Assembly: GCF_035084215.1 (NCBI RefSeq)
Contig: NC_090366.1
Location: forward strand, 3,596,001 to 3,660,000
Direction: 5' to 3'
Source: Heptranchias perlo
Lineage: Eukaryota
DNA: 64,000 nucleotides
Shown here: positions 1 through 64,000 of the stretch, piece after piece
Position numbering within the stretch: position 1 is the stretch's first letter
Layout: each line of letters begins with the position of its first letter
Notes under the pieces: model-generated
What the model was told of the DNA's origin: nothing
Databases searched by the model: none
Seen by the model: only the letters and a program-made list of their open reading frames with translations
Position numbers and translations under genes: made by a program

Positions 1-114
1 GGCCAAGTGCAGGCAATTGGGACTTGCTTAGTGGTATAAACTGGGCGACATGGACATGTTGGGCCGAAGGGCCTGTTTCCATGTTGTAACTTCTATGATT
101 CTATGATTCTATGA
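1..114 (+). mobile_element. 3' end of young CR1 LINE with (ATTCTATG)n tail
   Basis: Near-identical to the 3' end of the element at 44087-44206 (GPSAGNWD end of ORF2, 3'UTR, octamer tail). Confidence 0.9.
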
Positions 115-384
115 ACTCTAAATTGAGAAGCGAGCTCGTGTTTTTTGATGTCTTAGACCTTAAGCTCATTTCAAACATAAGCATCGTTTCCTCTCTTGTC
201 ATTAAAGATTTGTCTGTTTGCCCGGGTAAGGTTCTAGTCCAGCGGTACGTCAACGAAGTGACCATTCCTCCCAGAACAAGAACTTGGTCGACTTTCCCTT
301 CCCTCACGCAGGGATGTTGAGGCGAATTGTAGCATCTCGACCCCACCGCCCCAGCTAATTCAAAACAGACTCTCCTGGTCTGCA

Positions 385-555
385 TGATGCATTTAAGGGG
401 AAGCTAGAGAAACACAAGAGGGAAAAAAGAATAGAAGGTCACGTTGATGGGGTTGGATGTAGAGAAGTGGGAGAAGGCTCGTCTGTAGCATAAACAACAG
501 CATGAACCAGTTGGGCCGAACGGCCTGTTTCTGTGCTGCACATTCTTTGCAATGT
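385..555 (+). mobile_element. Old CR1-type LINE 3' fragment (also at ~29185-29350)
   Basis: gcatttaaggggaagcta...ttgggccgaacggcctgtttctgtgctg is a typical CR1 3'UTR; present in the paralogous intron of gene B. Confidence 0.6.
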
Positions 556-818
556 TATTCATTTACTCTGTGGCTAAAACGATATCTGACATTGGGATCC
601 TTTGGAATAATATTGTACATAAACCACACCCGTGGAACGATCAATATTACTCCAATGGTTTGGGAAAAATGTTAAGTAAAGTGACTGACAAGAATTAGCT
701 GATAGACAGTTCGATTAATTGATTATCCAGTCGAGCTCTCACTACACTGGGCAGAACAACAACTTTAGAACCTGTTTATCAACAAGTTAGTTGAAACAAG
801 CATAGAGCGGGTATTTAC

Positions 819-1130
819 ATTTAACGGCCAGTGTAAGAGTTTCTTGAACAGTAGCTTCGACACCTTCAACGATAACTTTACATCCCAGCGTTTTCCCATG
901 AATGTCCGATGATGGGACGAAGGTGAAAATGGATGAAACCCTCCGGTAACCATCGAAACCGTTGACATTTTGTTCGGAAGTTTTAGTCTCTGCCAGAAAT
1001 GGAAAGTAACCTTGATCATAAGTCCACTTCAGCTCAAGGTTGGCGGATGGGCAATTGTGGGTGATCGAGCAGGTCAGTTGCGCTGGTTGTCCAGCGATCA
1101 ATTCCACAGAGACTGATACACTTGGTTTTT
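819..1130 (-). CDS. Gene A exon: Ig domain 2 (C2-set, Siglec D2 type)
   Basis: cacag|AA...AAAT|gtaaat, 312 nt; LIAGQPAQLTCSITHNCP...W...SSIFTFVPSSDIHGKTLGCKV, with the extra Cys used for the Siglec D1-D2 disulfide. Confidence 0.9.
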
Positions 1131-3603
1131 CTGTGAGGAGAGAAGGAAATTCGCGTTACAGTGGATTTCAATTTGAAAATGGCCAATGGTGTGCAAGTCG
1201 ATTCAACCCAAAGTCTGGGAAAATATCACCTTACAAATCGAATTCTGTTCTTTTCCGCCTGCTCTCAGCTGCAGGGAAAGATGCCTAAAGTCAATAGCTC
1301 CTTACAATTACTGAACTAATCGGATCACATATGCACTCAGCCGCTTTATCACATGAATTATTCACGTTATTGGCCAGTGAATTAATTTCCACTCACCCAC
1401 TGCGTTGCTGACAATTCAAAATGAGCTATTCAAATATCAGCAAGCATTAAACCCACTCATGAATCATTCGGTAAATTAATTGTTTGATGTGATACTGAAC
1501 CATTCGGCCAGCCCGGAGCCACATTCTATCCAAAGTCTGTGTTAGGGATCGAATTTGGCATATTGTTTGCCCGAATTGCTTCAACGAAACGATGGTTGAA
1601 GATAGTCCTGACTGGGAACCGAGAACCTGATGCAATCTTACGGGAGGAAACAACAAACCGGCGCTTGTCCTGAAAAAGTCATGTCGTCTTCAGCAGAAAT
1701 ATCATGCTGGTGGTGTGCGATGGAATCAATAAATAAATCAGAATTGGAAATCCGATCAATTGTCGCATAGGCATCAGGTTATTAAATATTGAAAGACAAA
1801 TCTCAGTACCAGCCCTGGGGGGACTCGGGAAGGTCTCTGTGGAATTTAATCTGGGGTGGATGAGGAAGCGAAAATTGTGAACTTATATTGTTTAATAATG
1901 GGAGAAAGGCACAAAATTATTAGATATATCTTATTGGTTGTTGCCCTGTAGGTCATTGAGTATTTTGGCAAAATTATTTGTTGAAAATTGTTCTTGTGAG
2001 CTTGGAAATTGGTTGTTTTGGCACTATATCGCAGTTCCTTTATCGTCGCTGCGTCAAAATCCTGGAACTCCCTTCGCAACAGCACTGTGTGAGAACCATC
2101 ACCACATGGACTGCAGCGGTTACATTTTTTTATTATGATTATGGACTTAAAATTATCAAGTGGGATAATAGCAGAAGACATTTCTGTCTAATTTCTTGCC
2201 ACGCCGTTTATGCGAGTTTTACTCCATCTATTCGACACCGGTTATCATTTCAGGTACGCTGAAGCATTCAAAGGCTCCAAGTGCCTGGGGTAATTTCGCG
2301 GCCCTTCATTGGCTGCAAAGCGTGTTGGAATGCCCTGCTGTTGTGAAACGCCCTATATTAATACAAGTCTTTATTGTTTTTAATTTCTTTATTATATGGA
2401 GACCTACAGCTCATTTGACCCTTGAAATCCCTCCTGTGCATAGACCATATCCAACCTACCCTTCCTTCAGAATTGAAAACTTTGACTTACTTTTGCGCTT
2501 CAATTATGGATTTAATTTTGACCCGCCGGTCTGTACGGTTCAATACAACATCTCAGGTTGCACTTACTAACTGAACAACGCGGTGAGCTTCTGTGCGTTA
2601 TTAAGAATACCCCAGTGTCATATTTCTGTTGAAGAGAATAAATAATACTCACCTGGGTATTATTCAATGGACCAGCCCTGCCGCTGTAACATGTGACGTA
2701 GGCCGAAAGTATCACGATATTTTTCCACTCAAGGCTTAAATTAAATGGCACTGAAGAGATGGAATATAAATTACAAAAGAAACAAATGAAAAAAACTTAC
2801 CTAAAATAGAAAGACTGACGTGAGATCTGGATGGGTGTTGTTCGAAACTATTCTGGGATTTGCTGATCTTTGGTCTGAAGTAATAGTCACCTTCATCGCT
2901 CTTCCTGATATCTTTTATCCGTAAGGAACATTGTTTCTTTGCAAAGTTGCCGTTCAACTCAGTTCGTCCCATATAGATAAAGTTTATATTGTCTGAACTT
3001 TTGGGATCATAGACAATAAAGACCCCATGGCTGCTAGGATCAGAACCCCCCTTCAACCACATACCCCATGGACTGTGCCCATAGACGGGATAATCAAATG
3101 TACACGGGATCTCTGCACATGAACCCTTCACTGCCGACACAAACCACGGCATCTTCACAGACCATCGTGAACTATGGACAACTGATGAAAAATAGAAATT
3201 AAACACCCATTCAAATAGACAATAATATTCCAATTAAAACATTCTCTACAATTCCAGATAAATACTATTAAGTGACCATTTTAACACCCACAGACATTTA
3301 CATCTCCAGACCCATCTAAACTCGTAAATTTCCCAGTGCAACTGTTGCGTTAAAATTTCCTTTATTTCCCAATCAAACACACATTAATATTCAATAACCC
3401 TAATAAATTACAGAATTCAGTTCCGAATATAATATACATTAAAAACCTTCTTCGCGAATTTACAAAACACTAAGTATGTTATATTTCTATAACTAATTAC
3501 TTTGTTATTTTGCCACGAGATGGAAATCGCTTGAGAGAATTATTAAAAAGTATATTTTACCTTCATTAAATACCAGAATGAAAATAATGTTTATGCCTTT
3601 CAT
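819..3603 (-). CDS. Siglec-like receptor gene A, 5' part (leader, V-set, C2-set exons); continues beyond the left edge
   Basis: Three phase-1 GT-AG exons, 3603-3561, 3181-2801 and 1130-819, join into an open frame with the Siglec cysteine pattern and F-strand Arg. Confidence 0.88.
2801..3181 (-). CDS. Gene A exon: N-terminal V-set domain with sialic-acid-binding Arg
   Basis: catcag|TT...TTAG|gtaagt, 381 nt; WSVKMP..GSCAEIPCTFDYP..W..GRTEL..CSLRIKDIRKSDEGDYYFR (B-E strand cysteines, no F-strand Cys, YxFR). Confidence 0.92.
3561..3603 (-). CDS. Gene A signal-peptide exon
   Basis: ATG..MKGINIIFILVFNE + G|gtaaaa, 43 nt, phase 1; homologous exons in the three paralogs. Confidence 0.8.
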
Positions 3604-5319
3604 GACCAGCGGAGTTTCACGTTGTCAAAATGACAAACAAACATTTATCCCCGATCGAAGATTAATCACGGTTCTGGATTCCGCCCACCGGTAATATACT
3701 GAATTTCCTCGCGAATCGAATCAGAGTACCGAGAGGTCAGCTGTTCGGCACCCACCAATCCACGGGAACCGTGATGGCTCATACAGGTTGAGACACTCCC
3801 CCACTGTTATCCACCATTTCTGCTGCCACTCTGCGACACTTCGGCTATGACAATGTAGATCAGTCTGTGGCCCGCAGTTACAGGACGTGATCAGACCAAA
3901 CTATTGGTCAATACCCCTGGCCAGTAAATGCCCAGCCTCCCTCGTCATCAGGACAGTTACAGGGCAGTGGATGGCTCTTTAAGTTGCACTCTCGAAAATA
4001 ATCTTATGCACTGACTTTAGACGCCCAGACTCACAACTCCCACATATTTAGCTATTTGTTAGCACTTTAAATCTGAATGTTTGAAATGTGCAGCTGTGGT
4101 TAGTTCTGGAGCCGCTGTCTCCAGACATGTGGGTTTATCATCTTCAGTAGTTTGGGGCGTAACACGGATCTGAAATATCAAAGGCACAAAAGTGTTTGTT
4201 AGGAAACAGTTTCAGATAGGCAAACGGCCATTGTTCGAATTGACCTCAAGTATTCATATTCACACCCCAGACATATGAAATCTGCTGAAATTAATTCATT
4301 TATATCCCAGTTGCTTCACTAACCCGTTTATGATTTTTCTGAGGCTGGATCTGCGACGCGTGGCTTGAGCTTTTAGATTCGTGTGTCAGTGCTGCAGGAA
4401 ACAAGGTCGATATTTTGAACTGCAGGATCAAATTCCTTCAACTTGATCGGTGAGAGCAAATCATAGATCCAATCAAACACTGCTCACCTGCAACTGGGCG
4501 CATTTCAAATCAGGTTAAGAAGCACAATAAGTTCAGACTAGTTGGACGGTAAGAGGCCCGTATCACCGCTGCCTTGGACGCGATGTTAGTGATCAATCAA
4601 TATCTTAACTTATACGTTCCAGTAAAGCCTCGGATGAGCCTCATACAGTTTGCTTAACTCACTTATTCCGATTTCCGTTTCACAATTCTAAACCTGAAAT
4701 CCGTTCCACTTTCACGAGGAAATCGCTCATTTTCTGCCGCATTCTCAAGTTACCAATTTTTGCACGTTCTTTTCATACTTATTGGACATCTTGATACGGG
4801 AAACATAATTCACTCTCTGAGTTACCACCACGCCCATAAGGAGAAGGGTCACGGCAGCCAGGCGAGATAAATCAGGACTCTTGGACATCCCGTGAACCCA
4901 AAGGCTTGCAGCAAACCAGAAAATGCTGAAAAGACATTACAGTTCAGACGCTATCGGTGTGGGAGAAGAAATTAGTACATTTGTGGAAAATAGTTCATCA
5001 GAATTGAAAGCAGGCATTTTAGTAAAGTGAAAGAAAGGAGGTCTTGACGAGAACGATGTCTCACATTACAGAGTGGCGACTAATCGCTTGCAATCTATTA
5101 GGAAACATAAAATATCATCGGGGAGTGAATGGAAATACAATATACGAACCGAGGAATGTGTAAGTATTTCAGCGGATGGAAATTGTCTCCGAGAAACACA
5201 AATGTGGAGCTCTGAATGAGACTGTTAGGATGTACACGCACTGGACTGAACAAGCAATGGCAGTTTCCCTGAAATATCTATGGGTTCAGGAATTCAGAAA
5301 AGGGAGCGCTAACTTCTCG

Positions 5320-5600
5320 GCAGCGACCGTGTTCGAATCCAGCTTCCCTTAAATGCATCTGTGCTATTCTCCTCAACCACTCTTTGTGGCAGCGAGTTTC
5401 ACATTCTAACGACTCTCTGGGTAAAGAAGTTTCTCGTAAATTCCCAATTGGATTGATTATCGACGATCTTATATTTATGTCCCCTAGTTTTCGACACCCA
5501 ATTAGGTGAAAACATCTTCTCCACATTTGATTTTCAAATCCCTTCATAATTTTAAGGTGGTCTATTAGGTCACCTCTCAGTCTTCTCTTTTCCAGAGAAA
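5320..5600 (-). mobile_element. CR1 LINE ORF2 3' fragment (paralog at ~55520-55740)
   Basis: LFSLEKRRLRGDLI..KIMKGF and FTQRVV-like CR1 RT C-terminal motifs, frameshifted. Confidence 0.8.
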
Positions 5601-5640
5601 ACAGAGAGCGTAGGAGCGTGAGTGAGCACGGATGCGCGCT

Positions 5641-6240
5641 CAGATCCATGTCCAGTTCAGCTTTACTGACTAGTTTAGGAAAGTGTGTGCAGATCCAGGG
5701 CCCAGTTTGGATTGACTGACTGGTTTATGGATCAGTATTCAGATCCAGGGCCATTGGTTTTACTGATTAGTTTGGGGATGTCGGTTCAGATACGGCTACC
5801 AGTTTAGTCTTACTGACCAGTTTAGGAACGCGGGCTCAGGTTGAGGACCATTTTGGTTTCACTGACGAGATTAGAGATTGTTTTCAGATTCAGGGCCCAG
5901 TATGGTTTTACTGATCAGATTAGGGATTGTTTTCAGATCCAGGGCCCAGTTTGGCTTCATTGTCTCGTTTAGTGATGTGTGTTCGGCTCCAGGCCCAATT
6001 CACTTTTGCTGACCAATTTAGGGATTTGTATTCCGATTGAGGCCTCAGTTTGGTTTTACTGACTAGTTTAGGGATGTGGGTTCACCTACAGTGCCCAATT
6101 TGGTTTAACTGTCTTGTTTAGGGATGTGTTCACAGATCCAGGGCCCAGTTTGGTTTTATTGATTAATTTAGGTGTGTTTGTTCAGATTCATTGACAATTT
6201 TGTTTTACTGACTAGTTTCGGGATTGTGTTCAGATGCAGG
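5641..6240. repeat. ~49-50 bp minisatellite, about 12 units
   Basis: Consensus cagatccagggcccagtttggttttactgactagtttagggatgtgtgtt; units start at 5641, 5690, 5740 and onward. Confidence 0.9.
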
Positions 6241-7139
6241 CTCCACACAAGAACCAGCTCGCTCTCAAGCTGACAGCGGAAGTGGTGTGTGGTCAGCCCA
6301 AGGGCTCTGTCTGTTCATATGATGCTACATCATTGTCTCGGCACTGTTCACATTGGGAACGAGTCAGTGTCTCAATCACTGTTCTCATTGAGTGTGGGTG
6401 AACCGAGGTGGGTTTATTTGCACCGTGTGCCAGTGCAGCTCCAGAGCAGAGGTGTAAAGAGCTCGGTTCTATTTGGAGCCCAATTAGTTGTGGTTTATAC
6501 AGCAACTATGTATCGCTGCTATCTATGACGCTGTTGGGGTGTGAATCATTCTGGACAATTGAACCAGTATGAGCTTACTTGTGGTCAGGTAACATCCGGT
6601 TATAGTATGTGCTGCATCGTGAAAGGAGCTGTTGTGTTTTCAGCTGAATGTTTAAAGTGTATTGCAAAGTGAGAGTTCAGAACTTGAATATTAATAATAT
6701 ATCTACATCATTAATAACACCTGCTAATAACGATGGCGTTATTAAGGTATCAGCTGTGGTTCAGTGGGTAGCGCAGCATCAGGTACAACTGTGAGTATTT
6801 AACACCGTCCAAGGAGGATTTCTACCCGAACATGTTCTGAAAAGGAAAGATGCATTGGGAATTGAGACGAACAATCAGTTTTCTGGTAAATAGTAACAGA
6901 CCCCCCGTGTGCTGACAGTGTGAAGCGGGATAAAACACATTGGACCCACCGCGCCATCTATTTGTCACAGCCAGAAACTAAACCTTCATTCGAAATCGTG
7001 GCATTAACTATATTAACATGTCGCTAATACACAGAGTGCAGAGGCAGGAGAGACCAGAGTGACTCTCTCCCCGCTCTGTCACATGGCAGTTTGTGTTTCG
7101 CAAAACTGATTTTGACTAATTCGAAGCAGAAATACTCGT

Positions 7140-8490
7140 TTGTGTATCGGTAGCACGTGTTCTTTGTGTATCTGTACCGCGTGTTCTTTGTGTATCTGAA
7201 CCATGTGTATTTTGGGTATCTGTACCACGTGTCTTTTGTGCAGCTGCACCACGTGTTTTTGTGTAGCTGTTCCACGTGTGCTTTGACTATCTATATCAAG
7301 TGTTCTTTGTATATCTGCATCACATGTTCTTTCCGTATCTGTACTACGTGATATTTATGTATCTGTGCCACGTGTTCTTTGTTGATCTGTAACACCTAGT
7401 CTTTGTGTACCTGTTCCACGTGTTTTTGATGTATCTGTACCATGTGTTCCTTGTGCGTATGTAACGTGATGATTGTGTATCCTTACAACATGTTATTTGT
7501 GTAACTGTACCACGTGTTCCTTGTGTAACTGAACCACGTGTTTTTGTTTATACGTACCCAGTCTTCTTTTTCGATCTGTCCCCCGTGTTCTTTGTGCATC
7601 TGTATTACGTCTGCTTGGCATACGTTCACCACAATTCGATGTGCATCTGCACCAAATGCTATTTGTGTATCTGAACGAAGTGTTTTTATGTATTTGTACC
7701 TAATGTACTTTGGGTATCTGTACCAGGCGGTCCTTTTATATGTGCACCACATGTTATTTGTGTATCTGGACCATGTGTTCTTTATTTATCTGTACCACGT
7801 GTTCTTTGCGCATCTGTACCAAGTGTTCCTTGTGTATCTGCACCACGTGGTGTTTGTGTAACAGTACCACGTGTTTTTTATGCACCTCCATATATTCTGC
7901 GCATATCTGTACCACGTGTTCTTTGTGTATCAATCCCACGTGTTCTTTGTGCATCAGTCCCACGTGTTCATTGTGTATCGTCAAATCTGTACCAGGTGTG
8001 TTTTTTATATCTGCACTACAATTATTTATGTATCTGTGTCACGTGTGCTTCGTATAGCTGTTTGTGTATTGGTACCAAGTTTTGTTTGTGCATCTGTAGC
8101 ACGTGTTCTTTGTGTGTCTGCACCGCGTGTACTTTGTGTATCTGTACCACGTGATGTTTGTGTATCTGTAAATCGTAACCTTTGTGTATCTGTACCAAAT
8201 ATTCTTTGCGTATCTGTACCAGTGCCTTGTGTATCTGTACAAAATGTGCTTTGTATATTTGTACCACAATTCTTTGTGTATCTGTACCACGTGTTTTTTG
8301 TGTATCCATACCAAGTGTTCCATAAGTGTCTGTGCCACGTGTTCTTTGTGGATCGGTACCACGTGTTCTTTGTGTATCTGCCCCACGTGTACTTTGTGGA
8401 TCTGTATAACGTGCCTTTGTGTATCTGTACCAACAGTTCTTTTTGCATCTGCACTCTGTGATCTTTGTGTACCTGCATCAGGTTTCCTTT
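7140..8490. repeat. 24-bp minisatellite (gtgtatctgtaccacgtgttcttt)n
   Basis: Dozens of degenerate units; a unit length divisible by 3 explains the 8-aa periodic ORFs in several frames. Confidence 0.95.
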
Positions 8491-8499
8491 GTATTGCAG

Positions 8500-8656
8500 G
8501 GAGGTCATTGTGAGAACGATCCAGACAATAACGTCGGGGAACTGATAGCAGATCCGACTGAGCAGAACGAAGAAATTAATTACGCCACCGTGCATTTTTC
8601 AACTGTTCTTCCAGGGCATAGACTTGAGTCAATATGCCGATATTAAGTATAACTGA
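8500..8656 (+). pseudogene. Orphan ITIM-bearing terminal exon, copy 1 (opposite strand to the Siglec-like genes)
   Basis: ttcctttgtattgcag| phase 0 GGHCENDP...EEINYATVHF; an out-of-frame YADIKYN* follows. Confidence 0.6.
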
Positions 8657-9455
8657 AAAGGGCCAGAACCTGCAGAGGCCGCATTATCTGATTGCCCACA
8701 TTTCAGTTTCTTTCTCCAAACGAACTAAACATAAACACCAGGAGATACCAGCCGGATTTACAATAAAGAGAATGGAATCGCTCGATGTTGCTTGCAGTAT
8801 TTGCCCAAATATTCTCCTCCTCCACCTTGAACGAGTTGAATTCGTGCTGAGCTCCGGTTCCTCCAATCCATCGCTGAAGTTGCTAATTTGCAGATGGCTC
8901 TATTAACAATGAAGTTTGCTGCGAGGCCCATCACTCCGAATCTGACCCTGCCCTCTCTGGATGTCCACAGGGACACTTGCAACTGGGTTCACTCAACAGC
9001 GATAATAAACGTTGGATGACTGTTGTGACGTTAAAACGTCAACATCGTGTTCGTAACTATATATATATTAGCGCGTTTTCATAAAAGATATCGTAGATTT
9101 ACAACAGGCAAACATAATTAAGATCATACCTTGCAGGGGACCTAAAGCTTATTCATTACCTGAGGAGGAAGCGTGCGGGTGGAAAGAATAGGACTGAGTG
9201 GGAAGCCGTGCACTCTGGTCCTCGGGATGTTCCATGTCCGGGTTTCCAAACGATATATAAGATATAAGGGCAATCCGACAGAAACGTCACAGCTTCACCA
9301 TGTGACTTGACATGTTAAAAATTCAGTACACCAGCAAGCCGTTTGAACAGTGGGTGCGGTGCAGAGCAACGCTGCGACAGGTGAACAAAAAATACATTCT
9401 AATACCTCTATATTAAATGTTGCCAGTTATTTTAGTCACTATCATCAGGTTCAAA

Positions 9456-10343
9456 CATTTGCGCCAGACAAGTGCCAGGCCATGACCATCTCCAACAAGA
9501 GAGTCGAACCATCACCCCTTGACATTCAACGGCATTACCATCACCGAAACCGCCACCATCAACAGCCTGGGGGGTCATCATTGACCAGAAACTGAACCAG
9601 CCATATATATACTGTGGCTACAAGAGCAGGTCAGAGGCTCGGTATTCTGCGACGAGTGACTCACCTCCTGACTCCCCAAAGCCTTTCCACCATCAACAAG
9701 GCACAAGTCAGGAGTGTGATGGAATACTCTCCACTTGCTTGGATGAGTGCAACTCCAGCAACACTCAAGAAGCTCAACACCATCCAGGAAAAAGCAGGCC
9801 GCTTGATTGGCACAAGTCAGGAGTGTGATGGAATACTCTCCACTTGCCTGGATGAGTGCAGCTCCAACAACACTCAAGAAGCTCGACACCATCCAGGACA
9901 AAGCAGCCCGCTTGATTGCCACCTCACCCACAACCCTAAACATTCACTCCCTTCAACACCGGCGCACAGTCGCTGCAGTGAGTACCATCCACAGGATGCA
10001 GTGCAGCAACTCGGTAAGGCTTCTTCGACAGCACCTTCCAAATCTGCGAGCTCTACCACCCAGAAGGACAAGAGATGCATGTACATTGGAACAACACCAC
10101 CTGCACGTTCCCCTCCAAGTCACACACCATCCCGACTTGGAAATATATCGCCGTTCCTTCATCGTCGCTGGGTCAAAATCCTGGCAATCCCTTCCGAACA
10201 GCATTATGGGAGAAACTTCACCACACGGACTGCAGCGGTTCAAGAAGTCGGCTCCCCCACTACCTTCTCAAGGACAATTAGGGATTGGCAATAAATGCCG
10301 GCCTCGCCAGAGATGCCCACTTCCCATGAACGAATGAAAAAAA
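9456..10343 (+). mobile_element. 5'-truncated LINE of a second CR1/L2-group family, with internal 109-bp tandem duplication
   Basis: RT C-terminal peptide KAQVRSVMEYSPLAWMSAAPTTLKKLDTIQDKAARLI; A-rich end; absent from the paralogous site at ~35720. Confidence 0.85.
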
Positions 10344-10714
10344 CGACATAAATAAAATATGAAACGACGATTGAACAGAATCGACAAACGGATTGTTAAA
10401 GCATTTTCAATATAAGGATAATCAGTCAACATTTATTGGGAAATTTTGAAGGTTCAAATATTTCCCTTGAAGGGAAAATGTGCTTGTGTGAATTACAGGA
10501 AGCACGGGTCGGAGATAGGCCGCATCACTGTTCCCAATTCTTTGACAACACCTCAACCCCTCCCCGCGCCACCCATCCAAACTTTTCAAACGTGTTTCTG
10601 AGCTTGTGGCATGGAACTGTGCAATTACCGCTACAATCAAAAAGTAAGCTAGGAGGAAGCTATTATTGTCTCCATGTGAGGCCAGTAGGTGTCTCGGAAC
10701 AAAAACAACTCCAA

Positions 10715-10945
10715 ATTCGCCTCCAAGTCACACACCATCCTGACTTGGACATATATCGCTGTTCCTTCATTGTCGCTTGGTCAAAATCCAGGAACTCCCT
10801 ACCGAACAGCACTGTGAGAGCACCTTCACCACACGATATGCAGCGGTTCAAGATGAAAGCTCATCACCACCTTCTCAAGGCCAACTCGGGATGGGCAATA
10901 AATGCTGGCCTTACCAAAGACATCCACATCCCGAAAATGAATAAA
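10715..10945 (+). mobile_element. 3' fragment of the same LINE family (paralog at ~36055-36280)
   Basis: ccaagtcacacaccatcctgacttgg...gggcaataaatgctggcc matches 10113-10330. Confidence 0.8.
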
Positions 10946-13900
10946 AGTATGTCCTTGTATTTTTCCATGACTTTTCCCTCCAAATTTCCAATGATGCCCC
11001 TGTTCTGAAATTTTTTCTGCTTATTGAAATGTGTTTCCACTGGAGCCGCACACAGTTCACCATTTTAACTTGCAAACCTAAAAACCAGTATATACGGGTT
11101 TTTCGACAATAGCGGGCGCCCTGGCTGACCTTTAAGTTCCGAGCCCAGATTCGCTGGGCTTGGGACAGATTAATTGCTCAATTGTTTTATGGTTACCGTT
11201 GCAGTTGGAAAAACTACAATCGGATTTTGAATTGCAGTTTTTATAATTTATCTGATTCCTTCTGCGACCTGAGGTCTTGTTTGCTCCGTATTATCAGTGT
11301 GGAAGAAAAAGTCCACGAAACTCAACAGCGCGCCACATAGTGGCAGACCGACAGCATTACATAGGCTATTTGTCACTGCATCATCAGGCACATCTGAGTC
11401 CGACAGATGTAGAGGGACGTAACATGCAAATTTCAACTCCTGATTTACATCACTGTTCCCAACATAGACTGTCGAAATGTTTACAGAGTGTGCTAAACAA
11501 AAGAGATGTGGCCGGCGAATGTGTTCTTCCGGATGAAATGCACTTGCTACCTTTGTCCAACAGATGGCGCGCACTGTGATCTTGTCGCTTTCCTTCCATC
11601 CTGTTGACGGAAACAACAGCTCAAACTGCCATTTGGAGACCAAGCACAGGAATCTTCAGTTATCCAAGGTACATTTTAATCCAAACACATTGTAAAGCTT
11701 GTGACGTTCCTCGTGCAATGTTTGGTCTTTTAGCAACACAGTTTACGGTGTATTAGGTTGAATTAAAGTAAATGAGGGAGTATCATCAATGTGAATCTTG
11801 GCTATGTTACATGCAAATTATTTTCTTTGATGCTTGGAACATAGTTATGTTATGGAAATTAACATGTTTTAATATTTAATTGGAACATTATAATGTAGAC
11901 TATGACGGCAAAACAATTTGTGCTGGTTTGTTTCCCGAATTTCAGGATACCGTCGTCACCTCTCTCTCCGATATTCCTCTTCTTACCATTCAAAGAATCA
12001 TACGGCACAGGAGAACATTTGGCCCATCATCAAAGTGCCTGATCTTTGAAACGGTAATCCAATTCGTCCCATTTCCCCTATTCTTTCCCCATAGATCTGT
12101 TTATTTTTTTCCTTTTCAAGTGCATATCCAATTACGTTTGGAAAGTTACTATTAAATTTCTTTCCATCAACAATTGAGGAAGGGCATTCCAGATCATAAC
12201 ATTTCGCCTTCCATTCGCTGCAACTTTTTGCGAATTTACTTTTCTGCACTATTAGTGTCGTGATTGTGGCGACAAAATTGCATCATCCCACTATTGTTGG
12301 CTAGCACTTACAGCTGCCAAGGCCATGTTGTGTGGCGCCCCCTTGCTATCCACGTCCCCTCTCGACTTCACTCTCTTCCTCCAAAGGCATCATTTGGTTC
12401 TAGCCTTCAATTAGCTCTCTCTAATACTCTTAAACATCCTGTACTGCCATGGAATTCCGTTTCTCTTGCTACCAAGTCAGCAAGCGGCTTTGGATATTTT
12501 CTGCTTTAAAGCACTATATTAAAGCAAAATGTTCTTACCGGCTTGCAGTTCATCCGTTATATCTCACATTAGATATGGTTTATGGTCTAGCTATGGACAC
12601 GTGTAGATTTCCCATTGAATATTGCATTCAGGGCTGTGAATTGAACATGCTTAAGGCATGTAGATCTCACCTTGTATCTCGCAGTGGGTGGTCTGTATGG
12701 ACTAACCATGTTTACCTGTAGTTTCTGGCTATTGCGTCGCAGGTACATATTGATTAATGATTGGTTCTGAGGACAAGTAGATCATTCAATGTAGCTCACA
12801 TTATGGGTGGTGAATGAGTATCCCTTAGGGCATGAAGGTTTCTCCATTATATCTCGAACTGTGAGCTGTGGATGCATTGCTCCTTGGTGGCTCGCTGATA
12901 TTCTCAATATTCCATGCTCCAAAATCTAGCAGTTTAGTTGTGCTAGTTTGCAACACAGTAAACACACATTTTAACAGATGTTCTAAATACTACTGACCTG
13001 ATAGGCACTAATGAAAAGTGAGGTGATGTTTCATCACTAATAAAGTGTCAGAAATAACCAATGACCCAGTATTATAACACATTATAATCTAGTTCATCCT
13101 TTACACTCGCTTCTCCTGAAATAGAGACACAAAGATAACCGAAGGTTGACCGAAGATTCCTCTGGTGGCTGTATTTCAGTGACAGTGCAAACATAATGGG
13201 AGGATTTATCTCCATTTTAATCATAACACTTGGGAAACGTTTACAATTATGTGGAGACAGCGAACAAGGGAAATAATCACAAAAATCATGATCAATGTCA
13301 CTCACGCAGAGGGACAAAATGGAAACCTCCAACCGTATTTACACTGTCACTAACACAGAGAGTTAAAAGGGAGGGACGAACCCAGTTGCTATACAAACTA
13401 ACAAGAGCGTATTTCTTCTGATGACTAATGTACTTTACCGGGGAAAGGTAGATGCTTATTTTGACTTTAAGTAAACTAAAATGTTCCACGTTCGTTGGAT
13501 AATAAAAGCAATAACAAATGACCAGTTACCTCATGATCATTTTCTAACCATGGCCCCACCATCTTTAAGCAAGTATTCATGTTGAGTACAATTTTATAAA
13601 GTGTGGAATCCAATACATGCTTCAATAATTCATGGGACTCCATGCTCCGCCCTTTGCAATCAGTTCGCTTCCATTGCAAACCGCTTCTGAATGAAGCTAT
13701 ATGTTTATAAATGACTGGATATCGTCGTGAATGAAACTGATGAAAATTGACACTGAGCTGAACTTTTATTACACTGGATGGGAGAGGCTGCCAAACTAAC
13801 ACAGCCGCCTTTGAAGACGTTTAACGCGGTGCAGGGCCATATAACAGGGTGAGAGAGGGAAGTCTTCAATGGAAACAATGTTAAAATTACTTCGGAAATT

Positions 13901-14484
13901 AGTTCTTTTTATTAAAGTAAAAATAAAATTATTAAAAAGTAAAATTGACCATTAACGTCCGCCTCACCGCATTTCAGATTGATGGTGAAAATGAAAACAC
14001 GTGTGGGGTTATAAATCATATGTTCCAACAAAGAGAATTGAAAATGTCAGCAATTAATCTCGGGAAGATGTCCATTTTCACAGCCCTTCCTGAGTGTGAA
14101 GTTCCTGTTCTATCTCATGAAACCAGTTGTGTTGAGTTATTGATGAGTTCTATCCATCCAAATGCAATAAATCCCGTTCGATTTTCATTAAATTTATTTG
14201 CGGTGTATTCACTGGATTCCTCAGTCTGGGGATATCTTTCAAGCTTGTGAAAGTTTCAAACATTGGCCACTGCATACAAAACCTCTTCACACCAATGATT
14301 GTATACAGGCCAATGATTGAATACAGGCCTTGGCTCTATAACATAAAGTACTACCTTAGACATGGAGTCATTGTACCGGGTGAAACTGCGCGTTCAATGC
14401 CGGAATAATCCGCTTAATTCCACCTCTGGCACTAATCTATTGTTCCGACTGAGTTAGGGGAACATTTTGAGCTATGGAACATGC

Positions 14485-14770
14485 ACACGTACGAAAAGAC
14501 GGGAAGGAAAAGACCGACTGGTCCATCGAGCATCACCCAAACTGTCATGACCCAACAATGCATCAGGACACCAGCCTTCCCTCCCTCCACCACGAACTGT
14601 CCACGACGAGGCAAAAAATGGATAAAAAGCATTCGGCCACTTCATCCAAAAAAAAGTTAAACTCCTCTCTGATCACTAAAAGGACTTCCAGGAGATAACA
14701 GTGCCGATAAGGTACATTAACCAACATCCCACCTGTGGTTTGTATGCCAAGAGGGAACACATCCAGTTGC
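14485..14770 (-). mobile_element. Old CR1-like 3'UTR fragment
   Basis: Similar to the split element at 38430-38570 / 45955 onward. Confidence 0.5.
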
Positions 14771-15979
14771 TTTATGAACTATTGCAGATTCCTCTCCAAC
14801 TTCACCAAGACAATGACTGCAATCAGAATGATAACTGCGGCGGCTGTTCTTATTCGCATGGCTATTATAAATGAAAATGTACCTAACATATTCAAAAGAA
14901 TAAGTTTGGAGCTCATTATTCCTCTGAGATTACAACACGGTATGAGCATTTATCAGCATATATGGGAACGTGTAAACATTACAGCCCAGCGTTACACTTA
15001 TTCACTAAACAATGGAGGGAGTTCCTAATAATGCATGTATTTCTATTCAAGTCAAAACTTAACACACACCTCGGTACTATTCAATGTACCAGCAGCCCAC
15101 TGTAGCCAGTGACGTAGGCGAGGAGTATCACGATATCTTTCCATTCTTGGCTTAAGTTAAATGGCACTGAGAAGATGGAATATAATCGACAAAAGGAACA
15201 AGCGAAAAAAAAATACCTAAAATAGAAAGATTGACATGAGATCTGGAAGCATGTTCATTTATAATATTCCGGGCATTGGTTTTGTTCAGTCCGAATTAAT
15301 AGTCACCTTCATCGCTCTCCCGGATGTATTTTATCCGTAAGAAATATTGTTTTTTTATAAAGTCGCTGGTGAACTCAGCTCGCCCTCTATAGTTCAAGTG
15401 TATATTGTCTCGGCCTCTTGAATTATAGATAATAAAGACCCCTCGGGTTCCAGGATCAGAACCCCTCTTTAACCACATACCCCGTGGGTTGCGGCCATCG
15501 ACGGGATAATCAAATTTCCACGGGATCTCTGCACATAAACCGCTCACTGGCGTCACAAAGCATGGCATCGCCACAGACTATGGTGAACTCTGGACAACTG
15601 ATGATAAATAGAAATTAAACACCCACTGACATCACCAATAATGTCCCAATTCAAACATTCCCGAACAGTCCAGCTAAATGCTTTTAAATTACTCTTTAAT
15701 CACGCACTAATCTATTCATCCCTAACCATTAAAACTCGTGAAATCCCCACTGAAACTCTTTAAATTCGATTACAATTCTCATTGATACCCAATAAAACAC
15801 ACATTGTGTTCAATAAATCCTAATAAAATACAGAATAAAGTTTTGAATGTGACTTAAATAGCCACTTGGTGAATTTACAAATCACTAACTAACCATTTAA
15901 CATGTCTGTAATTACTTTGTTATTTTTCCACAAGATGGAAAACGTCTCCAGCAGAAATAATTATGACGAATATTTTAAT

Positions 15980-16445
15980 TCCAGGGATGAGGGGTTCAGT
16001 TAGGTGGATAGACTGGAGAAGCTGGGGTTTTCTCCTTCGAACAGAGAAGATTGCGAGGTGATTTGATAGAGGTATTCAAAATCATAAGCGGTCTAAACAG
16101 AGTAAATAGAGGGAAACTGTTCCCAGTGGCAGCAGGGTCAAGAACCATAGGTCATAGATTTTAGGTGATTGGCAAAAGAACGAAAGGCGACATGAAGAAA
16201 AACGCTTTTACACAGTGAGCGGTTAGGATCTGGAATGCACCGCCCGAGGGGGTGGTGGAGGCAGATTCAATCATGGCTTTCAAAAGGGAACTGGATAAGT
16301 ACTTGAAAGGAAAAAAAAATTACAGTGCTACGGCGAAACGGTGGGGAGTGGGACGAGTTGGATTGCTGCTTCATAGAGTCGGCACGGAGTTGATGGGCCG
16401 AATGGCCTCCTTCCGTGCTGTAACCTTTCTTTGATTCTATGATTT
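15980..16445 (+). mobile_element. CR1 LINE 3' fragment inserted next to the pseudogene leader donor site
   Basis: VVEADSIMAFKRELDKYLK motif, 3'UTR and gattctatgatt tail ending a few nt from the GT donor. Confidence 0.85.
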
Positions 16446-17544
16446 CACCTTCGCTAAATATTAGCAAGAGAGAAACGAACTTCATAATCTTCATCACTAT
16501 AGACGTCTCATGATGTAAACACAATAAAAAACAACTATCTCAATCAGATCTAAGACTAATCACGGGTCTGGATTCCGATCGCTGGGATTATATTCGATAT
16601 CGGTGATAATCGAAACAGAGTATTGGAAGTTCAGCTGTTGGGCACCAGCCAATCATTGTGAACTCACACAGCTGGAGAAACACCTTCACTTTTAGTGACC
16701 ATAACGGCCAGCACTCTCGAACAGTTCGAATATGAAAAGGGACATCTATGCGAGACCACAGTTACTCGACAGAAGGTCAATATAGCTCCAGAATCTCGAT
16801 CAGAGAATTCCCCATCCCCCTCATCAGCTCCACATTTACAGGACAGGAACTAACATTTAAGATTCGAATATCTGAAATAACCTGATACACAAACGTTTGC
16901 CTTTTATCTCCCACATGTTTAGCTACTTGGCTGCCAAGGCACTACAAACGAGACGGTGTGGTTAGTTCTGTAGCCGCTGTCTCCAGACATTTGGCTTTAA
17001 CACCTTCAGTGGTTCGGGGCACAACATGTATCTGAAATGTCAAAGGCACAAAATAGTTTGTTTTATTTCGAAGTGACCTCAGCTGTTTATTTTCACACTC
17101 CAGCGATGTGAAATCTGCTGAAAATAACTCATTTATAACCCGGTGGCTACAATGACCGGTCTGTGATTCAGAATTGGATCTGGGGCATGTGACTTGAGCT
17201 TTTAGATTCGAGTGTCAATGCTGGAGGAAACAATATGGATATTTTTGTCTACGTCTATTTGAGCTGATCAGTGCAAACAAATTCTGGATCCAATCGGAAA
17301 CTCAATCAAAACCCATCCACTTTAAGCGTTAGGCGCCATTAGCATTGGATTGAGAGACAGAATCATTTCAAACTAATTCTGCCAGCAGGAGCTAAAAGGC
17401 CCGTGTTATTACTGCCGTGGAGCTGAGGTCCAGAGTCAATTGCCATTTTATATTACAGATCACAGTGAAGTGACCGGATGAGCCTCGTCCAGTTTGCTCA
17501 AAACCCTTGTCATGTTTTTTTTTAATTTCATGGACCGGTAGATA

Positions 17545-18290
17545 ATGTGGTGGTTGTCACTGGACTAACAATCCAGAGAACGTGACTTCACAATCCCACC
17601 ATGGCAGCTTGAGAATATGAATTCAGTTTTGAAAAATGTGGGAATAGAAAAGTGCTTCCAAGTCAGAAGTTTGTAGGTTCAATCCCACTCCAGTGACTTG
17701 AGCACAAAATCTACGCTGAGACTCCAGTGCTGCACTGAGGCGTGCTGCACTGTCAGAGGCGCTGTCTTTCAGATCAGAAATTAAATCGAGGACCGGTCAG
17801 CTCTTTCTGGTGGACGTAAAATATCCCACGTCACTATTTCGAAGAAGAGCAGTGGGGTTCTCCCTGGTGTCCTGGCCAATATTTATCCCTCAATTAACAC
17901 CACTAAACAACACATTACCTGGTCACAATCACACTGCTGTTTGCGGTACATTGCTCTCCGCAAATTGGCTCCCGCGTTTCCTACCACAGTAACTACACTT
18001 CAAAAAAGTCCTTAATTGGATGTAAAGCGCTCTGGGTCGTGAAAGGCGCTATATAAATGCAAGTCTTTCTTTAAAATCTCAACTGGTTTCGCTCATGTCA
18101 TTTAGCCAAGGGAACATGCTGTCCTTAACCAGTCTCCGTCTATATGTGTCTCCTGTCCCACTTCAACGTGGTTGACACTTAACTGCCCTCTGAAGTGGCC
18201 GAGCAAGTCATTCAATCGTATCAAACTCAGGACTGCTCGGGATGAGAAATAAATTTCCCCGTTGTTTGCGACCTGACCTTCTCGATAATA
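17545..18290 (+). mobile_element. tRNA-derived SINE interrupted by a Deu-domain SINE (SacSINE1/AmnSINE-like, ~17650-18072)
   Basis: Inner element has a ggttcaatcccact B-box, the core gaagaagagcag..ctggtgtcctggccaatatttatccctca and the tail ggcgctatataaatgcaagtctttc; the outer halves flank it. Family names are from memory. Confidence 0.7.
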
Positions 18291-18864
18291 TATTTTTTTG
18301 AAATGCTAAGCCTGTATCCGGAGCAGAAAGGCTGACAGTAGAGATTCACCAAACCCACAGATCCACCCTTTATACTTCCTTCCTTTCTGCATGATGCCGG
18401 TGAAATCACAATCAACAAACTGATGGAAGTTTACACTCGGGTAATCGCTTGTTACAATAGGCTGGGAGAAGGTGCAAACAAACTCAGCACCGGATAGAGA
18501 CAGTGAACGCTGATCGACAGGGCTTTTTAATAAGTTAGCAAAGAGAGGTCTTAAATAAAAACAACGTTCGAATTAAGAAAATAGTTATTTTACTAGAGCA
18601 GATGAACAAGTTTCAATTCGGATTGACGATTGAAGCCCATTTCCCGCTGCTTTTCACAAGTGTGTTTGGAAAGGAAGCACGTGTTTGGATTGTAAATCAA
18701 ATGCTCTCACAAAGATATTAAAAATGTTCGCAATTAATGTCTGAAAGATGTCCATTCTCACAGCAATTGCTGGAATGTAAAGTTCCTGTTCTAGCTCATA
18801 AAACCAATTGTGTGAAGATTCTAATGAGCTCCCTCTCTCCGAATGGTGTAAATCCTGCTGCATT

Positions 18865-19032
18865 TCATTTAAATTTAATTGCGGCGTATTCACTGGACTC
18901 CGCATTCTGGAGATATTTTTCATGTTTGCGAACGTTTGATACTTTGACAGCTGCGTACAGTAAATTTTCTCTTCCTGCTGATTGTTTGGCGGCAGCCCCT
19001 CTAACATCACTGTTTGCATACTGGCCTTGGCT
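18865..19032 (-). CDS. Gene B terminal cytoplasmic exon with ITIM and ITIM-like motifs
   Basis: ttccag| phase 0 SQGQYANS...NLLYAAVKV...ESSEYAAIKFK*. Confidence 0.88.
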   Translation of the reverse strand, partial: SQGQYANSDVRGAAAKQSAGRENLLYAAVKVSNVRKHEKYLQNAESSEYAAIKFK

Positions 19033-19516
19033 CTGGAACAGAAAGTAGGAATTAGATATGGAATTACTGCTAGGTGGGAGTGCGCTTCCTGTACCAGAAT
19101 AACTCGCGTTATTCCCTACCTGGTATATTCTAATGTCCCTGTTCATTGAGTAAAGCATTTTAAGCTCAAATACAATAAGTAACGTGTGTTTGCTTAGCAC
19201 CTCATTACAGCATATTGTAACCAACGGATTACATTTAAAGTACATCAGCTAATTTGCCCACAATAAAAGGAAATGAGTGAAATGACCTGGCGATCAATTT
19301 TGGTGACGTTTCGACCAATTTTAACCATTACATGCTGAGAAATCCCGACTCTTCTTCCAATATTGCATTGAAATTTCTAACATCCAACTGAACTACTGGA
19401 ACAGGCAGCCGAGGCTCTGGATTAAGCAGTCATCTGAAAGACGGCACCTTCCTTAATGCAGCACTTGCCCTGTACTACATCTCAGTCAAACTCTGGATGC
19501 AAGGTTCAAAATGTGA

Positions 19517-19860
19517 CATAGAAACACAGAAAATAGGAGCAGGAGTCGGCAATTCCGCCCTTCGAACTTGCTCCGCTATTCAATATGATCATGGCTGATC
19601 CTTTATCTCAATACCATATTCCCGCTCTCTCCCCATACCCCATGTTGCCTTTTGTATCTAGAAATCTATCCAGCCCCTTCTTAAATATATTCAGTGACTT
19701 GGCCTCCACAGCCTTCTGTGGTAGAGAATTCCACAGGTTCACCACCCTCTGCGGGAAGAAATTTATCTTCATCTCAGTCCTAAATGTCCTAACCCGTATC
19801 CTGAGACAGTGACCCCTCGTTCTGGACCTCCCAGCAAGGCGAAACATCCTCCTTCCATCC
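19517..19860 (-). mobile_element. CR1 LINE 3' fragment
   Basis: RTRGH..NFFPQRVVNLWNSLPQKAVEA motif plus 3'UTR; a related fragment lies at ~20680-20905. Confidence 0.85.
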
Positions 19861-19942
19861 ACGTTTGGTGAAGTAGATTTTGAACCGACAACACTGTGAA
19901 ACGGAACGTGGGCGCGACCAACGCAGCCAAACCAGTATTAAT

Positions 19943-20573
19943 GCCCTGATTCTAACTCCGTGCGCATGGCGGATACGAGGTAGGGCACTTAAAATGGAGC
20001 GGGCTACTTATCTAACCCTTTCCCGCTCAGATCTGACCGCCTGCAATTTTAAATTGCAGGTGTCAAGGTCATCCACCGCAAGACATCGGGGCATTCTTTA
20101 AATGTGCAGATCGGGCTCCATATGCGGCATTGGAGCCCAATGTGTCATTTTAGCCCGAAACCTCAGCGGGGGAGACGTGTCGGGAGCTGAATCGTGGCCA
20201 GAACAGCCCCAGTAAGTTTTTATTTCTTATATCGGTTTCCTTGTGGGACAGTAGGGGCAGGAGTAGTGCGTCTGGCGCCACAACCCAACCTTATGGCTGC
20301 CTTGTCGCGGGCTCCTCACCCCCTGCCCAGATCGACTTCGCTCCCACTTCGCACCCTTACCTGACTGTTGGGGCCTATTCCGGTAGTCGCAAGCAGCGGC
20401 CTTCTACTGCACAAAAAAATGGGCCCGCCCGCCGGCCAGGCCATAATTTATATGGGGGCGCTGATATTTAAATGAGGCCCGGGCGTAAAATCTCTCAGGC
20501 TTTCGGCAGGCGAGCATGTTGCACACACAGGCCCCTCGCACAGACCGATCCCACCCCAGAATAAAATCGGGGC
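19943..20573. mobile_element. Possible MITE / non-autonomous DNA transposon
   Basis: GC-rich island with imperfect terminal inverted repeats gccctgattcta / taaaatcggggc and internal palindrome cctgcaattttaaattgcagg; no clear TSD. Confidence 0.45.
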
Positions 20574-21270
20574 GTAAAAACCAGGGAGGATAATGCAGAT
20601 AATCCCAGAGAACTGAAATGCGGTTTGTCGCTTCTCAGGCCCCCCACACCGTGGGATCTTGCTGAGAATTTAAACCAACGGACATAAGAAATAGAAGCAG
20701 GAGGAGGCCATACGGCCCCTCGAACCTGCTCCGCCATTCAATAAGATCATGGCTGATCTACGACCTCAACTCCACTTCCCCTCCCTATCCTCATATCCCT
20801 CGATTCCCCTAGAGAACAAAGATCTATCCATCTCAGCCTTGAATATACACAACCAATGAGCATCCACAGCCCTCTGGGGTTGAGAATTCCAAAGATTCAC
20901 TGCCCGCTCCTGCACCCCCGCCCCCACCCCGCCCCCCTCAGTGCCATAATGTCATGAGGGAGGGGAGTGCAACATTTTTCCCTTAAGTGATATGAGAAGA
21001 CGATGTCCTTCAACTGACTTTGAATTCAATAAAATCCCCAATTGACAAAATGTCCATGACCGATTTATCAGGTCATGACCAGCGCGTCAGTTCTTGTTAG
21101 TAGGCTGAGGTGGCCATTCCACCCTTTTAAAATTCCATCAAACAAGTTTCTAAAGCACCCGTTAAACCGTTGCATTGTGTGTTGAATGTCATTCCCAATG
21201 GTTACAAACAGAGCAAATATCAGGCAGGTAACTCCAGCGAATGCTGGACAATTTCCATATCCTCATTTAC

Positions 21271-21358
21271 TTCATTGTTAAACGGATGCTGCACCGCAGC
21301 GGAAATCACTGAATCGCTGTTTGTTGGTGGGACACTAACGGTGTCTCTTGCCTTCTTC
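21271..21358 (-). CDS. Gene B membrane-proximal cytoplasmic exon
   Basis: gaatcag|G..GAA|gtaaat, 88 nt, phase 2 to 0, exactly bridging the TM and terminal exons; RKKARDTVSVPPTNSDSVISAAVQHPFNNE. Confidence 0.75.
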
Positions 21359-22559
21359 CTGATTCAAAACAATACAAATAATGAAAATCTCATAACTGCT
21401 TACATTTAAGGTTAATAAATCTTCTCGTGCCCTATGTTGAACTACGACATCAAGGATTTGTGAAAATAACGTTTCCTTATTCGCACGGACATGATTTCCT
21501 TCCAGTTTCCATTCTATCCTTAAGCTTCCATATTTCTGAATGAGGATTTGTCTCTCTCCCATGAAGCTGGATAATAAATTGGTGCAGACTGCACTTGGAG
21601 AAAAGATCAGGCTGTGCAGTATTTTATCAAGCTTGCAGATAGATTGCGAACAACTGTTCAAATAACGGTCAGAGGAATTCCTCACGCTAAGATATCACTT
21701 TGTTTAAATAGTAAATAAAGAATGTTTATCAAGTGTGCTCCCACTTTATTAAATATCGGGGTTTTATTGTTTATTAACACCTTGTTTGAATTGCAGACAT
21801 GAGTTTCACAAAATAGTAAGTAGGAAGAAGCAGAGAAGTGGTTAAAGAGACAGGATTTGCAGACATTGGCTTAAAATATTGCCTAAAAAGCAGTCGGAAG
21901 AGTTTCCTGCAATATCTTATCACATTTTTAAAATTGCAGCCGGGACGTCTTTTAGTGTGTTAACACATTCGTTGCTGATATTGTACAGCTGAATTCCAAT
22001 CCATTAGAGTTTTGAAATGAGGAAGAAATAAATTTTCTTCTGATTCAGTTTGAAAACCTGGGTTCGAATTGCTGATATTTCTTTTATTTGTTGTTAAGTT
22101 TTAGCTAGTTTGAGATTTTCTGAGTTTTTTTATGGTAAATTGGAGGCAACAACCACCTTCGCTCAGACGAGAATGTTGGAAATCATTGAAATCCCGTTGT
22201 TGGCCAGTCTGTGGTTCTAATCAGGCATGGGTCTGAGGGAAAAGCCAGATATTTCTTTTCAACCACAAACATCTTGTGTGATTTATTAACATATCTTTGA
22301 AGAAGCTGCTTTTTGTTTTGAATTGCCAAGTTATTTAAATTTAATTGGTCTCAGTTGCTTTATTGAAAGTATTTAACAGCCAATCTTTCAACAATTCTGA
22401 CAGTCGTCTTGGAAGGAAATTAGTGAAACTAAATAGGTTCATCAGGAAAAGAGACACAGGAAAATAACTCATTTCTCCTGTAATGTTTCCTCTATTACAT
22501 TAGTAATAACTACCATCATACCATTATTGGACAGATTAATACTTGTATAAATCCCTCCA

Positions 22560-22900
22560 TGGTTTCCCCCCACCCGGCCTCTGTAACAGCCTCTAGCCCA
22601 ACAACAAACCCCGGCTTCGAACTCTCTGATATTCTGACTCTTGCCTCTTGTTTCCCTCTTCCCGACACCCACAATTGGCGGACGTGCCTTCAGCTAGTGA
22701 GCCCACAGAGTCTGGAATTACTTGCTCAGAGCCCTTCACAACTCCATCTCACTGTTCTCCAAGGGCCCTCCTTAAAACCCACCTCCTTGACCAAGATTTT
22801 AATCACCGCTCATAATATCAGCTTCTTTGAATCCGTGTCCGATTATTTTTTCATTGTGCCTTTTTTAAATTCCTTGGGACGGGTCAGTACAAGGTGCTGT
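22560..22900 (+). mobile_element. Degenerate L2-type LINE 3' end
   Basis: ggcggacgtgccttcagc..tctggaa..ccttaaaacccacctccttgaccaag resembles L2 ORF2 termini. Confidence 0.55.
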
Positions 22901-22949
22901 CGAAATTTAACTTTTTTTTGGCACTTGAGTCCAAAATTTAGAAGAATGG

Positions 22950-23340
22950 CCTTGCAATTATATATTGCCTTTATCTGAAGGTCTCTCTCCAAAGCACTTC
23001 ACAGTCAAATAATTAATTTTGCAAACTGTTGTTTCGTAGACAAACACGGCAGCTATTTTGCGCATAGCAAGATCCCACACGAGTCAAGTGAACAGTTAAT
23101 CTACTTTTCTGGGTTGACTGGCTGGATATATTTTTGCCATGAAACGGGGGAAGCTCCCTTCTCTTTCGCCAATATTATCAAGGGATATTTCACATCCGCT
23201 TGAGCATGCAGACGATGCTTAGGTTTAATGACTGAGATGTAAGACGGCACCTCCCACAATGCCGCACTACACTACAGTGGTGTGTCCGGCTCGAGGCGGT
23301 GCTCATGCTTTACTTTGAGGCTGGAACCACAAGCTTCAAA
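22950..23340 (-). mobile_element. Degenerate Deu-type SINE
   Basis: Reverse-complement similarity to 17650-18072; other fragments at ~19270-19510 (-), ~48670-48890 (-) and ~52390-52610 (+). Confidence 0.55.
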
Positions 23341-23489
23341 CTTAGAAGCGAAGGAGACTAAGCCAAGGTCTAGAGTAGGATTATTCTGGTCTGTTATTCC
23401 AGCGGGGAGAAGTGATAGACAACTCTTAGCTGAGTTTCAGGGTCAAAGCTTTCAAGGGTTAATTATTTGAAGAAATAGCATCATAATAA

Positions 23490-24370
23490 CACAGTATAGT
23501 ACAGCACAGAAGGAGGCCATTCGGCCCCTCGCGCCTGTTCCGGTTATTTGAAAGAGCTATCCAATTCGTCCCACTCCCCTGCTCTTTTCCCATAGATATG
23601 ATTTGTTTCCCCTTCAAGTATTTATCCAAGTCCTTTTTGAAAGTTATTATTGAATCTGCTTCTACCGCTCTTTCATCAAGTGCATTCCAGATCATAACAA
23701 CTCGTTGCTTCAAAAAGTGTTTGCTTATGTCGCCTCTAGTTCTTTGCGAATCACCTTAAATTTGTGTCCTCTTGTTACCGACTTTTCTGCCACTGGAAAC
23801 AGTTTCCCCTCATTTATTCTATCAAAACCGTTCATAATTTTGAACACGTCTATCAAATCTCCTCTTAAAGTTCTCTGCTCTATGAGTACCAATCCATCTT
23901 CTCTAGTCTGTCCACATAACTTAATCCCTCATCCCTGGTACCATTCTAGTAAACCTCCTCTGCACCCTCTCTAAGACGTTTACAGCCTTCCTAAAGTGAG
24001 CTGCCCAGAATTGGACACAATACTCCAGCTGGGGCCGAACCAGTTGTTCATAAATGTTTAGCACGACTTCCTTGCTTTTGCAATCAATGCCTCTATTTAT
24101 AAAATACAGGATCCCAAATGCTTTTTAACGATCTTGTCGACTTTTCCTGCCACCTTCAAAGATTTGTATACCTGCACCCTCAGGCCTCTCTTTTCCTGCA
24201 CTCCCTTCAAAATTGTACCATTTACTTGATATTTCCTCTCCTCATTCTTCCTACCAAAATGAGTCACTTCACAAGTCTCTGCGTTCAATTTCATCTGACA
24301 TGTGTCTGCCCAGTTCACAAGTCTGTCCGTGTCCTCCTGATATCTGTTACTATCCTCCACACTGGTCACT
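23490..24370 (-). mobile_element. CR1 LINE 3' ~0.9 kb, degenerate
   Basis: LVNWADTCQMKLN..CEVTHFGRKN and QRVVMIWNAL..AVEADSIITFKKDLDKYLK. Confidence 0.85.
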
Positions 24371-24466
24371 ACAATAGTTACTCAGAGGCAGAAATCCTGA
24401 TGTCATGGACCCCTTTCAGATCTGTGATTAACACAAGAGTTCATGTAAACTATGCACCACACATAC

Positions 24467-24551
24467 CTCCGTACCATCACCGCGATCAGAAACAGGATGA
24501 TCAAAGTAGCCGCTGCTGCAACTGGGATGACAATTTTCCAGGGAAAAGTTC
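24467..24551 (-). CDS. Gene B transmembrane exon (uncharged core)
   Basis: tttcag|GA..AG|gtatgt, 85 nt; GTFPWKIVIPVAAAATLIILFLIAVMVRR. Confidence 0.85.
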
Positions 24552-25220
24552 CTGAAATATGCATAAAGACTCTGTTGTTCATTACTACTCTACGATTACA
24601 ACATGGTATTCGGATAACTTTAATCCGTCTGAATTGGCAAGTTTCCGACATATTCACATCTTAAAAGTGAGAACCAAAGATTTGATATACTTCCCTGAAA
24701 CCTCAGAACTCCGACCCGGTGATCAAAGGACAGACTATTTGAAAATTACTCCAAATCTAATCTCCCGAAAAATCGTCAATGTGCTTCATTAATATATTGG
24801 GAAATATTCGCAGAAAATGGACAGGGCAGCGGTTGAACTGATTACTTTTTCGACGAACTAACACTGGATTCTCCCCATCATTTTACCCTTGTTCTATGCC
24901 CTGTGTAAATTAAAAATAAATATTTACACATTGAATTCCTATCTGTTCCGTTCATATTAAATCATGGAATGAAAAACGTACACGGACAGTCCACCGAATA
25001 CATCTCTGCCTCGATAAAACAGTCGGATTCTTTTGATGTAACTGGGACACTTGGTAAAATGCAACGTCGGGTCACGAAGCAACAAATGAACCCCCCTCAC
25101 ACGGTGCCGTATTTAAATTACCAGGATGACATCTACCTTGAAATGATCTTATTGAGGACTGAATAAAGCACAATAAAGAATTCAGTCTCCAATCCCGAAT
25201 GTGTGCAAATATTCATATCA

Positions 25221-25685
25221 CATAGAATCATAGAATCAAAGAAGTTTACAACATGGAAACAGGCCCTTCGGCCCAACATGTCCATGTCGCCCAGTTTATA
25301 CCACTAAGCTAATCCCAATTGCCTGCACTTGGCCCATATCCCTCTATACCCATCTTACCCATGTAACTGTCCAAATGCGTTTTAAAAGACAAAATTGTAC
25401 CCGCCTCTACTACTGCCTCTGGCAGCTCGTTCCAGACACTCACCATCCTTATTTTATAGACTTCTATAAGATCACCCCTTAACCTCCTACTCTCCAGGGA
25501 AAAAAGTCTCAGTCTATCTAACCGCTCTCTATAAGTCAAACCATCAAGTCCCGGTAGCCTCCTAGTAAATCTTTTCTGCACTCTTTCTAGTTTAATAATA
25601 TCATTTCTATAATAGGGTGACCAGAACTGTACACAGTATTCCAAGTGTGGCCTTACTAATGTCTTGTACAACTTCAACAAGACAA
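25221..25685 (-). mobile_element. Young CR1 3' fragment with an internal deletion
   Basis: Near-identical to the 43600-44206 region; (catagaat)n tail; VYKI fused to VSVWNELP. Confidence 0.9.
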
Positions 25686-26089
25686 CATACATGGGTCGAT
25701 TGGCTTCCGAGCCGTATTTCAATTCAGTCTCTCATCTTCAATTATCCCAGTTATTCAGGTATTCAAACTCCATTTTCAGGATTATCCAAATTAAGAGTCT
25801 TCTCAGAACATCGCCAGGAAAACAATCCCAGCAGCAGTCAGAGATAGCTGTAATAGCTGCTTTGTTGAACTGTATAATAAAGATAGAACTGAGCAAGTAT
25901 GAATTCAATGATGGACTGCAGCCCGCTACTGTTGTCGTGCGAGGCAACCTGACTTCATAAAGTGTCGAATTAATTTCGAAGATTCTCTTTTATTAAAGAT
26001 CGCAGTATACTTACACTGTTTTATATTAATCCCTTCCGATATTGAGGAAAACAAGGCAACTATAAACAAATCCGCTAAATCAGTGACAC

Positions 26090-26925
26090 GTCTGCAGCAA
26101 GATCTGGACAACATCCAGGCTTGGGCTGACAAGTGGCAAATAACATTGGCGCCAGATAAGTGCCAGGCACTGACCATCTCCTACAAGAGAGAGTCTAACC
26201 ATCTCCCCTTGACATTCAACGGCATTACCATTGCCGAATCCCCCACCATCAACGTCCTGGGGGTCACCATTGACAAGAAACTGAACTAGACCAGCCACAT
26301 AGATACCGTGGCTACGAGAGCAGGTTAGAGGCTCGGTATTCTGCCGCGAGTGAGTCACCTCCTAACTCGCCGAAACCTTTCCAACATCTACAAGGCACAA
26401 GTCAAGAGTATGATGGAATACTCTCCACTTTCCTGGATGGTGCAGCTCCACCAACATTCAAGAAGCTCGACACCATCCAGGACAAAGCAGCCCGCTTGTT
26501 TAGGCACATTCCACCCCACTAAACATTCACTCCCTCCACCACCGGCGCACCGTGGCTGCAGAGTGTACCATCCACAGGATGCACTGCAGCAACTCACCGA
26601 GGCTTCATCGACAGCACCACCCAAACCCACGACCTCGACCATCTAGAAGGACAAGGGCAGCAGGCAGATGGGAACAACACCACCTGCACGTTTCCCTCCA
26701 AGTTACACACCATCCCGACATGGAAATATATCGACGTTACTTCGTCGTCGTTGGGTCAAAATCCTGGAACTCCCTTCCGAACAGCACTGTGGGAGAACCT
26801 TCAACACACGGACTTCAGCGGTTCAAGAAGGCGGCTCACTACCACCTTCTCAAGGGCAATTGGAGATAGACAATAAATGCTGGCATTGCCAGCGACGCCC
26901 ACATCACATGAACAAATAAAAAAAA
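26090..26925 (+). mobile_element. 5'-truncated LINE, same family as 9456-10343
   Basis: LQQDLDNIQAWADKWQ..PDKCQA, MEYSPL, A-rich tail. Confidence 0.85.
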
Positions 26926-27148
26926 TAATGTATTATTCCGATCGCAACTTTTAGTGAGTTAGTCGTCAGTTGCGGACTATACCTACTTAAATTATTCATT
27001 GGAATCCGTCCATACTTGCAGATGGATTTGGTATTCAACTGTCGAATGGAGCTAGTATTTGCTGACACTAACACCGTTCATTTAGTAGCGTGCCAGTGAC
27101 GGAAAAATCCAGCTATAGTAATTAAATTCCACGAAATGTCAGGATTAC

Positions 27149-27433
27149 CTGCTAAATTGTGTTGATATTTCCCGAAACTAACGCCGTGCTCGTTTGCTGC
27201 AACACATGAGATCTGGTTTCCAGTTCCAGTTGGGTGAGTCAATATCAGGGAGCTCTGCACCAAGTGACCATTCACTGCCCAGGAGATAACTTCATCTGAA
27301 CTGTTCCTCGTGACGTTTCTTCCATTGAGACCCCATGTGATATTTGCCGGGGGGTTGGCTCTGACACTGCAGGTACAATCAATCCCACTCTCACAAATGG
27401 TGCAATTCGGGCCTGATACTATTGAAGGTTTAT
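27149..27433 (-). CDS. Gene B exon: membrane-proximal Ig domain 4
   Basis: tttag|AT..GCAG|gtaatc, 285 nt; SGPNCTICESGIDCTCSVRANPPANITW...ISCVAANEHG. The C..CxC pattern recalls MAG d5 and the Siglec-5/10/11 proximal domains. Confidence 0.88.
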
Positions 27434-28048
27434 CTAAATAAAAATAAAAGAGTTCAGCTTCAATTAGTTTTCATCAAACAGTATGCAGTGTCTAAGTAGA
27501 ACCGATTTGGGCCTTTAGACTAACCAGAGAGGTTACTGCACAGCCGTGTTTAATTGGAGCCATACAAAGATACATTCATTTAATGGATCATCTGATTTTG
27601 CTTTTTGCTAAATTCTAACAATCAATAACTCAGTTATAAATTCTCATCGAACCAATAAGCGGTCATTTGATCAATTTATCTTCATGCTGTGGGCGATTAC
27701 CCAGTTAAAATATGGTAAACAATACAGACTAACTTACCTCAACTGTCTGTTCTGGTAAAACTGTTTGTATATAATGTTATCAATTTTTACCATTGTGATT
27801 GAATAACGTGTTCTTCCACTTCAGGCCTCTGGGATCAGTCTTCCCGCACATTAATTCTGGAGCTCCACATCACACATATTCATTAATTTGGTTTTAACCA
27901 GTCTGAGATACATTTTACCTGGTTTTGTGCAATGGGGTCTCTGGTTTTTAACGATGTTTTTTACCCGCTAAATGTGGTCAAATTCTCCTTCTTTTACTGG
28001 CTTTTCTGTGAATATTACTAACATCGGCTATTGAGAGAGTTGTGTGAA

Positions 28049-28233
28049 CACGGGGGAAATATCACCCATGCGTAGTCACTGTGCAACGGATCATTGATGT
28101 CCCTTTATACATTTAATAGATTCACACTGTACTTACGTTGTATAAAAATCTGTGTGGAGCTGTTTGCGGTCCCCTAGTTATCTCCAGCCATGCGCCAATG
28201 TTATATATATGTTACGTTTGATCCTCAACAGAA
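28049..28233 (+). repeat. Left arm of 185-bp inverted repeat flanking the Ig3 exon
   Basis: Aligns without gaps to the reverse complement of 28763-28947, e.g. ctgtacttacgttgtataaaaatctgtgt and agttatctccagccatgcgcca. Confidence 0.9.
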
Positions 28234-28397
28234 CCTGGTGTGAGGAAGATTAGCTTTCCAAATATCAATGAGATGAATAGGAAATGATTAACTCCAGTAC
28301 CAGTCTGCGAGTTTTGATGGTGATTGTTTATAACAGTGAATAACTTCAGTAAATTAATATAATAAAGAGAATGAACGTAGTTTCACACCGCACTTAC

Positions 28398-28655
28398 ATT
28401 GCACAGAAATCTGTGTGAAGCTCTTTGCGTTGCCTACGATATTTTCAGCAACGCACCAATATTGTCCGTCATCTTTAGAACTAATGTTGTGAAATATCTG
28501 CCTCAGTTCACCGGTGGAAGACATGCTGATCTCCGAACCATCTCTCACCCATCTTAAACTGACCGGTAGTTCACCCTGGGCCATGCAGTACAGTAATACT
28601 GAACTTCCTTCCACTGCTACTATCGAGGAATTGACGATTGGTTCCCGAGAGGCAG
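28398..28655 (-). CDS. Gene B exon: Ig domain 3 (C2/I-set)
   Basis: accag|CT..CAAT|gtaagt, 258 nt; VEGSSVLLYCMAQGELPVSLRW..DDGQYWCVAENIVG. Confidence 0.88.
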
Positions 28656-28762
28656 CTGGTAATGCGGAGGTCATTGGCGGTAAATGAGAATTCCAGCACA
28701 TAAGACAAAAAAAACAATTTAAGTGACAACCAGAGAGCAATATGTCGTGACTATTTTGTTAA

Positions 28763-28947
28763 TTCTGATGAGGATCAAACGTAACATAAATGTAAGAATG
28801 GCGCATGGCTGGAGATAACTTGGTCACTACAAACAGCTCAACACAGATTTTTATACAACGTAAGTACAGTTTCAATCTATTAAATGTATAAGGGGACATC
28901 AGTGATCCGTTCCACATTGACTACGTATGGGCGTTATTTCACTCGTG
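28763..28947 (-). repeat. Right arm of 185-bp inverted repeat
   Basis: Reverse complement of 28049-28233, roughly 85% identity by eye. Confidence 0.9.
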
Positions 28948-29618
28948 ATGTCTTATTCCTTCAGCTCATTTCAAACATAAGCATCTTTCCCCCTCTTGTC
29001 ATTAAAGATTTGTCTGTTTGCCCGGGTAAAGTTCTAGTCCAGCGTTACTTCAACAAAGTGAACATTCCTCCCAGAACAAGAACTTGGTCGACTTTCCCTT
29101 CCCTCACACAGGGATGTTGAGGCCAATTGTAGCATCTCGACCCAACCGCACCAGTTAATTCAAAACAGACACTCCTGCTCTGTATGATGCATTCAAGGGC
29201 AAGGTCGAGAAACACACGACAGTAAAAAGAATAGAAGGTCACGTTGATGGGATTGGATGTAGAGAAGTGGGAGAAGGATCATTTGGTGCATAAACGCCAG
29301 CACGAGCACGTTGGGCCGAATGGCCTGTTTTTGAGCTGTACATTTTATGTAATGTTAATCAGTTACTCTGTGGCAAAAACGGCATCTGGCATTGGGATCC
29401 ATTGGAATCATTTTGTACACAAACCACACCCGTGGAACCACCAATATTACTCCAATGGTTTGGGGAAAATATTAAGCAAAGGGACTGACAAGAATTAGGT
29501 CTTAGACAGTTCGATTAATTGATTTTCCAGTCGAGCTCTCACTACAATGAGAATAATAACAACTTCACAACCTGTTTACCAACAGGTTGGGTGAATCAAG
29601 CATAGAGCGGGTATTTAC

Positions 29619-29930
29619 ATTTACCGGCCAGTTAAAGAGTTTCTTGAACAGTAGCTTCGACACCTTCAACAATAAGTTTACACCCCAGCGTTTTCCCATG
29701 ATGGTCTGATGATGGGACGAATGTGAAAATGGATGAAACCCTCCGGGAATCATCGAAACCGTTGACATTTTGTTCGGAAGTTTTAGTCTCTGTCAGAAAA
29801 GGAAAGTAACCTTGATCATAAGTATACTTCAGCTCAAGGTTGGCGGATTCGCAACTGTGGGTGATCGAGCAGGTCAGTTGCGCTGGTTGTCCAGCGATCA
29901 ATTCCCCAGAGACTGATATACTTGGATTTT
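29619..29930 (-). CDS. Gene B exon: Ig domain 2, with in-frame TAA near its 3' end
   Basis: Paralog of 819-1130; QETL* where paralogs have ACA (Thr); the conserved C-strand Trp is also changed to Tyr. Confidence 0.88.
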
Positions 29931-30791
29931 CTGTAAGGAGAGAAGGAAATTACAGTGGATTTCAATTTTGAAAACGGCCAATGATGTGCCAGGCGATTCA
30001 ACCCAAATTCTGAGAAAATATCACCTTAAAAATGAATCCTGTTCTTTTCCGCCTGCTCTCAGCTGCAGGGAATAATGCCTAAACTTAATAACTTCTTAAA
30101 ATTACTGATCTCATCGGATCACATATGCACTCAGACGCTTTATCACATGAATTATTCACGTTATTGGCAGTGAATTAACTGCCACTCACACACTGCTTTG
30201 CTGGCAACTCAAAATGGTCTCTTCAAATATCAGCAACCATTAAACCCGCTCATGCCTCATTGGGTAAATTCATTATTTGATGTGATACTGAACCATTCGG
30301 CCAGCCCGGACCCACATTCTATCCCAAATCTGTATTTGGGATAGAATCCAGTACCTTTTTTGCGCGAACTGCTTCAAAGAAGCGATGGTTGGAGACAGTC
30401 CTGACTGACCCTAGAAATCCCTCCTGTGCTGAGACCATATCGACTCTACCCTTCCTACAGAATTAAAAACTTTGACTTCCTTTTGCGCTTCAATTATGTA
30501 TTTAAATTTGAACCGCCGGTCTGTACGTTTCAATACAACATCTAACATTGCACTTACCAACTGAACAACGCAGGGAGCTTCTGTAAGTTATTAAGAATAG
30601 CCCAGTGTCATATTTCTGTTCAAGATAATGCATAACACTCACCTGGGTAATATTCAGTGGAGGAGCCGTGCCGCTGTAACATGTGACGTAGGCCAAAAGT
30701 ATCACGAAATTTTTCAATTCAAGGCTTAAATTAAATGGCACTGAGGAGACGGAATATAAACTACAAAAGGAATAAATGAATAAAAACTTGC

Positions 30792-31172
30792 CTAAAATAG
30801 AAATATTGGCCTGCGATCTGGAAGTGTATTGTTCTGTAACATTCCGGGCAGCGGTGATCTTCGGTCTGAAGAAATAGTCACCATCATCGCTCTTCCTGAT
30901 ATCTTTTATCCGTAAGGAACATTGTTTCTTTGCAAAGTTGCCGTTCAACTCAGTTCGTCCCATATAATTAAGGCTTATATTGTCTGAACTTTTGAGATCA
31001 TAGACAATAAAGACCCTTCGGCTACTAGGATCATAACCCCCCTTAAACCACACACCCCATGGACTGTGACCATCGACTGCATAATCAAATGTACACGGGA
31101 GCTCTGCACATGAACCCTTCACTGCCGACACAAACCACGGCATCTTCACAGACCATCGTGAACTCTGGACAA
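30792..31172 (-). CDS. Gene B V-set exon (Arg retained; GC donor)
   Basis: 381 nt, GSCAELPC..CSLRI..DDGDYFFR; donor reads AG|gcaagt. Confidence 0.9.
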
Positions 31173-31549
31173 CTGATGAAAAATAGAAATTAAACACCCA
31201 ATGAAATACACAATAATTTTCTAATTAAAAAATTCCCTGCCATCCCAGATAAACACTATTAAATGACCCTTCTAACACCCACTGATATTTCCCTCTCCAT
31301 ATCCATTTAAACTCGTAAATTTCCAACTGCAAATTTTCCGTTAAAATGTCCTTTATTTCCCAATCAAACACATTAATAGTCAATTATCCTAACAATTTAC
31401 AGAATTCAGTTCAGAATATAATATACATTAAAAACCTTCTTCGCGAATTTACAAATCACGAACGATGTATTATTTCTATAACTAATTACTTTGTTATTTT
31501 GCCACAAGATGGAAATCGCTTGAGAGAATTATTAAAAATAATATTTTAC

Positions 31550-31592
31550 CTTCGCTAAATACCAGAATTAAAATAACATTTAGGCTCTTCAT
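31550..31592 (-). CDS. Gene B signal-peptide exon
   Basis: MKSLNVILILVFSE + G|gtaaaa, 43 nt. Confidence 0.8.
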
Positions 31593-31794
31593 GACTGGCG
31601 GAGTTTCACGTTGTCAAAATTACAAACTAAAAATTAACCCCGATCTCACATTAATCACGTTTCTGGATTCCGCCCACCCTGAATATACTGGATTTCCTCG
31701 CGAAACAGAGCACCGAGAGGTCAGCTGTTCGGCACCCACCAATCCACGGGGACCGTGATGGCTCATACAGCTTGAGACACTCCCCCACTGTTTT

Positions 31795-32190
31795 CAGATC
31801 CATGGCCCAGTTGGTTTTACTGTCTAGATTAGGGATTGTTTTCGGATCCAGGGCCCAGTATTGTTTTACTGACTAGTTTAGGGATTGTTTTCAGCTCCAG
31901 GGTCCAGTCTGGTTTCATTGTCTAGTTTAGTGATGTGTGTTCAGCTTAAGGCCCAATTCACTTTTGCTGACTAATTTAGGGATTGTATTCCGATTGAGGC
32001 CTCAGTTTGGTTTTCCTGACGTGTTTAGGGATGTGTGCTCACCTATAGTGCCCGATTTGGTTTAACTGTTAAGTTTAGGGATGTGCTCACAGATCCACGT
32101 TCCAGTTTGGTTTTACTGATTAATTTAGGTGTGTTTGTTCAGATCCAGGGCCCAGTTTTGTTTAACTCACTAGTTTAGGGATTGTGTTCA
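31795..32190. repeat. ~50-bp minisatellite, copy 2 (left-truncated)
   Basis: Same unit as 5641-6240. Confidence 0.9.
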
Positions 32191-33092
32191 TGTAGGCTCG
32201 ACACAAGAATCATTTCGATCTCAGGCTGACAGCTGAAGTGGTGTGTGGTCAGCCAAGAGTCTCCGGCAGTTCATATGATTCTATCTCATTGTCTCGGCAC
32301 TGTTCACATTGGGAATGAGTCAGTGTCTCACCCGTTGTTCTCATTGAGTGTGGCTGCACCGAGGTGCGTTTATTTACACCGTGTGCCAGTACAGCTCCAG
32401 AGCAGGGGTGTAAAGAGCTCGGTTCTATTTAGTGCCCAATTAGTTGCGGTTTATACAGCAACTATGTATCGCTGCTATCTATGACGCTCTTGGGGTGTGA
32501 ATCATTCTAGAAAATTAAACCAGAATGAGCTTACTTGTGGTCAGGTAACATCCGGTTATAGTTTGTGCTGCATCGTGAATGGAGCTGTTGTGTTTTCAGC
32601 TGAATGTTTAAAGTGCAATGCATGTGAGAGTTCAGAACGTGAATATTAATAATATATCTACATTATTAAAAATACCTGCTAATAACAATGGCGTTATTAA
32701 TGTGTCAGTTGTGGCTCAGTGGGGAGCGCAGCATGAGGCACAAGTGTGAGCATGTAACACCGTCCAAGGCGGATTTCTACCCTAACATGTTCTGAAAAGG
32801 AAGGATGGATTGGGAAGGGACAGGAACAATCAGTTTACTGGTAAATAGTAAAAGATCCCCCGTGTACTCGCAGTTTGTGGCGGGATGAAACACAGTGGAC
32901 CCACCGCGCCTCCTATTTGGAACAGCCAGAAACTAAACATGCATTCGAACTCCTGGCAATAACTATATTAACATGTCGCTGTACAAAGGTGCAGAGGCAG
33001 GAGAGACCAGAGTGAGGTTCTCCCCACTCTGTCCCATGGCAGTTTCAGTTTCGCAAAACTGATTCTTACTAATTCGAAGCAGAATTACTCCT

Positions 33093-34750
33093 TTGTGTAT
33101 CTGTAGCACGTGTTCTTTGTGTATCTGTACCGCATGTTCATTGCGTATCTGATCCATGTGATTTTGGGTATCTGTACCACGTTTCTTTTGTGTAGCTGCA
33201 CCACGGGTTCGTTGCCTACCCGCATCACATGTTCTTTGCCTATCTGTATCGAGTGTTCTTTGTGTATCTGCATCACATGTTCTTTCCGTATCTGTACCAC
33301 GTTTTCTTTGCGTATCTGTACCACGTTTTCTTTGTTGATCTGCACCACGTAGTCTTTGTGTACCTGTTCCACATGTTCTTGGTGTATCTGTACCAAGTGT
33401 TCGTTGTGCATCTGCAACGTGGTAATTGTGTATCCGTACAACATGTTCTTTGTGTAACTGTACCACGTCTTCTTTGTATAACTGCACCAAGTGTTTTTGT
33501 GTATTTGTACCCAATGTTATTTTCGGATCTGCACCCCTTGTTCTTTGTGTATCTGTACCACGTTTTCTTGTTGTATCTGTACCACGTGGTCTTTATTTGC
33601 CTGTACCACGTGTTCTTTGTTGATCTGCACCTCTTGATCTTTGTGTACCTGTACCACGTGTTATTTGTGCATCTGCACCACATTTTCTTTATGTATCTGT
33701 ACCACATATTCTTTGTGTGTGTGCACTAGTGTCTTTGAGCACCTGTACCACGTGAGCTTGGTGTACCTGTACCGCAATTCTTTATGTATCTGCACCACAC
33801 GCTATTCGTTTATCTGAACCATGTGTTCTTTATGTATCTGTACTGAATGTACTTCAAGTATCTGTACCAGGTATTCATTTCGTGTCTGTACCACGAGGCC
33901 CTTTTGTATCTGCACCACAAGTTATTTGTGTATCTGGACCATGTGTTCTTTATGTATCTGTACCACTTGTTCTTCATGCATCTGTACCACGTGTTCCTTG
34001 TGTATCAGTACCAGGTGTTCTCTGTGTATCTTCATATATTCTGCGCATATCTGTAACATGTGAGCATTGTGTATCTGAACCACGTGTTCATTGTTCATCT
34101 GTGCTAAGTGTTTTTGTGTATCTGCCCCACGTGTTCCTTGTGTATCTGTACCTGCGAATCTGTACCAGGTGTGCTTTGTATATCTGAACGACAATTATTT
34201 GTTTATCTGTGCCACGTGTGCTTTTTATAGCTATTTGTAATTATTTGTGCATTGGTACCAAGTTTTGTTTGTGCATCTGTAACACGTGTTCTTATTGTAT
34301 CTGGTCCACGTGTTCTTTGTGCATCTGTACGGCTTGTAATTTGTGTAACTGTACCAATTGATTTTTGTGTGTCTGTAACACGAGTTATTTGTGTATATGG
34401 ACCACGTGTTCTTTTTGTATCTGTATCACGTCTTCTCTGTGTATCTGTAGGGCGTGTGCTTTGTGTATCTGTACCACGTGATCCTTGTGTATCTGTACCA
34501 AATATATTTTGGGTGTCTGTACCACGTCTTGTTTGGGTATCTGTACTGCATGTTCTTTCTTACTCTGTGCTACCTGTTCTATGAGGATCTGAACCACGTG
34601 TTCTTTGTGCATCTGTCCCACGTGTTCTTTGTGGATCTGTGCCGCGTGTCTTTTTGGATTTGTGCCACGTGTTATTTGTGTATCTGTACTAAGTGTTCTT
34701 TGCGTATCTGTACCACGTGTTCTTTTTGTACCTGCACCACGTTTCCTTTG
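33093..34750. repeat. 24-bp minisatellite, copy 2
   Basis: Same unit as 7140-8490; longer array. Confidence 0.95.
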
Positions 34751-34758
34751 TGTTGCAG

Positions 34759-34915
34759 AGAGATCATTGTAATAATGAACTAGACAATAATGTCGGGGAA
34801 CTGATATCAGATTCGACTGAGCAGAACCAAAAAATTAATTACGCCAATGTGCACTCTTCAATTGTTCCTCTAGGGCATAGAAATGAGTCAATATGCCGAT
34901 ATTAAGTATAACTGA
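34759..34915 (+). pseudogene. Orphan ITIM exon, copy 2
   Basis: tgttgcag| RDHCNNE...KINYANVHS; same out-of-frame YADIKYN*. Confidence 0.55.
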
Positions 34916-37728
34916 AAAGGACCAAAACCTGCAGAGGCCGTATTGTCTGATTGCCCACATTTTAGTTTCTTTCTCTAAACGAACTAAATATAAAAACCAG
35001 GAGATACAAGTCGTTTATCCAATCAAGGCAATGGAAACGTTCTCTGTTGTTGCTTGCAGTATTTGCCCCAATATTCTCCTCTTCCACCTTGAAAGAATTG
35101 ACTCCTTGCTGAGCTCCTGTTCCTCCAATCCCTCACTCAAGATACTACTTTGCAGATGGCTCTTTAACAATGAAGTTTGCTGCGAGACCCATCACCCCGA
35201 ATCTGATCCTGTCCTCTCTGGATGTCCACATGGACACTTGCAACTGGGTTCACTCAAGAGCGATAATAAACATTGGATGACTTTTCAGAAATTATAGCGT
35301 CAACATCGTGTTAGGAACTAAATATGCAATAGTGCGTTTTCCTAAAAGATATCTTAAATTTACAAATGGATAAATACACTTAAGATGAAACAATCTCAGT
35401 GGAATCTAAACTTATTTATTGATTAAAGAGATGGCGTCTGGGAAGGAAAGAATGGGAAGAGTGTGAAGCCTTGCACTTTGGTCTTCGGGATGTTACAACT
35501 CCGGGTGTCCAACCGATAGATAAAATTTAAGGACAATCTGACAGACACGTCACAGCCTCCCCATGTGTTTTAACATGTTAAAATTTCAGTACACCAGCTG
35601 CAATTTTGACCAATATGGTGCAGTGCAGAGCAATGCTGCGGCCGGTGAACACATCACAATACATTCCAATGCCTTTGTGTTTCATGTTGCCTGTTATTTT
35701 AGTCAATATGATCAGTTTCAAACTATATATATCAAATATTAATTGAGTATTAAACAGGCACACAATCGGATTGTTAAAGCACATTCACTGTAAGGATAAT
35801 CAGTACATATTTATTGGGCAACTTTGCAGGTCCAAATATTTTTCATAAAGGAGCAACGTGTTCGTGCGAATTGCAGGAAAAACGGGTCGGAGATAGGCTG
35901 CATCACTCTATCCGAAACTCTGACAGTCGTTGCAAGCGAGGCTTACAGCTTGTCGAGGGGAGCAGTGCAATTACCATTAAAATTAGAAAGTAAGCTAGGA
36001 AGAAGCAATTTTGAGAGCCATTTGTTGTAATGGATCACCATCACTTCCAAATTCGCCTCCAAGTCACACAAACCTCCTGACTTGGGCATAAATTGCAGTT
36101 CCTTCATCGTCGTTTGGTCAAAATCCTGGAATTCCCGACCTAACATCATTATGGGAGTACCTTCATCACTCGGACTGCAGCGGTTCAAGAAGAAGGCCCA
36201 ACAACACCTTCTCAAGTGCAAATATCAATGGGCAATAAATGCTGGTATCACCCATCAAGCCCACACCCTGAGAACAAATTAGAAATATCGCTCCATTTTT
36301 TCACGGGTTTTCCTTCCAATTTTCCAATGATGCCCCTGTTCTGAAGGTCTTACTTTTCATTGAAATGTGTTTCCGTGATTCCTCACAAAGTTGCTCATTT
36401 TTAACTTAGAAACCTAAAAACGAGTGTATGCGGATTTTTCGATAGCAGCGGGAGCCCTGACTGACCTTTAAGTTCCGAGCCCAGGTTAGCTGAGCTAGGG
36501 ACAGATTAATTGCAGAATTTTTACCTGGTTATTGAGACAGTTGTAAAATGTATTGTATTTTGAGTTGTAATTTCTCTGATTCCTTGTGCCATCTGAGATC
36601 ATTTTATCCCCATGTAATCAGGGAGAAAAGAAAAGGCTTCTCAATCCAACATCGCGACACACAGTGTCAGGCCGACAGCATTGCATAGGCCACTTCCCAT
36701 TGCACCTTCAGGCACATCTGAGTCCAACAGAACTAGAGAGAAGTATCATGCGAAGTTCAACTCATGATTTACCTCACCGTCCCAACATCAACTGTCGAAG
36801 TGTGTACTGAGTGTGCTGAACGAAAAAGGTGTGGCCGGAGAATGAGGTTCTACCTGAAGAAATGCACTTGCTTCCTTTGTCCGTTAGATGGCGTGTATTG
36901 TGATCCGGTCGTTTTCTTCACATCCAATCGATGGAAGGAACAGCACCAATTGGTATTTGAGCCACTTTGAACACCAAGCACAGGAATCTTCAGTTATCCA
37001 TGGTAAGTTTTGTCCTGGACACATTGTAAAGCTTGTAAAGTTGTTCGTGAAATGTCTGTTCTTATTGCTAACACAGTGTATAATTTGACTTATGGGAAAT
37101 GGTGGAGTTTTCCAAATGTGAATCTTGGCTACGTTTCATTGAAAATATTATCTTTGATGCTTGGAACAGAGTTATTCTATGGTAATCAACGTGTTTTTAA
37201 TATGTAATTGGGACTTTGCAATCTGTTAGACTGTGACGGTAAATCAATTAGTGCTGGTTTGTGCACCGAGTTTCAGGATAACGTTTTACCTCCCTCTCCG
37301 ACATGCTTGTCCTTACTTGCATTCATAGAATCATACAGCCCAGGAGGAGGCCATTCGGTCCATCATAGCTGCTCCGGCTCTTTGAAAGAACTATCCAATT
37401 AATCCCACTTTCCCTGCTCTCTACAGATAGCACTGCATGTTTTTCCTTTTTAAGTATATATCCAATTGCCTTTTGAGTATAAATGTAAATATTTTCTGAT
37501 CCGTTAACATTGCAAACTGCTTCTGAATGACTAAATATGTTTATAATAGGCTGGGTGTTGTCATGTAGGAAACGGAAATCAATTGACACGGAGATGAACG
37601 TTTATTACACTGGGCTGGGAGAGGCTGCCAAACCAACCGCCAATAGTGACATTTAACACTGTCCAACAATGTTATAGAGGAAGGTCATCAATGAAAACAA
37701 CTTTAAAATTGGTTCTGGAAATAGTTAT

Positions 37729-38154
37729 TTTATTGGAGCGAATAGAAAATGTTAAAAAGTTGCACTGACGACTAAAGCCCGCCGCCGCTGTATTTCAGAC
37801 GCATGGTTAGAATGAAAACACGTGTGAAATTTTAAATCAAATATTCCAACAAACCGAATTGAACATTTTAGCAATTCATCTCCGAAAGATATCCATTTCC
37901 GCAGAGCTTCCCGAGTGTCAACTTTCTGCTCTACTCATCAAACTAGTTGCGTTAAGATATTGATGAGCTCCATTTGTCCAAAAGGAGTAAATGCCGAAGG
38001 ATTTCATTTAAATTCAATTGCGGCGTATTCACTGGATTCCTCATTCTGGAGATATTATTCCTGTTTGCGAAAGCTTCGAACATTGATCGCTGCGTACACA
38101 GTGATTGGATAGATGCATTCCTCCAACACCAATGTCTGTCTCTGGGCCTTGGCT
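37729..38154 (-). other. Gene C last exon: decayed ITIM exon, predicted to be 3'UTR now
   Basis: ttgcag|AGCCAAGGCC homologous to 19032; a net 17-nt loss puts TVYAAI and SEYAAI out of frame, with a TAA between them; AATAAA at 37734-37729. Confidence 0.7.
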
Positions 38155-40629
38155 CTGCAACAGAAAGCGGTGCGTTAGATATGGAGAGACTGGACCCTCT
38201 GAGAGTTAGCTTTCTGTACCAGAGTAAACGTCTTTATCCCATCTCTATGTGGACAGACTATTTCAACTAGATGGGTAAGGGAAAACAAGGGCCCATCATC
38301 GAAATACATAAAGGTAGTTTACATATCGGGAGGTTATTTTGTTCGGGCAAAGTGTCAATGATGCTTCGATCATCGATCTCTGCTGCCTTACTATGTTCCC
38401 ACTCAGTAACGAGAGCTTTTTGAGCTTTGCGTTGTACAAACATAAAAAAAGGCGGACAGGGAAAGTACCAACTGTCATGACGCTGGCGTTCTCTCCCACC
38501 ATCATGTAATCTCTCGCGAGATACAAAAAAAGAGATAAAAAGAACGAGGCCAATTCAGGGAAAAGAAATCCTTGCGGGGAGGTTTGCTAGCACTGTTGGG
38601 GGGTGGTGGGGTTAAACTAATTTTGCAAGGGGATGGGATACAGAGTGGAGCTACAATAGGGGGTGTTGTGCAGCCAAATATAGAGAAAAAAAAAATTCAG
38701 CTTGGAAGACAGGGCAAATATGTGAGGGCAAGGCTGGATGGCATCTATTTTAATGCAAGGAGTCTTGCGAATAAGGTGGATGAACTGAAGGTGTTGATAA
38801 ACACATGGGAGTATGATATTGTTGCTGTCACAGAGACATGGTTGAGGGAGGGGCAAGACTGGCTGCTCAATATTCCGGGGTACAGAATCTTCAGGCGAGT
38901 CAGAGGGGGAGGTATAAGAGGAGGGGGGTGGCAATATTAATTAAAGAATCAATTACTGCCATAAGGAGGGATGATATATTAGCAGGTTCCTCTAATGAGG
39001 CCATATGGGTGGAGCTTAAAAACAAAAAGGGGGCAAGCACTTTGATGGGAGTGTACTATAGGCCCCCAAACAGTCAGGGGGAGATAGAGGAACAGATATG
39101 TCGGCAAATCTCAGAAAATTGTGCAAATAATAGGGTAATAATAGTGGGGGATTTCAACTTCCCCAATATTAACTGGGATACTCAGAGTGTAAAAGGCTTA
39201 GAGGGTACAAAATTCTTAACGTGCATCCAGGAGAGCTTTTTGAGCCAGCATGTAGAAAGTCCTACAAGAGAGGGGGCGGTACTGGACATAATTCTAGGGA
39301 ATGTGGCCGGCCAAGTGGAAGAAGTGCTAGTAGGTGAACACTTTGGTGACAGTGACCATAATTCGGTGAGATATAAGGTGGTCATGGAAAAGGATAGCGA
39401 GGGGCCGGAAATAAAGGTTCTAAATTGGGGGAAGGCCGATTTTAATAGGATAAGGCAGGATCTGGCCAAAATGGACTGGGATCAGCTGCTTGTAGGAAAA
39501 TCCGCATCGGAGCAATGGGAGTCTTTCAGAAGGGAGATTGAGACCATACAATGGCAATATGTTCCCGTAAAGGTCAAGGGTGGTTCCAAGAACTCCAGGG
39601 AACCTTGGATGTCAGGGGATATACGAGAATGGATTAGGAAAAAAAGGACGGCTTTTGGCAGATACAAAAGGCTAAAGACGGAGGAAGCCCTAGAGGAGTA
39701 CAAAAAGTGCAGGGGGATACTTAAAAAAGAAATTAGGAGATCAAGGAGGGGCCATGAAATAACACTGGCGAGCAAAAGAAAGGAAAATCCTAAGATGTTT
39801 TATAAGTATATTAAGGGTAAGTGGATGACTAGGGGAAAAATAGGGCCCATTAGGGACAAAAATGGCAATCTGTGTGTGGAGCCGGCAGATGTAGGAGGGG
39901 TTCTAAATGAATTTTTTGCATCTGTTTTCACTATGGAGAAGGACGATGTAGACATAGAAATACGGCAGGGGGACTGTGATATACTCGAACATATTAACAT
40001 CGAGTGGGAGGAGGTATTGGCGCTTTTAGCAGGCCTAAAAATGGATAAATCCCCAGGCCCGGACGAAATGTATCCCAGGCTACTGTGTGAGGCAAAGGAG
40101 GAGATTGCGAGGGCTCTAACACAAATATTCAGAACCTCTCTGGCCACAGGGGATGTGCCAGAGGACTGGAGGACCGTTAATGTAGTACCATTATTCAAGA
40201 AGGGGAGTAGGGAAAAACCGGGGAACTGCAGGCCAGTGAGCCTAACATCAGTGGTAGGAAAATTATTGGAAAAAATTCTGAAGGACAAAATTAGTCTCCA
40301 CTTGGAGAAGCAAGGATTAATCAGGCATAGTCAACATGGCTTTGTCAAGGAACGATCATGTCTGACTAATTTGATTGAATTTTTTGAGGAGTTGACGAGG
40401 CGTGTGGATGAGGGTAACGCAGTGGATGTGGTACACATGGATTTCAGTAAGACCTTCGATCAAGTCCCCCACAGGAGACTGGTCAAGAAGGTACGAGACC
40501 ATGGAATCCAGGGTGCCTTGGCACTTTGGATACAAAACTGGCTTAGTGGCAGAAGGCAGAGGGTGATGTTCGAAGGTTGTTTTTGTGACTGGAAGCCTGT
40601 GGCCAGTGGGGTACCACAGGGATCGGTGC

Positions 40630-41164
40630 ACAGGAGGGCAGGAAAAAGAGTGGCAGAGCTATAGTGATAGGGGACTCGATTGTAAGGGGAATAGACAGGC
40701 GTTTCTGCGGACGCAACCGAGACTCCAGGATGGTATGTTGCCTCCCTGGTGCAAGGGTCAAGGATGTCTCGGAGCGGCTGCAGGACATTCTGGAGGGGGA
40801 GGGTGAACAGCCAGTTGTCGTGGTGCATATAGGCACCAACGATATAGGTAAAAAACAGGATGAGGTCCTACAAGCTGAATTTAGGGAGTTAGGAGTTAAA
40901 CTAAAGAGTAGGACCTCAAAGGTAGTAATCTCAGGATTGCTACCAGTGCCACGGGTTAGTCAGAGTAGGAATGACAGGATAGCTAAGATGAATACGTGGC
41001 TTGAGAGATGGTGCAAGCTGGAGGGATTCAAATTCCTGGGCCATTGGAACCGGTTCTGGGGGAGGTGGGACCAGTACAAATTGGACGGTCTGCATCTGGG
41101 CAGGACTGGAACCAATGTCCAAGGGGGAGTGTTTGCCAGTGCTGTTGGGGAGGGTTTAAACTAA
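40630..41164 (+). CDS. CR1 ORF1 C-terminal SGNH/GDSL esterase-like domain (partial)
   Basis: IGDSIVR, HIGTND and DGLHL blocks, characteristic of CR1 ORF1 esterase domains. Confidence 0.9.
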
Positions 41165-44112
41165 TGTGGCAGGGGGATGGGAACCGATGCAGGAAGCCAG
41201 TGGGAAATAAAGTGGTGACAGAAACAAAAGGCAGTAAGGGAGAGTGTACAGAACATGACCGGACAGATGGTCTGAGAAAGCAGGGCAAAGACCAAGGGAA
41301 GTCTAGATTAAACTGCATTTATTTCAATGCAAGAAGTCTGATGGGCAAGGCAGATGAACTCAGGGCATGGATGGGTACATGGGACTGGGATGTTATAGCT
41401 ATTACTGAAACATGGCTAAGGGAGGGGCAGGACTGGCAGCTCAATGTTCCAGGGTACAGATGCGATAGGAAAGATAGAGCAGGAGGTAAGATAGGAGGGG
41501 GAGTTGCGTTCTTGATTAGGGAGAACATCACGGCAGTAGTGAGAGGGGATATATCCGAGGGTTCGCCCACTGAGTCCATATGGGTAGAACTGAAAAATAA
41601 GAAGGGAGAGATCACTTTGATAGGATTGTACTACAGACCCCCAAATAGTCAACGGGAAATTGAGGAGCAAATATGTAAGGAGATTACAGACAGCTGCAAG
41701 AAAAATAGGGTGGTAATAGTAGGGGACTTTAACTTTCCCAACATTGACTGGGACAGCCATAGCATTAGGGGCTTGGATGGAGAGAAATTTGTTGAGTGTA
41801 TTCAGGAGGAATTTCTCATTCAGTATGTGGATGGCCCGACTAGAGAGGGGGCAAAACTTGACCTCCTCTTGGGAAATAAGGAAGGGCAGGTGACAGAAGT
41901 GTTAGTGAGGGATCACTTTGGGACCAGTGATCATAATTCCATTAGTTTTAAGATAGCTATGGAGAAGGATAGGTCTGGCCTAAAAGTTAAAATTCTAAAT
42001 TGGGGAAAGGCCAATTTTGATGGTATTAGACAGGAACTTTCAGAAGTTGATTGGGAGAGTCTGTTGGCAGGCAAAGGGACGTCTGGTAAGTGGGAGGCTT
42101 TCAAAAGTGTGTTAACCAGGGTTCAGGGTAAGCACATTCCTTATAAAGTGAAGGGCAAGGCTGGTAGAAGTAGGGAACCTTGGATGACTCGGGAGATTGA
42201 GGCACTAGTCAAAAATAAGAAGGAGGCATATGACATGCATAGGCAGCTGGGATCAAGTGGATCCCTTGAAGAGTATAGAGATTGCCGGAGTAGAGTTAAG
42301 AGAGAAATCAGGAGGGCAAAAAGGGGATATGAGATTGCTTTGGCAGATCAGGCAAAGGTGAATCCAAAGAGCTTCTACAAATACATAAAGGGCAAAAGGG
42401 TAACTAGGGAGAGAGTAGGGCCTCTTAAGGATCAACAAGGTCATCTAAGTGCGGAACCACAAGAGATGGGTGAGATCCTGAATGAATATTTGACATCGGT
42501 ATTTACGGTTGAGAAAGGCATGGATGTTAGGGAACTTGGGGAAATAAATAGTGATGTCTTGAGGAGTGTACATATTACAGAGAGGGAGGTGCTGGAAGTC
42601 TTATCGCGCATCAAGGTAGATAAATCTCCGGGACCTGATGAAATGTATCCCAGGACGTTATGGGAGGTTAGGGAGGAAATTGCGGGTCCCCTAGCAGAGA
42701 TATTTGAATCATCCACCGCGACAGGTGAGGTGCCTGAAGATTGGAGAGTAGCAAATGTTGTGCCTTTGTTTAAGAAGGGCGGCAGGGAAAAGCCTGGGAA
42801 CTACAGACCAGTGAGCCTGACATCTGTAGTGGGTAAGTTGTTAGAGGGTATTCTGATGGACAGGATCTACAGGCATTTGGAGAGGCAGGGACTAATTAGG
42901 AACAGTCAGCATGGTTTTGTGAGAGGAAAATCATGTCTCACGAATTTGATTGAGTTTTTTGAAGGGGTAACCAAGAAGATAGATGAGGGCTGTGCAGTAG
43001 ACGTGGTCTACATGGACTTCAGCAAAGCATTTGACAAGGTACCGCATGGTAGGTTGTTACATAAGGTTAAATCTCATGGGATCCAAGGTGAGGTAGCCAA
43101 TTGGATACAAAATTGGCTTGACGACAGAAGACAGAGGGTGGTTGTCGAGGGTTGTTTTTCAAACTGGATGCCTGTGTCCAGCGGTGTGCCTCAGGGATCG
43201 GTGCTGGGTCCGCTGTTATTTGTTATTTATATTAATGATTTGGATGAGAATTTAGGAGGCATGGTTAGTAAGTTTGCAGACGACACCAAGATTGGTGGCA
43301 TTGTGGACAGTGAAGAAGGTTATCTAGGATTGCAACGGGATCTTGATAAATTGGGCCAGTGGGCCGATGAATGGCAGATGGAGTTTAATTTAGATAAATG
43401 TGAGGTGATGCATTTTGGTAGATCGAATCGGGCCAGGACCTACTCCGTTAATGGTAGGGCGTTGGGGAGAGTTATAGAACAAAGAGATCTAGGAGTACAG
43501 ATTCATAGCTCCTTGAAAGTGGAGTCACAGGTGGATAGGGTGGTGAAGAAGGCATTCAGCATGCTTGGTTTCATTGGTCAGAACATTGAATGCAGGAGTT
43601 GGGATGTCTTGTTGAAGTTGTACAGGGCATTGGTGAGGCCACACTTGGAGTACTGTGTACAGTTCTGGTCACCCTATTATAGAAAGGATATTATTAAACT
43701 AGAAAGAGTGCAGAAAAGATTTACTAGGATGCTACCGGGACTTGATGGTTTGACTTACAGGGAGAGGTTAGACAGACTGGGACTTTATTCCCTGGAGAGT
43801 AGGAGGTTAAGGGGTGATCTTATAGAAGTCTATAAAATAATGAGGGGCATAGATAAGGTCGATAGTCAAAATCTTTTCCCAAAGGTAGGGGAGTCTATAA
43901 CGAGGGGGCACAGATTTAAGGTGAGAGGGGAGAGATACAAAAGGATCCAGAGGGGCAATTTTTTCACTCAAAGGGTGGTGAGTGTCTGGAACGAGCTGCC
44001 AGAGGCAGTAGTAGAGGCGGGTACAATTTTGTCTTTTAAAAAGCATTTGGACAGTTACATGGGGAAGATGGGTATCGAGGGATATGGGCCAAGTGCAGGC
44101 AATTGGGACTAG
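41164..44112 (+). CDS. CR1 ORF2: AP endonuclease + reverse transcriptase, uninterrupted (982 aa from the ATG at 41164)
   Basis: NARS, ITETW, GDFN, SDH (APE); KSPGPD, YRPVSL, DFSKAFD, GVPQGSVLGP, FADD (RT); TAATG stop/start overlap with ORF1. Confidence 0.95.
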   Translation: MWQGDGNRCRKPVGNKVVTETKGSKGECTEHDRTDGLRKQGKDQGKSRLNCIYFNARSLMGKADELRAWMGTWDWDVIAITETWLREGQDWQLNVPGYRCDRKDRAGGKIGGGVAFLIRENITAVVRGDISEGSPTESIWVELKNKKGEITLIGLYYRPPNSQREIEEQICKEITDSCKKNRVVIVGDFNFPNIDWDSHSIRGLDGEKFVECIQEEFLIQYVDGPTREGAKLDLLLGNKEGQVTEVLVRDHFGTSDHNSISFKIAMEKDRSGLKVKILNWGKANFDGIRQELSEVDWESLLAGKGTSGKWEAFKSVLTRVQGKHIPYKVKGKAGRSREPWMTREIEALVKNKKEAYDMHRQLGSSGSLEEYRDCRSRVKREIRRAKRGYEIALADQAKVNPKSFYKYIKGKRVTRERVGPLKDQQGHLSAEPQEMGEILNEYLTSVFTVEKGMDVRELGEINSDVLRSVHITEREVLEVLSRIKVDKSPGPDEMYPRTLWEVREEIAGPLAEIFESSTATGEVPEDWRVANVVPLFKKGGREKPGNYRPVSLTSVVGKLLEGILMDRIYRHLERQGLIRNSQHGFVRGKSCLTNLIEFFEGVTKKIDEGCAVDVVYMDFSKAFDKVPHGRLLHKVKSHGIQGEVANWIQNWLDDRRQRVVVEGCFSNWMPVSSGVPQGSVLGPLLFVIYINDLDENLGGMVSKFADDTKIGGIVDSEEGYLGLQRDLDKLGQWADEWQMEFNLDKCEVMHFGRSNRARTYSVNGRALGRVIEQRDLGVQIHSSLKVESQVDRVVKKAFSMLGFIGQNIECRSWDVLLKLYRALVRPHLEYCVQFWSPYYRKDIIKLERVQKRFTRMLPGLDGLTYRERLDRLGLYSLESRRLRGDLIEVYKIMRGIDKVDSQNLFPKVGESITRGHRFKVRGERYKRIQRGNFFTQRVVSVWNELPEAVVEAGTILSFKKHLDSYMGKMGIEGYGPSAGNWD

Positions 44113-44451
44113 CTTAGTGGTATAAACTGGGCGACATGGACATGTTGGGCCGAAGGGCCTGTTTCCATGTTGTAACTTCTATGATTCTATGATTCTATGA
44201 TTCTATGGGTCCCTTGCTGTTTGTGGTCTACATTAATGACTTGGATATGAATGTAAAAGGTATGATCAGTAAGTTCGCTGATGATACAAAAATTGGTAGG
44301 GTGGTAAATAGCGAGGAGGACAGCCTCAGTCTGCAGGACGATATAGATGGGTTGGTCAGATGGGCGGAACAGTGGCAAATGGAATTTAACCCGGAAAAGT
44401 GCGAGGTGATGCACTTTGGAGGGACTAACAAGGCAAGGGAATACACAATGA

Positions 44452-45220
44452 ATCATGGAATCATAGAATCATAGAAGTTACAACATGGAAACAGGCCCTT
44501 CGGCCCAACATGTCCATGTCGCCCAGTTTATACCACTAAGCTAGTCCCAATTGCCTGCACTTGGCCCATATCCCTCTATACCCAACTTACCCATGTAACT
44601 GTCCAAATGCTTTTTAAAAGACAAAATTGTACCCGCCTCTAGTACTGCCTCTGGCAGCTCGTTCCAGACACTCACCACCCTTTGAGTGAAAAAATTGCCC
44701 CTCTGGACCCTTTTGTATCTCTCCCCTCTCACCTTAAATCTATGCCCCCTCGTTATAGACTCCCCTACCTTTGGGAAAAGATTTTGACTATCGACCTTAT
44801 CTATGCCCCTCATTATTTTATAGACTTATATAAGATCACCCCTTAACCTCCTACTCTCCAGGGAAAAAAGTCCCAGTCTGTCTAACCTCTCCCTGTAAGT
44901 CAAACCATCAAGTCCCGGTAGCATCCTAGTAAATCTTTTCTGCACTCTTTCTAGTTTAATAATATCCTTTCTATAATAGGGTGACAAGAACTGTACACAG
45001 TACTCCAAGTGTGGCCTCACCAATGCCCTGTACAACTTCAACAAGACATGCCAACTCCTGCATTCAATGTTCTGACCAATGAAACCAAGCATGCCGAATG
45101 CCTTCTTCACCACCCTATCCACCTGTGACTCCACTTTCAAGGAGCTATGAATCTGTATTCCTAGATCTCTTTGTTCTATAACTCTCCCAACGCCCTACCA
45201 TTAACGGAGTAGGTCCTGGC
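44452..45220 (-). mobile_element. Second young CR1 copy (3' ~770 bp), inverted, nested in the host CR1
   Basis: Reverse complement almost identical to 43432-44206. Confidence 0.92.
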
Positions 45221-45954
45221 AAGACAGAGGTTCAGAGGGATCTTGGTGTGCAAGTTCACAGATCCCTAAAGGCGGCGGAACAGGTAGATAAGGTGGTAAA
45301 GAAGGCATATGGGATACTTGCCTTTATTAGCCGTGGCATAGAATATAAGAGCAAGGAGGTTATGATGGAGCTGTATAAAACACTGGTTAGGCCACAGCTG
45401 GAGTATTGTGTGCAGTTCTGGTCGCCACACTGCAGGAAGGATGTGATCGCTTTGGAGAGGGTGCAGAGGAGATTCACCAGGATGTTACCAGGGCTGGAGC
45501 GCTTCAGCTATGAAGAGAGACTGGGAAGATTGGGTTTGTTTTCCTTGGAGCAGAGGAGGCTGAGGGGGGACATGATTGAGGTGTACAAAATTATGAGGGG
45601 CACAGATAGGATGGATACGAAGGAGCTTTTTCCCTTCGTTGAGGGTTCTATAACGAGTGGACATAGATTCAAGGTAAAAGGCGGGAGGTTTAGAGGGGAT
45701 TTGAGAAAGAACTTTTTCACCCAGAGGGTGGTTGGAGTCTGGAACTCACTGCCTGAAAGGGTTGTGGAGGCAGGAACCCTCACAACATTCAAGAAGCATT
45801 TGGATGAGCACTTGAAATGCCATAGCATACAAGGCTACGGACCAAATGCTGGAATATGGGATTAGAGTAGACAGGGCTTGATGGCCGGCGCGGACACGAT
45901 GGGCCGAAGGGCCTCTATCCGTGCTGTATAACTCTATGACTCTATGACTAAATC

Positions 45955-46720
45955 TGGAAAATTTCTCTCTGAGCCCGAAGGTGAACGGAACGAGTTCCAG
46001 GAAATAACAGCGTCCATGAGATACATTACGCAACACCCCACTGGTGTTTTGTGTGCAGTCAAATTAGCCTCAGGAGGGAATTCGTTCAGTTCTCCTTTGA
46101 AATATTGCAGCGAAGTTACACTCGCCACATGAGCTGGCAACTTGATCCAAGCGTCTTTGACACTCTGCGACAAGATAAACGTCCCGATATCTAACCTGCC
46201 TTAAAGTTTATATCGCATTGTCCCTCGTTTTCCCTAACCTGTCGAGTTCAAATAATCTGTCCACACAGACACAGTCTAGTTCCTTCGTAATTTAAAAGAG
46301 AATTTCAATTAAATTGCTCCTTAGCCGACACTTTTCTGGAGTAAAAGGTCACAGCTCACTCGGGCAAGGGCACTTAAGGGCTTTTAAACCAGGTATCTCT
46401 CGGATGGCCCTCCGCTGAACCTTCTTTCAGGTACTCGACCTCACCCATCGCGTGAGGGGACCAAAACTGGACACAGTATTCCAAATGAGGCATAACCAGC
46501 GCCTTTATAAAGACTGTAAAGCTACTTTTCTTTTATTTTACACTGTTTCACCCTCACTAACCATCCAAGTATTCTATTATCCTTTGCAATGGCCTTTTCG
46601 CACTGGTCGTGCACATTCAGTGACTCGTGTACTGTAACACTTACATCACCTTCCCGCTCAATAGATTTTAATTCTCTACTCAGCATGGTATATACATATT
46701 TGATGTTAGCCCTACGTATT
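45955..46720 (-). mobile_element. Old CR1-like element, split by the host CR1 (other piece at ~38430-38570)
   Basis: W.KLP..V..FKGELNEFL-like RT terminus; the 3'UTR continues across the aaatc junction and resembles 14590-14700. Confidence 0.55.
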
Positions 46721-47156
46721 GGTCGGAAGAACGAGGAGCGGCAATATAAAGTAAATGATACAGTTTATAAGAGGGTGCAGGAACAGAGAGACATAGGAAC
46801 ATCAAAAAGATTGGAACAGGATTAGTGCAATCGCCCCCTCGAGCCTGTTCCGCTATTCGATGAAACATTGGCTGCTCCGTATCGTGACGTGGGAAAGATG
46901 TTTTTTGAGACCGTTTGATTTCAATAGAAATCCCAAACAGAGAAAATGTCAATGATTCCAATTACCAGGTCATGGCACACAGTGAGCATTTCAACACTTC
47001 CCTGTTAGCGGGTTGAGGGGAGCATTCCATCCTTTATAACAAGTTTCTGTAACACCTGTTTAACATTTGGATTGTGCATTTAATGTGACTCCCATAAACC
47101 AAACATCAGACAGATAACTCCAGCGGATTCTCAACAGATTCGATGTCCTCACATAC

Positions 47157-47239
47157 CTCAGTTAAATGGGCTCCGAACCAGAAGGCAAGTCATCGAGCCG
47201 CTGCCTGTAGGAGGGACACCAACAGGGACATTTAACATT
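47157..47239 (-). CDS. Gene C cytoplasmic exon ending in a stop 1 nt before the donor
   Basis: Aligns codon by codon with 21358-21271; ancestral cag acceptor is now caa, with AGs 1 and 3 nt downstream; RMLNVPVGVPPTGSGSMTCLLVRSPFN* g|gtatgt. Confidence 0.6.
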
Positions 47240-50200
47240 CTCTTGATTCAAAAAATACAAATGCTGTCTATCACGTAATTACTGGTAATTAGTTTTAATA
47301 AATCATCCAGTGTCCGTATGGTGAATCACGCGCGTGCACTATCGCAGCAGCGATTTGTTATCATAGTGGCCTTGTAGGTAGAGCACAGGAGGAGACCATT
47401 CGGCCCAGCGGGCCTGTGCCACCTCTTTGAAAGAGCTATCCAATTAGTCACATTCCACTGCTCTTTCCCCATTGCCCTGGATTTTTTTTCCTTCAAGTAT
47501 TTATCCAATTCGCCTTTGAAAGTTATTATTGAATTTGCTTCCACCGCCCTTTCAAGCGGAGCATTCCAGATCATAACAACTCGCTGCGGAAAAAAATATT
47601 TCCTCATGTCACTTCTTTTGCCGATCACCTTAAATCTATGTCCTCTGGTTACCGACCCTTCTGCCACTGGAAACAGTTTCTCCTTATTTACTCTGTTAAA
47701 ACCGTTCATGATCTTGAACACCTCCATCAAATCTCCCCTTAACCTTCTTTCTTCTGAGGAGAACAATCCCAGCTTCTCCAGTCTCTCCACATAACTGAAC
47801 TCCCTCATCCATTGGACTTCCTTGATTAGATGGAACCATATTTCAGTTCCGTTCGCTTTCTATCTCTACACTGCCATAATCCTTAAGGAACGTTTCTCTC
47901 GATCTGATAAAGTAGGTAAATTCTATCGTCATCTGCTTTGACATTCCCAAATTTAGTGTTCACTGTACAGTTTCTGAATGGTCGACTGAGCGCCGGCGAC
48001 TGATGCAAAGTATCTATTTGAAATCACATGTCCTAAACGTTGGCGTGAGTTTGCCCTGCAGTGTCCTGGAATGGCTCTGTGGAGTTTTTTTGTTATTACC
48101 TCCTGAGTCCTGAGTTTTCGATTGGCGTTTGTTTTAAGAACTTTGAACTTACAAGTGAAAGAGCTACGAACGCGCCATGGTCCAGAGTGGAGTTATTCTG
48201 GTCTATTACCAGAGCTGGGAGAAGGGATACACCGATCAGGGTCGATTGACACTCGGATATTGCCCTACTTTCACCACAGATTCACCCGACCTCCATTAAC
48301 CCTTCCCTCCACAACTGGTAGCTAACATTGATGTGCAATGCTTTCAGGTTTTAAGTATTTTAAGAAATATTTTCTCATAGGCTGAAATCCTGATGTCACA
48401 GTCCCTTTGAAATCTGTCTGACTAATTCATGAGTGTAAATAATTGTAAATCATACCTGTATGAATTCCTCTCTATCTTCACCATGGAAATGGCAGCAATC
48501 AGAATGAAAACTGCGACCGCTGTTCTTATTGCCATGACAATTTTCCATGAAATTGTTCCTAAAATATTCAGAAAAAAAGACCTTGCTGCTGACTATTGTA
48601 CTAAGATTACAACACGGTGTTCGGATAGCATTTATCCTCAAGTACCGGAATCTGTAAAGAAAGAACTCGCACTTCACGCCATCCCAAAGCGCTTTACAGC
48701 CAATGAAGTACTGCTGAAAAGTAGCCACTGTTGTAATGCAGGGAACGCGGCAGCCAAATTGCGCATGGGAAGATCCCACAAACAGCGATGAGGTAATGAC
48801 CTCGTGATCTGTTTTTAGTGATGTTGGTTGAGCGATAAATATTGGCCAAGACGCAAGGCGAGAATTTCCCTGCTCTTATTCCAAAGATTAAACAGTACAG
48901 TTTCGAAGTGCAGTCCCAGGAGGGTGTATATGCACATATTGTATCCTCGGATCTGTTTCCGTCCTATCCAATATTTCAATTCAGTCTGTAATCTGCTTTT
49001 TTCCAATTATCCCAGGTATTCTGGCTCCATTTGCAGGATTATCGCACTTTATATTCTTCTCAGAATATCGTCACGGTAACAATCCGAGGAGCAATCTGAA
49101 CTAGACATAAGAACTGCTTCATTAAACTGTGCGAACAGGATGGAACAGAGCTTGTATCAATTGACTGATAGACAGCAGCACGCAACGGTTACAGTGAGAG
49201 GAAACAGGACTTCATACAGCGTGTAATTAATTCAGCAGGTTCCGTTTTGTTGAAGATCGCACGCTACTTCTATTGTTGTATATTAATCCCTTCCGAACTC
49301 AACAAAATCCAGGCATCAGTAAACCTTGGCCGGGTTATGGAAAATCATTGACAAATTTAAAATGGATTATTCCGATTGCAACTTTCAGTGCGTCATTGGT
49401 CGGTGAGGGGCCAGACCCCTTTAGTTCTGAAATTATCCGTCGATTCTGTACTAAATTACTGGTGGATTTGGCAATTAACTGCCAAATGGAGCTGGTATTT
49501 GCTGACGCTAACACCGTTCACCTAATGACGGGCCAATAATCAAAGAACCTTTCTACAGTAATTAAATTGCTGCAAATATCAGGACTTACCTGCTGAATGG
49601 AGTTGATGTTTGCCGAAAGTAACGCCGTGCTCGTTTGCTGCAACACATGAGATCTGGTTTCCAGTACGAGTTGGGTGAGTCAGTGTCAGGGAGTTCGGCA
49701 CCAGGTGACCATTCACTGCCCAGGAGATAACTTCATCTGAACTGTTCCGAGTGATGGTTCTTCCATTGAGACCCCATGTGATATTTGCCGGGGGGTTGGC
49801 TCTGACACTGCAGGTACAATCAATCCCACTCTCAGAAATGGTGCAGTTCGGGCCTGATACTACTGAAGGTTTATCTAAAAAAAAGAGGCAATTTCAACTT
49901 CAGGTAGTTTTCATCAAGCAGTTTGCAGTGTCTAAGTAGAACCGATTTGGACCTTTAGACTAACCAGAGAGGTTACTGCACAGCCGTGTTTAATTGGAGC
50001 CATACAAAGATACATTCGTTTAATGGATCATCAGATTTTGCTTTTTGCGAAATTCTAGCAATCAATAACTCAGTTATAAGTTCACATCGAACCAATGAGC
50101 GGTCATTTGATCCATTTATCTTCATGCTGTGGGCGATTACTCGGTTAGAATACTGTAAACAATACAGACTAACTCACCTCAACTGTCCGTTCTGGTAAAA

Positions 50201-53200
50201 CTGTTAGTATTTAATCTTATAAACTTCTACCTTTGTGATTGACTAACGTGTTCTTCCACTTCAGGGCCGCTGGGATCAATCCCCCGCACATTAATTCTTG
50301 CGTTTCACATCTCACATATTCATTAATTTTGTTTTAACCAGTCCAGATACATTTTACGTGGTTTTGTGCATTGGGCTCTCTGGTTTTTAACGATGTTTTT
50401 TCACTCTAAATATGGTCAAATTCTCCTTCTTTTACTGGCCTTCCTGAAAATATTACTGACATCGGCTATTGAGAGAGTTGTGTGAACACGGGGGAAATAA
50501 CACCAATGCGTAGTCACTGTGGAGCGGATCTCTGATGTCCCTTTTAACATTTAATAGATTCACACAGTACTTACGTTGTATAAATGATATAATGTTAATC
50601 AGTTACTCTGTGGCTAAAACGGTAATCTGGCATTGGGATCCTTTGGAATAATATTGGACATAAATCACACCCGAGGAACCACCAGCATTACTCCAATGGT
50701 CTGGGAAAAATTTTAATCAGAGTGACTGACAAGAATTAACTGATAGACAGTCCTTTTAATTGATTATCCAGTCTCGGTCTCACTACATTGAGCATAACAA
50801 CAACTTTAGAACCTGTTTATCAACAAGCTAGTTGAATCAAGCATAGAGCGGGTATTTACATTCAACGGCCATTGTAAGTGTTTTCTGAACAGTAGCTTCG
50901 ACACCTTCAACTATAAGTTTACATCCCAGCGTTTTCCCATGAATGTCCGAGGATGGGACGAAGGTGAAAATGGATGAAACCCTCCGGTAACCATCGAAAC
51001 CGTTGACATTCTGTTCTGAAGTTTTAGTCTCTGTCTGAAAAGGAAAGTGTCCTTGATCATAAGTCCACTTCAGCTCAAGGTTGGCGGATGGGCAATTGTG
51101 GGTGATCGAGCAGGTCAGTTGCGCTGGTTGTCCAGCGATCAATTCCCCAGAGACTGATATACTTGTTTTTTCTGTAAGGGGAGAAGGAAATTATAGTGAA
51201 TTTCAATTTTGAAAACGGCCAATAATGTGCCAGGCGATTCAACCCAAGGACTGGGAAAATATCACCTTAAAAATGAATCCTGTTCTATTCCTCCTGCTCT
51301 CAGCTGCAGGGAATGATGCCTCAAGTCAATTACTCCTTACAATTACTGAACTAATCGGATCACATATGCACTCAGCCGCTTTATCACATGAATTATTCAC
51401 GTTATTGGCCAGTGAATTAATTTCCACTCACCCCCACTACGTTGCTGACAATTCAAAATGAGCACTTCAAATATCAGCAAGCATTAAACCCGCTCATGTC
51501 CTCATTGGGTAAATAAATTGCTTGATGTGATACTGTACCATTAGGCCAGCCCGGTCCCACATTCCATCCCAAGTCTGTGGCTGGGATAGAACCTGGTATC
51601 TTCTTTGCCCGAACTGCTTCAAAAAACGATGGCTGAAGATAGTCCTGACTGGGAACCGAGAGCCTGATACAATCTTACGGGAGGAAACAACAAACAGGCC
51701 TGTCCTGAAAAAGTCATGCAGTCTTCAGCGGAAATATCATGCTGGTGGTGTGCGATGGAATCAATAATTAAATCAGAATTGGAAATCCGGTCAATTGTCG
51801 CGTAGGCATTAGGTTATTAAATATTGAAAGACAAATCTCAGTCCCAAACCTGCGGGGACTCGGGAAGGTCTCTGTAAAACTTAATCTGTCGGTGATGAGG
51901 AAGCGAAAATTGTGAACTTATATTGTTTAATAATCGGAGAAAGGGACAAATTTAGTAGTTTTAGGTGACTGGGAGTTGCCCTGTGGGTTTCACCACCCAT
52001 CGGTCATTAGGTATTTTGGGAAATTTATTTGTTGAAAATTGTACTTGGACGATTGGAAATTGGTCCTTATTGGCCTTTTCTTTATTATGATAATGGACTT
52101 AAAATTATCACTTGGGATAATAACAGAAGACGTTTCTGTCTAATTTCTTGCCACGCCGTTTTAGTGAGCTTTTCTCCATCTATTCTACACGGGTTAACAT
52201 TTCAGCTAAACCTAAGCATTCAAAGGCTCCAAGTGCATGGTTTAATTTGGCGGCCCGTGAGCTCTTTAACGAATTTGTTTGAGTCGGGTTACTGGGATAA
52301 ATAACCCGCAGTCGTTATTCATGCACTCTTTATGACCTGCGCGGTGTGACAATTCATGGAAAAACGTACAAAGAGACGCGTCCATCTGACTCCCATTGGG
52401 ACTATTCAAGGTAAAGCAGGGATGTTCTCCCCGCTGTCTTGGCCAAAATATATCCACCAAGAAACTCCTAAAAACAGATTACCTGATCATTATCTCATTG
52501 CTGTTTGAGAGACCTTGCTGTGCGACAATTGGCTGGGGGATTTTCTACATTACACAAATCATTACGCTTCAAAGTACTTCATTGGCTGTAAAGCTTATTG
52601 GGATGTCCTGATATTTGAAACTCCCGATATCAATTCAATCTTTATTTTTTATTCCTTTATGATATGGAGACCTATAGGTGATTTGACCCTAGAAATCCCT
52701 CCCGTGTTTAAACCATGTCCACCTTCCCTTCCATCAGAATTGCAAACGATGACTTACTTTTGCGCATCAATTATGGATTGAAGTTTGACCCGCCGGTCTG
52801 TACGGTTGCACTTACTAACTGAACAACGCAGGGCGCTTCTGTAAGTTTTTAAGAATACCAATGCCATTTTTCAACTCAAGTCAAGTATTATTCAATGGAC
52901 CAGCCCGGCAGCTGTCGCCAGTGACGAAGGCCAAAAGTATCACGATAACTTTGCATCCGTGGTTTAAATTAAATGGCACTGAGGAGACGGAATATAAACT
53001 ACAAAAAGAACAAATGAAAAAATCTTACCTAAAATATAAAGACTGACGTGAGATGCGGATGTGTTTTGTTCTATACTATACTGGGATTTGCTGATCTTCG
53101 GTCTGAAGTAATAGTCACCTTCATCACTCTTCCTGATATCTTTTATCCGTAAGAAACATTGTTTCCTTGCAAAGTTGCCGCTCAACTCAGTTCGTCCTCG

Positions 53201-53822
53201 ATAATTAAAGTTTATTTTGTCTAAATCTCGGGGATCATGGACAATAAAGACCGCATGGCTTCTAGGGTCAGAACCCCCCTTCAACCACATACCCCATGGA
53301 CTGTGGCCATAGACGGGATAATCAAATGTACACGGGATCTCTGCACATGAACCTTTCACTGCCGACACAAACCACGGCATCTTCACAGACCATCGTGAAC
53401 AAAGGACAACTGATGAAAAATAGAAATTAAACACCCATTGAAATCCCTAATAACATATCAATTGAAACATTCCATGGCATTCCAGCTAAATACTGTTAAA
53501 AATAACCTTTAAACATTCACGAACATATTCATTAGTACGTCTATTAAAGCGTGTGAAATTATCACTAAAACTCTTTAAATTCCATCAAAATGTCGATTAC
53601 AGTCGAAGAAAACAGAAATATTCAAAAAATATCCTACTAAAATACAGAATAAAAGTCCGAATACAATGTACCTTAAATACCCACTTCTGAATTTACAAAC
53701 CACTAAATAACCATATACGATTTGTATCACTAATTACCTTGTTACTTTGCCACATAAGTTGTTAAAAAGAATATTTTACCGTTGCTAAATAGCAGGATGA
53801 AAATAACCTTAATGCTCTTCAT
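47158..53822 (-). CDS. Siglec-like gene C, putative activating type (V + 2 C2 + Arg-TM + short tail), ~401 aa
   Basis: Exons 53822-53780, 53409-53029, 51171-50860, 49874-49590, 48558-48456 and 47239-47158 join in frame (1206 nt) without internal stops; the acceptor of the last coding exon is the least certain part. Confidence 0.8.
47380..47810 (-). mobile_element. CR1 LINE 3' fragment
   Basis: ERLEKLGLFS.E.RRLRGDL..TRGHRFKV..QRVVMIWN. Confidence 0.88.
48456..48558 (-). CDS. Gene C transmembrane exon with intramembrane Arg
   Basis: ttttag|GA..AG|gtatga, 103 nt; GTISWKIVMAIRTAVAVFILIAAISMVKIERNSYR. Confidence 0.85.
49590..49874 (-). CDS. Gene C membrane-proximal Ig exon
   Basis: Intact 285-nt paralog of 27149-27433, GT-AG. 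Confidence 0.88.
50860..51171 (-). CDS. Gene C Ig domain 2 exon
   Basis: Intact 312-nt paralog of 819-1130. Confidence 0.9.
53029..53409 (-). CDS. Gene C V-set exon (Arg retained)
   Basis: 381 nt; GSCAEIPC..CFLRI..DEGDYYFR; GT-AG. Confidence 0.92.
53780..53822 (-). CDS. Gene C signal-peptide exon
   Basis: MKSIKVIFILLFSN + G|gtaaaa, 43 nt. Confidence 0.8.
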
Positions 53823-55779
53823 TAGTATCACGGTATTTCACTGTGTCAAAGTGATCAAAACAAAACTGCCTCAGATCGAAGATTAATTACGTATCTTGAC
53901 TCCGGAGGTCAGCTGTTCGGCACCAACCAATCCAGGCCAACCGTGATAGCTCATACAGCTTGAAACACTCCTCCACTGTTGGTGACCATTACTGCAACCA
54001 CTCTGGGACAGTTCGATGATGACAATGTGACTTCAGTGTGTGGCCCGCAGTTCCAGGACGTGATAACTCCAAACTACTGATAAAGTCAGATAAATGGCCC
54101 CACCTCATCATCTGCACAGTTACAGGGCAGGCGATGACATTTTAAATTGCAAACTCTAAAATAATCTTCTACACCAAGTGTTAGACGCCCACACTCACAA
54201 CTCCCACATATTTAGCTAATTTTCAGCACTTGAGCTCTGAATGTTTGTAATGTGCAGCTGTGGTTAGTTCTGCAGCCGCTGTCTCCAGACATGTGGGTTT
54301 ATCATCTTCAGTCGTTTGGGGCGCAACACGCATCTGAAACATCAAAGACACAAAAGGGTTTGTCAGTAAACAGTTTCAGACAGGCAAATGGCCATTTTTC
54401 GAAGTGACCTCAAGTATTTATATTCACACTCCAGAGGTATGAAATCTGCTGAAATTAACTCATTTATATCCAAGTTGCTTCAATAACCCGTTTATGATTT
54501 TTCTGATGCTGGATCTGGGACGCATGACTGGATCTTATAAATTCGTGTGTCAGTACTACAGGAAACAAGATATTTTTATCAATATAATTAAATTCCTTCA
54601 AATTGATCAGTGAGAGCAAATCTTAGATCCAATCAAACACCGCCCACCTTCAACTGAGCGCATTTCAGATTAGTTTAAGAAGCAGAATAAGTTCAGACTA
54701 GTTGGAAGCTAAGAGGCCCGTATCACCGCTGCCTTGGACACGGGGTTAGTGATCAATAAATATCTTAAATTATACGTCCCAGTAAAGCCTCGGATGAGCC
54801 TCGTACAGTTTGCTCAACTCATTTTTTCCATTTTCTGTTTCACAATTCTAAACCTGAAATCCGTTCCACTTTCATGATGAAATCGCTCATTTTCTGCCGC
54901 ACTCTCAAGTGACCAATTTTTGCACGTTCTAGTCATACTTATTGGACTTCTCGACACGGGAAACATAATTCACTCTCCGATATATCCCCACGTCCACAAG
55001 GAGAAGGGTGACGGCAGCCAGGCGAGATAAATCTGGACTCTTGGACATCCCGTGAACCCAAAGGCTTGTAGCAAACCAGAAAATGCTGGAAACATATTAC
55101 AGGTCAGTCGCTATCGGTAGGCGAGAAGAAATTAGTAAATTTTGGGTAAATAGTTCATCAGAATTGAAAGCAGGCATTTTATTAAAGTGAAAGAAAGGAG
55201 GTCTTGAAGAGAACGATGTCTCACATTACAGAATGGCGACTAATCGTTTACAAATCGGTTACTTGAAATCTATTAGGAAATATAAAATATCATCGGGGAG
55301 TGAAAGGAAATACAATATACGAACGTAGGAATGTGTAAGTATTTAATCGGATGAAAATTGTCTCGGCGAAACACTCAATGTAGAGCTCTGAATGTGACTA
55401 TTTGAGCCTTCTAGGATGTACACGCACTGGCCTGAACATGCAATGCCAGTTTCCTTGAAATATCTGTAGGTTCAGGAATTCAGAAGAGGGAGCGCTGACT
55501 TCTCGGGCGTGACCGTGTACCAATCCAGCTTCCCTTAAATGCATCTGTGCTATTCTCCTCAACCACTCTTTGTGGCAGCGAGTTCCACATTCTAACGACT
55601 CTCTGGGTAAAGACGTTTCTCGTGAATTCCCTATTGCATTGAATAACGACTATATTATATTTATCTTGATTTTCAAAACCCTTCATAATTTTAAGATGGT
55701 CTATTAGGTCACCTCTCAGTCTTCTCTTTTCCAGAGAAAACAGAGAGTGCAGGAGCGTGAGTGGGCACGGATGCACGCT

Positions 55780-56380
55780 CAGATCCATGCCCAGTTCAGC
55801 TTTACTGACTAGTTTAGGAAAGTGTGTTCAGATCCAGGGCACAGTTTGGAATGACTGACTGGTTTATCGATCTGTATTCAGATCCAGGGCCATTGGTTTT
55901 ACTGATTAGTTTAGGGATGTCGGTTCAGGTCCGGGTACCATTTAGTCTTACTGACCAGTTTAGGAATGCGTGTTCAGGTTGAGGGCCAGTTTGGTTTTAC
56001 TGACTAGATTACGGATTGTTTTCAGATCCAGGACCCAGTATGGTTTTACTGACCAGATTAGGGATTGTTTTCAGATCCACGGCCCGGTTTGGTTTCATTG
56101 ACTAGTTTAATGATGTGTGTTCGGCTCCAGGCCCAATTCACTTTTGCTGACCAATTTAGGGATGTGTGTTCCGATTGAGGCCTCAGTTTGGTTTTACTGA
56201 CTAGTTTAGGGATGTGGGTTCACCTACATTGCCCGATTCGTTTTAACTTTCTAGTGTGGGGATGTGTTCACAGATCCAGGTCCCAGTTTGGTTTTATTGA
56301 TTAATTTAGGTTTGTTTGTTCAGATTCATTGCCCAATTTTGTTTTACTGACTAGTTTAGGGATTGTGTTCAGATGCAGGC
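55780..56380. repeat. ~50-bp minisatellite, copy 3
   Basis: Colinear with 5641-6240. Confidence 0.9.
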
Positions 56381-57277
56381 TCCACACAAGAACCAGCTCG
56401 CTCTCAAGCTGACAGCTGAAGTGGTGTGTGGTCAGCCCAAGGGCTCTGGCTGTTCATATGATGCTACGTCATAGTCTCTGCACTGTTCACATTGGGAACG
56501 AGTCAGTGTCTCAACCACTGTTCTCATTTAGTGTGGCTGCACCGAGGTGGGTTTAATTGCACCGTGTGCCAGTACAGCTGCAGAGCAGAGGTGTAAAGAG
56601 CTCGGTTCTATTTAGAGCCCAATTAGTTACGGTTTATACAGCAACTATGTATCGCTGCTATCTATGACGCTGTTGGGGTGTGCATCATTCTGGACAATTA
56701 AACCAGAATGAGCTTACTTGTGGTCAGGTAACATCCGGTTATAGTTTGTGCTGCACCGTGAAAGGAGCTGTTGTGTTTTCAGCTGAATGTTTAAAGTGTA
56801 ATGCAAGGTGAGAGATCAGAACTTGAATATTAATAATATATCCACATCATTAATAATACCTGCTAATAACGATGGCGTTATTAAGGTATCAGCTGTGGTT
56901 CAGTGGGTAGTGCAGCATCAGGCACAACTGTGAGCATGTAACACCGTCCAAGGAGGATTTCTACACTAAAATGTTCTGAAAAGGAAGGAAGAATTGGGAA
57001 GGGAGACGAACAATCAGTTTACTGGTAAATAGTAATAGATCCCCCATGTGCTGGCAGTGTGTGGCGGGATTCAACACAGTAGACCCACCGCGCCACCTAT
57101 TTGTCACAGCCACAAACTAAGCCTGCATTCGAACTCGTGGCATTAACTATATTAACATGTCGCTAATGCACAGAGTGCAGAGGCAGGAGAGACCTGAGTG
57201 ACTCTCTACCCACTCTGCCCCATGGCAGTTTGTGTTTCGCAAAACTGATTCTTACTAATTCAAAGCAGAAATACTCG

Positions 57278-58685
57278 TTTGTGTATCTGTAGCACGTGTT
57301 CTTTGTGTATCTGAACCATGTGTATTTTGGGTATCTGTACCACGTGTCTTTTGTGCAGCTGTATCACTTTTTTTGTAGCTATACCACGTGTGCTTTGACT
57401 ATCCATATCGAGTGTTCTTTGTATATCTGCATCACATGTTCTTTCCGTATCTGTACCACGTGATTTTATGTATCTGTGCTACGTGTTCTTTGTTGATCTG
57501 TAACAACTAGTCTTTCTTTACCTGTTCCTCGTGTTTTTGATGTATCTGTACCATGTGTTCCTTGTGCCTATGTAACGTGATGATTGTGTATCCTTACAAC
57601 ATGTTATTTGTGTAACTGTACCACGTGTTCCTTGTGTAACTGTACCACTTGTTTTTTGTGAATACATACCCAGTGTTCTTTTTCGATCTATCCCCCGTTT
57701 TCTTTGTGCATCTGTACTACGTCTGCTTGGCGTACGTTTACCACAATTCTATGTGCATCTGCACCAAATGCTATTTGTGTATCTGAAACAAGTGTTTTTA
57801 TGTATTTGTACCGAATGTACTTTGTGTATCTGTACCACGCGCTCCTTTTATATGTGCACCACATGTTATTTCTGTATCTGGACCATGTGTTCTTTATCTA
57901 TCTGTACCACTTGTTCTTTGTGCATCTGTGCCAGGTGTTCCTTGTGTATCTGCACCAAGTGGTGTTTGTGTATCAGTACCACGTATTTTTTATGCATCTC
58001 CATATATTCTGCGCATATTTATAACGTGTGAACATTGTGTATCTGTATCACGTGTTCGTTTTGTATTTGTACCAAGTGTTCTTTGTGTATCAGTCCCACG
58101 TGTTCATTGTGTATCGGTACCAAGTGTTCTTTGTGCATCTGTGCAAGTCTTCTTTGGCTATCTATTTCTGCGTATCTGTACCAGATGTGTTTTTTTTTAA
58201 TCTGCACAGCAATTATTTGTGTATCTGTGTCACGTGTGCTTCGTATAGCTTTTTTGTGTATTGGTACCAAGTTATGTTTGTGCATCTGTAACACGTGTTC
58301 TTTGTGTGCCTGCAACGCGTGTACTTTGTGTATCTGTACCACGTAATCTTTGTGTATCTGTAAATCGCATCCTTTTTGTATCTGTACCAAATATTCTTTG
58401 CGTATCTGTACCAGTGCCTTGTGTATCTGTGCAAAATGTGCTTTGTATATTTGTACCACAATTCTTTGTGTATCGTAACACGTGTTTTTTTGTGTATCCG
58501 TACCACGTGTTCGATAATTGTCTGTGCCTCGTGTTCTTTGTGGATCGGTACCACGTGTTCTTTGTGTATCTGCCCCACGTGTACTTTGTGGATCTGTATA
58601 ACGTGCCTTTGTGTATCTGTACCAACAGTTCTTTTTGCATCTGCACTCTCTGTTCTTTGTGTACCTGCATCAGATTTCCTTTGTA
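57278..58685. repeat. 24-bp minisatellite, copy 3
   Basis: Colinear with 7140-8490. Confidence 0.95.
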
Positions 58686-58691
58686 TTGCAG

Positions 58692-58848
58692 GGAGGTCAT
58701 TGTGAGAACGATCCAGACAATAACGTCGGGGAACTGATAGCAGATTCGACTGAGCAGAAACAAGAAATTAATTACGCCACTGTGCACTTTCCAACTGTTC
58801 CTCCAGGGCATAGAGTTGAGTAAATATGCTGATATTAAGTATAACTGA
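58692..58848 (+). pseudogene. Orphan ITIM exon, copy 3
   Basis: tattgcag| GGHCENDP...QEINYATVHF..RVE*; out-of-frame YADIKYN*. Confidence 0.55.
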
Positions 58849-58890
58849 AAAAGACCAGAACCTGCAGAGGCCGCATTATCTGATTGCCCA

Positions 58891-59656
58891 TGTTGGCCAG
58901 GAGCTGCAGAAAACTACTGAGTTCAATTCGAATTGCTGACAAAGAGACTAACTTTTGAACTGAGGTGACCTGGAGTTCAGTTACTGGTCTGAACTGGCCA
59001 GAACCGGTTTCAATTCGTTCCGCTTCTTAGAGGGACAAAGGAGCTTTGATGAGACACCAGGCCTTATTTAGAAAAGGAGTAATGAGGTGATGCTACCAAG
59101 CCCCTTGGAACAGAGCCAATCAGGGGATGACACTGACCACTCCAGCAACTTTAAGCCAACCGGAGAAGACAGCATCATTCGAAAAGACAGGCTTGAATTT
59201 AAAACTGAAAAAATGCAGGCTTGGTGCCAGTGGTTTGTGAGGGAGACTCCGGAGACGAACCATCGCGGAAATAGGGACCCTACGTCAGGGACGTAGAGAC
59301 TACGTCAGGGACGTAGAGACGACGTCGAGAGATAGAGAACGAATCGCCTGGCCAGCATTATCTCTCCTTTCCAGGTAACATAATATCCTTTCTATTCTGT
59401 GACCACTCAGGGAGTGTTAGTCAGAGAAACCTAGTGGGTGTGCGTTTAAATCTTAATACTCAGGGAGTGTTAGTCAGGGAAACCTAGTGGGTGTGCGTTT
59501 AAATCCTAGTTTGAGTATAAAACTGTATAACTTGCTGTACACTGCATGCCTATATCTAAGCAGACGTATAAGCGGTATGTACATGATCTAAAGAGAGAAT
59601 TGACTCTTCCTCTGTGTACTAAGCCAAAACCTGTAACCGGTGACTTCCCGTCAACA
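58891..59656 (+). repeat. 5' LTR (766 bp)
   Basis: TGTTG...CAACA inverted termini, followed 4 nt later by the PBS; internal 20-bp and ~52-bp tandem repeats. Confidence 0.85.
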
Positions 59657-59660
59657 TCTT

Positions 59661-59682
59661 TGGCGTCCCTGGGTGGGCTCGA
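59661..59682 (+). promoter_or_regulatory. Primer-binding site complementary to tRNA-Asn(GTT)
   Basis: TGGCGTCCCTGGGTGGGCTCGA is the reverse complement of the vertebrate tRNA-Asn 3' end TCGAGCCCACCCAGGGACG-CCA (recalled sequence). Confidence 0.85.
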
Positions 59683-59786
59683 GGATAAATCTCTCCATTG
59701 CGTCAGTAGGAGCCTCGAGGCGAACCGAATTTGGCAAAGTATACAGAGAACAGGAGTTTGGGTTAATTCATAGTTAATAACGTAAG

Positions 59787-61520
59787 ATGACGAATAAAGG
59801 GAAATCACCAAGCCCTGGGGACTTGGACTGTTTTGATTGGAAGGGACTCCTTCAAAAATATTTAATAGGGAAGTGGCCGCAATACGGGGAGTATGCGGGT
59901 CACATTGGAGACAAGGGAACGCCTGTTGGGGAGGTCCTTTGGAGAATTGCGCAAAGAAAGATGTCAGATAGGAAATTTAAAAAGATACAGAAGTCCGTAG
60001 CGATCGGATGTTTACTTGAGGAATGGATAGAATGCCGACAGCAGGCTAGGAGAGAGAGAGAAGAGACTCAGAAAATCCAAGACGGATTAGAATTAGAGAA
60101 TAAAAAACTCCGTGAGGAGCTAGCCCGCCTTAGTGCGAAGGTAACTGATCTACAGGGACAGAGAAGTGCAGATTTGATGCACATGAACCAATATCAGTTA
60201 CATTGCGAAAAATTGATCAATGAAAAGAGTAAGAGAGAGGGAAACAACAATGTAGTGATTTAAAAACTGCTATGAATGTGATTCACAGATCAGCTCAGGA
60301 GAAGAGGAGTAGTCCCGGCGATCACACAACGTGTCAGAAAGTGATATGGAGTCTGCAAGATCAGCCAGCCGCACAGAGGGGCGTATTGTGTGCTTTTGCA
60401 GCCGGAAGAGGTGAAGAAAGTGGTCTAGGGGATGTAGATTGGGATAATTTAGCAGACGAGGCGGATAGATACAGCAGCGGTGATAGGGAACCTCCACTAG
60501 GGGACCCACCGCCAGCATATGCTGCAGAGCCGAAAAAACCGCCTGCCCCAATGGCCCCCCTTGTAACCACTAGAGCACAGATGGGGTAGGATGGCCAGGA
60601 TATGAAATATCCCACCCCACTTGGGGTACAAGAACTGAGGGTTATTGCGAAAGATATTGGGACGTGTGCGCCTGGGGATGACCCTAGTGAGTTGTTCCTA
60701 GCGGGCAGGCAACAGAGAGCAATACACGGCTTAGACGATGCTGAGGAAAGGAAATTAATCCTAATGTGCCTACACCCACATATACACTCCGCCCTAACGG
60801 AGGAACAAAAACTTGGTAGAGGCACGAATGAAGCCTTAAAGGACCAGGTATTATCTGTCATGGGCGATAACAGAGGGGATCCAGTGGAGGCGCTGATGAA
60901 ATGCTATCAAAGAAAAGGTGAACACCCCACTGTATTTTCGGCCCGAATTTGGGCAGTGTTTCAGGGGGACTACGGTGCAGACTTAGACAGGGATAATTTA
61001 CAGCGGGAGGTTAGGAACCGATGGCTGAGAACACTAGTGTCGCATGGCACTGAGGAGTCGAGGAAGGCACTAGATCAGTTTGACCCCGCTGATGACACAC
61101 ATACGGAACCCAGGATAATTAGGAAGATGTTTAGAGTATGGGAAAGGGAAATACCAAAACGATCCAAGGCATCTGGGAACAGAGCAATGCCTGTTAGAGA
61201 TCAGGCGATAACCTGGAGAAATGAAGGGAGGGGACCTACTCAGGGGGAACCCCCTCCAGCTTATCAGACAGTGGGAAGAGTTAGAGGCAGAGGAAGAGGA
61301 AACTTCTCGGGAACGGGGAGAGCTCAAGGCGAGGTGTCCAACTGCTATAACTGTGGCCAGGAGGGACACTTTGCAAGGACTGCCCGAACCCGAGACGAGA
61401 GAATGCAAGTCGTGGAAGAAATCAGACCCTACCCGTGAAAGGGCCGAATAGACCAAGTCCTCAATGTGATACGATAGACATATCACCGAGTTCCGGTTTG
61501 TGCCCCGAACTGCAATGACG
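59787..61520 (+). pseudogene. gag: gag, disrupted
   Basis: Coiled-coil N-terminus, PPPAY late-domain motifs (twice), capsid-like segment, GR-rich stretch, CYNCGQEGHFAR(DC) zinc knuckle with the last Cys displaced by a frameshift. Confidence 0.8.
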
Positions 61521-61539
61521 GTCTCAGGCCTCTCCATTA

Positions 61540-63950
61540 TGGGTGTGTGACGCGCGGTTGGATGACACGGGGAGACCCCCAGTGAATGGTAGGGTCGGAG
61601 GCCGCCCTCTTACATTCCTTTGGGACACGAACCACTGTTAACACCACTCAGATCAATGACATAGATTGGAAAATTCAAAACAAAATTATTCTAATTGGAT
61701 TCACAGGGCATTCACAAGTGGGATATGTGAGTGTACCGTTGGAAGTCGGTGTGGGAGACATAGTGATAGAGCATTCAGTGGTCCTTATTAAATTACCCAG
61801 AGAAAAAGAACATATATTGGGGAGTGACTATATGGCCCAAAGCGGGAATTTGCTTCGACCCCGTTAAGTGCATGATTTGGCCAATGCCTTTGCGTATCGG
61901 CAGTATAAATCTCACACTCGTCCCGGTGGGGGAATATCAGGATAGGATATGCACGATCGGAGAAATGTGGATAGAATCAGGAGAAATGAGTAACGATCGT
62001 GAAGTACAACAAATTATTGCACAAAACTCAACAGTATTTGCGCGACATATACGTGACTGTGGGAAAATGACCGGGAGTGTGTGTATACAAGGTCCAGACA
62101 CCAAACCTCAAAAGCAGTATGGTTTCCCAAAGCAAGCAGGGATAGAGAAGGTGATACAGAGTCTGCTGCAGCAAGGGATATTAAGACCAATAGCTTCTAT
62201 TAATAACGCGCCTATTTGGCCAGTGAGGAAACCCGACGGTAGCTGGCGACTAGCGATAGACTACAGAGAATTAAATAAAGTCACCCCGATAACAGCCCCT
62301 ACTGTAGCAACTAGCCCAGAGACAGTAGTTCGACAAAACGAGGATGCGCAGTGGTTTACGGTTTTGGACATAAGTAACGGTTTTTGGTCTATTCCAATGG
62401 AGAAAGAATGTCAATATAAATTTGCATTTACTTTCCAAGGACAGCAGTATACATGGACCGCCCTGCCACAGGGGTTTCACAATTCCCCGTCCATATTTCA
62501 CCAACGGCTGAGGGAAGGGTTAAAAGGATTCTCAAGGCCTGAATGTCTAGTACAGTATGTAGACGACTTACTCCTACAAACTGAAACCAAGAAGGAACAT
62601 TATCAACTGCTAATTGAATTACTGCAGTTGTTACATGACTTGGGATTAAAGATTAACCCTAAAAAAGCGCAGATCATGAAACAAAAAGTTAGTTTCTTGG
62701 GAATGATTCTGACGCCGGGACGAAGGGACATTGACAAGCGAAGGGTAGAGACGGTTGGCAGACTCCCTGTTCCACGGGATGTAAAAGGGTTAAGGTCCTT
62801 CTTGGGGTTGGTGGGATATTGCAGGGACCATATTGATGGATTCGCCACAAAGGCGGCCCCGCTGATGGAATTATTAAAAAAGAATGTGGCCTGGGATTGG
62901 AAAACAGAACACAGCCAGGCCATGACTGATCTAAAGCAAGCACTAGCTGCCGCGCCTGCTCCAAAAAGCCCAAATCCAACTGAGCCGTTTTCATTGGAGG
63001 TGGCGACCACAGACACCACCCTCTCGGCAGTTCTATTACAGGAGACACACGGGAAATTAAGACCAGTAGCGTACGCCTCACGTATGCTCTCACCAGTAGA
63101 GCAGGGGTATACGGTATGCGAAAGACAATTGCTCGCTGTCTTTTGGGCAGTGCAGCATTTTACCTATATAGTGGGACTAAACCCACTTACAATATTAACA
63201 GAACACACCCCCGTACAGCTACTGTTAGACAGAAGGATTAAGGATGGTTCAGTTAGGCAAAATAGAATCGCTAGATGGACATTGTTGCTGCAAGGGAGAA
63301 ATATAACCATAAAGCGGGTTAAAACCACAACTATGTTAGGAGACAACTTAGTTTATCAGGGAGAAAAACATGAGTGTCAATTGTTGATAGCAAATGACCC
63401 CAAGGGCCCATTTGTATCAAAACCAAAAGGAAGGGGTAAGTCGGGGCCTGAAAGCAGAAAGACAAAGGAAACAGGAAAGGAAGAACCCTATTTTATTTTT
63501 TTTGTGGATGGCCCTTCATTAGTACAGGATGGGGAAAAGAGAACTGGCTATGGGATATACATAGAGTTGAGCCCCGGACAGAGAGTAATGATTAGAATAC
63601 AACAGCCCACCTCATTCATGAGTCCAAAGTTTGCCGGTCCCGATGAGATAGTAGGCAAAGCTAGCCCATCTGTAAACAGGATATTAACGGCACCAGATAA
63701 GAGTGGCTGGTGCCACATTAATCAGCTAAAGTTGGTAGGAGAAAAACAAGATAATCACCATTGGCATGTGCTGCTCGATGATAACGATGTTCCGAATTCT
63801 GAAGGTCAGGGAGATCAAGAACAGGACCAGCTGCAGGTCCAAGAGGAGGTGATTGAAAACAAATTTGATACTGTCCGTTCACATGCAGAGGCGAATCCAG
63901 GGAAAAAACGAAAGGGGCATAAAACAAAAAGGGTGAATAAGTGGGTTTGA
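61540..63950 (+). pseudogene. pol: pol: degraded protease, RT, degenerate RNase H tether, truncated RNase H fused to integrase C-terminus
   Basis: WPVRKPDGSWRLAIDYRELN, LDISNGFW, LPQGFHNSP, YVDD; RPVAYASR..CERQLLA; FVDG..GYG; PKFAGP..HINQLK. Confidence 0.9.
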
Positions 63951-64000
63951 AGAAACGGACGGTTAGAATCTGAAACAAATTGGGAACAGGATATGGACGG

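Follow-up and report, generated by a model that had tools for sequence, protein, structure and literature searches.

The closest described counterparts of this locus are the paired Siglecs of humans. Siglec-5 and Siglec-14 (and also Siglec-11 and Siglec-16) are linked genes, like those described here, and pair an ITIM-bearing member with a short-tailed member that has a basic residue in its membrane span; in these pairs the ectodomain exons are alike and the 3' signalling parts have diverged, as in our cluster. Null alleles exist among human paired Siglecs, just as members of this cluster are often knocked out. Human Siglec pairing and the use of DAP10 and DAP12 are covered in passages of PMC4042635, PMC7226832 and PMC13358205. 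More broadly, according to the relevant part of PMC13107469, single-pass immune receptors that bury one Arg or Lys generally use it to assemble with acidic dimers, and zeta/gamma dimers are the partners when an Arg lies close to the top of the span. That source also provides the nearest analogues by membrane architecture, CD89, NKp46 and NKp30, which are short-tailed Ig-type receptors whose span carries one Arg, placed in its N-terminal portion.

For fish, PMC7226832, a paper on teleosts, gives only Siglec-1, CD22, MAG and Siglec-15, with CD33-related inhibitory Siglecs absent. In cartilaginous fish, the MDIR genes of the clearnose skate make up an Ig-type multigene family in which some members activate and others inhibit, but their V domains are CD300/TREM-like rather than Siglec-like (PMC3031540, section on this family), and a 2014 survey reports that the FcR-gamma gene was not found in these animals (PMC4016189, passage on this gene). 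Our literature search found no description of a shark Siglec-like paired cluster.

Results

The window, a stretch of 64,000 nucleotides from Heptranchias perlo, contains at least four tandem Siglec-like genes, all on the minus strand and lying in the order D, A, B, C by rising coordinate (Table 1). B and C extend from the B stop codon at 18865 to the C start codon at 53822 and are separated by 22 kb. Gene A has two stop codons in its V exon, which has also lost one Cys and the Arg, and no C2 exons were found between its V and membrane exons. No protein encoded by the window was found in the database, so independent gene-model support for C is absent.

Table 1. Positions, within the window, of the Siglec-like genes, their exons and associated features
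Feature	Position	Strand	Details
Gene D, partial	819..3181	(-)	Intact V exon 3181-2801 and first C2 exon 1130-819; remainder, tail included, beyond window
Gene A, dead copy	14190..15598	(-)	V exon, Arg-type membrane exon 14880-14782, decayed tail exon
B leader exon	31550..31592	(-)	MKSLNVILILVFSE, then G/GT
B V-set exon	30792..31172	(-)	Best PDB match sialoadhesin V domain (1.3e-13), Arg aligned; GC donor after
B first C2 exon	29619..29930	(-)	In-frame TAA 29634-29632
B second C2 exon	28398..28655	(-)	Pfam I-set 2.4e-10; absent in C
Inverted repeat flanking B second C2 exon	28049..28947	n/a	185-base arms 28049-28233 and 28763-28947, 88% complementary
B third C2 exon	27149..27433	(-)	Pfam C2-set_2 2.3e-5
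B membrane exon, uncharged	24467..24551	(-)	TFPWKIVIPVAAAATLIILFLIAVMVR; Arg and Lys absent from 21-residue run
B middle cytoplasmic exon	21271..21358	(-)	KKARDTVSVPPTNSDSVISAAVQHPFNNE; located via shark proteins P0004, P0007 and P0037
B last exon	18865..19032	(-)	LLYAAV, SEYAAI, then stop
C leader exon (predicted)	53780..53822	(-)	ATG 53822; MKSIKVIFILLFSN, then G/GT canonical donor past 53780
C leader exon, RNA form	53738..53834	(-)	Alternative donor past 53738; run X3 record 19, depth 3.59, joint 53738/53409
C V-set exon, 381 bases	53029..53409	(-)	Joints 53738/53409 and 53029/51171; Pfam V-set 4.3e-9, Ig_CD22 8.6e-8
C first C2 exon, 312 bases	50860..51171	(-)	Joints 53029/51171 and 50860/49874 (runs X1, X2)
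C second C2 exon, 285 bases	49590..49874	(-)	Joints 50860/49874 (X1, X2) and 49589/48557 (4/4 runs); homologue of B fourth Ig exon
C membrane exon	48456..48558	(-)	TISWKIVMAIRTAVAVFILIAAISMVKIERNSY; acceptor joined in 4/4 runs; donor used
C terminal coding exon, 14 codons	47162..47204	(-)	Split Arg codon, QRLDDLPSGSEPI, TAA 47164-47162
Relic, one-time middle cytoplasmic exon of C	47158..47242	(-)	Alignment to B 21358-21271
Relic, one-time last (ITIM) exon of C	38004..38154	(-)	70.8% identity to B 18546-19102
LINE-type insertions	38572..45865	(+)	ORFs of 608 and 1034 residues; endonuclease and reverse transcriptase domains

The genes are Siglec-like, as the first-pass annotation had proposed: sequence, predicted fold and conserved residues agree, and sialic acid binding is putative. 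Pfam searches of each exon, together with Foldseek, give the type I build of a Siglec, with a leader, an N-terminal V-set domain followed by C2-set domains, and a membrane exon. A PDB search scored sialoadhesin at 1.3e-13, Siglec-15 at 3.2e-9 and CD22 at E = 0.064, and aligned YFFRPK with YNFRFE of sialoadhesin. Five residues (W6, C21, C26, C84 and R102) are invariant across 20 of 20 aligned V domains. We take R102 to be the Siglec ligand-binding Arg that holds the sialic acid carboxylate, and the three cysteines presumably provide the in-sheet disulfide and the cysteine that bonds domain 2. This F-strand Arg is retained in B, C and D and gone in A, and LTCSITH.C is found in the first C2 exon. 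For the C V domain, an AlphaFold2 model (pLDDT 83.9) returned Siglec V domains at Foldseek ranks 1-12 (TM 0.69-0.82), with MAG at 0.82.

C is transcribed and spliced. Four runs of a single sample, all within one study, gave assembled contigs that are labelled as RNA by a guess; these contigs cross all four of its internal exon borders with GT..AG ends; in run X1, bins over C exons have depths of 48-196 against 0 in bins 51250-52449, and contig depths reach 219. The proposed exon chain is thereby observed from the V exon to the terminal exon but not at the leader, where the predicted reading resembles the leaders of B, D, A and shark homologues. The productive leader-V junction, from the canonical donor at 53780, was unseen in these contigs, and the sole spanning contig, which is of low depth and comes from the run with most variant letters, is spliced from a donor lying 42 bases downstream; the added 42 bases contain an in-frame TAA, so translation would stop before the joint. 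Compared with B and D, the canonical donor of C is weakened (ACG/GTAAAA) and the alternative is strengthened (AAG/GTAATT, a better match). Because the single contig that joins leader and V exon has a stop codon ahead of the joint, C may for the most part be unproductive. Its C2 exons are nevertheless under constraint, with dN/dS of 0.30-0.56.

The three Ig domains, outer span Arg and short ITIM-less tail ascribed to C are borne out by its exons and spliced contigs. The membrane exon includes VMAIRTAVAVFIL, which puts the Arg at residue 6 in a run of 21 residues with a Kyte-Doolittle mean of 2.51, and the basic span residue and short tail of an activating member are thus both present. The tail does not simply continue the membrane exon: splicing takes place at the 48456 donor, and the RNA enters an exon that begins at 47204. 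Contigs of C extend 274-464 bases past this donor, and a 30-base loose end of an X1 contig at 48455 has its single window match at 47174-47203. The resulting tail reads KIERNSY, the split Arg codon and QRLDDLPSGSEPI, made up of 8 residues from the membrane exon, the split codon and 13 residues from the tail exon, and has no tyrosine motif or ITIM. This terminal exon is carved from the relic of a decayed cytoplasmic exon, whose former acceptor AG has become AA and which has a 2-base gap and has lost its motif. In the last-exon relic the acceptor is intact, the frame is shifted relative to ITVYAAI, and SEYAAIEFK comes after a TAA at 38057. The LINE-type insertions sit between the membrane exon of C and this relic.

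The four Ig domains, uncharged span and LLYAAV and SEYAAI motifs attributed to B were all found in its exons, which are in frame save one codon; three defects had been overlooked. The span has the uncharged hydrophobic run IVIPVAAAATLIILFLIAVMV, and the last exon encodes a tail that combines an ITIM with a more distal ITIM-like motif, a CD33-related trait. SEYAAI presumably fits only the wider ITIM consensus, with Ile at +3. The other motif, LLYAAV, matches the consensus given in the ITIM passage of PMC7226832. The first defect is the TAA at 29634-29632, five codons from the end of the second Ig exon, where C and D have Thr (ETL-stop-LAGK in B against KTLTMAVE in C, ETLTLAVK in D and TLTLAVK in the Heptranchias model P0170). 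Additionally, the V-exon donor is GC (TAG/GCAAGT) where C, D and A have GT, and the first ITIM tyrosine is replaced by Ser (SVISAAV versus SVTYAAV in homologues). With these three changes B does not have the intact inhibitory ORF with ITIM, and so provides no intact inhibitory partner in this assembly. We consider it probably a pseudogene or null allele, and its stop might be polymorphic, or be bypassed if the symmetrical exon that contains it is skipped. B also differs from C by the segment 28147-29346, missing from C; further copies of the second C2 exon of B were not found elsewhere in the window.

Similarity between B and C is uneven. Their ectodomains had been called closely similar, which stands for the C2 exons (residue identity of 89% for the first and 86% between the second of C and the fourth Ig exon of B) but less well for the V exon, which is 69% identical with a dN/dS of 1.25 and is nearer in C to that of D (84%), its nearest relative in this domain. 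Relaxed constraint could be the cause of this near-1 ratio. Identity between B and C is mosaic, 87-88% across the C2 block and 67-73% from the membrane exon through the tail, and C2 exons among the cluster genes are 86-92% identical.

In V-domain trees, in which deep forks are weak (39-86) and the rows do not include a named Siglec-1 or Siglec-15, B, C and D fall inside a 26-row clade (SH-aLRT 97) whose 23 database rows all come from sharks or rays. Mammalian Siglec-10 and Siglec-13 rows form a separate 33-row clade (SH-aLRT 98), tetrapod MAG its own 6-row clade (SH-aLRT 99), and teleost MAG and shark 'CD22-like' rows also lie outside. We rejected membership of the CD33-related clade, as the window genes group with sharks and rays, and a MAG (Siglec-4) counterpart, as the MAG clades lie elsewhere and the shark family is multicopy per genome. 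These trees, a check the first-pass annotation had called for, do not place the genes as plain orthologues of MAG or mammalian CD33-related Siglecs, and a clade of sharks and rays only fits the independent origin from mammalian pairs that it had suggested.

Shark models are 40-93% identical to the window exons, and in other sharks the family includes both ITIM and Arg-span forms. Cetorhinus maximus XP_078392811.1 'Siglec-13' (P0032) has a C-like build, with a V domain, two C2 domains, Arg at residue 6 and no ITIM, and Mustelus asterias 'MAG-like' (P0030) is an Arg-span form of the same family with the same domain order. Both have the Arg positioned as in C, and the span exon in all three exceeds that of the ITIM type by 6 codons and ends N-S-H/Y-R. 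Mustelus asterias XP_078093182.1 'Siglec-14' (P0004) and Heptranchias perlo 'MAG-like' (P0170) have the build of an intact B. These four differ from the window genes in being automatic models with borrowed names, none of them encoded in the window.

Discussion

We lean towards reading this locus as one section of a shark-and-ray-specific Siglec-like tandem array that turns over via duplication, exchange and decay, in which C is of activating type and B is a disabled inhibitory type. C would owe this classification to a V-set domain bearing the Siglec arginine, a pair of C2 domains, an Arg in the outer third of the span and a tail free of tyrosine motifs. Its sequence supports the build of an adaptor-dependent activating receptor, in which the buried Arg would make surface expression and signalling reliant on an ITAM adaptor that forms a dimer and has aspartates in its membrane segment. 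The Arg position would favour an adaptor of the zeta/gamma type, with a DAP12-like one as the other candidate; an FcR-gamma or CD3-zeta type adaptor agrees with the rule in the span-position passage of PMC13107469. For CD89, NKp46 and NKp30, whose ectodomains are unrelated, this coupling is demonstrated, whereas for C we infer it. The reported absence of FcR-gamma in cartilaginous fish speaks against an FcR-gamma partner. The one-time ITIM exons of C lie decayed downstream, with a piece of one now serving as the new last exon, and B, inhibitory by build, is disabled in this assembly by its stop codon, with a weakened donor and a lost tyrosine in addition. Unlike the human pairs, the shark genes belong to a separate clade, share only 69% (B-C) or 84% (C-D) of V-domain residues, and include a member whose span Arg lies in the outer third and which keeps decayed ITIM exons.

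How far the members function is a separate question. Linkage on one strand within 22 kb, C2 exons that are 86-89% alike, B exons that are in frame except for one codon with an uncharged span and two tyrosine motifs, and a near Heptranchias model (P0170) that is undamaged at both B lesion sites would suit B and C working together as an inhibitory/activating pair whose ligand binding is nearly identical. We nonetheless find that improbable, given the stop codon, GC donor and Tyr-to-Ser change in B and the V-domain divergence, with C nearer D. The paired system envisaged by the first-pass annotation is therefore supported for the family, in which both types occur here and in other sharks, and not as a functioning B/C pair in this haplotype, where the stop disables B. 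A stronger competitor, unlikely in our judgement but to be taken seriously, is that C is expressed yet unproductive and decaying like A and B, its Arg a functionless leftover. The sole leader junction observed leaves a stop codon, the donors have shifted in strength in the matching direction, A is dead, B is broken and the tail exons of C have decayed. Against this, four coding exons of C are intact and properly spliced at depths of up to 219, the C2 dN/dS values are low, and the Arg, exon length and end motif are common to two other shark species; the junction itself is one low-depth contig from the most variant run.

It is more doubtful still that the Arg of C recruits no ITAM adaptor, leaving a signalling-dead decoy or a receptor with another membrane partner. 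An adaptor for C is not known, and the passage of PMC4016189 reporting FcR-gamma as missing would fit; the general behaviour of lone buried basic residues described in that of PMC13107469 and the retention of the Arg position in three species oppose it. We give almost no credence to plain orthology between these genes and a Siglec already described, be it MAG, CD22, Siglec-1 or Siglec-15. Relatives are automatically named 'MAG-like', 'sialoadhesin-like' or 'Siglec-5/8/12/13/14', and the best PDB matches are sialoadhesin and MAG, but the names are inconsistent, CD22 scores poorly (E = 0.064), copies are many per genome, and in the V-domain trees the clade that holds B, C and D excludes the MAG, CD22-like and mammalian Siglec-10/13 rows.

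Beyond the array reading, we tentatively raise a bolder possibility, that an old Arg-bearing membrane module, present in at least three shark orders, has been repeatedly joined to new ligand-binding domains through exchange among adjacent genes. C would then be a fossil record of conversion, with ITIM exons decaying, LINEs filling the old intron and a relic exon re-used as the new end of the protein; with FcR-gamma reported missing from cartilaginous fish, it would couple to CD3-zeta or to an adaptor not yet described. If true, adaptor-coupled Siglec-type paired signalling would date to the base of jawed vertebrates.

The finding is tempered by the compromised B/C pair. Sharks and rays possess an expanded Siglec-like family of their own, with ITIM-tailed and Arg-span members, which would represent the design logic of mammalian paired Siglecs, separately reached. 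Within it, C offers an unusually readable case of an inhibitory gene layout becoming an activating one, and a concrete receptor for asking which ITAM adaptors cartilaginous fish use.

A family of shark and ray Siglec-like receptors

Searching seven exon translations against the window by tblastn (sequence with no N and about 43% G+C) places Siglec-like V exons at four sites, all on the minus strand, named D, A, B and C in order of rising coordinates (see table). The first-pass annotation had set a receptor pair, inhibitory B and activating C, at 18865-53822, and these limits fall on the stop codon of B and the start codon of C. For the V exon of B, the best PDB match is the sialoadhesin V domain (1.3e-13, with the Siglec arginine aligned), with Siglec-8, -10, -15, CD33 and MAG at about 1e-9 and CD22 at 0.064. 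Pfam recognizes a V-set and a CD22-like first Ig domain; W6, C21, C26, W41, C84 and R102 are invariant across 20 aligned V domains; and an AlphaFold2 model of the C V exon (pLDDT 83.9) has Siglec V domains as all of its best 12 Foldseek matches. Among 1.84 billion representatives searched, 767 proteins matched at E <= 0.001, with best single-domain identities of only 52-53%, every one to a shark.

A tree built from 187 V domains groups B, C and D together (SH-aLRT 95) within a larger clade of 26 rows (SH-aLRT 97), and each of the 23 database rows in that larger clade is a named protein from a shark or ray. The genes proposed as a separate Siglec system do stand apart from tetrapod MAG, teleost MAG, the 'CD22-like' proteins of teleosts and sharks and the mammalian Siglec-10/13 clade, all outside the 26 rows, in a tree whose deep forks are weak and which contains no named Siglec-1 or Siglec-15. 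Among database proteins, models from Heptranchias perlo come closest: P0170 (84-93% identity per Ig exon) and P0166 (52-85%). No window-encoded gene model was found among database proteins: the B V exon as query gave 0 matches at E <= 1e-10 from 13 candidates, and P0166 as query gave 43 matches, none marked window-encoded, so these searches yielded no independent model for B or C.

Features of the Siglec-like cluster, in window positions
Feature	Position	Strand	Remark
Gene D V exon	about 3181-2801	-	tblastn
Gene D first C2 exon	1130-819	-	tblastn; remainder of D beyond window edge
Gene A V exon	from 15598	-	tblastn
Gene B leader	31592-31550	-	
Gene B V exon	31172-30792	-	
Gene B first C2 exon	29930-29619	-	
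Gene B second C2 exon	28655-28398	-	
Gene B third C2 exon	27433-27149	-	
Gene B membrane exon	24551-24467	-	span uncharged
Gene B middle cytoplasmic exon	21358-21271	-	located by aligning full-length shark proteins to window
Gene B last exon	19032-18865	-	holds LLYAAV and SEYAAI
Relic middle cytoplasmic exon of C	47242-47158	-	aligns with B 21358-21271; acceptor AG to AA; 2-base gap
Relic last exon of C	38154-38004	-	acceptor kept; frame-shifted relative to ITVYAAI; TAA at 38057 precedes SEYAAIEFK

Gene C is spliced and carries a membrane arginine

Transcript evidence for gene C comes from assembled contigs of four runs (X1-X4) from one sample in one study, aligned to 47850-53849 only. Their RNA label is a guess, and the depth contrast in X1 (48-196 in exon bins, 0 in intron bins 51250-52449) fits RNA. 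Four joints, each with GT..AG ends on the minus strand, are present: 53029/51171 and 50860/49874 in X1 and X2; 49589/48557 in all four runs, at depths of 218.9, 5.95, 6.92 and 23.7; and 53738/53409 in X3 only, at 3.59. Because contigs span these joints, the predicted chain of V, C2, C2 and membrane exons is real, and it omits the second C2 exon that B has. The membrane-exon donor after 48456 is also used, with contigs extending 274 (X1), 425 (X3) and 464 (X4) bases past it; the first 30 bases beyond this donor match the window once, at 47174-47203, which sets the start of the next exon at 47204.

A serious caveat concerns the other end of the gene, as a productive leader-V junction was not seen among the contigs of the four runs. 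The sole contig across this junction uses a donor after 53738 (AAG/GTAATT), 42 bases past the canonical donor after 53780 (ACG/GTAAAA) that is implied by the leaders of B, D, A and other sharks, and the 42 extra bases hold an in-frame TAA. B and D both have AAG/GTAAAA as the canonical donor. In X1 and X2, the contigs that cover the V exon end before its 5' end is reached, in a stretch identical between paralogues.

The contigs also record variation. X1, X2 and X3 carry G>A at 53316, an allele difference from the assembly that turns Pro 31 of the C V exon into Leu. X3 contigs differ from gene C at 7 places in 49589-49715 and 6 in 50946-51173, in two Ig exons, and at none in the membrane exon. 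We rejected B or D as their source, since 5 of the 8 listed places match neither gene (the comparison with D covers only the 4 C2-1 places); the variants suggest a further gene resembling C, or a divergent allele, that shares the Arg-type exon. Separately, a repeat within a C intron (48650-48849) reaches summed contig depths of 42,848 to 74,424 across all four runs, far above the exons, which makes it a dispersed element with very abundant transcripts. Rfam offers no match for it, and the window contains no match to a pattern built from its loose ends.

The hydrophobic run of gene C, IVMAIRTAVAVFILIAAISMV, has its arginine at residue 6, in the outer part of the span as the first-pass annotation had proposed. 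The membrane exon ends KIERNSY, the split codon AG/G supplies Arg, and the new last exon reads QRLDDLPSGSEPI before a TAA at 47164-47162. This tail has no tyrosine motif, in keeping with the short tail lacking an ITIM described earlier, and summed exon lengths predict a protein of 388 residues. Both B-type cytoplasmic exons survive as remains downstream of the membrane exon, and the new last exon begins at an AG within the first of them. LINE-type insertions (38572-45865) in what was the last intron of C separate the two relics. One holds an open 1034-residue ORF (41008-44112) with endonuclease and reverse transcriptase domains; another copy has a 608-residue ORF (38838-40664) in which the reverse transcriptase is cut. 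Inverted LINE fragments match a fragment in a B intron (25221-25684) at 94-97% identity.

Gene B is probably disabled and the cluster is a mosaic

The eight exons of gene B are all compatible in length and phase. The earlier description of four Ig exons, an uncharged span and the LLYAAV and SEYAAI motifs holds, but it overlooked three defects. An in-frame TAA (29634-29632) lies in the first C2 exon, five codons from its end, at a position that is Thr in genes C and D and in P0170. The V exon is followed by a GC donor, where C, D and A have GT. The middle cytoplasmic exon reads SVISAAV in place of the SVTYAAV of Mustelus, Heterodontus and Heptranchias proteins, so that the membrane-proximal ITIM tyrosine is lost. 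Given this stop, donor and missing tyrosine, gene B was most likely disabled recently or is present here as a null allele. As its Ig exons are all symmetrical, with phase 1 at both ends, one may speculate that skipping the TAA-bearing exon would preserve the frame.

P0166, an automatic model ('Siglec-5 isoform X2'), lacks a membrane exon, and its two tail exons are translated in a different frame, which could reflect either a soluble isoform or an error in the model. That alternative frame stays open for 121 codons in the last exon of B (18654-19019). Between the relic tail exon of C and the B leader lies a 24-base minisatellite (33091-34753, about 69 copies, 69% matches), the source of the long repetitive ORFs on both strands there.

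B and C are not equally alike throughout: identity is 85% in the V exon (74% with flanks), 87-88% from the first C2 exon through the second C2 exon of C (the third of B) and 67-73% from membrane exon to tail. Gene C lacks B positions 28147-29346, a 1.2-kb deletion whose break begins inside the first arm of an inverted repeat. This 185-base repeat (arms 28049-28233 and 28763-28947, 88% complementary) flanks the extra Ig exon of B. Gene A is, by its sequence, dead: two stop codons interrupt its V exon, one cysteine and the key arginine have been lost from that exon, and no C2 exon lies between its V and membrane exons. Its membrane exon is of the Arg type, like that of C, to which it is 74.9% identical (C against B, 67.3%). 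Gene A also keeps a decayed tail exon of its own, which is 74.7% identical to the C relic and differs from it in gaps and stop. These comparisons indicate that the 3' module of A and C predates the present ectodomain similarity.

Adaptor use and relation to known paired receptors

To signal, the arginine of gene C would need a dimeric adaptor with membrane aspartates. Passages of a 2026 review (PMC13107469) describe CD89 as using an arginine close to the top of the span to bind FcR-gamma dimers, NKp30 and NKp46 as using zeta or zeta/gamma, and a central lysine as the feature used by DAP12- and CD3-type modules. By analogy, this placement would agree with the FcR-gamma/CD3-zeta-type coupling first suggested. 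A 2014 survey found no FcR-gamma gene in sharks (PMC4016189); the candidates would then be zeta, a DAP12-like protein or a gene that this survey missed.

Pairing is already well known among mammalian Siglecs (PMC4042635, PMC13358205), and a skate has paired Ig-type families (PMC3031540); a fish Siglec paper states that fish are without CD33-related Siglecs (PMC7226832). For paired Siglec-like receptors in cartilaginous fish, we found no description in literature on shark Siglecs, fish Siglec evolution, shark ITIM/DAP12 or TYROBP/FCER1G; the whale shark genome paper mentions Siglecs once, referring to Supplementary file 9, which may list such families. Automatic gene models of both types, ITIM and Arg-span, exist for other sharks.

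Arg-span receptors across sharks

Membrane and tail regions were compared in 13 named members of the shark-and-ray family. The tail is of the ITIM type in nine of them and short, behind an uncharged span, in two; the other two, Mustelus P0030 and Cetorhinus P0032 (XP_078392811.1), have an arginine at residue 6 and lack an ITIM. Counted from the conserved Trp to the exon end, the stretch is 31 residues long in C, P0030 and P0032 alike (about 25 in the ITIM type), and the exon ends N-S-H/Y-R. V-domain trees group each Arg-span receptor with ITIM receptors of its own lineage, with Mustelus P0004 and P0030 as sisters (support 100/98), and membrane type switches 3 times among 12 labelled rows. A single clade of the three Arg-span receptors, a group named after a tree had been seen, was rejected on a 29-row V-domain tree (log-likelihood 229 lower, p-AU 2e-7).

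The arginine may have arisen by convergence at one position. Taken together, the shared exon length and end motif and the grouping of V domains by lineage suggest instead an old membrane module whose ectodomains were homogenized or swapped inside each lineage. A second Siglec-like clade of sharks and rays also has members with an arginine in the outer span (…LILGIRA…) and short tails, Scyliorhinus torazame P0018 and Rhincodon typus P0145; Arg-span forms are thus not confined to one shark family.

What the first reader, a model, noticed from the sequence alone, without database searches (positions are those of the whole stretch)
28049..28947. Ig3 exon enclosed by 185-bp inverted repeats: possible RNA-structure or DNA cassette switch
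Seen: ungapped inverted arms at 28049-28233 and 28763-28947 surround the 258-nt phase 1-1 exon, 165 and 107 nt from its splice sites; they do not resemble the LINE/SINE families in the window. Known: flanking inverted repeats promote exon skipping, back-splicing to circRNA and ADAR editing, and can seed deletions or inversions. Inference: a built-in way to toggle ectodomain length (4 vs 3 Ig) in frame, or the trace of a foldback element that captured an exon.
Basis: partly seen in the sequence, partly recalled or inferred. Interest (0 to 1): 0.75.

Follow-up and report, generated by a model that had tools for sequence, protein, structure and literature searches.

The report
Template-switch inverted copy flanking Ig exon
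The inverted repeats around this immune-receptor exon are real, but they likely arose by a local DNA-copying accident that pasted a flipped piece of the next intron upstream, they are drifting like ordinary intron, and the host gene has a stop codon before the exon, so a regulated 4-versus-3-domain switch is unlikely here.

Summary
Observation confirmed: arms 28049-28233 and 28763-28947 pair ungapped at 163/185 around the 258-nt third Ig exon (D3) of a minus-strand Siglec-like gene. They are no common repeat: all 14 genome matches lie in this gene family on one contig. The downstream arm holds a decayed Ig-exon 3' end with its GT donor and is shared by all six close paralogs, whole or in part. 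The upstream arm is an inverted copy of it, found in 2 of the 6, that replaced about 16 nt with 3-nt microhomology at both junctions: a template-switch (FoSTeS/MMBIR-like) product, not a foldback element. Arms diverge like their introns, G-U wobbles are not favoured (8 G-U vs 10 A-C), and this gene has TAA in D2, upstream of D3. The one D2-D4 splice contig found matches a neighbouring paralog that lacks D3 in its DNA. Three-Ig forms arise by deletion (3 of 15 genes). A hairpin is predicted and could cause skipping as a by-product. The better test case is paralog L016: open exons, and a second inverted insertion covering the D3 acceptor.

The parts
28763..28947 (+). Upstream (intron 2) arm: inverted copy of the downstream arm; present in 2 of 6 close paralogs (this gene, L016); 199 nt in L016, outer junction eroded by a ~24-nt deletion here
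28049..28233 (-). Downstream (intron 3) arm = source copy; older, present whole or in part in all 6 close paralogs
28131..28197 (-). Core of the downstream arm: decayed 3' end of a D3-type Ig exon (61 nt) plus GTAAGT donor; 50-54 of 67 nt identical to five D3 exon ends; decoy donor 261 nt downstream of the real one
   Evidence: (D3 family)
28398..28655 (-). D3 exon, 258 nt, phase 1-1, I-set Ig domain, open
29619..29930 (-). D2 exon, 312 nt, with in-frame TAA at 29634-29632 (ACA or GCA in 5 of 5 close paralogs) and loss of a Trp kept in w50k, L015, L016 and L020
30792..31172 (-). D1 exon, Siglec-type V-set domain, Arg aligned with sialoadhesin Arg97; GC donor shared with L016
27149..27433 (-). 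D4 exon, 285 nt, Ig domain (weak C2-set_2/Ig_3 match), open
24467..24551 (-). Transmembrane exon (predicted from hydropathy and paralog conservation)
31550..31592 (-). Signal-peptide coding exon part (predicted; a paralog contig splices at 31550)
49586..53409 (-). Neighbouring paralog 'w50k' with a 1.2-kb genomic deletion of D3 (junction at 50584/50587); best match for the D2-D4 spliced contig

Best explanation
The upstream arm is an inverted copy of about 200 nt of intron 3, likely made by a microhomology-mediated template switch during DNA replication or repair, and the resulting inverted repeat is likely a neutral by-product in a tandem Siglec-like gene family, here in a copy with a stop codon in D2. 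Step 1 (inferred): a partial or decayed duplicate of the D3 exon left its 3' end and donor in intron 3 of the subfamily ancestor. Step 2 (junctions shown, mechanism inferred): in the ancestor of this gene and L016 the polymerase left intron 2 at a 3-nt microhomology, copied ~199 nt of the opposite strand 0.5-0.7 kb downstream, and returned at a second 3-nt microhomology, losing ~16 nt. Step 3 (shown): both arms have since diverged at the rate of the introns around them. The pre-mRNA is predicted to form a 185-bp imperfect stem that could lower D3 inclusion, but in this gene that would not change the protein because translation would stop in D2. The family's 3-Ig members arise by genomic deletion of D3.
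For: Arm matches: 14 in the genome, all on contig C45 in this family. Downstream arm without upstream arm in L015 and L018; both arms in window and L016; deletion in w50k and L020. Empty site in L015/L018 and junction microhomologies GAG and AGA read from the alignment. No shared 5-mer in the 20 nt outside the arms. Window vs L016 identity: upstream arm 166/185 (89.7%) vs 570/642 (88.8%) in intron 2; downstream arm 170/185 (91.9%) vs 468/509 (91.9%) in distal intron 3; arm equally conserved in L015 (92.3%) and L018 (91.9%), which have no partner. Of 34 variable columns among the four arms: 23 private, 5 group upstream vs downstream (descent), 3 three-state, 1 crossed, 2 group by locus. Mismatches 8 G-U vs 10 A-C over both loci, p=0.81. 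TAA in D2. D2-D4 contig X1 record 4 has 29 differences in D2, the number expected for w50k (others 22, 22, 25, 60), and at site 30944 only w50k and L018 carry its letter. Precedents: CHM and MANBA inverted duplications with junction microhomology (PMC8756506, PMC6549551), short-range template switches make inverted repeats (PMC7954356).
Against: Two columns (172, 174) match within each locus, as conversion or compensation would give. The stem is still strong (duplex -254 kcal/mol here, -328 in L016), D3 has a purine-rich acceptor, and exons with weak acceptors are the class most prone to loop-out (PMC13019027). L016 carries a second, independent-looking inverted insertion around the same exon, and D3 is lost by deletion in 3 of 15 genes, so selection for D3 loss is not excluded. 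Only two loci have both arms, so the covariation test is weak. Microhomologies of 3 nt are short.
Confidence: 0.75

Rival explanations
1. The accidental inverted repeat was kept because the stem loops out D3 and gives a 3-Ig isoform beside the 4-Ig one; this would operate in the L016 gene (and formerly in this gene before its D2 stop).
For: Phase 1-1 exon; 164 (window) and 187 (L016) arm-arm pairs in MFE folds; weak-looking acceptor; second nested inverted insertion in L016 pairs 268 bp and also covers the D3 acceptor; a 3-Ig paralog is expressed and spliced D2-D4; 2 locus-wise columns.
Against: No excess conservation or G-U bias; D2 stop in this gene; the only D2-D4 junction found fits w50k.
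Confidence: 0.13
2. The upstream arm was kept because it masks the decoy GT donor inside the downstream arm, protecting correct D3 splicing.
For: Decoy donor intact in both genes that have the upstream arm, deleted in L015 and disrupted by a 1-nt insertion in L018, the two D3-bearing genes without it; use of the decoy would add stop codons in 4 of 4 genes.
Against: Only 2 versus 2 genes, not independent; w50k keeps the decoy donor unmasked about 280 nt from the D2 donor and a normally spliced D2-D4 contig matches it.
Confidence: 0.06
3. The arms are recombination targets that invert or delete the D3 cassette in DNA.
For: Both D3 deletions of the subfamily (w50k, L020) end inside the downstream arm.
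Against: All 12 D3 copies are in gene orientation; longest exact match between arms is 30 nt (35 in L016); w50k and L020 are sisters with nested deletions and group away from window+L016 in D1 and intron 1 trees (support 77 and 82; trees of other segments unresolved); a third D3 deletion (L029) has no arm.
Confidence: 0.04
4. A foldback transposon with 185-bp terminal inverted repeats captured the exon.
For: Long inverted arms around an exon.
Against: No dispersed copies; no target-site duplication; downstream arm predates the upstream one and contains exon-derived sequence; D3 is at its ancestral place in 12 of 15 genes.
Confidence: 0.02

Closest known systems
Intragenic inverted duplications by FoSTeS/MMBIR, e.g. 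CHM exon 12 (PMC8756506) and MANBA exons 8-11 (PMC6549551)
   Same: Local inverted copy, microhomology at both junctions, small loss at the insertion point, predicted pre-mRNA hairpin near an exon.
   Different: Here the copy is ~200 nt, intronic (only an exon relic is copied), old (10-12% diverged), carried by two paralogs; skipping is not shown.
Short-range template-switch mutations (four-point model; PMC7954356)
   Same: Reverse-complement copy of nearby sequence creating an inverted repeat in place of a short ancestral stretch.
   Different: Template lies 0.5-0.7 kb away and the copy is ~200 nt; I did not run their pair-HMM.
Inverted Alu pairs in loop-out exon skipping and circRNA formation (PMC13019027; PMC4201285 abstract listing only)
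   Same: Similar arm length, identity and distance; exon with weak-looking acceptor and consensus donor.
   Different: Arms are not transposon copies; no skipping, back-splicing or editing shown for this locus.
Siglec family (sialoadhesin, CD33-related, MAG) for the host gene
   Same: V-set D1 best matches sialoadhesin (E 1e-13), with Trp2 and Arg97 aligned and the Cys pattern kept; tandem cluster with frequent domain loss.
   Different: Orthology, ligand binding and cytoplasmic motifs not tested; this copy has a D2 stop.

Membership tests
Microhomology-mediated templated inverted insertion (FoSTeS/MMBIR-like) | Insert is a reverse-complement copy of nearby sequence | tested here: met
   163/185 here, 181/199 in L016
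Microhomology-mediated templated inverted insertion (FoSTeS/MMBIR-like) | Empty ancestral site in relatives, with a short loss | tested here: met
   L015, L018 and the second L016 insert keep the ~16-nt ancestral stretch
Microhomology-mediated templated inverted insertion (FoSTeS/MMBIR-like) | Microhomology at both junctions | tested here: met
   3 nt each (GAG, AGA), read by eye; short, and the right one is blurred by later changes
Microhomology-mediated templated inverted insertion (FoSTeS/MMBIR-like) | Which pathway (replication switch versus polymerase-theta repair) | not testable with these tools
   Both leave such junctions (recalled)
Foldback / TIR transposon | Dispersed copies with paired ends | tested here: not met
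   14 matches, all in this gene family on C45 (the search is a lower bound)
Foldback / TIR transposon | Target-site duplication | tested here: not met
   No shared 5-mer in 20 nt outside the arms in either locus
Foldback / TIR transposon | Both termini inserted together | tested here: not met
   Downstream arm present alone, whole or in part, in 4 of 6 close paralogs
Functional loop-out / back-splicing inverted repeat | Stable stem enclosing the exon in pre-mRNA | tested here: met
   Predicted only
Functional loop-out / back-splicing inverted repeat | Skipped or circular isoform from this gene | tested here: inconclusive
   The D2-D4 joint found fits a D3-less paralog; the runs cannot test this gene
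Functional loop-out / back-splicing inverted repeat | Covariation or excess conservation of arms | tested here: not met
   Intron-level divergence, 8 G-U vs 10 A-C, 2 of 34 variable columns locus-wise; only two loci
Functional loop-out / back-splicing inverted repeat | A-to-I editing of the arms | not testable with these tools
   Only contigs were served
Invertible DNA cassette | Both orientations found | tested here: not met
   12 of 12 D3 copies in gene orientation in the assembly; DNA reads not examined
Siglec | N-terminal V-set domain with the essential Arg and Siglec Cys pattern | tested here: met
   Alignment to sialoadhesin; Pfam V-set and Ig_CD22
Siglec | Sialic-acid binding; cytoplasmic ITIM or charged TM residue | not tested
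   Cytoplasmic exons not mapped; TM of this copy has no charged residue

The most novel reading that the evidence does not exclude
In the L016 paralog, two successive template-switch insertions built nested, partly competing RNA stems around D3 (one loops it out, one covers its acceptor), creating a transposon-free alternative exon de novo that tunes Siglec ectodomain length, and that parallels the outright D3 deletions in three other family members.
Probability: 0.12. Interest if true: 0.55.

Novelty: new member of a known kind. Interest (0 to 1): 0.22.

Why it matters
As it stands it is a clean natural example of how a template switch makes an exon-flanking inverted repeat without a transposon, with before and after states kept in sister genes, and a warning that D2-D4 'skip' reads in this cluster can come from paralogs that deleted the exon. 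If the L016 stems do control D3, it would show alternative splicing of an immune receptor arising from replication errors, with natural controls (no arm, one pair, two pairs, exon deleted) in one genome.

Tried and rejected
RNA: the look-up of sequencing runs listed no RNA holder, only 3 guessed-RNA contig runs of one sample. Laid at 85% likeness: 0 of 301, 301 and 331 laid records were 99% or more alike to this gene, the arms had no cover, and no back-splice joint was listed; this says nothing on expression, skipping or editing of the window gene. Some records could not be assigned to a paralog (X3 records 14, 18). Rfam: 0 matches in 27000-30000. Test that the whole spacer is a decayed full D3 copy: not significant (1 of 15 comparisons below p=0.05), nor was homology of intron starts to outgroup genes (0 of 18), so only the 67-nt core is claimed. 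Paralog trees: only D1 and intron 1 gave moderate support for window+L016; D2, D4, intron 3 and 4 trees were unresolved, probably from gene conversion. No other species could be searched (G000 has no relatives here). No protein-homolog search was run. Paper searches: one search found 0 papers; two searches listed nothing on this cluster by title and abstract start; these six searches do not show that the locus is undescribed. Earlier scan findings near this place: none.

Full report
Observation. The two arms are at the stated places, 185 nt, ungapped, 163 of 185 complementary, 529 nt apart, far beyond chance. They enclose a 258-nt phase 1-1 exon at 28398-28655 on the minus strand, 164 and 107 nt from it. 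The host is a Siglec-like gene: signal exon, V-set D1 whose best solved match is sialoadhesin with Trp2 and Arg97 aligned, D2, D3 (I-set), D4 and a TM exon. It belongs to a tandem family on contig C45 of G000, in two clusters near 3.4-3.65 and 10.26-10.46 Mb; 14 D4 exons were found by search and one more in L024, 15 genes in all.

What the arms are. A genome search with one arm gave 14 matches, all in this family (a lower bound, but no dispersed repeat). Positions 37-103 of the arm are the last 61 nt of a D3-type exon plus a GTAAGT donor: 48-55 of 67 nt identical to five D3 exon ends, with the Cys codon and the frame decayed. Homology further upstream is not significant. So the downstream arm carries an exon relic 261 nt behind the real donor. 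A like relic arose separately in L029, where a deletion left about 35 nt of the D3 end in the intron, and L024 has two D3-type exons in tandem.

History. Six genes form the close subfamily. L015 and L018 have D3 and the downstream arm only. The window gene and L016 have both arms. w50k (window 49.6-53.4 kb) and L020 lack D3 through nested deletions that end in the downstream arm. At the insertion site L015 and L018 show the empty state; the insert replaces about 16 nt, is 199 nt long in L016, and has 3-nt microhomology with the template at each junction (GAG, AGA; read from the alignment). There is no target-site duplication. The two upstream arms share 5 derived columns and group together (78/86, weak), and the two genes share a GC donor at D1 and group in D1 and intron 1 trees (77, 82): one insertion, inherited. 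This anatomy matches inverted duplications ascribed to FoSTeS/MMBIR in CHM (PMC8756506, passages read) and MANBA (PMC6549551, passages read), and short-range template switches that create inverted repeats (PMC7954356, passages read). The mechanism is inferred; the junctions are shown.

Is the pairing selected? Window versus L016: upstream arm 166/185 against 570/642 in the flanking intron 2; downstream arm 170/185 against 468/509 in distal intron 3; the downstream arm is as conserved in genes with no partner. Of 34 variable columns, 23 are private, 5 follow descent, 3 are three-state, 1 is crossed and 2 follow the locus. These two lie 2 nt apart, and L018 shares the L016 letters, which fits one short conversion in L016; they are the only sign in favour of co-evolution. 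Mismatches are 8 G-U to 10 A-C (p=0.81). With two loci the test is weak, but nothing exceeds neutral drift.

Could it toggle the protein? A stem is predicted: 164 arm-arm pairs in the MFE of the D2-D4 pre-mRNA. Inverted Alu pairs are enriched around skippable exons, mostly with small effect except at weak acceptors (PMC13019027, abstract and one results section read), and the D3 acceptor here is purine-rich near the AG (no splice-strength score computed). Some skipping as a by-product is therefore plausible. But this gene has TAA at 29634-29632 in D2, two adjacent substitutions from the ACA or GCA of 5 of 5 close paralogs. Inclusion or skipping of D3 would not change the product, which would be degraded or truncated (inference).

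RNA. Three contig runs from one sample were laid at 85% likeness. A canonical D2-D4 joint appears in X1 record 4, but its 29 differences in D2 equal those of w50k (others 22, 22, 25, 60) and its D1 letters fit w50k: it is the normal mRNA of a gene with no D3. The D3-D4 joint (records 1 and 17) matches L018 at 8 of 8, 12 of 12 and 18 of 18 listed sites in D3, D4 and D1 (the table shows 40 of 135 sites). What was not covered is listed under Tried and rejected.

DNA switch and foldback. All 12 D3 copies are in gene orientation, the longest exact match between arms is 30 nt, the D3-less sisters group away from the arm-bearing genes in the two trees with support, and L029 lost D3 without arms. The exon is at its ancestral place, so it was not captured.

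What remains open. L016 has open D1-D4 exons and a second inverted insertion in intron 3, a copy of intron 2 that includes the D3 acceptor, 95% like its own intron 2 in the main part yet with the ancestral empty site, so probably younger and copied from a sister or allele. It adds a predicted 268-bp outer stem. Two such events around one exon, three D3 deletions, and a decoy donor that is intact where the upstream arm exists and damaged in L015 and L018 leave room for a functional reading, which I put at about 0.12-0.2 in total. An existing inverted repeat may also simply invite further switches (recalled, untested).

Verdict. Real feature, known kind of origin, likely neutral, in a likely pseudogene; interest 0.22. 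Supplements of the four papers were not opened and do not bear on the claims taken from them. The organism was not identified.

Noticed in passing
L016:8388-8919 (G000:C45:10264388-10264919): Second complex inverted insertion in intron 3 of the L016 paralog: reverse complement of ~440 nt of intron 2 including the D3 acceptor, followed by a ~90-nt local inversion; gives nested predicted stems around D3.
   Followed up: partly
L018:6700-7700: The best-covered family transcript fits L018, whose usual D2 and D3 acceptors are lost; contig lengths fit a cryptic 171-nt D2 and a D3 extended by 24 nt, both in frame (inferred).
   Followed up: partly
L029:4740-4820: Independent D3 deletion in the older subgroup leaving ~35 nt of the exon end and its donor; D2 there is frameshifted in an A run.
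   Followed up: partly
L024:6346-8084: Family member with two tandem D3-type exons (a longer ectodomain).
   Followed up: no
window 1-146 and L015:9560-10000: In L015 a ~520-nt repeat is inserted within a few bases of the site where the upstream arm was inserted in the window gene and L016.
   Followed up: no
window 43432-45220: Another, younger inverted pair: 43432-44217 and 44433-45220, 97.5% over 789 nt, about 215 nt apart, made of interspersed-repeat sequence.
   Followed up: no
window 61770-63947: Long open frame on + with reverse-transcriptase and RNase H-like motifs, apparently an LTR retroelement pol (recognised from memory, not searched).
   Followed up: no
window 5630-8500, 31790-34750, 55780-58690: Each paralog unit carries a ~49-nt and a ~24-nt minisatellite array upstream of the gene.
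   Followed up: no
L016/L017 TM exon (L017:1935-2020 approx.): The L016 TM segment has a Glu where the window, L015 and L020 genes have Val/Ala.
   Followed up: no
window 15218-15597: Further D1 exon copy with two stop codons and no D2-D4 match behind it in the window.
   Followed up: no

Follow-up and report, generated by a model that had tools for sequence, protein, structure and literature searches.

The combination of a short tail, a charged transmembrane (TM) residue and an ITAM adaptor is a known receptor design, as outlined in the accessible sections of one source (PMC13358205). In the primate pairs SIGLEC5/SIGLEC14 and SIGLEC11/SIGLEC16, as the available parts of three papers describe them, a V-set sialic-acid domain with an essential Arg is accompanied by C2 domains, gene conversion homogenises the ectodomain up to a boundary where the Ig exons end, and an ITIM-bearing receptor is set against a short-tailed partner, with frequent null copies (PMC5701461, PMC6288428, PMC13358205). 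Gene C, part of a tandem array of Siglec-like genes in the shark Heptranchias perlo, resembles these pairs in all these respects, and its presence in a shark implies an origin independent of theirs. The primate pairs, however, are described in the accessible material as using DAP12, whereas the TM Arg of gene C is N-terminal and of the kind that pairs with FcR-gamma/CD3-zeta in other receptors; unlike them, it also keeps its decayed ITIM exons attached, and its module may span shark superorders.

Activating KIR and Ly49 receptors, according to the available part of one source, likewise arose from inhibitory ancestors by gaining a TM charge and losing ITIMs, and their signalling module spreads by recombination, as appears to hold for gene C; the charge-first order that we infer for C was proposed there for rat Ly49s3, and macaque KIR3DH lost its ITIMs via a splicing change (PMC2213150). 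The same part presents activating KIR and Ly49 as young (10–31 My) and short-lived, and they differ from C in ectodomain and ligand (PMC2213150). An Arg near the TM N-terminus and a short tail, as in C, are found in LILRA2, PIR-A, NKp46, GPVI, OSCAR, Fc-alpha-R and Xenopus XFL TM1, and such an Arg couples to FcR-gamma through the motif NxxR, as far as the accessible text goes (PMC2413239). Gene C differs in lacking the Asn of this motif (it has M-A-I-R, which counts against coupling) and in having a TM exon derived from a Siglec-like inhibitory exon, not from TM1. Among cartilaginous fish, skate MDIRs are also multigene activating/inhibitory Ig receptors, but in the available portion of the source they are CD300/TREM/pIgR-like, whereas C is Siglec-like (PMC3031540). 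Our literature searches, in which most subscription journals lay outside coverage, found no paper on activating shark Siglecs.

The array and the gene C protein

The window, i.e. the whole analyzed stretch of 64,000 nt, contains the tandem array (Table 1), and the DNA lesions described for gene C are present in its sequence. Gene A shares 92% (V) and 94% (C2a) DNA identity with C. Gene B is probably itself broken, as it has a TAA (29634-32) in C2a, a GC donor after V and a middle exon that has lost its Tyr. The Arg-TM pseudogene has no C2 or middle exons, and its last exon is frameshifted by lesions of its own. The RefSeq model over gene C misannotates it as a three-gene chimera named hemicentin-1-like (XP_067831274.1), in which the C Ig exons are joined to the C2c-TM-tail of B and the TM exon of C is skipped.

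Table 1. Positions in the window of gene C features and of neighbouring genes
Feature	Position	Strand	Remarks
Gene A, 5' part	819..3603	-	ITIM-type per RefSeq model; closest ectodomain relative of C
Arg-TM pseudogene	13908..15597	-	V holds two stops; TM ends in TAG
Gene B	18865..31592	-	ITIM-type neighbour of C
C, old ITIM exon (426 nt)	37729..38154	-	acceptor AG kept, exon start 38154
C, old ITIM exon motifs	TVYAAI 38102-085; TAA 38057-55; SEYAAI 38033-16	-	tyrosine motifs split by TAA
C, old ITIM exon end	old stop 38006-04; AATAAA 37734-29	-	
C, intron (9002 nt)	38155..47156	-	2238 nt in gene B; enlarged by retroelement insertions
C, middle exon as used (48 nt)	47157..47204	-	new reading frame; phase 2 in and out
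C, dead 5' part of old middle exon	47205..47245	-	old acceptor CAG now CAA (47245-43)
C, TM exon	48456..48558	-	I-R-T-A motif; Arg codon 48526-24
C, membrane-proximal Ig exon (C2c)	49590..49874	-	joint to TM in X5, X6, X7
C, gap site	50584..50587	-	~1.2 kb with gene B's third Ig exon missing; self-BLAST breakpoints
C, second Ig exon (C2a)	50860..51171	-	joints in X5, X6
C, V-set exon, Siglec type	53029..53409	-	spliced joint 53029/51171 in X5, X6
C, signal-peptide exon	53780..53822	-	ATG, GT donor; N-terminus of XP_067831274.1

Gene C has an open frame of 388 codons and encodes a 388-aa receptor with three Ig domains, a TM Arg and a 21-residue tail without ITIMs; no third-Ig match was found in the gene. 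The V domain scored above the cut-off for Pfam V-set and Ig_CD22, and the 18 best of its 25 PDB matches were Siglecs, led by sialoadhesin (E 1.5e-14), whose Trp, Arg and Cys positions were aligned. The essential F-strand Arg is kept (YYFR against YNFR in sialoadhesin), as is the Siglec cysteine pattern, with three Cys in register with those of sialoadhesin that presumably have the same disulfide roles as in Siglecs. Two further Ig exons, which fell below Pfam cut-offs, and a type I TM complete the architecture, and by sequence gene C is Siglec-like. As expected of the activating half of a receptor pair, it has a basic TM residue (Arg at position 6 of the best 21-residue hydrophobic window) and, in the contigs, a short ITIM-free tail, while gene A, with its ITIM tail in the RefSeq model and 92–94% DNA identity, offers an inhibitory partner.

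Splicing, the early stop and the old ITIM exon

The sequencing runs all derive from one sample, and their contigs show presence only and drop rare forms. None of the runs listed is on record as RNA; a computed guess classed four of them as RNA, and three of these were used. Four GT..AG joints were found at predicted exon limits in contigs of the probable RNA runs, whereas the DNA run had no such joint. C2c was spliced to gene C's own Arg-TM exon, in which the RNA contigs had 0 other letters. In 3/3 probable RNA runs and 0/1 DNA run, the TM exon was joined to a new AG at 47206-05, which makes 47204 the exon start (joint 48455/47203, cut +1, GT..AG). Contigs X5 and X7 cover C2c, C's own TM and the middle exon without a break. 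A search of short fragments with the C2c exon gave 0 of 2 candidates. The TM exon is 12 nt longer (48467-48456) than the donor position of gene B would make it, and the GT of that donor reads GA in both gene C and the pseudogene. Read-through of the TM exon as a terminal exon has a possible frame, but the contigs splice at 48456. An assembly error was also considered and set aside, as DNA and RNA contigs of the same sample listed no indel or other letter at the TM or middle-exon lesions.

A first-pass annotation of the window had placed the middle-exon start at 47241 or 47239; neither had a joint among those listed in these contigs, which drop rare forms. In a 47241 form the stop would lie 75 nt upstream of the junction, and NMD could degrade such a transcript. 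With the exon starting at 47204, the stop of gene C as spliced is TAA 47164-62, 5 nt before the donor. The TGA 1 nt before the donor GT at 47156, previously read as the end of the frame, is present (47160-58) and arose by a 2-nt deletion relative to gene B, but its frame needs the 47239 acceptor and is unused in the observed joint. Stops within ~50 nt of the last exon junction escape NMD, and the earlier expectations of such a stop and of a stable mRNA agree with what was found, the transcript being spliced and assembling as the main contig.

The contigs leave through the 47156 donor with 227 nt (X5) or 378 nt (X7) beyond it, both of which fit the 426-nt last exon, and from these lengths we infer that the old ITIM exon comes next and likely serves as the 3'UTR. 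It has kept its acceptor and AATAAA, as had been described. A TAA does split its tyrosine motifs, but these have kept the coding frame. The middle exon begins and ends in phase 2, and a phase-2 translation of the last exon continues for 32 codons without a stop and includes TVYAAI, so the motifs simply lie downstream of the stop. The last 48 coding nt of this exon were identical to gene B at 45/48 positions, and differences in the last-exon block fell 6/3/5 by codon position, i.e. the third-position excess is absent. An ITIM-tailed ancestor of gene C is supported.

Mosaic ancestry and Arg-TM forms in other sharks

Gene C and inhibitory gene B were 85–93% identical over the ectodomain and 63–80% over the TM/tail region. 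Up to the last Ig exon identity was 91–93%, and beyond it about 75% or less; it fell from 93% in C2c to 74% over the next 230 nt, so that the gene-conversion tract ends, on its 3' side, where the C2c exon ends. Introns considered on their own gave the same picture (644/709 identical inside the tract vs. 481/644 outside; Fisher p 1.5e-15). In these alignments the step is the gene-conversion signature of Siglec-5/14, the ectodomain was probably copied from inhibitory neighbours by gene conversion, and gene C is a mosaic of an ectodomain homogenised with inhibitory paralogs and a TM/tail module that diverged much earlier. The TM Arg and the 12-nt exon extension predate gene C, and the step-by-step conversion within gene C that had been proposed is not supported.

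TM identity was 79% between C and the pseudogene, 69% between C and B and 60% between B and the pseudogene, in line with the earlier view that the activating (Arg) lineage duplicated. The pseudogene at 14–16 kb does share the same I-R-T-A TM, but its tail carries different lesions (16 nt net, EEVL codons kept) from that of C (17 nt net, EEVL codons lost), so the two frameshifted tails do not count as a shared derived character. The dN/dS comparison suggested by the first-pass annotation, run against paralogs A and B, gave 0.39–0.58 for the C2 exons and 0.8–1.4 for V, with 1.49 for the TM of C and the pseudogene, values that rest on 7–10 synonymous changes, involve a comparator (B) that is a likely pseudogene and come from a region where conversion erases signal.

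Mustelus and Cetorhinus likewise have forms with an Arg in the TM and no ITIM, and in each case near-identical inhibitory ectodomains exist alongside (C2c 82/86 identical to its own ITIM paralog in Mustelus, and 81/95 to a Carcharodon ITIM form in Cetorhinus). Their Arg lies in the same alignment column as that of gene C, in F-P-I-R and L-P-I-R contexts instead of NxxR, and their TM region ends in N-S-H-R (C: N-S-Y-R), a place taken by an RKK-type basic run in ITIM forms; the Arg column and the N-S-x-R extension are common to Squalomorphii and Galeomorphii. In the Ig tree, C grouped with its own ITIM paralogs (99/97). The TM alignment rejected this grouping (p-AU 0.0024), also without the Arg column and extension (p-AU 0.0037), and these tests reject a recent derivation of C's TM from the genes beside it. 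The alignment lends weak support to one ancient Arg clade: cross-order support was 66/66 after dropping the trait columns and four long rows, and the raw TM identity of C was 9–10/29 to the Mustelus and Cetorhinus Arg forms and 14/27 to some ITIM forms. The membrane part of C may date back to the divergence of the main shark lineages. Among the proteins with a C2c match of ≥35% (HMMER, representatives, a set crowded by long multi-Ig proteins) no further Arg-TM forms were found. The same set included one Lys-TM short-tailed form (P0079).

Predicted signalling and alternative explanations

Building on the exon chain, new acceptor, early stop, Arg and mosaic identity established above, we put at roughly 0.6 the probability that gene C is an activating member of a paired-receptor set, with an Arg TM and an ITIM-free tail. 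Relative to its inhibitory neighbours it is likely the activating counterpart, with presumed activation and predicted adaptor binding, and would signal via an ITAM adaptor of the FcR-gamma/CD3-zeta type. The Arg-TM exon would have come from an inhibitory gene long ago, losing the old donor and gaining a 4-codon extension; the ITIM exons would then have decayed separately in C and in the pseudogene, which suggests that the Arg came first and ITIM decay later. Gene conversion or recombination would hold C's V to C2c close to the inhibitory paralogs, the matched ectodomains would let both receptors see the same sialylated ligands, and a microbe that binds the inhibitory receptors would activate C, in the manner of Siglec-14 and -16. 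The old ITIM exon would be retained as terminal exon and source of the poly(A) signal, with the nearby stop allowing escape from NMD. We offer only tentatively the wider proposal of an ancient shark activating Siglec module, in which gene conversion has repeatedly supplied one Arg-TM exon, predating the squalomorph–galeomorph split, with the inhibitory ectodomain current at the time, and in which the adaptor is not DAP12 but either CD3-zeta or an ancestral one of the FcR-gamma/zeta-like type.

It seems improbable that C's TM gained its Arg by a recent, local switch, step by step within the sevengill lineage, with convergent Arg forms in other sharks. In favour of this reading, activating KIR and Ly49 have as a rule originated repeatedly and independently (PMC2213150), the Arg clade goes unstarred without the trait columns, and the Arg of Scyliorhinus torazame sits in a different column, common to Lys/Arg+ITIM forms, which makes at least one separate origin likely; the near-identity of the ITIM exon ends of C and B fits as well. 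Against these points stand the identity step between ectodomain and TM/tail, the rejected grouping of C with its own ITIM paralogs and the traits common to both superorders. We consider it equally improbable that gene C, though expressed, is a decoy that does not signal, or is a copy in decay, with its Arg tolerated near the outer membrane edge: birth and death are rife (an in-frame stop interrupts B, and the second Arg copy is a pseudogene), NxxR is absent and dN/dS is weak, but the frame is open through five coding exons and the TM, with all lesions in the tail, the essential Arg and cysteines are intact, and Arg and ITIM loss recur together in other sharks.

Least probable of all is a dual-function gene, in which a minor isoform skips the middle exon and regains a TVYAAI tail, or the C ectodomain splices to the ITIM tail of B. 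A joint of the TM exon to the last exon would be in frame and run into the ITSM-type motif TVYAAI, and the RefSeq model makes just such a C-to-B join; however, a frame match has a chance of 1 in 3, and contigs X5 and X7, of a kind that drops rare forms, run unbroken through C's own TM.

If gene C is the activating twin, the Siglec 'counter-trap' design, in which inhibitory and activating twins are kept alike by gene conversion, would extend to cartilaginous fish, with a TM chemistry unlike that of the primate pairs. The ancient module, if true, would be a long-lived exception to the short life of activating paired receptors and a handle on the ITAM adaptor of innate receptors before bony fish. 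Because the FcR-gamma chain was not found in cartilaginous fish in one survey (PMC4016189), a result that also weighs against the activating reading, gene C is a concrete receptor with which to ask for the innate ITAM adaptor of sharks. RefSeq annotation hides genes of this kind, and the NCBI names of relatives are inconsistent, ranging over MAG-like and Siglec-5/8/12/13/14.

The receptor array and its annotation

In the window, Ig-receptor genes stand in tandem on the minus strand, interspersed with retroelements, and four copies are present: gene A (5′ part only), a pseudogene with an arginine in its transmembrane segment (Arg-TM), gene B, and gene C. We regard gene C as a real, expressed and mis-annotated gene, most likely encoding a predicted activating paired Siglec-like receptor (probability roughly 0.6). 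Its V exon has 100% identity to a segment of RefSeq XP_067831274.1 from Heptranchias perlo, a hexanchiform shark; this model is a chimera that runs from the Ig exons of C into the membrane-proximal Ig (C2c)-TM-ITIM tail of B and then into A, skipping the TM of C. The V domain belongs to the Siglec type: it matches Pfam V-set and Ig_CD22, Siglecs make up the best 18 of its 25 PDB matches, and the Trp, essential Arg and cysteines of sialoadhesin align with it.

The ITIM neighbour, gene B, has an in-frame TAA (29634-29632) at the end of its second Ig exon (C2a), a GC donor after V (30791) and a middle exon without Tyr, and is probably a null or secreted allele. RefSeq XP_067831353.1, an isoform of another paralog, skips the TM, reads its tail exons in a different frame and might encode a secreted form. 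Upstream of each of A, B and C lie the same two degenerate tandem arrays, with units of 49-50 nt and 24 nt respectively, which could serve as recombination substrates. The 1035-codon frame in the last intron of C reads like a LINE endonuclease/reverse transcriptase. The Gag-like and protease-like frames are apparently an LTR retroelement.

Repeat arrays and retroelement frames in the window
Feature	Positions	Strand
Tandem-array pair upstream of A	5640-8475	
Tandem-array pair upstream of B	31789-34753	
Tandem-array pair upstream of C	55779-58667	
ORF1-like frame, upstream of the 1035-codon frame	40589-41161	+
1035-codon open frame, gene C last intron	41005-44109	+
Partial inverted copy (97%)	44433-45220	
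Gag-like frames, zinc-knuckle-like Cys/His motif, protease-like frame	60233-61864	+

Transcripts and tail of gene C

Eight runs contained the stretch, all from one sample and four of them guessed to be RNA; three of the four probable RNA runs (X5, X6, X7) and one of the four DNA runs were compared over 45950-55400. The GT..AG joints V/C2a and C2a/C2c were present in X5 and X6 contigs, C2c/TM and TM/middle in all three, and none of the four in the DNA run compared, thus the contigs represent spliced RNAs. The first-pass annotation had described a TM Arg, a TGA 1 nt before the middle-exon donor, and a last exon with acceptor, split tyrosine motifs and AATAAA, all of which are present in the sequence. 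Its middle-exon start (47241 or 47239) has to be replaced, as the contigs join the TM to a new acceptor at 47204, 38 nt into the old middle exon (pyrimidine tract 0.75 vs. 0.60-0.65), leaving 388 open codons and a TAA stop (47164-62) 5 nt ahead of the donor. Nor are the tyrosine motifs out of frame, as it had proposed: in the frame used, the last exon reads through TVYAAI, and the motifs lie behind the stop. Two changes had gone unnoticed: the position at which B has its donor reads GA in C as well as in the pseudogene, and the old middle-exon acceptor went from CAG to CAA in C. The donor after the TM of C lies 12 nt beyond that used by B; a 12-nt insertion ahead of a kept donor would fit as an alternative.

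The donor at 47156 is used, since X5 depth falls from 218.9 (47176) to 3.3 (47145). By subtraction from record lengths, the contigs hold a further 227 or 378 nt outside the compared stretch, which by length fits, but does not prove, the old ITIM exon (426 nt). If that exon is last, the 50-55 nt rule for NMD escape predicts that an mRNA with its stop 5 nt before the junction would escape. Skipping of the middle exon would, from its sequence, expose an ITSM-type motif (TVYAAI; consensus given as TxYxxI/V, PMC13358205), and no TM-to-last-exon joint was seen in gene C contigs of the three probable RNA runs. The DNA run also contained a second version of 47066-47228 at lower depth; its 7 differences spare the TAA, and it represents another copy of the Arg lineage, or another haplotype, lying outside the window.

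Mosaic structure and the Arg-TM lineage

Identity of C to B is 85% in V, 91% in C2a and the intron before C2c, and 93% in C2c, then 74% in the next intron, 69% in the TM, 63% in the middle exon, 80% in the last coding part and 71% in the 3′UTR. The step lies at the C2c exon end (introns only, inside vs. outside the tract: Fisher p 1.5e-15), much as SIGLEC11/16 similarity is reported to end at the last Ig exon (PMC5701461). The signal-to-V intron of C reaches only 74-75% (A/B 89%) and C/A identity returns to about 90% further upstream, so the homogenised tracts are patchy. X7 contigs differ from C at 0 positions in the TM, 7 in C2c and 6 in C2a; some variant letters match B, most do not, and the variant marks a second allele or copy. 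The last 48 coding nt match B at 45/48 (binomial 8e-4 against 75%, for a window picked afterwards), which may stem from late constraint or a short conversion.

C and the pseudogene have the Arg and altered donor in common, but each has its own last-exon lesions (net 17 vs. 16 nt, in different places), so the ITIM exon would have decayed twice after duplication, charge coming first and motif loss later. The same order has been proposed for rat Ly49s3 (PMC2213150). Among 40 relatives (21 chondrichthyan by name), the gene predictions Mustelus asterias XP_078093181.1 (12-residue tail, accession adjoining its ITIM paralog, contigs of equal length) and Cetorhinus maximus XP_078392811.1 combine an Arg TM with no ITIM; a third predicted Arg, within a chimeric Scyliorhinus torazame model, occupies a different alignment column, in common with two basic-residue-plus-ITIM forms. 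The trees exclude duplicate isoforms, models lacking a TM and the more distant matches. Five Arg rows grouped at 97/94 in the TM tree (29 rows), and each Arg form grouped with same-species or same-order ITIM forms in the C2c tree (28 rows; 99/97, 100/99, 100/99). Constraining the Arg forms together was rejected on C2c (1.8e-56 with four rows, 0.044 with three; groups chosen post-tree), and placing C with its own ITIM paralogs was rejected on the TM alignment (p-AU 0.0024). With the Arg column, extension and four long rows removed, this was still rejected (0.0037), and C, the pseudogene, Mustelus and Cetorhinus lay on one side of a branch at only 66/66. The TM of C is thus supported as older than the local ITIM paralogs. 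One Arg-TM origin before the Squalomorphii/Galeomorphii split is plausible, helped by the common N-S-x-R extension. Selection tests on C were weak. In Heterodontus and Heptranchias there are also Siglec-like proteins whose TM starts with Arg or Lys and whose tail has an ITIM, possibly dual forms; several proteins of this subfamily lack the essential V-set Arg.

Probable paired design and candidate adaptors

The activating/inhibitory Siglec design is well established in primates, and skate has paired Ig receptors of its own (MDIR; PMC3031540); our literature search found no report of an activating paired Siglec-like receptor in a shark. ITAM adaptors are described as recruited by a short tail plus TM charge (PMC13358205), and N-terminal Arg TMs as using FcR-gamma through NxxR (PMC2413239). 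The TM of C does not have the Asn of this motif, and a 2014 survey of older assemblies reported that cartilaginous fish have no FcR-gamma (PMC4016189); the candidate adaptor would therefore be CD3-zeta or else a gamma/zeta chain of ancestral type (PMC4536121).

Follow-up and report, generated by a model that had tools for sequence, protein, structure and literature searches.

A defective, internally deleted provirus of a hexanchiform shark, most likely a snakehead-retrovirus-like endogenous retrovirus

A 64,000-nt stretch of Heptranchias perlo DNA (contig NC_090366.1; hereafter the window) contains at 58891–64000 the 5′ part of a provirus: LTR, primer-binding site (PBS), gag, pro, reverse transcriptase (RT), tether and second RNase H. 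This copy is a defective, internally deleted provirus which is incapable of replicating alone. We assign it, with good confidence, to the snakehead-retrovirus-like endogenous retroviruses (ERVs; clade Huo, class III-related) as the most likely group for this element of a hexanchiform shark. Throughout the text, L107 designates a locus of 10,688 nt which, going by its length and layout, we take to be snakehead retrovirus.

The provirus is inserted into a shark immune-receptor gene cluster. It starts 67 nt past the stop codon of a host exon found in three paralogous copies in the window (at 8500, 34759 and 58692). A flanking exon matches a Heptranchias perlo protein at 96% identity. Two of the paralogous gene copies lack the provirus, and the start of the 5′ LTR is fixed at 58891 because these two sites are empty. 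The window ends 50 nt past the pol stop, and the env region and the 3′ LTR lie beyond.

Architecture of the provirus

The features are listed below with their coordinates in the window.

58692–58823, + strand: host exon with an ITIM-like INYATV motif (acceptor and reading frame taken from the sequence)
58891–59656, + strand: 5′ LTR, 766 bp, TG...CA (start from two empty paralogous sites, end inferred)
59661–59678, + strand: PBS for tRNA-Asn (18-mer identity with PMC4261875, 22-nt match to locus L097)
59787–60263, + strand: gag piece 1, N-terminal domain and long predicted helix (coiled-coil like)
60233–60589, + strand: gag piece 2, acidic DW motif, PPAY at 60509, in-frame stop at 60587–60589
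60590–61438, + strand: gag piece 3, putative capsid, PPAY at 61253, GR box at 61274–61300, zinc knuckle at 61340–61378
61351–61518, + strand: gag end, TGA at 61516–61518, then the protease start in the same frame
61519–61870, + strand: protease (three-frame translation), frameshifts near 61628 (active-site motif) and near 61837
62001–62860, + strand: RT, open frame (Pfam RVT_1 at 62223–62711, PDB sequence matches, trees)
62973–63330, + strand: tether, a degenerate Ty3-type RNase H, all three catalytic carboxylates altered
63498–63563, + strand: second RNase H, first two strands (profile positions 4–38 only)
63561–63566, + strand: deletion junction, in-frame, 6-nt overlap (contig ends of other copies)
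63564–63950, + strand: integrase C-terminal (GPY/F-type) domain at 63564–63734, then charged tail to the pol stop

We place the LTR end at 59656 because a CA precedes the PBS and contig depth falls there. Summed contig depth, which does not equal copy number, drops about tenfold between bins 59505–59685 and 59686–59866 (runs X1 and X5). A hexamer scan detected no canonical poly(A) hexamer in the LTR of this copy. The PBS occurs once in the window and has 22 nt in common with L097, and the identical 18-mer is named a tRNA-Asn PBS in PMC4261875. No tRNA genes were found in the 64,000-nt window.

The gag region is broken into several pieces. The first is terminated by a frameshift near 60233–60242, a site at which contigs of other copies deviate in four of four runs. 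Gag residues 61–156 are modelled as one continuous helix with pLDDT mostly above 90. The DW motif of the second piece gives a weak match to a Heterodontus ERV protein (E 0.009). In the third piece, whose ESM Atlas neighbours comprise zf-CCHC and Retrotrans_gag domains, the zinc knuckle is recognized by Pfam (zf-CCHC, E 1e-5, profile positions 2–14 of 18); it is interrupted by a frameshift which places its last cysteine in a different frame in this copy. The single-sequence model of the putative capsid reached a pLDDT of 46 and gave no fold match at E 0.001. Outside the zinc knuckle, no significant match to the Gag of L107 was obtained, and none of 3179 candidates passed a Gag search among longer proteins. 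The succession of gag, a single TGA and pro matches the in-frame TAG arrangement in L107 and L091. No stable stem-loop was predicted after this TGA (z +0.6 against base shuffles).

At both protease frameshift sites, loose contig ends are observed. The pol open frame comprises 726 codons (61770–63950) and carries the RT motifs WPVRKPDGSWR, FAFTFQGQQYTWTALPQGFHNSP and YVDD (62556–62567). Pfam recognizes RVT_1 (E 5e-36) and RT_RNaseH (E 7e-24) in this frame. Aligned with seven Gypsy RNase H domains, the tether shows a substitution in every one of the three carboxylate columns; it is catalytically dead as judged from these residues. A profile built from ten relatives detects the second RNase H (13.1 bits, compared with 9.0 for the best of 500 shuffled tails). 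This domain breaks off at TGYG after about 22 residues, and the frame continues as the integrase C-terminal domain (28.7 bits; best of 500 shuffles 4.0). According to the profiles, the element lacks both the zinc finger and the core of the integrase, as well as the remainder of the RNase H. In comparison to nine relatives, ~455–495 codons (~1.4–1.5 kb) are missing. Contigs of other copies join the window sequence before 63561 (runs X1 and X5) and depart from it behind 63566 (run X5). The 6-nt overlap points to a template switch while reverse transcription was under way or, once the provirus had inserted, to microhomology-mediated repair.

Much of this layout had been proposed in a first-pass annotation made from the letters of the window. 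The three RT motifs do lie within one frame, and the tRNA-Asn primer, the two PPxY motifs, the GR-rich box and the CCHC knuckle were correctly recognized. The coiled coil claimed for Gag agrees with the single helix predicted by the model, as a coiled coil would appear. Two points need correction. The tether was described as lacking its first catalytic aspartate; this column is indeed altered, but so are the other two. The start of a second RNase H is supported by its profile match, but the deletion behind it had been overlooked.

Placement among retroviruses

The LG+G4 tree, the approximately unbiased (AU) tests and the careful mixture tree of the RT are based on 48 of 94 rows, picked to retain every group. 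Fish and shark foamy-like ERV, ERV-L and Odin sequences are not among the rows, and loki-type rows were recognized not by name but by motifs resembling those in the supplement of PMC7947760. In the LG+G4 tree, the element, L107 and eleven relatives form one clade (97/92), which is recovered with an SH-aLRT of 91 in a quick mixture tree of all 94 rows. The canonical retroviruses including the element obtain 100/98 in both the LG+G4 and the careful mixture tree. In the latter, support for the snakehead retrovirus clade falls below 80, which leaves a polytomy at the base of the non-foamy retroviruses. The loki-type RTs form a clade of their own (99/99, LG+G4, 48 rows), and the foamy rows (100/100) exclude the element in the LG+G4 and careful mixture trees.

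In pairwise comparisons, the element RT shares 50% identity with L107, while no row outside the family exceeds 43%; the values are 39% for gamma (3 rows), 38% for foamy (4 rows) and epsilon (6 rows), 36% for loki-type (5 rows) and 31% for Gypsy (7 rows). By hand count, 69 of 103 residues in the RT core of ca_mi_ERV1/CmiERV lineage I match the element. A metagenome scan returned 70 loci, none above 42% identity.

The RT phylogeny, which the first-pass annotation had itself recommended, upholds the view of a true, deep-branching retrovirus: grouping with Gypsy RTs is rejected by the AU test (p 0.0003) and a deep position is obtained in the LG+G4 and careful mixture trees. A tether combined with a second RNase H, a feature of Retroviridae, is likewise present. 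The cartilaginous fish host is supported by the flanking exon. In contrast, a loki-like affinity is not supported by the RT, as grouping with loki-type RTs is rejected in each of three AU tests (p 0.004, 0.0003 and 0.0004).

Snakehead-retrovirus-like ERVs have been published earlier (PMC4299795), among them CmiERV lineage I of a chimaera, the elephant shark (PMC4422223; clade Huo, PMC6001957). This lineage has been placed with snakehead retrovirus (PMC4422223), and the tree figure of PMC6001957, by the order of its labels, shows ca_mi_ERV1 beside snakehead retrovirus under Clade Huo. CmiERV lineage I is the nearest published shark element. It likewise resides in a chondrichthyan host and has an LTR of ~0.8 kb. 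By eye, the N-terminal region of its Gag is long and charged as in our element, one zinc knuckle, the tether and a second RNase H are shared, and the integrase C-terminal domain is similar. However, its primer site and LTR sequence differ, its RNase H and integrase are complete, and it carries an env whose features, by eye, are of gamma type, whereas our element is internally deleted.

By RT, snakehead retrovirus (L107) is the nearest named exogenous virus. In both, Gag carries a zinc knuckle, a single stop interrupts the frame shared by gag and pol, and a long tail follows the integrase C-terminal domain. They differ in the stop (UAG in L107, UGA in the element) and in the primer site; the RNase H and integrase of L107 group apart from those of this family, and Gag is mostly unalignable. 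The unnamed relatives come from frog (P0001, P0002, P0052, P0061), coelacanth (P0008, P0071) and turtle (P0006), or are eel-type (P0003, P0005, P0011, near an_an_ERV3 of PMC6001957); a Mustelus fragment (P0038) and P0051 complete the list. Their RTs are 45–68% identical to that of the element, with a like tether and domain order, and several possess the complete RNase H and integrase which this copy is missing.

A Gag zinc finger and a GPY/F-like motif are both present in the element, and both are traits of some SnRV/Ovex1-related ERVs (PMC4299795). ERV4 is defined by the absence of both (PMC4299795), which rules out membership in that group.

RNase H and integrase of the relatives, and rival readings

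The second RNase H of the relatives clusters with loki and foamy sequences (97/94), apart from snakehead retrovirus, in a tree from which 16 of 46 rows were dropped. For their integrase, identity amounts to 32% with snakehead retrovirus and 43.3% with loki-type integrases, compared with 42.9% among family members. A grouping of the family with loki-type integrases obtained p 0.6 in an analysis whose free tree is without resolution and which does not include NYNRIN itself. Of the 56 rows chosen for this integrase tree, 10 gave no match or fewer than 150 matched columns and were left out: all three beta/lenti rows, five of eight loki-type rows, L102 and P0131. What the first-pass annotation perceived as loki-like is genuinely reflected in the tether and, among the relatives, in RNase H and integrase.

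It is unlikely that the element is a foamy-related ERV of basal position (clade Tu), related to the shark and frog foamy-like ERVs. The PBS is identical to that of galago foamy virus, with the same tRNA in newt FLERV, the GR-rich box of Gag recalls the GR-rich stretch of foamy viruses, and the second RNase H of the relatives falls on the foamy/loki side. Furthermore, the AU test gives p 0.116 for a clade that unites foamy viruses with the 12 family rows; a 3-row version is borderline (p 0.045). Foamy viruses, however, have a Gag without zinc knuckle and make Pol separately from Gag, whereas the element has a zinc knuckle and its pro continues in the gag frame past a single stop. The RT lies outside the foamy clade and is less similar to it (38%) than to L107 (50%), and PMC6001957 puts chimaera foamy-like ERVs under Tu, away from Ca_mi_ERV1. 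That a lokiretrovirus is recorded here for the first time in a cartilaginous fish is extremely unlikely. Lokiretroviruses are characterized by an RT clade that is sister to canonical retroviruses, an integrase with affinity to CGIN1/NYNRIN and an Env resembling paramyxovirus/pneumovirus F. Lokiretroviruses (PMC7947760) and Odin retrotransposons (PMC9040795) combine a tether with a new RNase H, as does the element; its tether is similar to loki-type tethers, the relatives' integrase is as close to loki-type ones as to its own family, and the top relatives are automatically named NYNRIN-like. Yet the RT is excluded from the loki-type clade and does not show the RT motifs present in the loki supplement, so that this reading is largely refuted by the RT. 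No lokiretroviruses were detected in the chondrichthyan genomes screened by PMC7947760.

Could the whole family instead be an env-less derivative without infectivity, spread in the genome as a retrotransposon? The approximately tenfold depth of LTR bins over internal ones (runs X1 and X5) is compatible with many solo LTRs, and this copy carries an internal deletion; but the two PPxY budding motifs are retained and env is present in CmiERV lineage I and L107, and we hold such an origin to be very unlikely. The chance of a Gypsy/Metaviridae retrotransposon is negligible. Elements of that kind have a single active Ty3-type RNase H and an RT within Metaviridae. In Pfam, the first RNase H of the element falls into Ty3-type families and the Atlas neighbours of Gag are retrotransposon Gags, but the apparently dead tether (three of three catalytic columns altered), the presence of a second RNase H and the AU result for the RT (p 0.0003) refute it.

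Proposed biology and implications

For a snakehead-retrovirus-like ERV, the parent virus would have primed minus-strand synthesis with host tRNA-Asn and would have produced Gag-Pol via UGA read-through, as the layout of snakehead retrovirus implies for UAG. The second RNase H would have been the active one, budding would have proceeded via the Gag PPxY motifs, and env would have lain downstream, probably of gamma type as in CmiERV lineage I.

The suggestion that the element was possibly undescribed fails at the level of the group (PMC4299795, PMC4422223, PMC6001957), but the shark family does appear to be unnamed: no paper on it was found, and PMC9447858 and bioRxiv 10.64898/2026.05.06.723177 yielded nothing on the snakehead-retrovirus-like group. 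This is a new member, apparently an unnamed family, of a known group, represented here by a defective copy.

A lone defective copy is of little importance by itself. As an insertion, the provirus is a marker for dating duplications within the shark Siglec-like receptor cluster. It also extends a thinly described group, whose sole exogenous member is snakehead retrovirus (PMC12193657), by a family from a hexanchiform shark that combines a tRNA-Asn primer with a UGA gag-pro junction.

Since the second RNase H and integrase of the relatives are loki/foamy-like, the group may retain an ancestral Pol module. We tentatively consider, as a possible but doubtful interpretation, that the shark family belongs to a slow-evolving grade of canonical retroviruses which retains the ancestral tether, RNase H and integrase held in common with lokiretroviruses. 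The loki-type integrase would then be the original retroviral one, or acquired from this grade, and not a loki-specific replacement; this grade would be the leading candidate for the origin of the mammalian NYNRIN RNase H-integrase. If it holds, the contrast between a canonical RT and a loki/foamy-type RNase H and integrase would be of greater importance than the single copy and would bear on the scenario of PMC7947760, in which RNase H and integrase were replaced repeatedly.

Host locus and proviral boundaries

Siglec/CD22-like genes form a tandem cluster across the window with a period of ~25 kb. A V-set exon encodes a sequence with 96% identity to a protein of Heptranchias perlo and 46% identity to one of Heterodontus (3 matches among 87 candidates), so that the host would be this shark or a near hexanchiform relative. 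The features relevant to the insertion are as follows.

2739-3233, 27081-27470, 28357-28758, 30505-31224, 49582-49893, 52967-53446; - strand; Siglec/CD22-like immunoglobulin receptor exons
8500-8646, 34759-34905, 58692-58823; + strand, opposite to the Siglec exons; ITIM-like Y-motif exon, three copies
58891-59656; + strand; 5′ LTR, 766 bp, ending at CA

The third ITIM-like copy (58692-58823) has an earlier stop than the other two. In all three gene copies, the intron 5′ of this exon carries a degenerate 24-nt tandem repeat (57280-58680, ~7100-8480 and ~33100-34750). When aligned, the three paralogous regions match up to 58890; the third copy then begins TGTTGG. Since the other two read on into host sequence, the insert is private to the third paralogue and starts at 58891, 67 nt 3′ of the ITIM-like exon stop.

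The LTR end is placed at 59656 on the strength of the primer site 4 nt further on and of a ~tenfold drop in summed contig depth (not a copy number) in sequencing runs X1 and X5. As proposed in the first-pass annotation, the primer would be tRNA-Asn: the site is the same 18-mer as that assigned to this tRNA in PMC4261875. The LTR contains short tandem duplications at 59281-59320 (~20 nt) and 59406-59508 (~53 nt), and contigs of other copies vary at both and at 59591. Family contigs occur in runs under three organism labels; among the matches listed, the longer ones show ~3-5 differences per 100 letters from the element (e.g. 28/819, 65/1270).

Elsewhere in the window, CR1/L2-type LINE material (38817-44109, + strand) holds two endonuclease-RT frames, one of 615 codons and an open one of 1035, as well as an SGNH-esterase ORF1 (40589-41161); it is possibly young, with one element inside or behind another. 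An inverted repeat at the LINE 3′ end (43465-44210 and 44443-45188; 746 nt, 98% complementary) has a spacing of 232 nt.

Coding anatomy and internal deletion

The retrovirus-like element is real and was correctly spotted: LTR, primer site, gag, pro, RT and tether (a degenerate Ty3-type RNase H) were all found. Gag opens at 59787, but three lesions interrupt it: a frameshift (~60233-60242), a stop (60587-60589) and a zinc-knuckle frameshift (~61378). Its two PPAY motifs, GR box and single zinc knuckle are present as first described, and a long helix is predicted. The last gag piece closes with TGA (61516-61518) and the protease, itself broken at ~61628 and ~61837, opens in the same frame. Two reference loci, L107 and L091, share this gag-stop-pro layout but use TAG. 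UGA followed by C may be a leaky stop context; a stem-loop signal after the gag TGA was sought in the element and none was found.

RT and tether share one open frame. The tether was aligned with seven Gypsy rows, where the first and third carboxylate columns are kept in 7/7 and the middle column aligns with Glu. The loss of the first catalytic Asp reported initially holds, but its extent was understated, as all three carboxylates are gone.

The second RNase H was also recognized at its start, and alignment with full-length relatives and profiles from ten of them confirm its first two strands; no further RNase H follows, and 63564-63734 is an integrase C-terminal domain (28.7 bits versus 4.0 for the best of 500 shuffles). 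The same ten-relative profiles gave no match to the integrase zinc finger or core. The gap measures 454-495 residues in nine relatives and 596 in L107. Independently, contigs of other copies diverge from the window after 63566 and rejoin it before 63561, placing the junction there with 6 nt of overlap. With the remaining RNase H and the integrase zinc finger and core missing, this copy is, judged from its sequence, non-autonomous. The deletion could stem either from template switching or from DNA repair at a later time.

Phylogenetic position

RT references were drawn from a viral collection and named from layout and motifs; their identities (L107 as the snakehead retrovirus, SnRV, for instance) are thus presumed. 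Loki-type rows, eel and medaka proteins among them, were picked by motifs in the PMC7947760 supplement. The LG+G4 tree (48 rows, 257 columns) places the element in a 13-row clade with L107 (97/92) inside the canonical retroviruses (100/98), to which the loki-type rows (99/99) are sister. A careful mixture tree keeps both the element inside canonical retroviruses and the loki-type sister position, while the 13-row clade dissolves into a polytomy that is basal among non-foamy retroviruses. The element's RT is 50% identical to L107, 37-39% to foamy, 34-39% to loki-type and 30-33% to Gypsy sequences.

A Gypsy grouping, named initially among the signs that would count against a retroviral reading, is rejected (AU p 0.0003), and that reading survives. 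The proposed loki-like affinity fails by RT, AU rejecting union with loki-type rows for 3, 12 and 13 rows (p 0.004, 0.0003 and 0.0004). The same test for foamy viruses is borderline with 3 rows (p 0.045), and with 12 it does not reject the union (p 0.116).

Other domains of the family hint at a loki-like side. Its tethers score 44-71 bits with loki-type tethers, 34 with L107, 21 with L091 and 20-63 with Gypsy rows; this greater closeness to loki-type than to L107 or L091 tethers may reflect shared ancestry. The second RNase H and integrase trees, both unrooted, were built on relatives, since in the element itself these domains are deleted. In the former (30 domains), ten family rows group with loki-type and foamy domains (97/94), away from L107, gamma and epsilon. 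Integrase identity of the ten rows is 43.3% to loki-type, 42.9% among themselves, 31.7% to L107 and 31.4% to foamy. Database proteins P0001-P0004, P0052, P0061 and P0008 have integrases as similar to loki-type P0112, P0109 and P0224 as within the family. The data do not reject a union of family and loki integrases (p 0.6), and it outscores the free tree, which lacks resolution; nor do they reject a union of the family with L107 (p 0.12). Both loki papers call RNase H and integrase trees unreliable (PMC7947760, PMC9040795). We regard this affinity as a lead, short of a result.

Published relatives

At the level of the group, the suggestion of a possibly undescribed lineage gives way to work already in print. 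CmiERV lineage I clusters with snakehead retrovirus (PMC4422223); read by eye, its sequence has the element's domain order and a gamma-type env. Clade Huo, related to snakehead retrovirus, spans all major vertebrate lineages (PMC6001957); ca_mi_ERV1 from that study agrees with the element at 69/103 residues of the RT core, counted by hand, and the study's eel elements are similar to relative P0011. Some SnRV/Ovex1-related ERVs have a zinc finger and a GPY/F-like motif, and ERV4 lacks both (PMC4299795). An SnRV-like clade is described in PMC4977317 and PMC12193657, lokiretroviruses and Odin are defined in PMC7947760 and PMC9040795, and foamy-like ERVs are treated in PMC5512871. Protein P0038 of Mustelus asterias, which bears a lipid-symporter annotation and is probably a chimeric gene model, carries at its N-terminus fragments of Pol from a closely related ERV (66% identity).

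No publication on Heptranchias perlo retroviruses was found in the open literature, nor was the family in titles and abstract starts of open work on loki/SnRV-like ERVs and CGIN1; it may be catalogued in subscription journals, Repbase, Dfam or bioRxiv supplements. The element is most likely an SnRV-like / clade Huo ERV, and is a new but defective member of an already described group.
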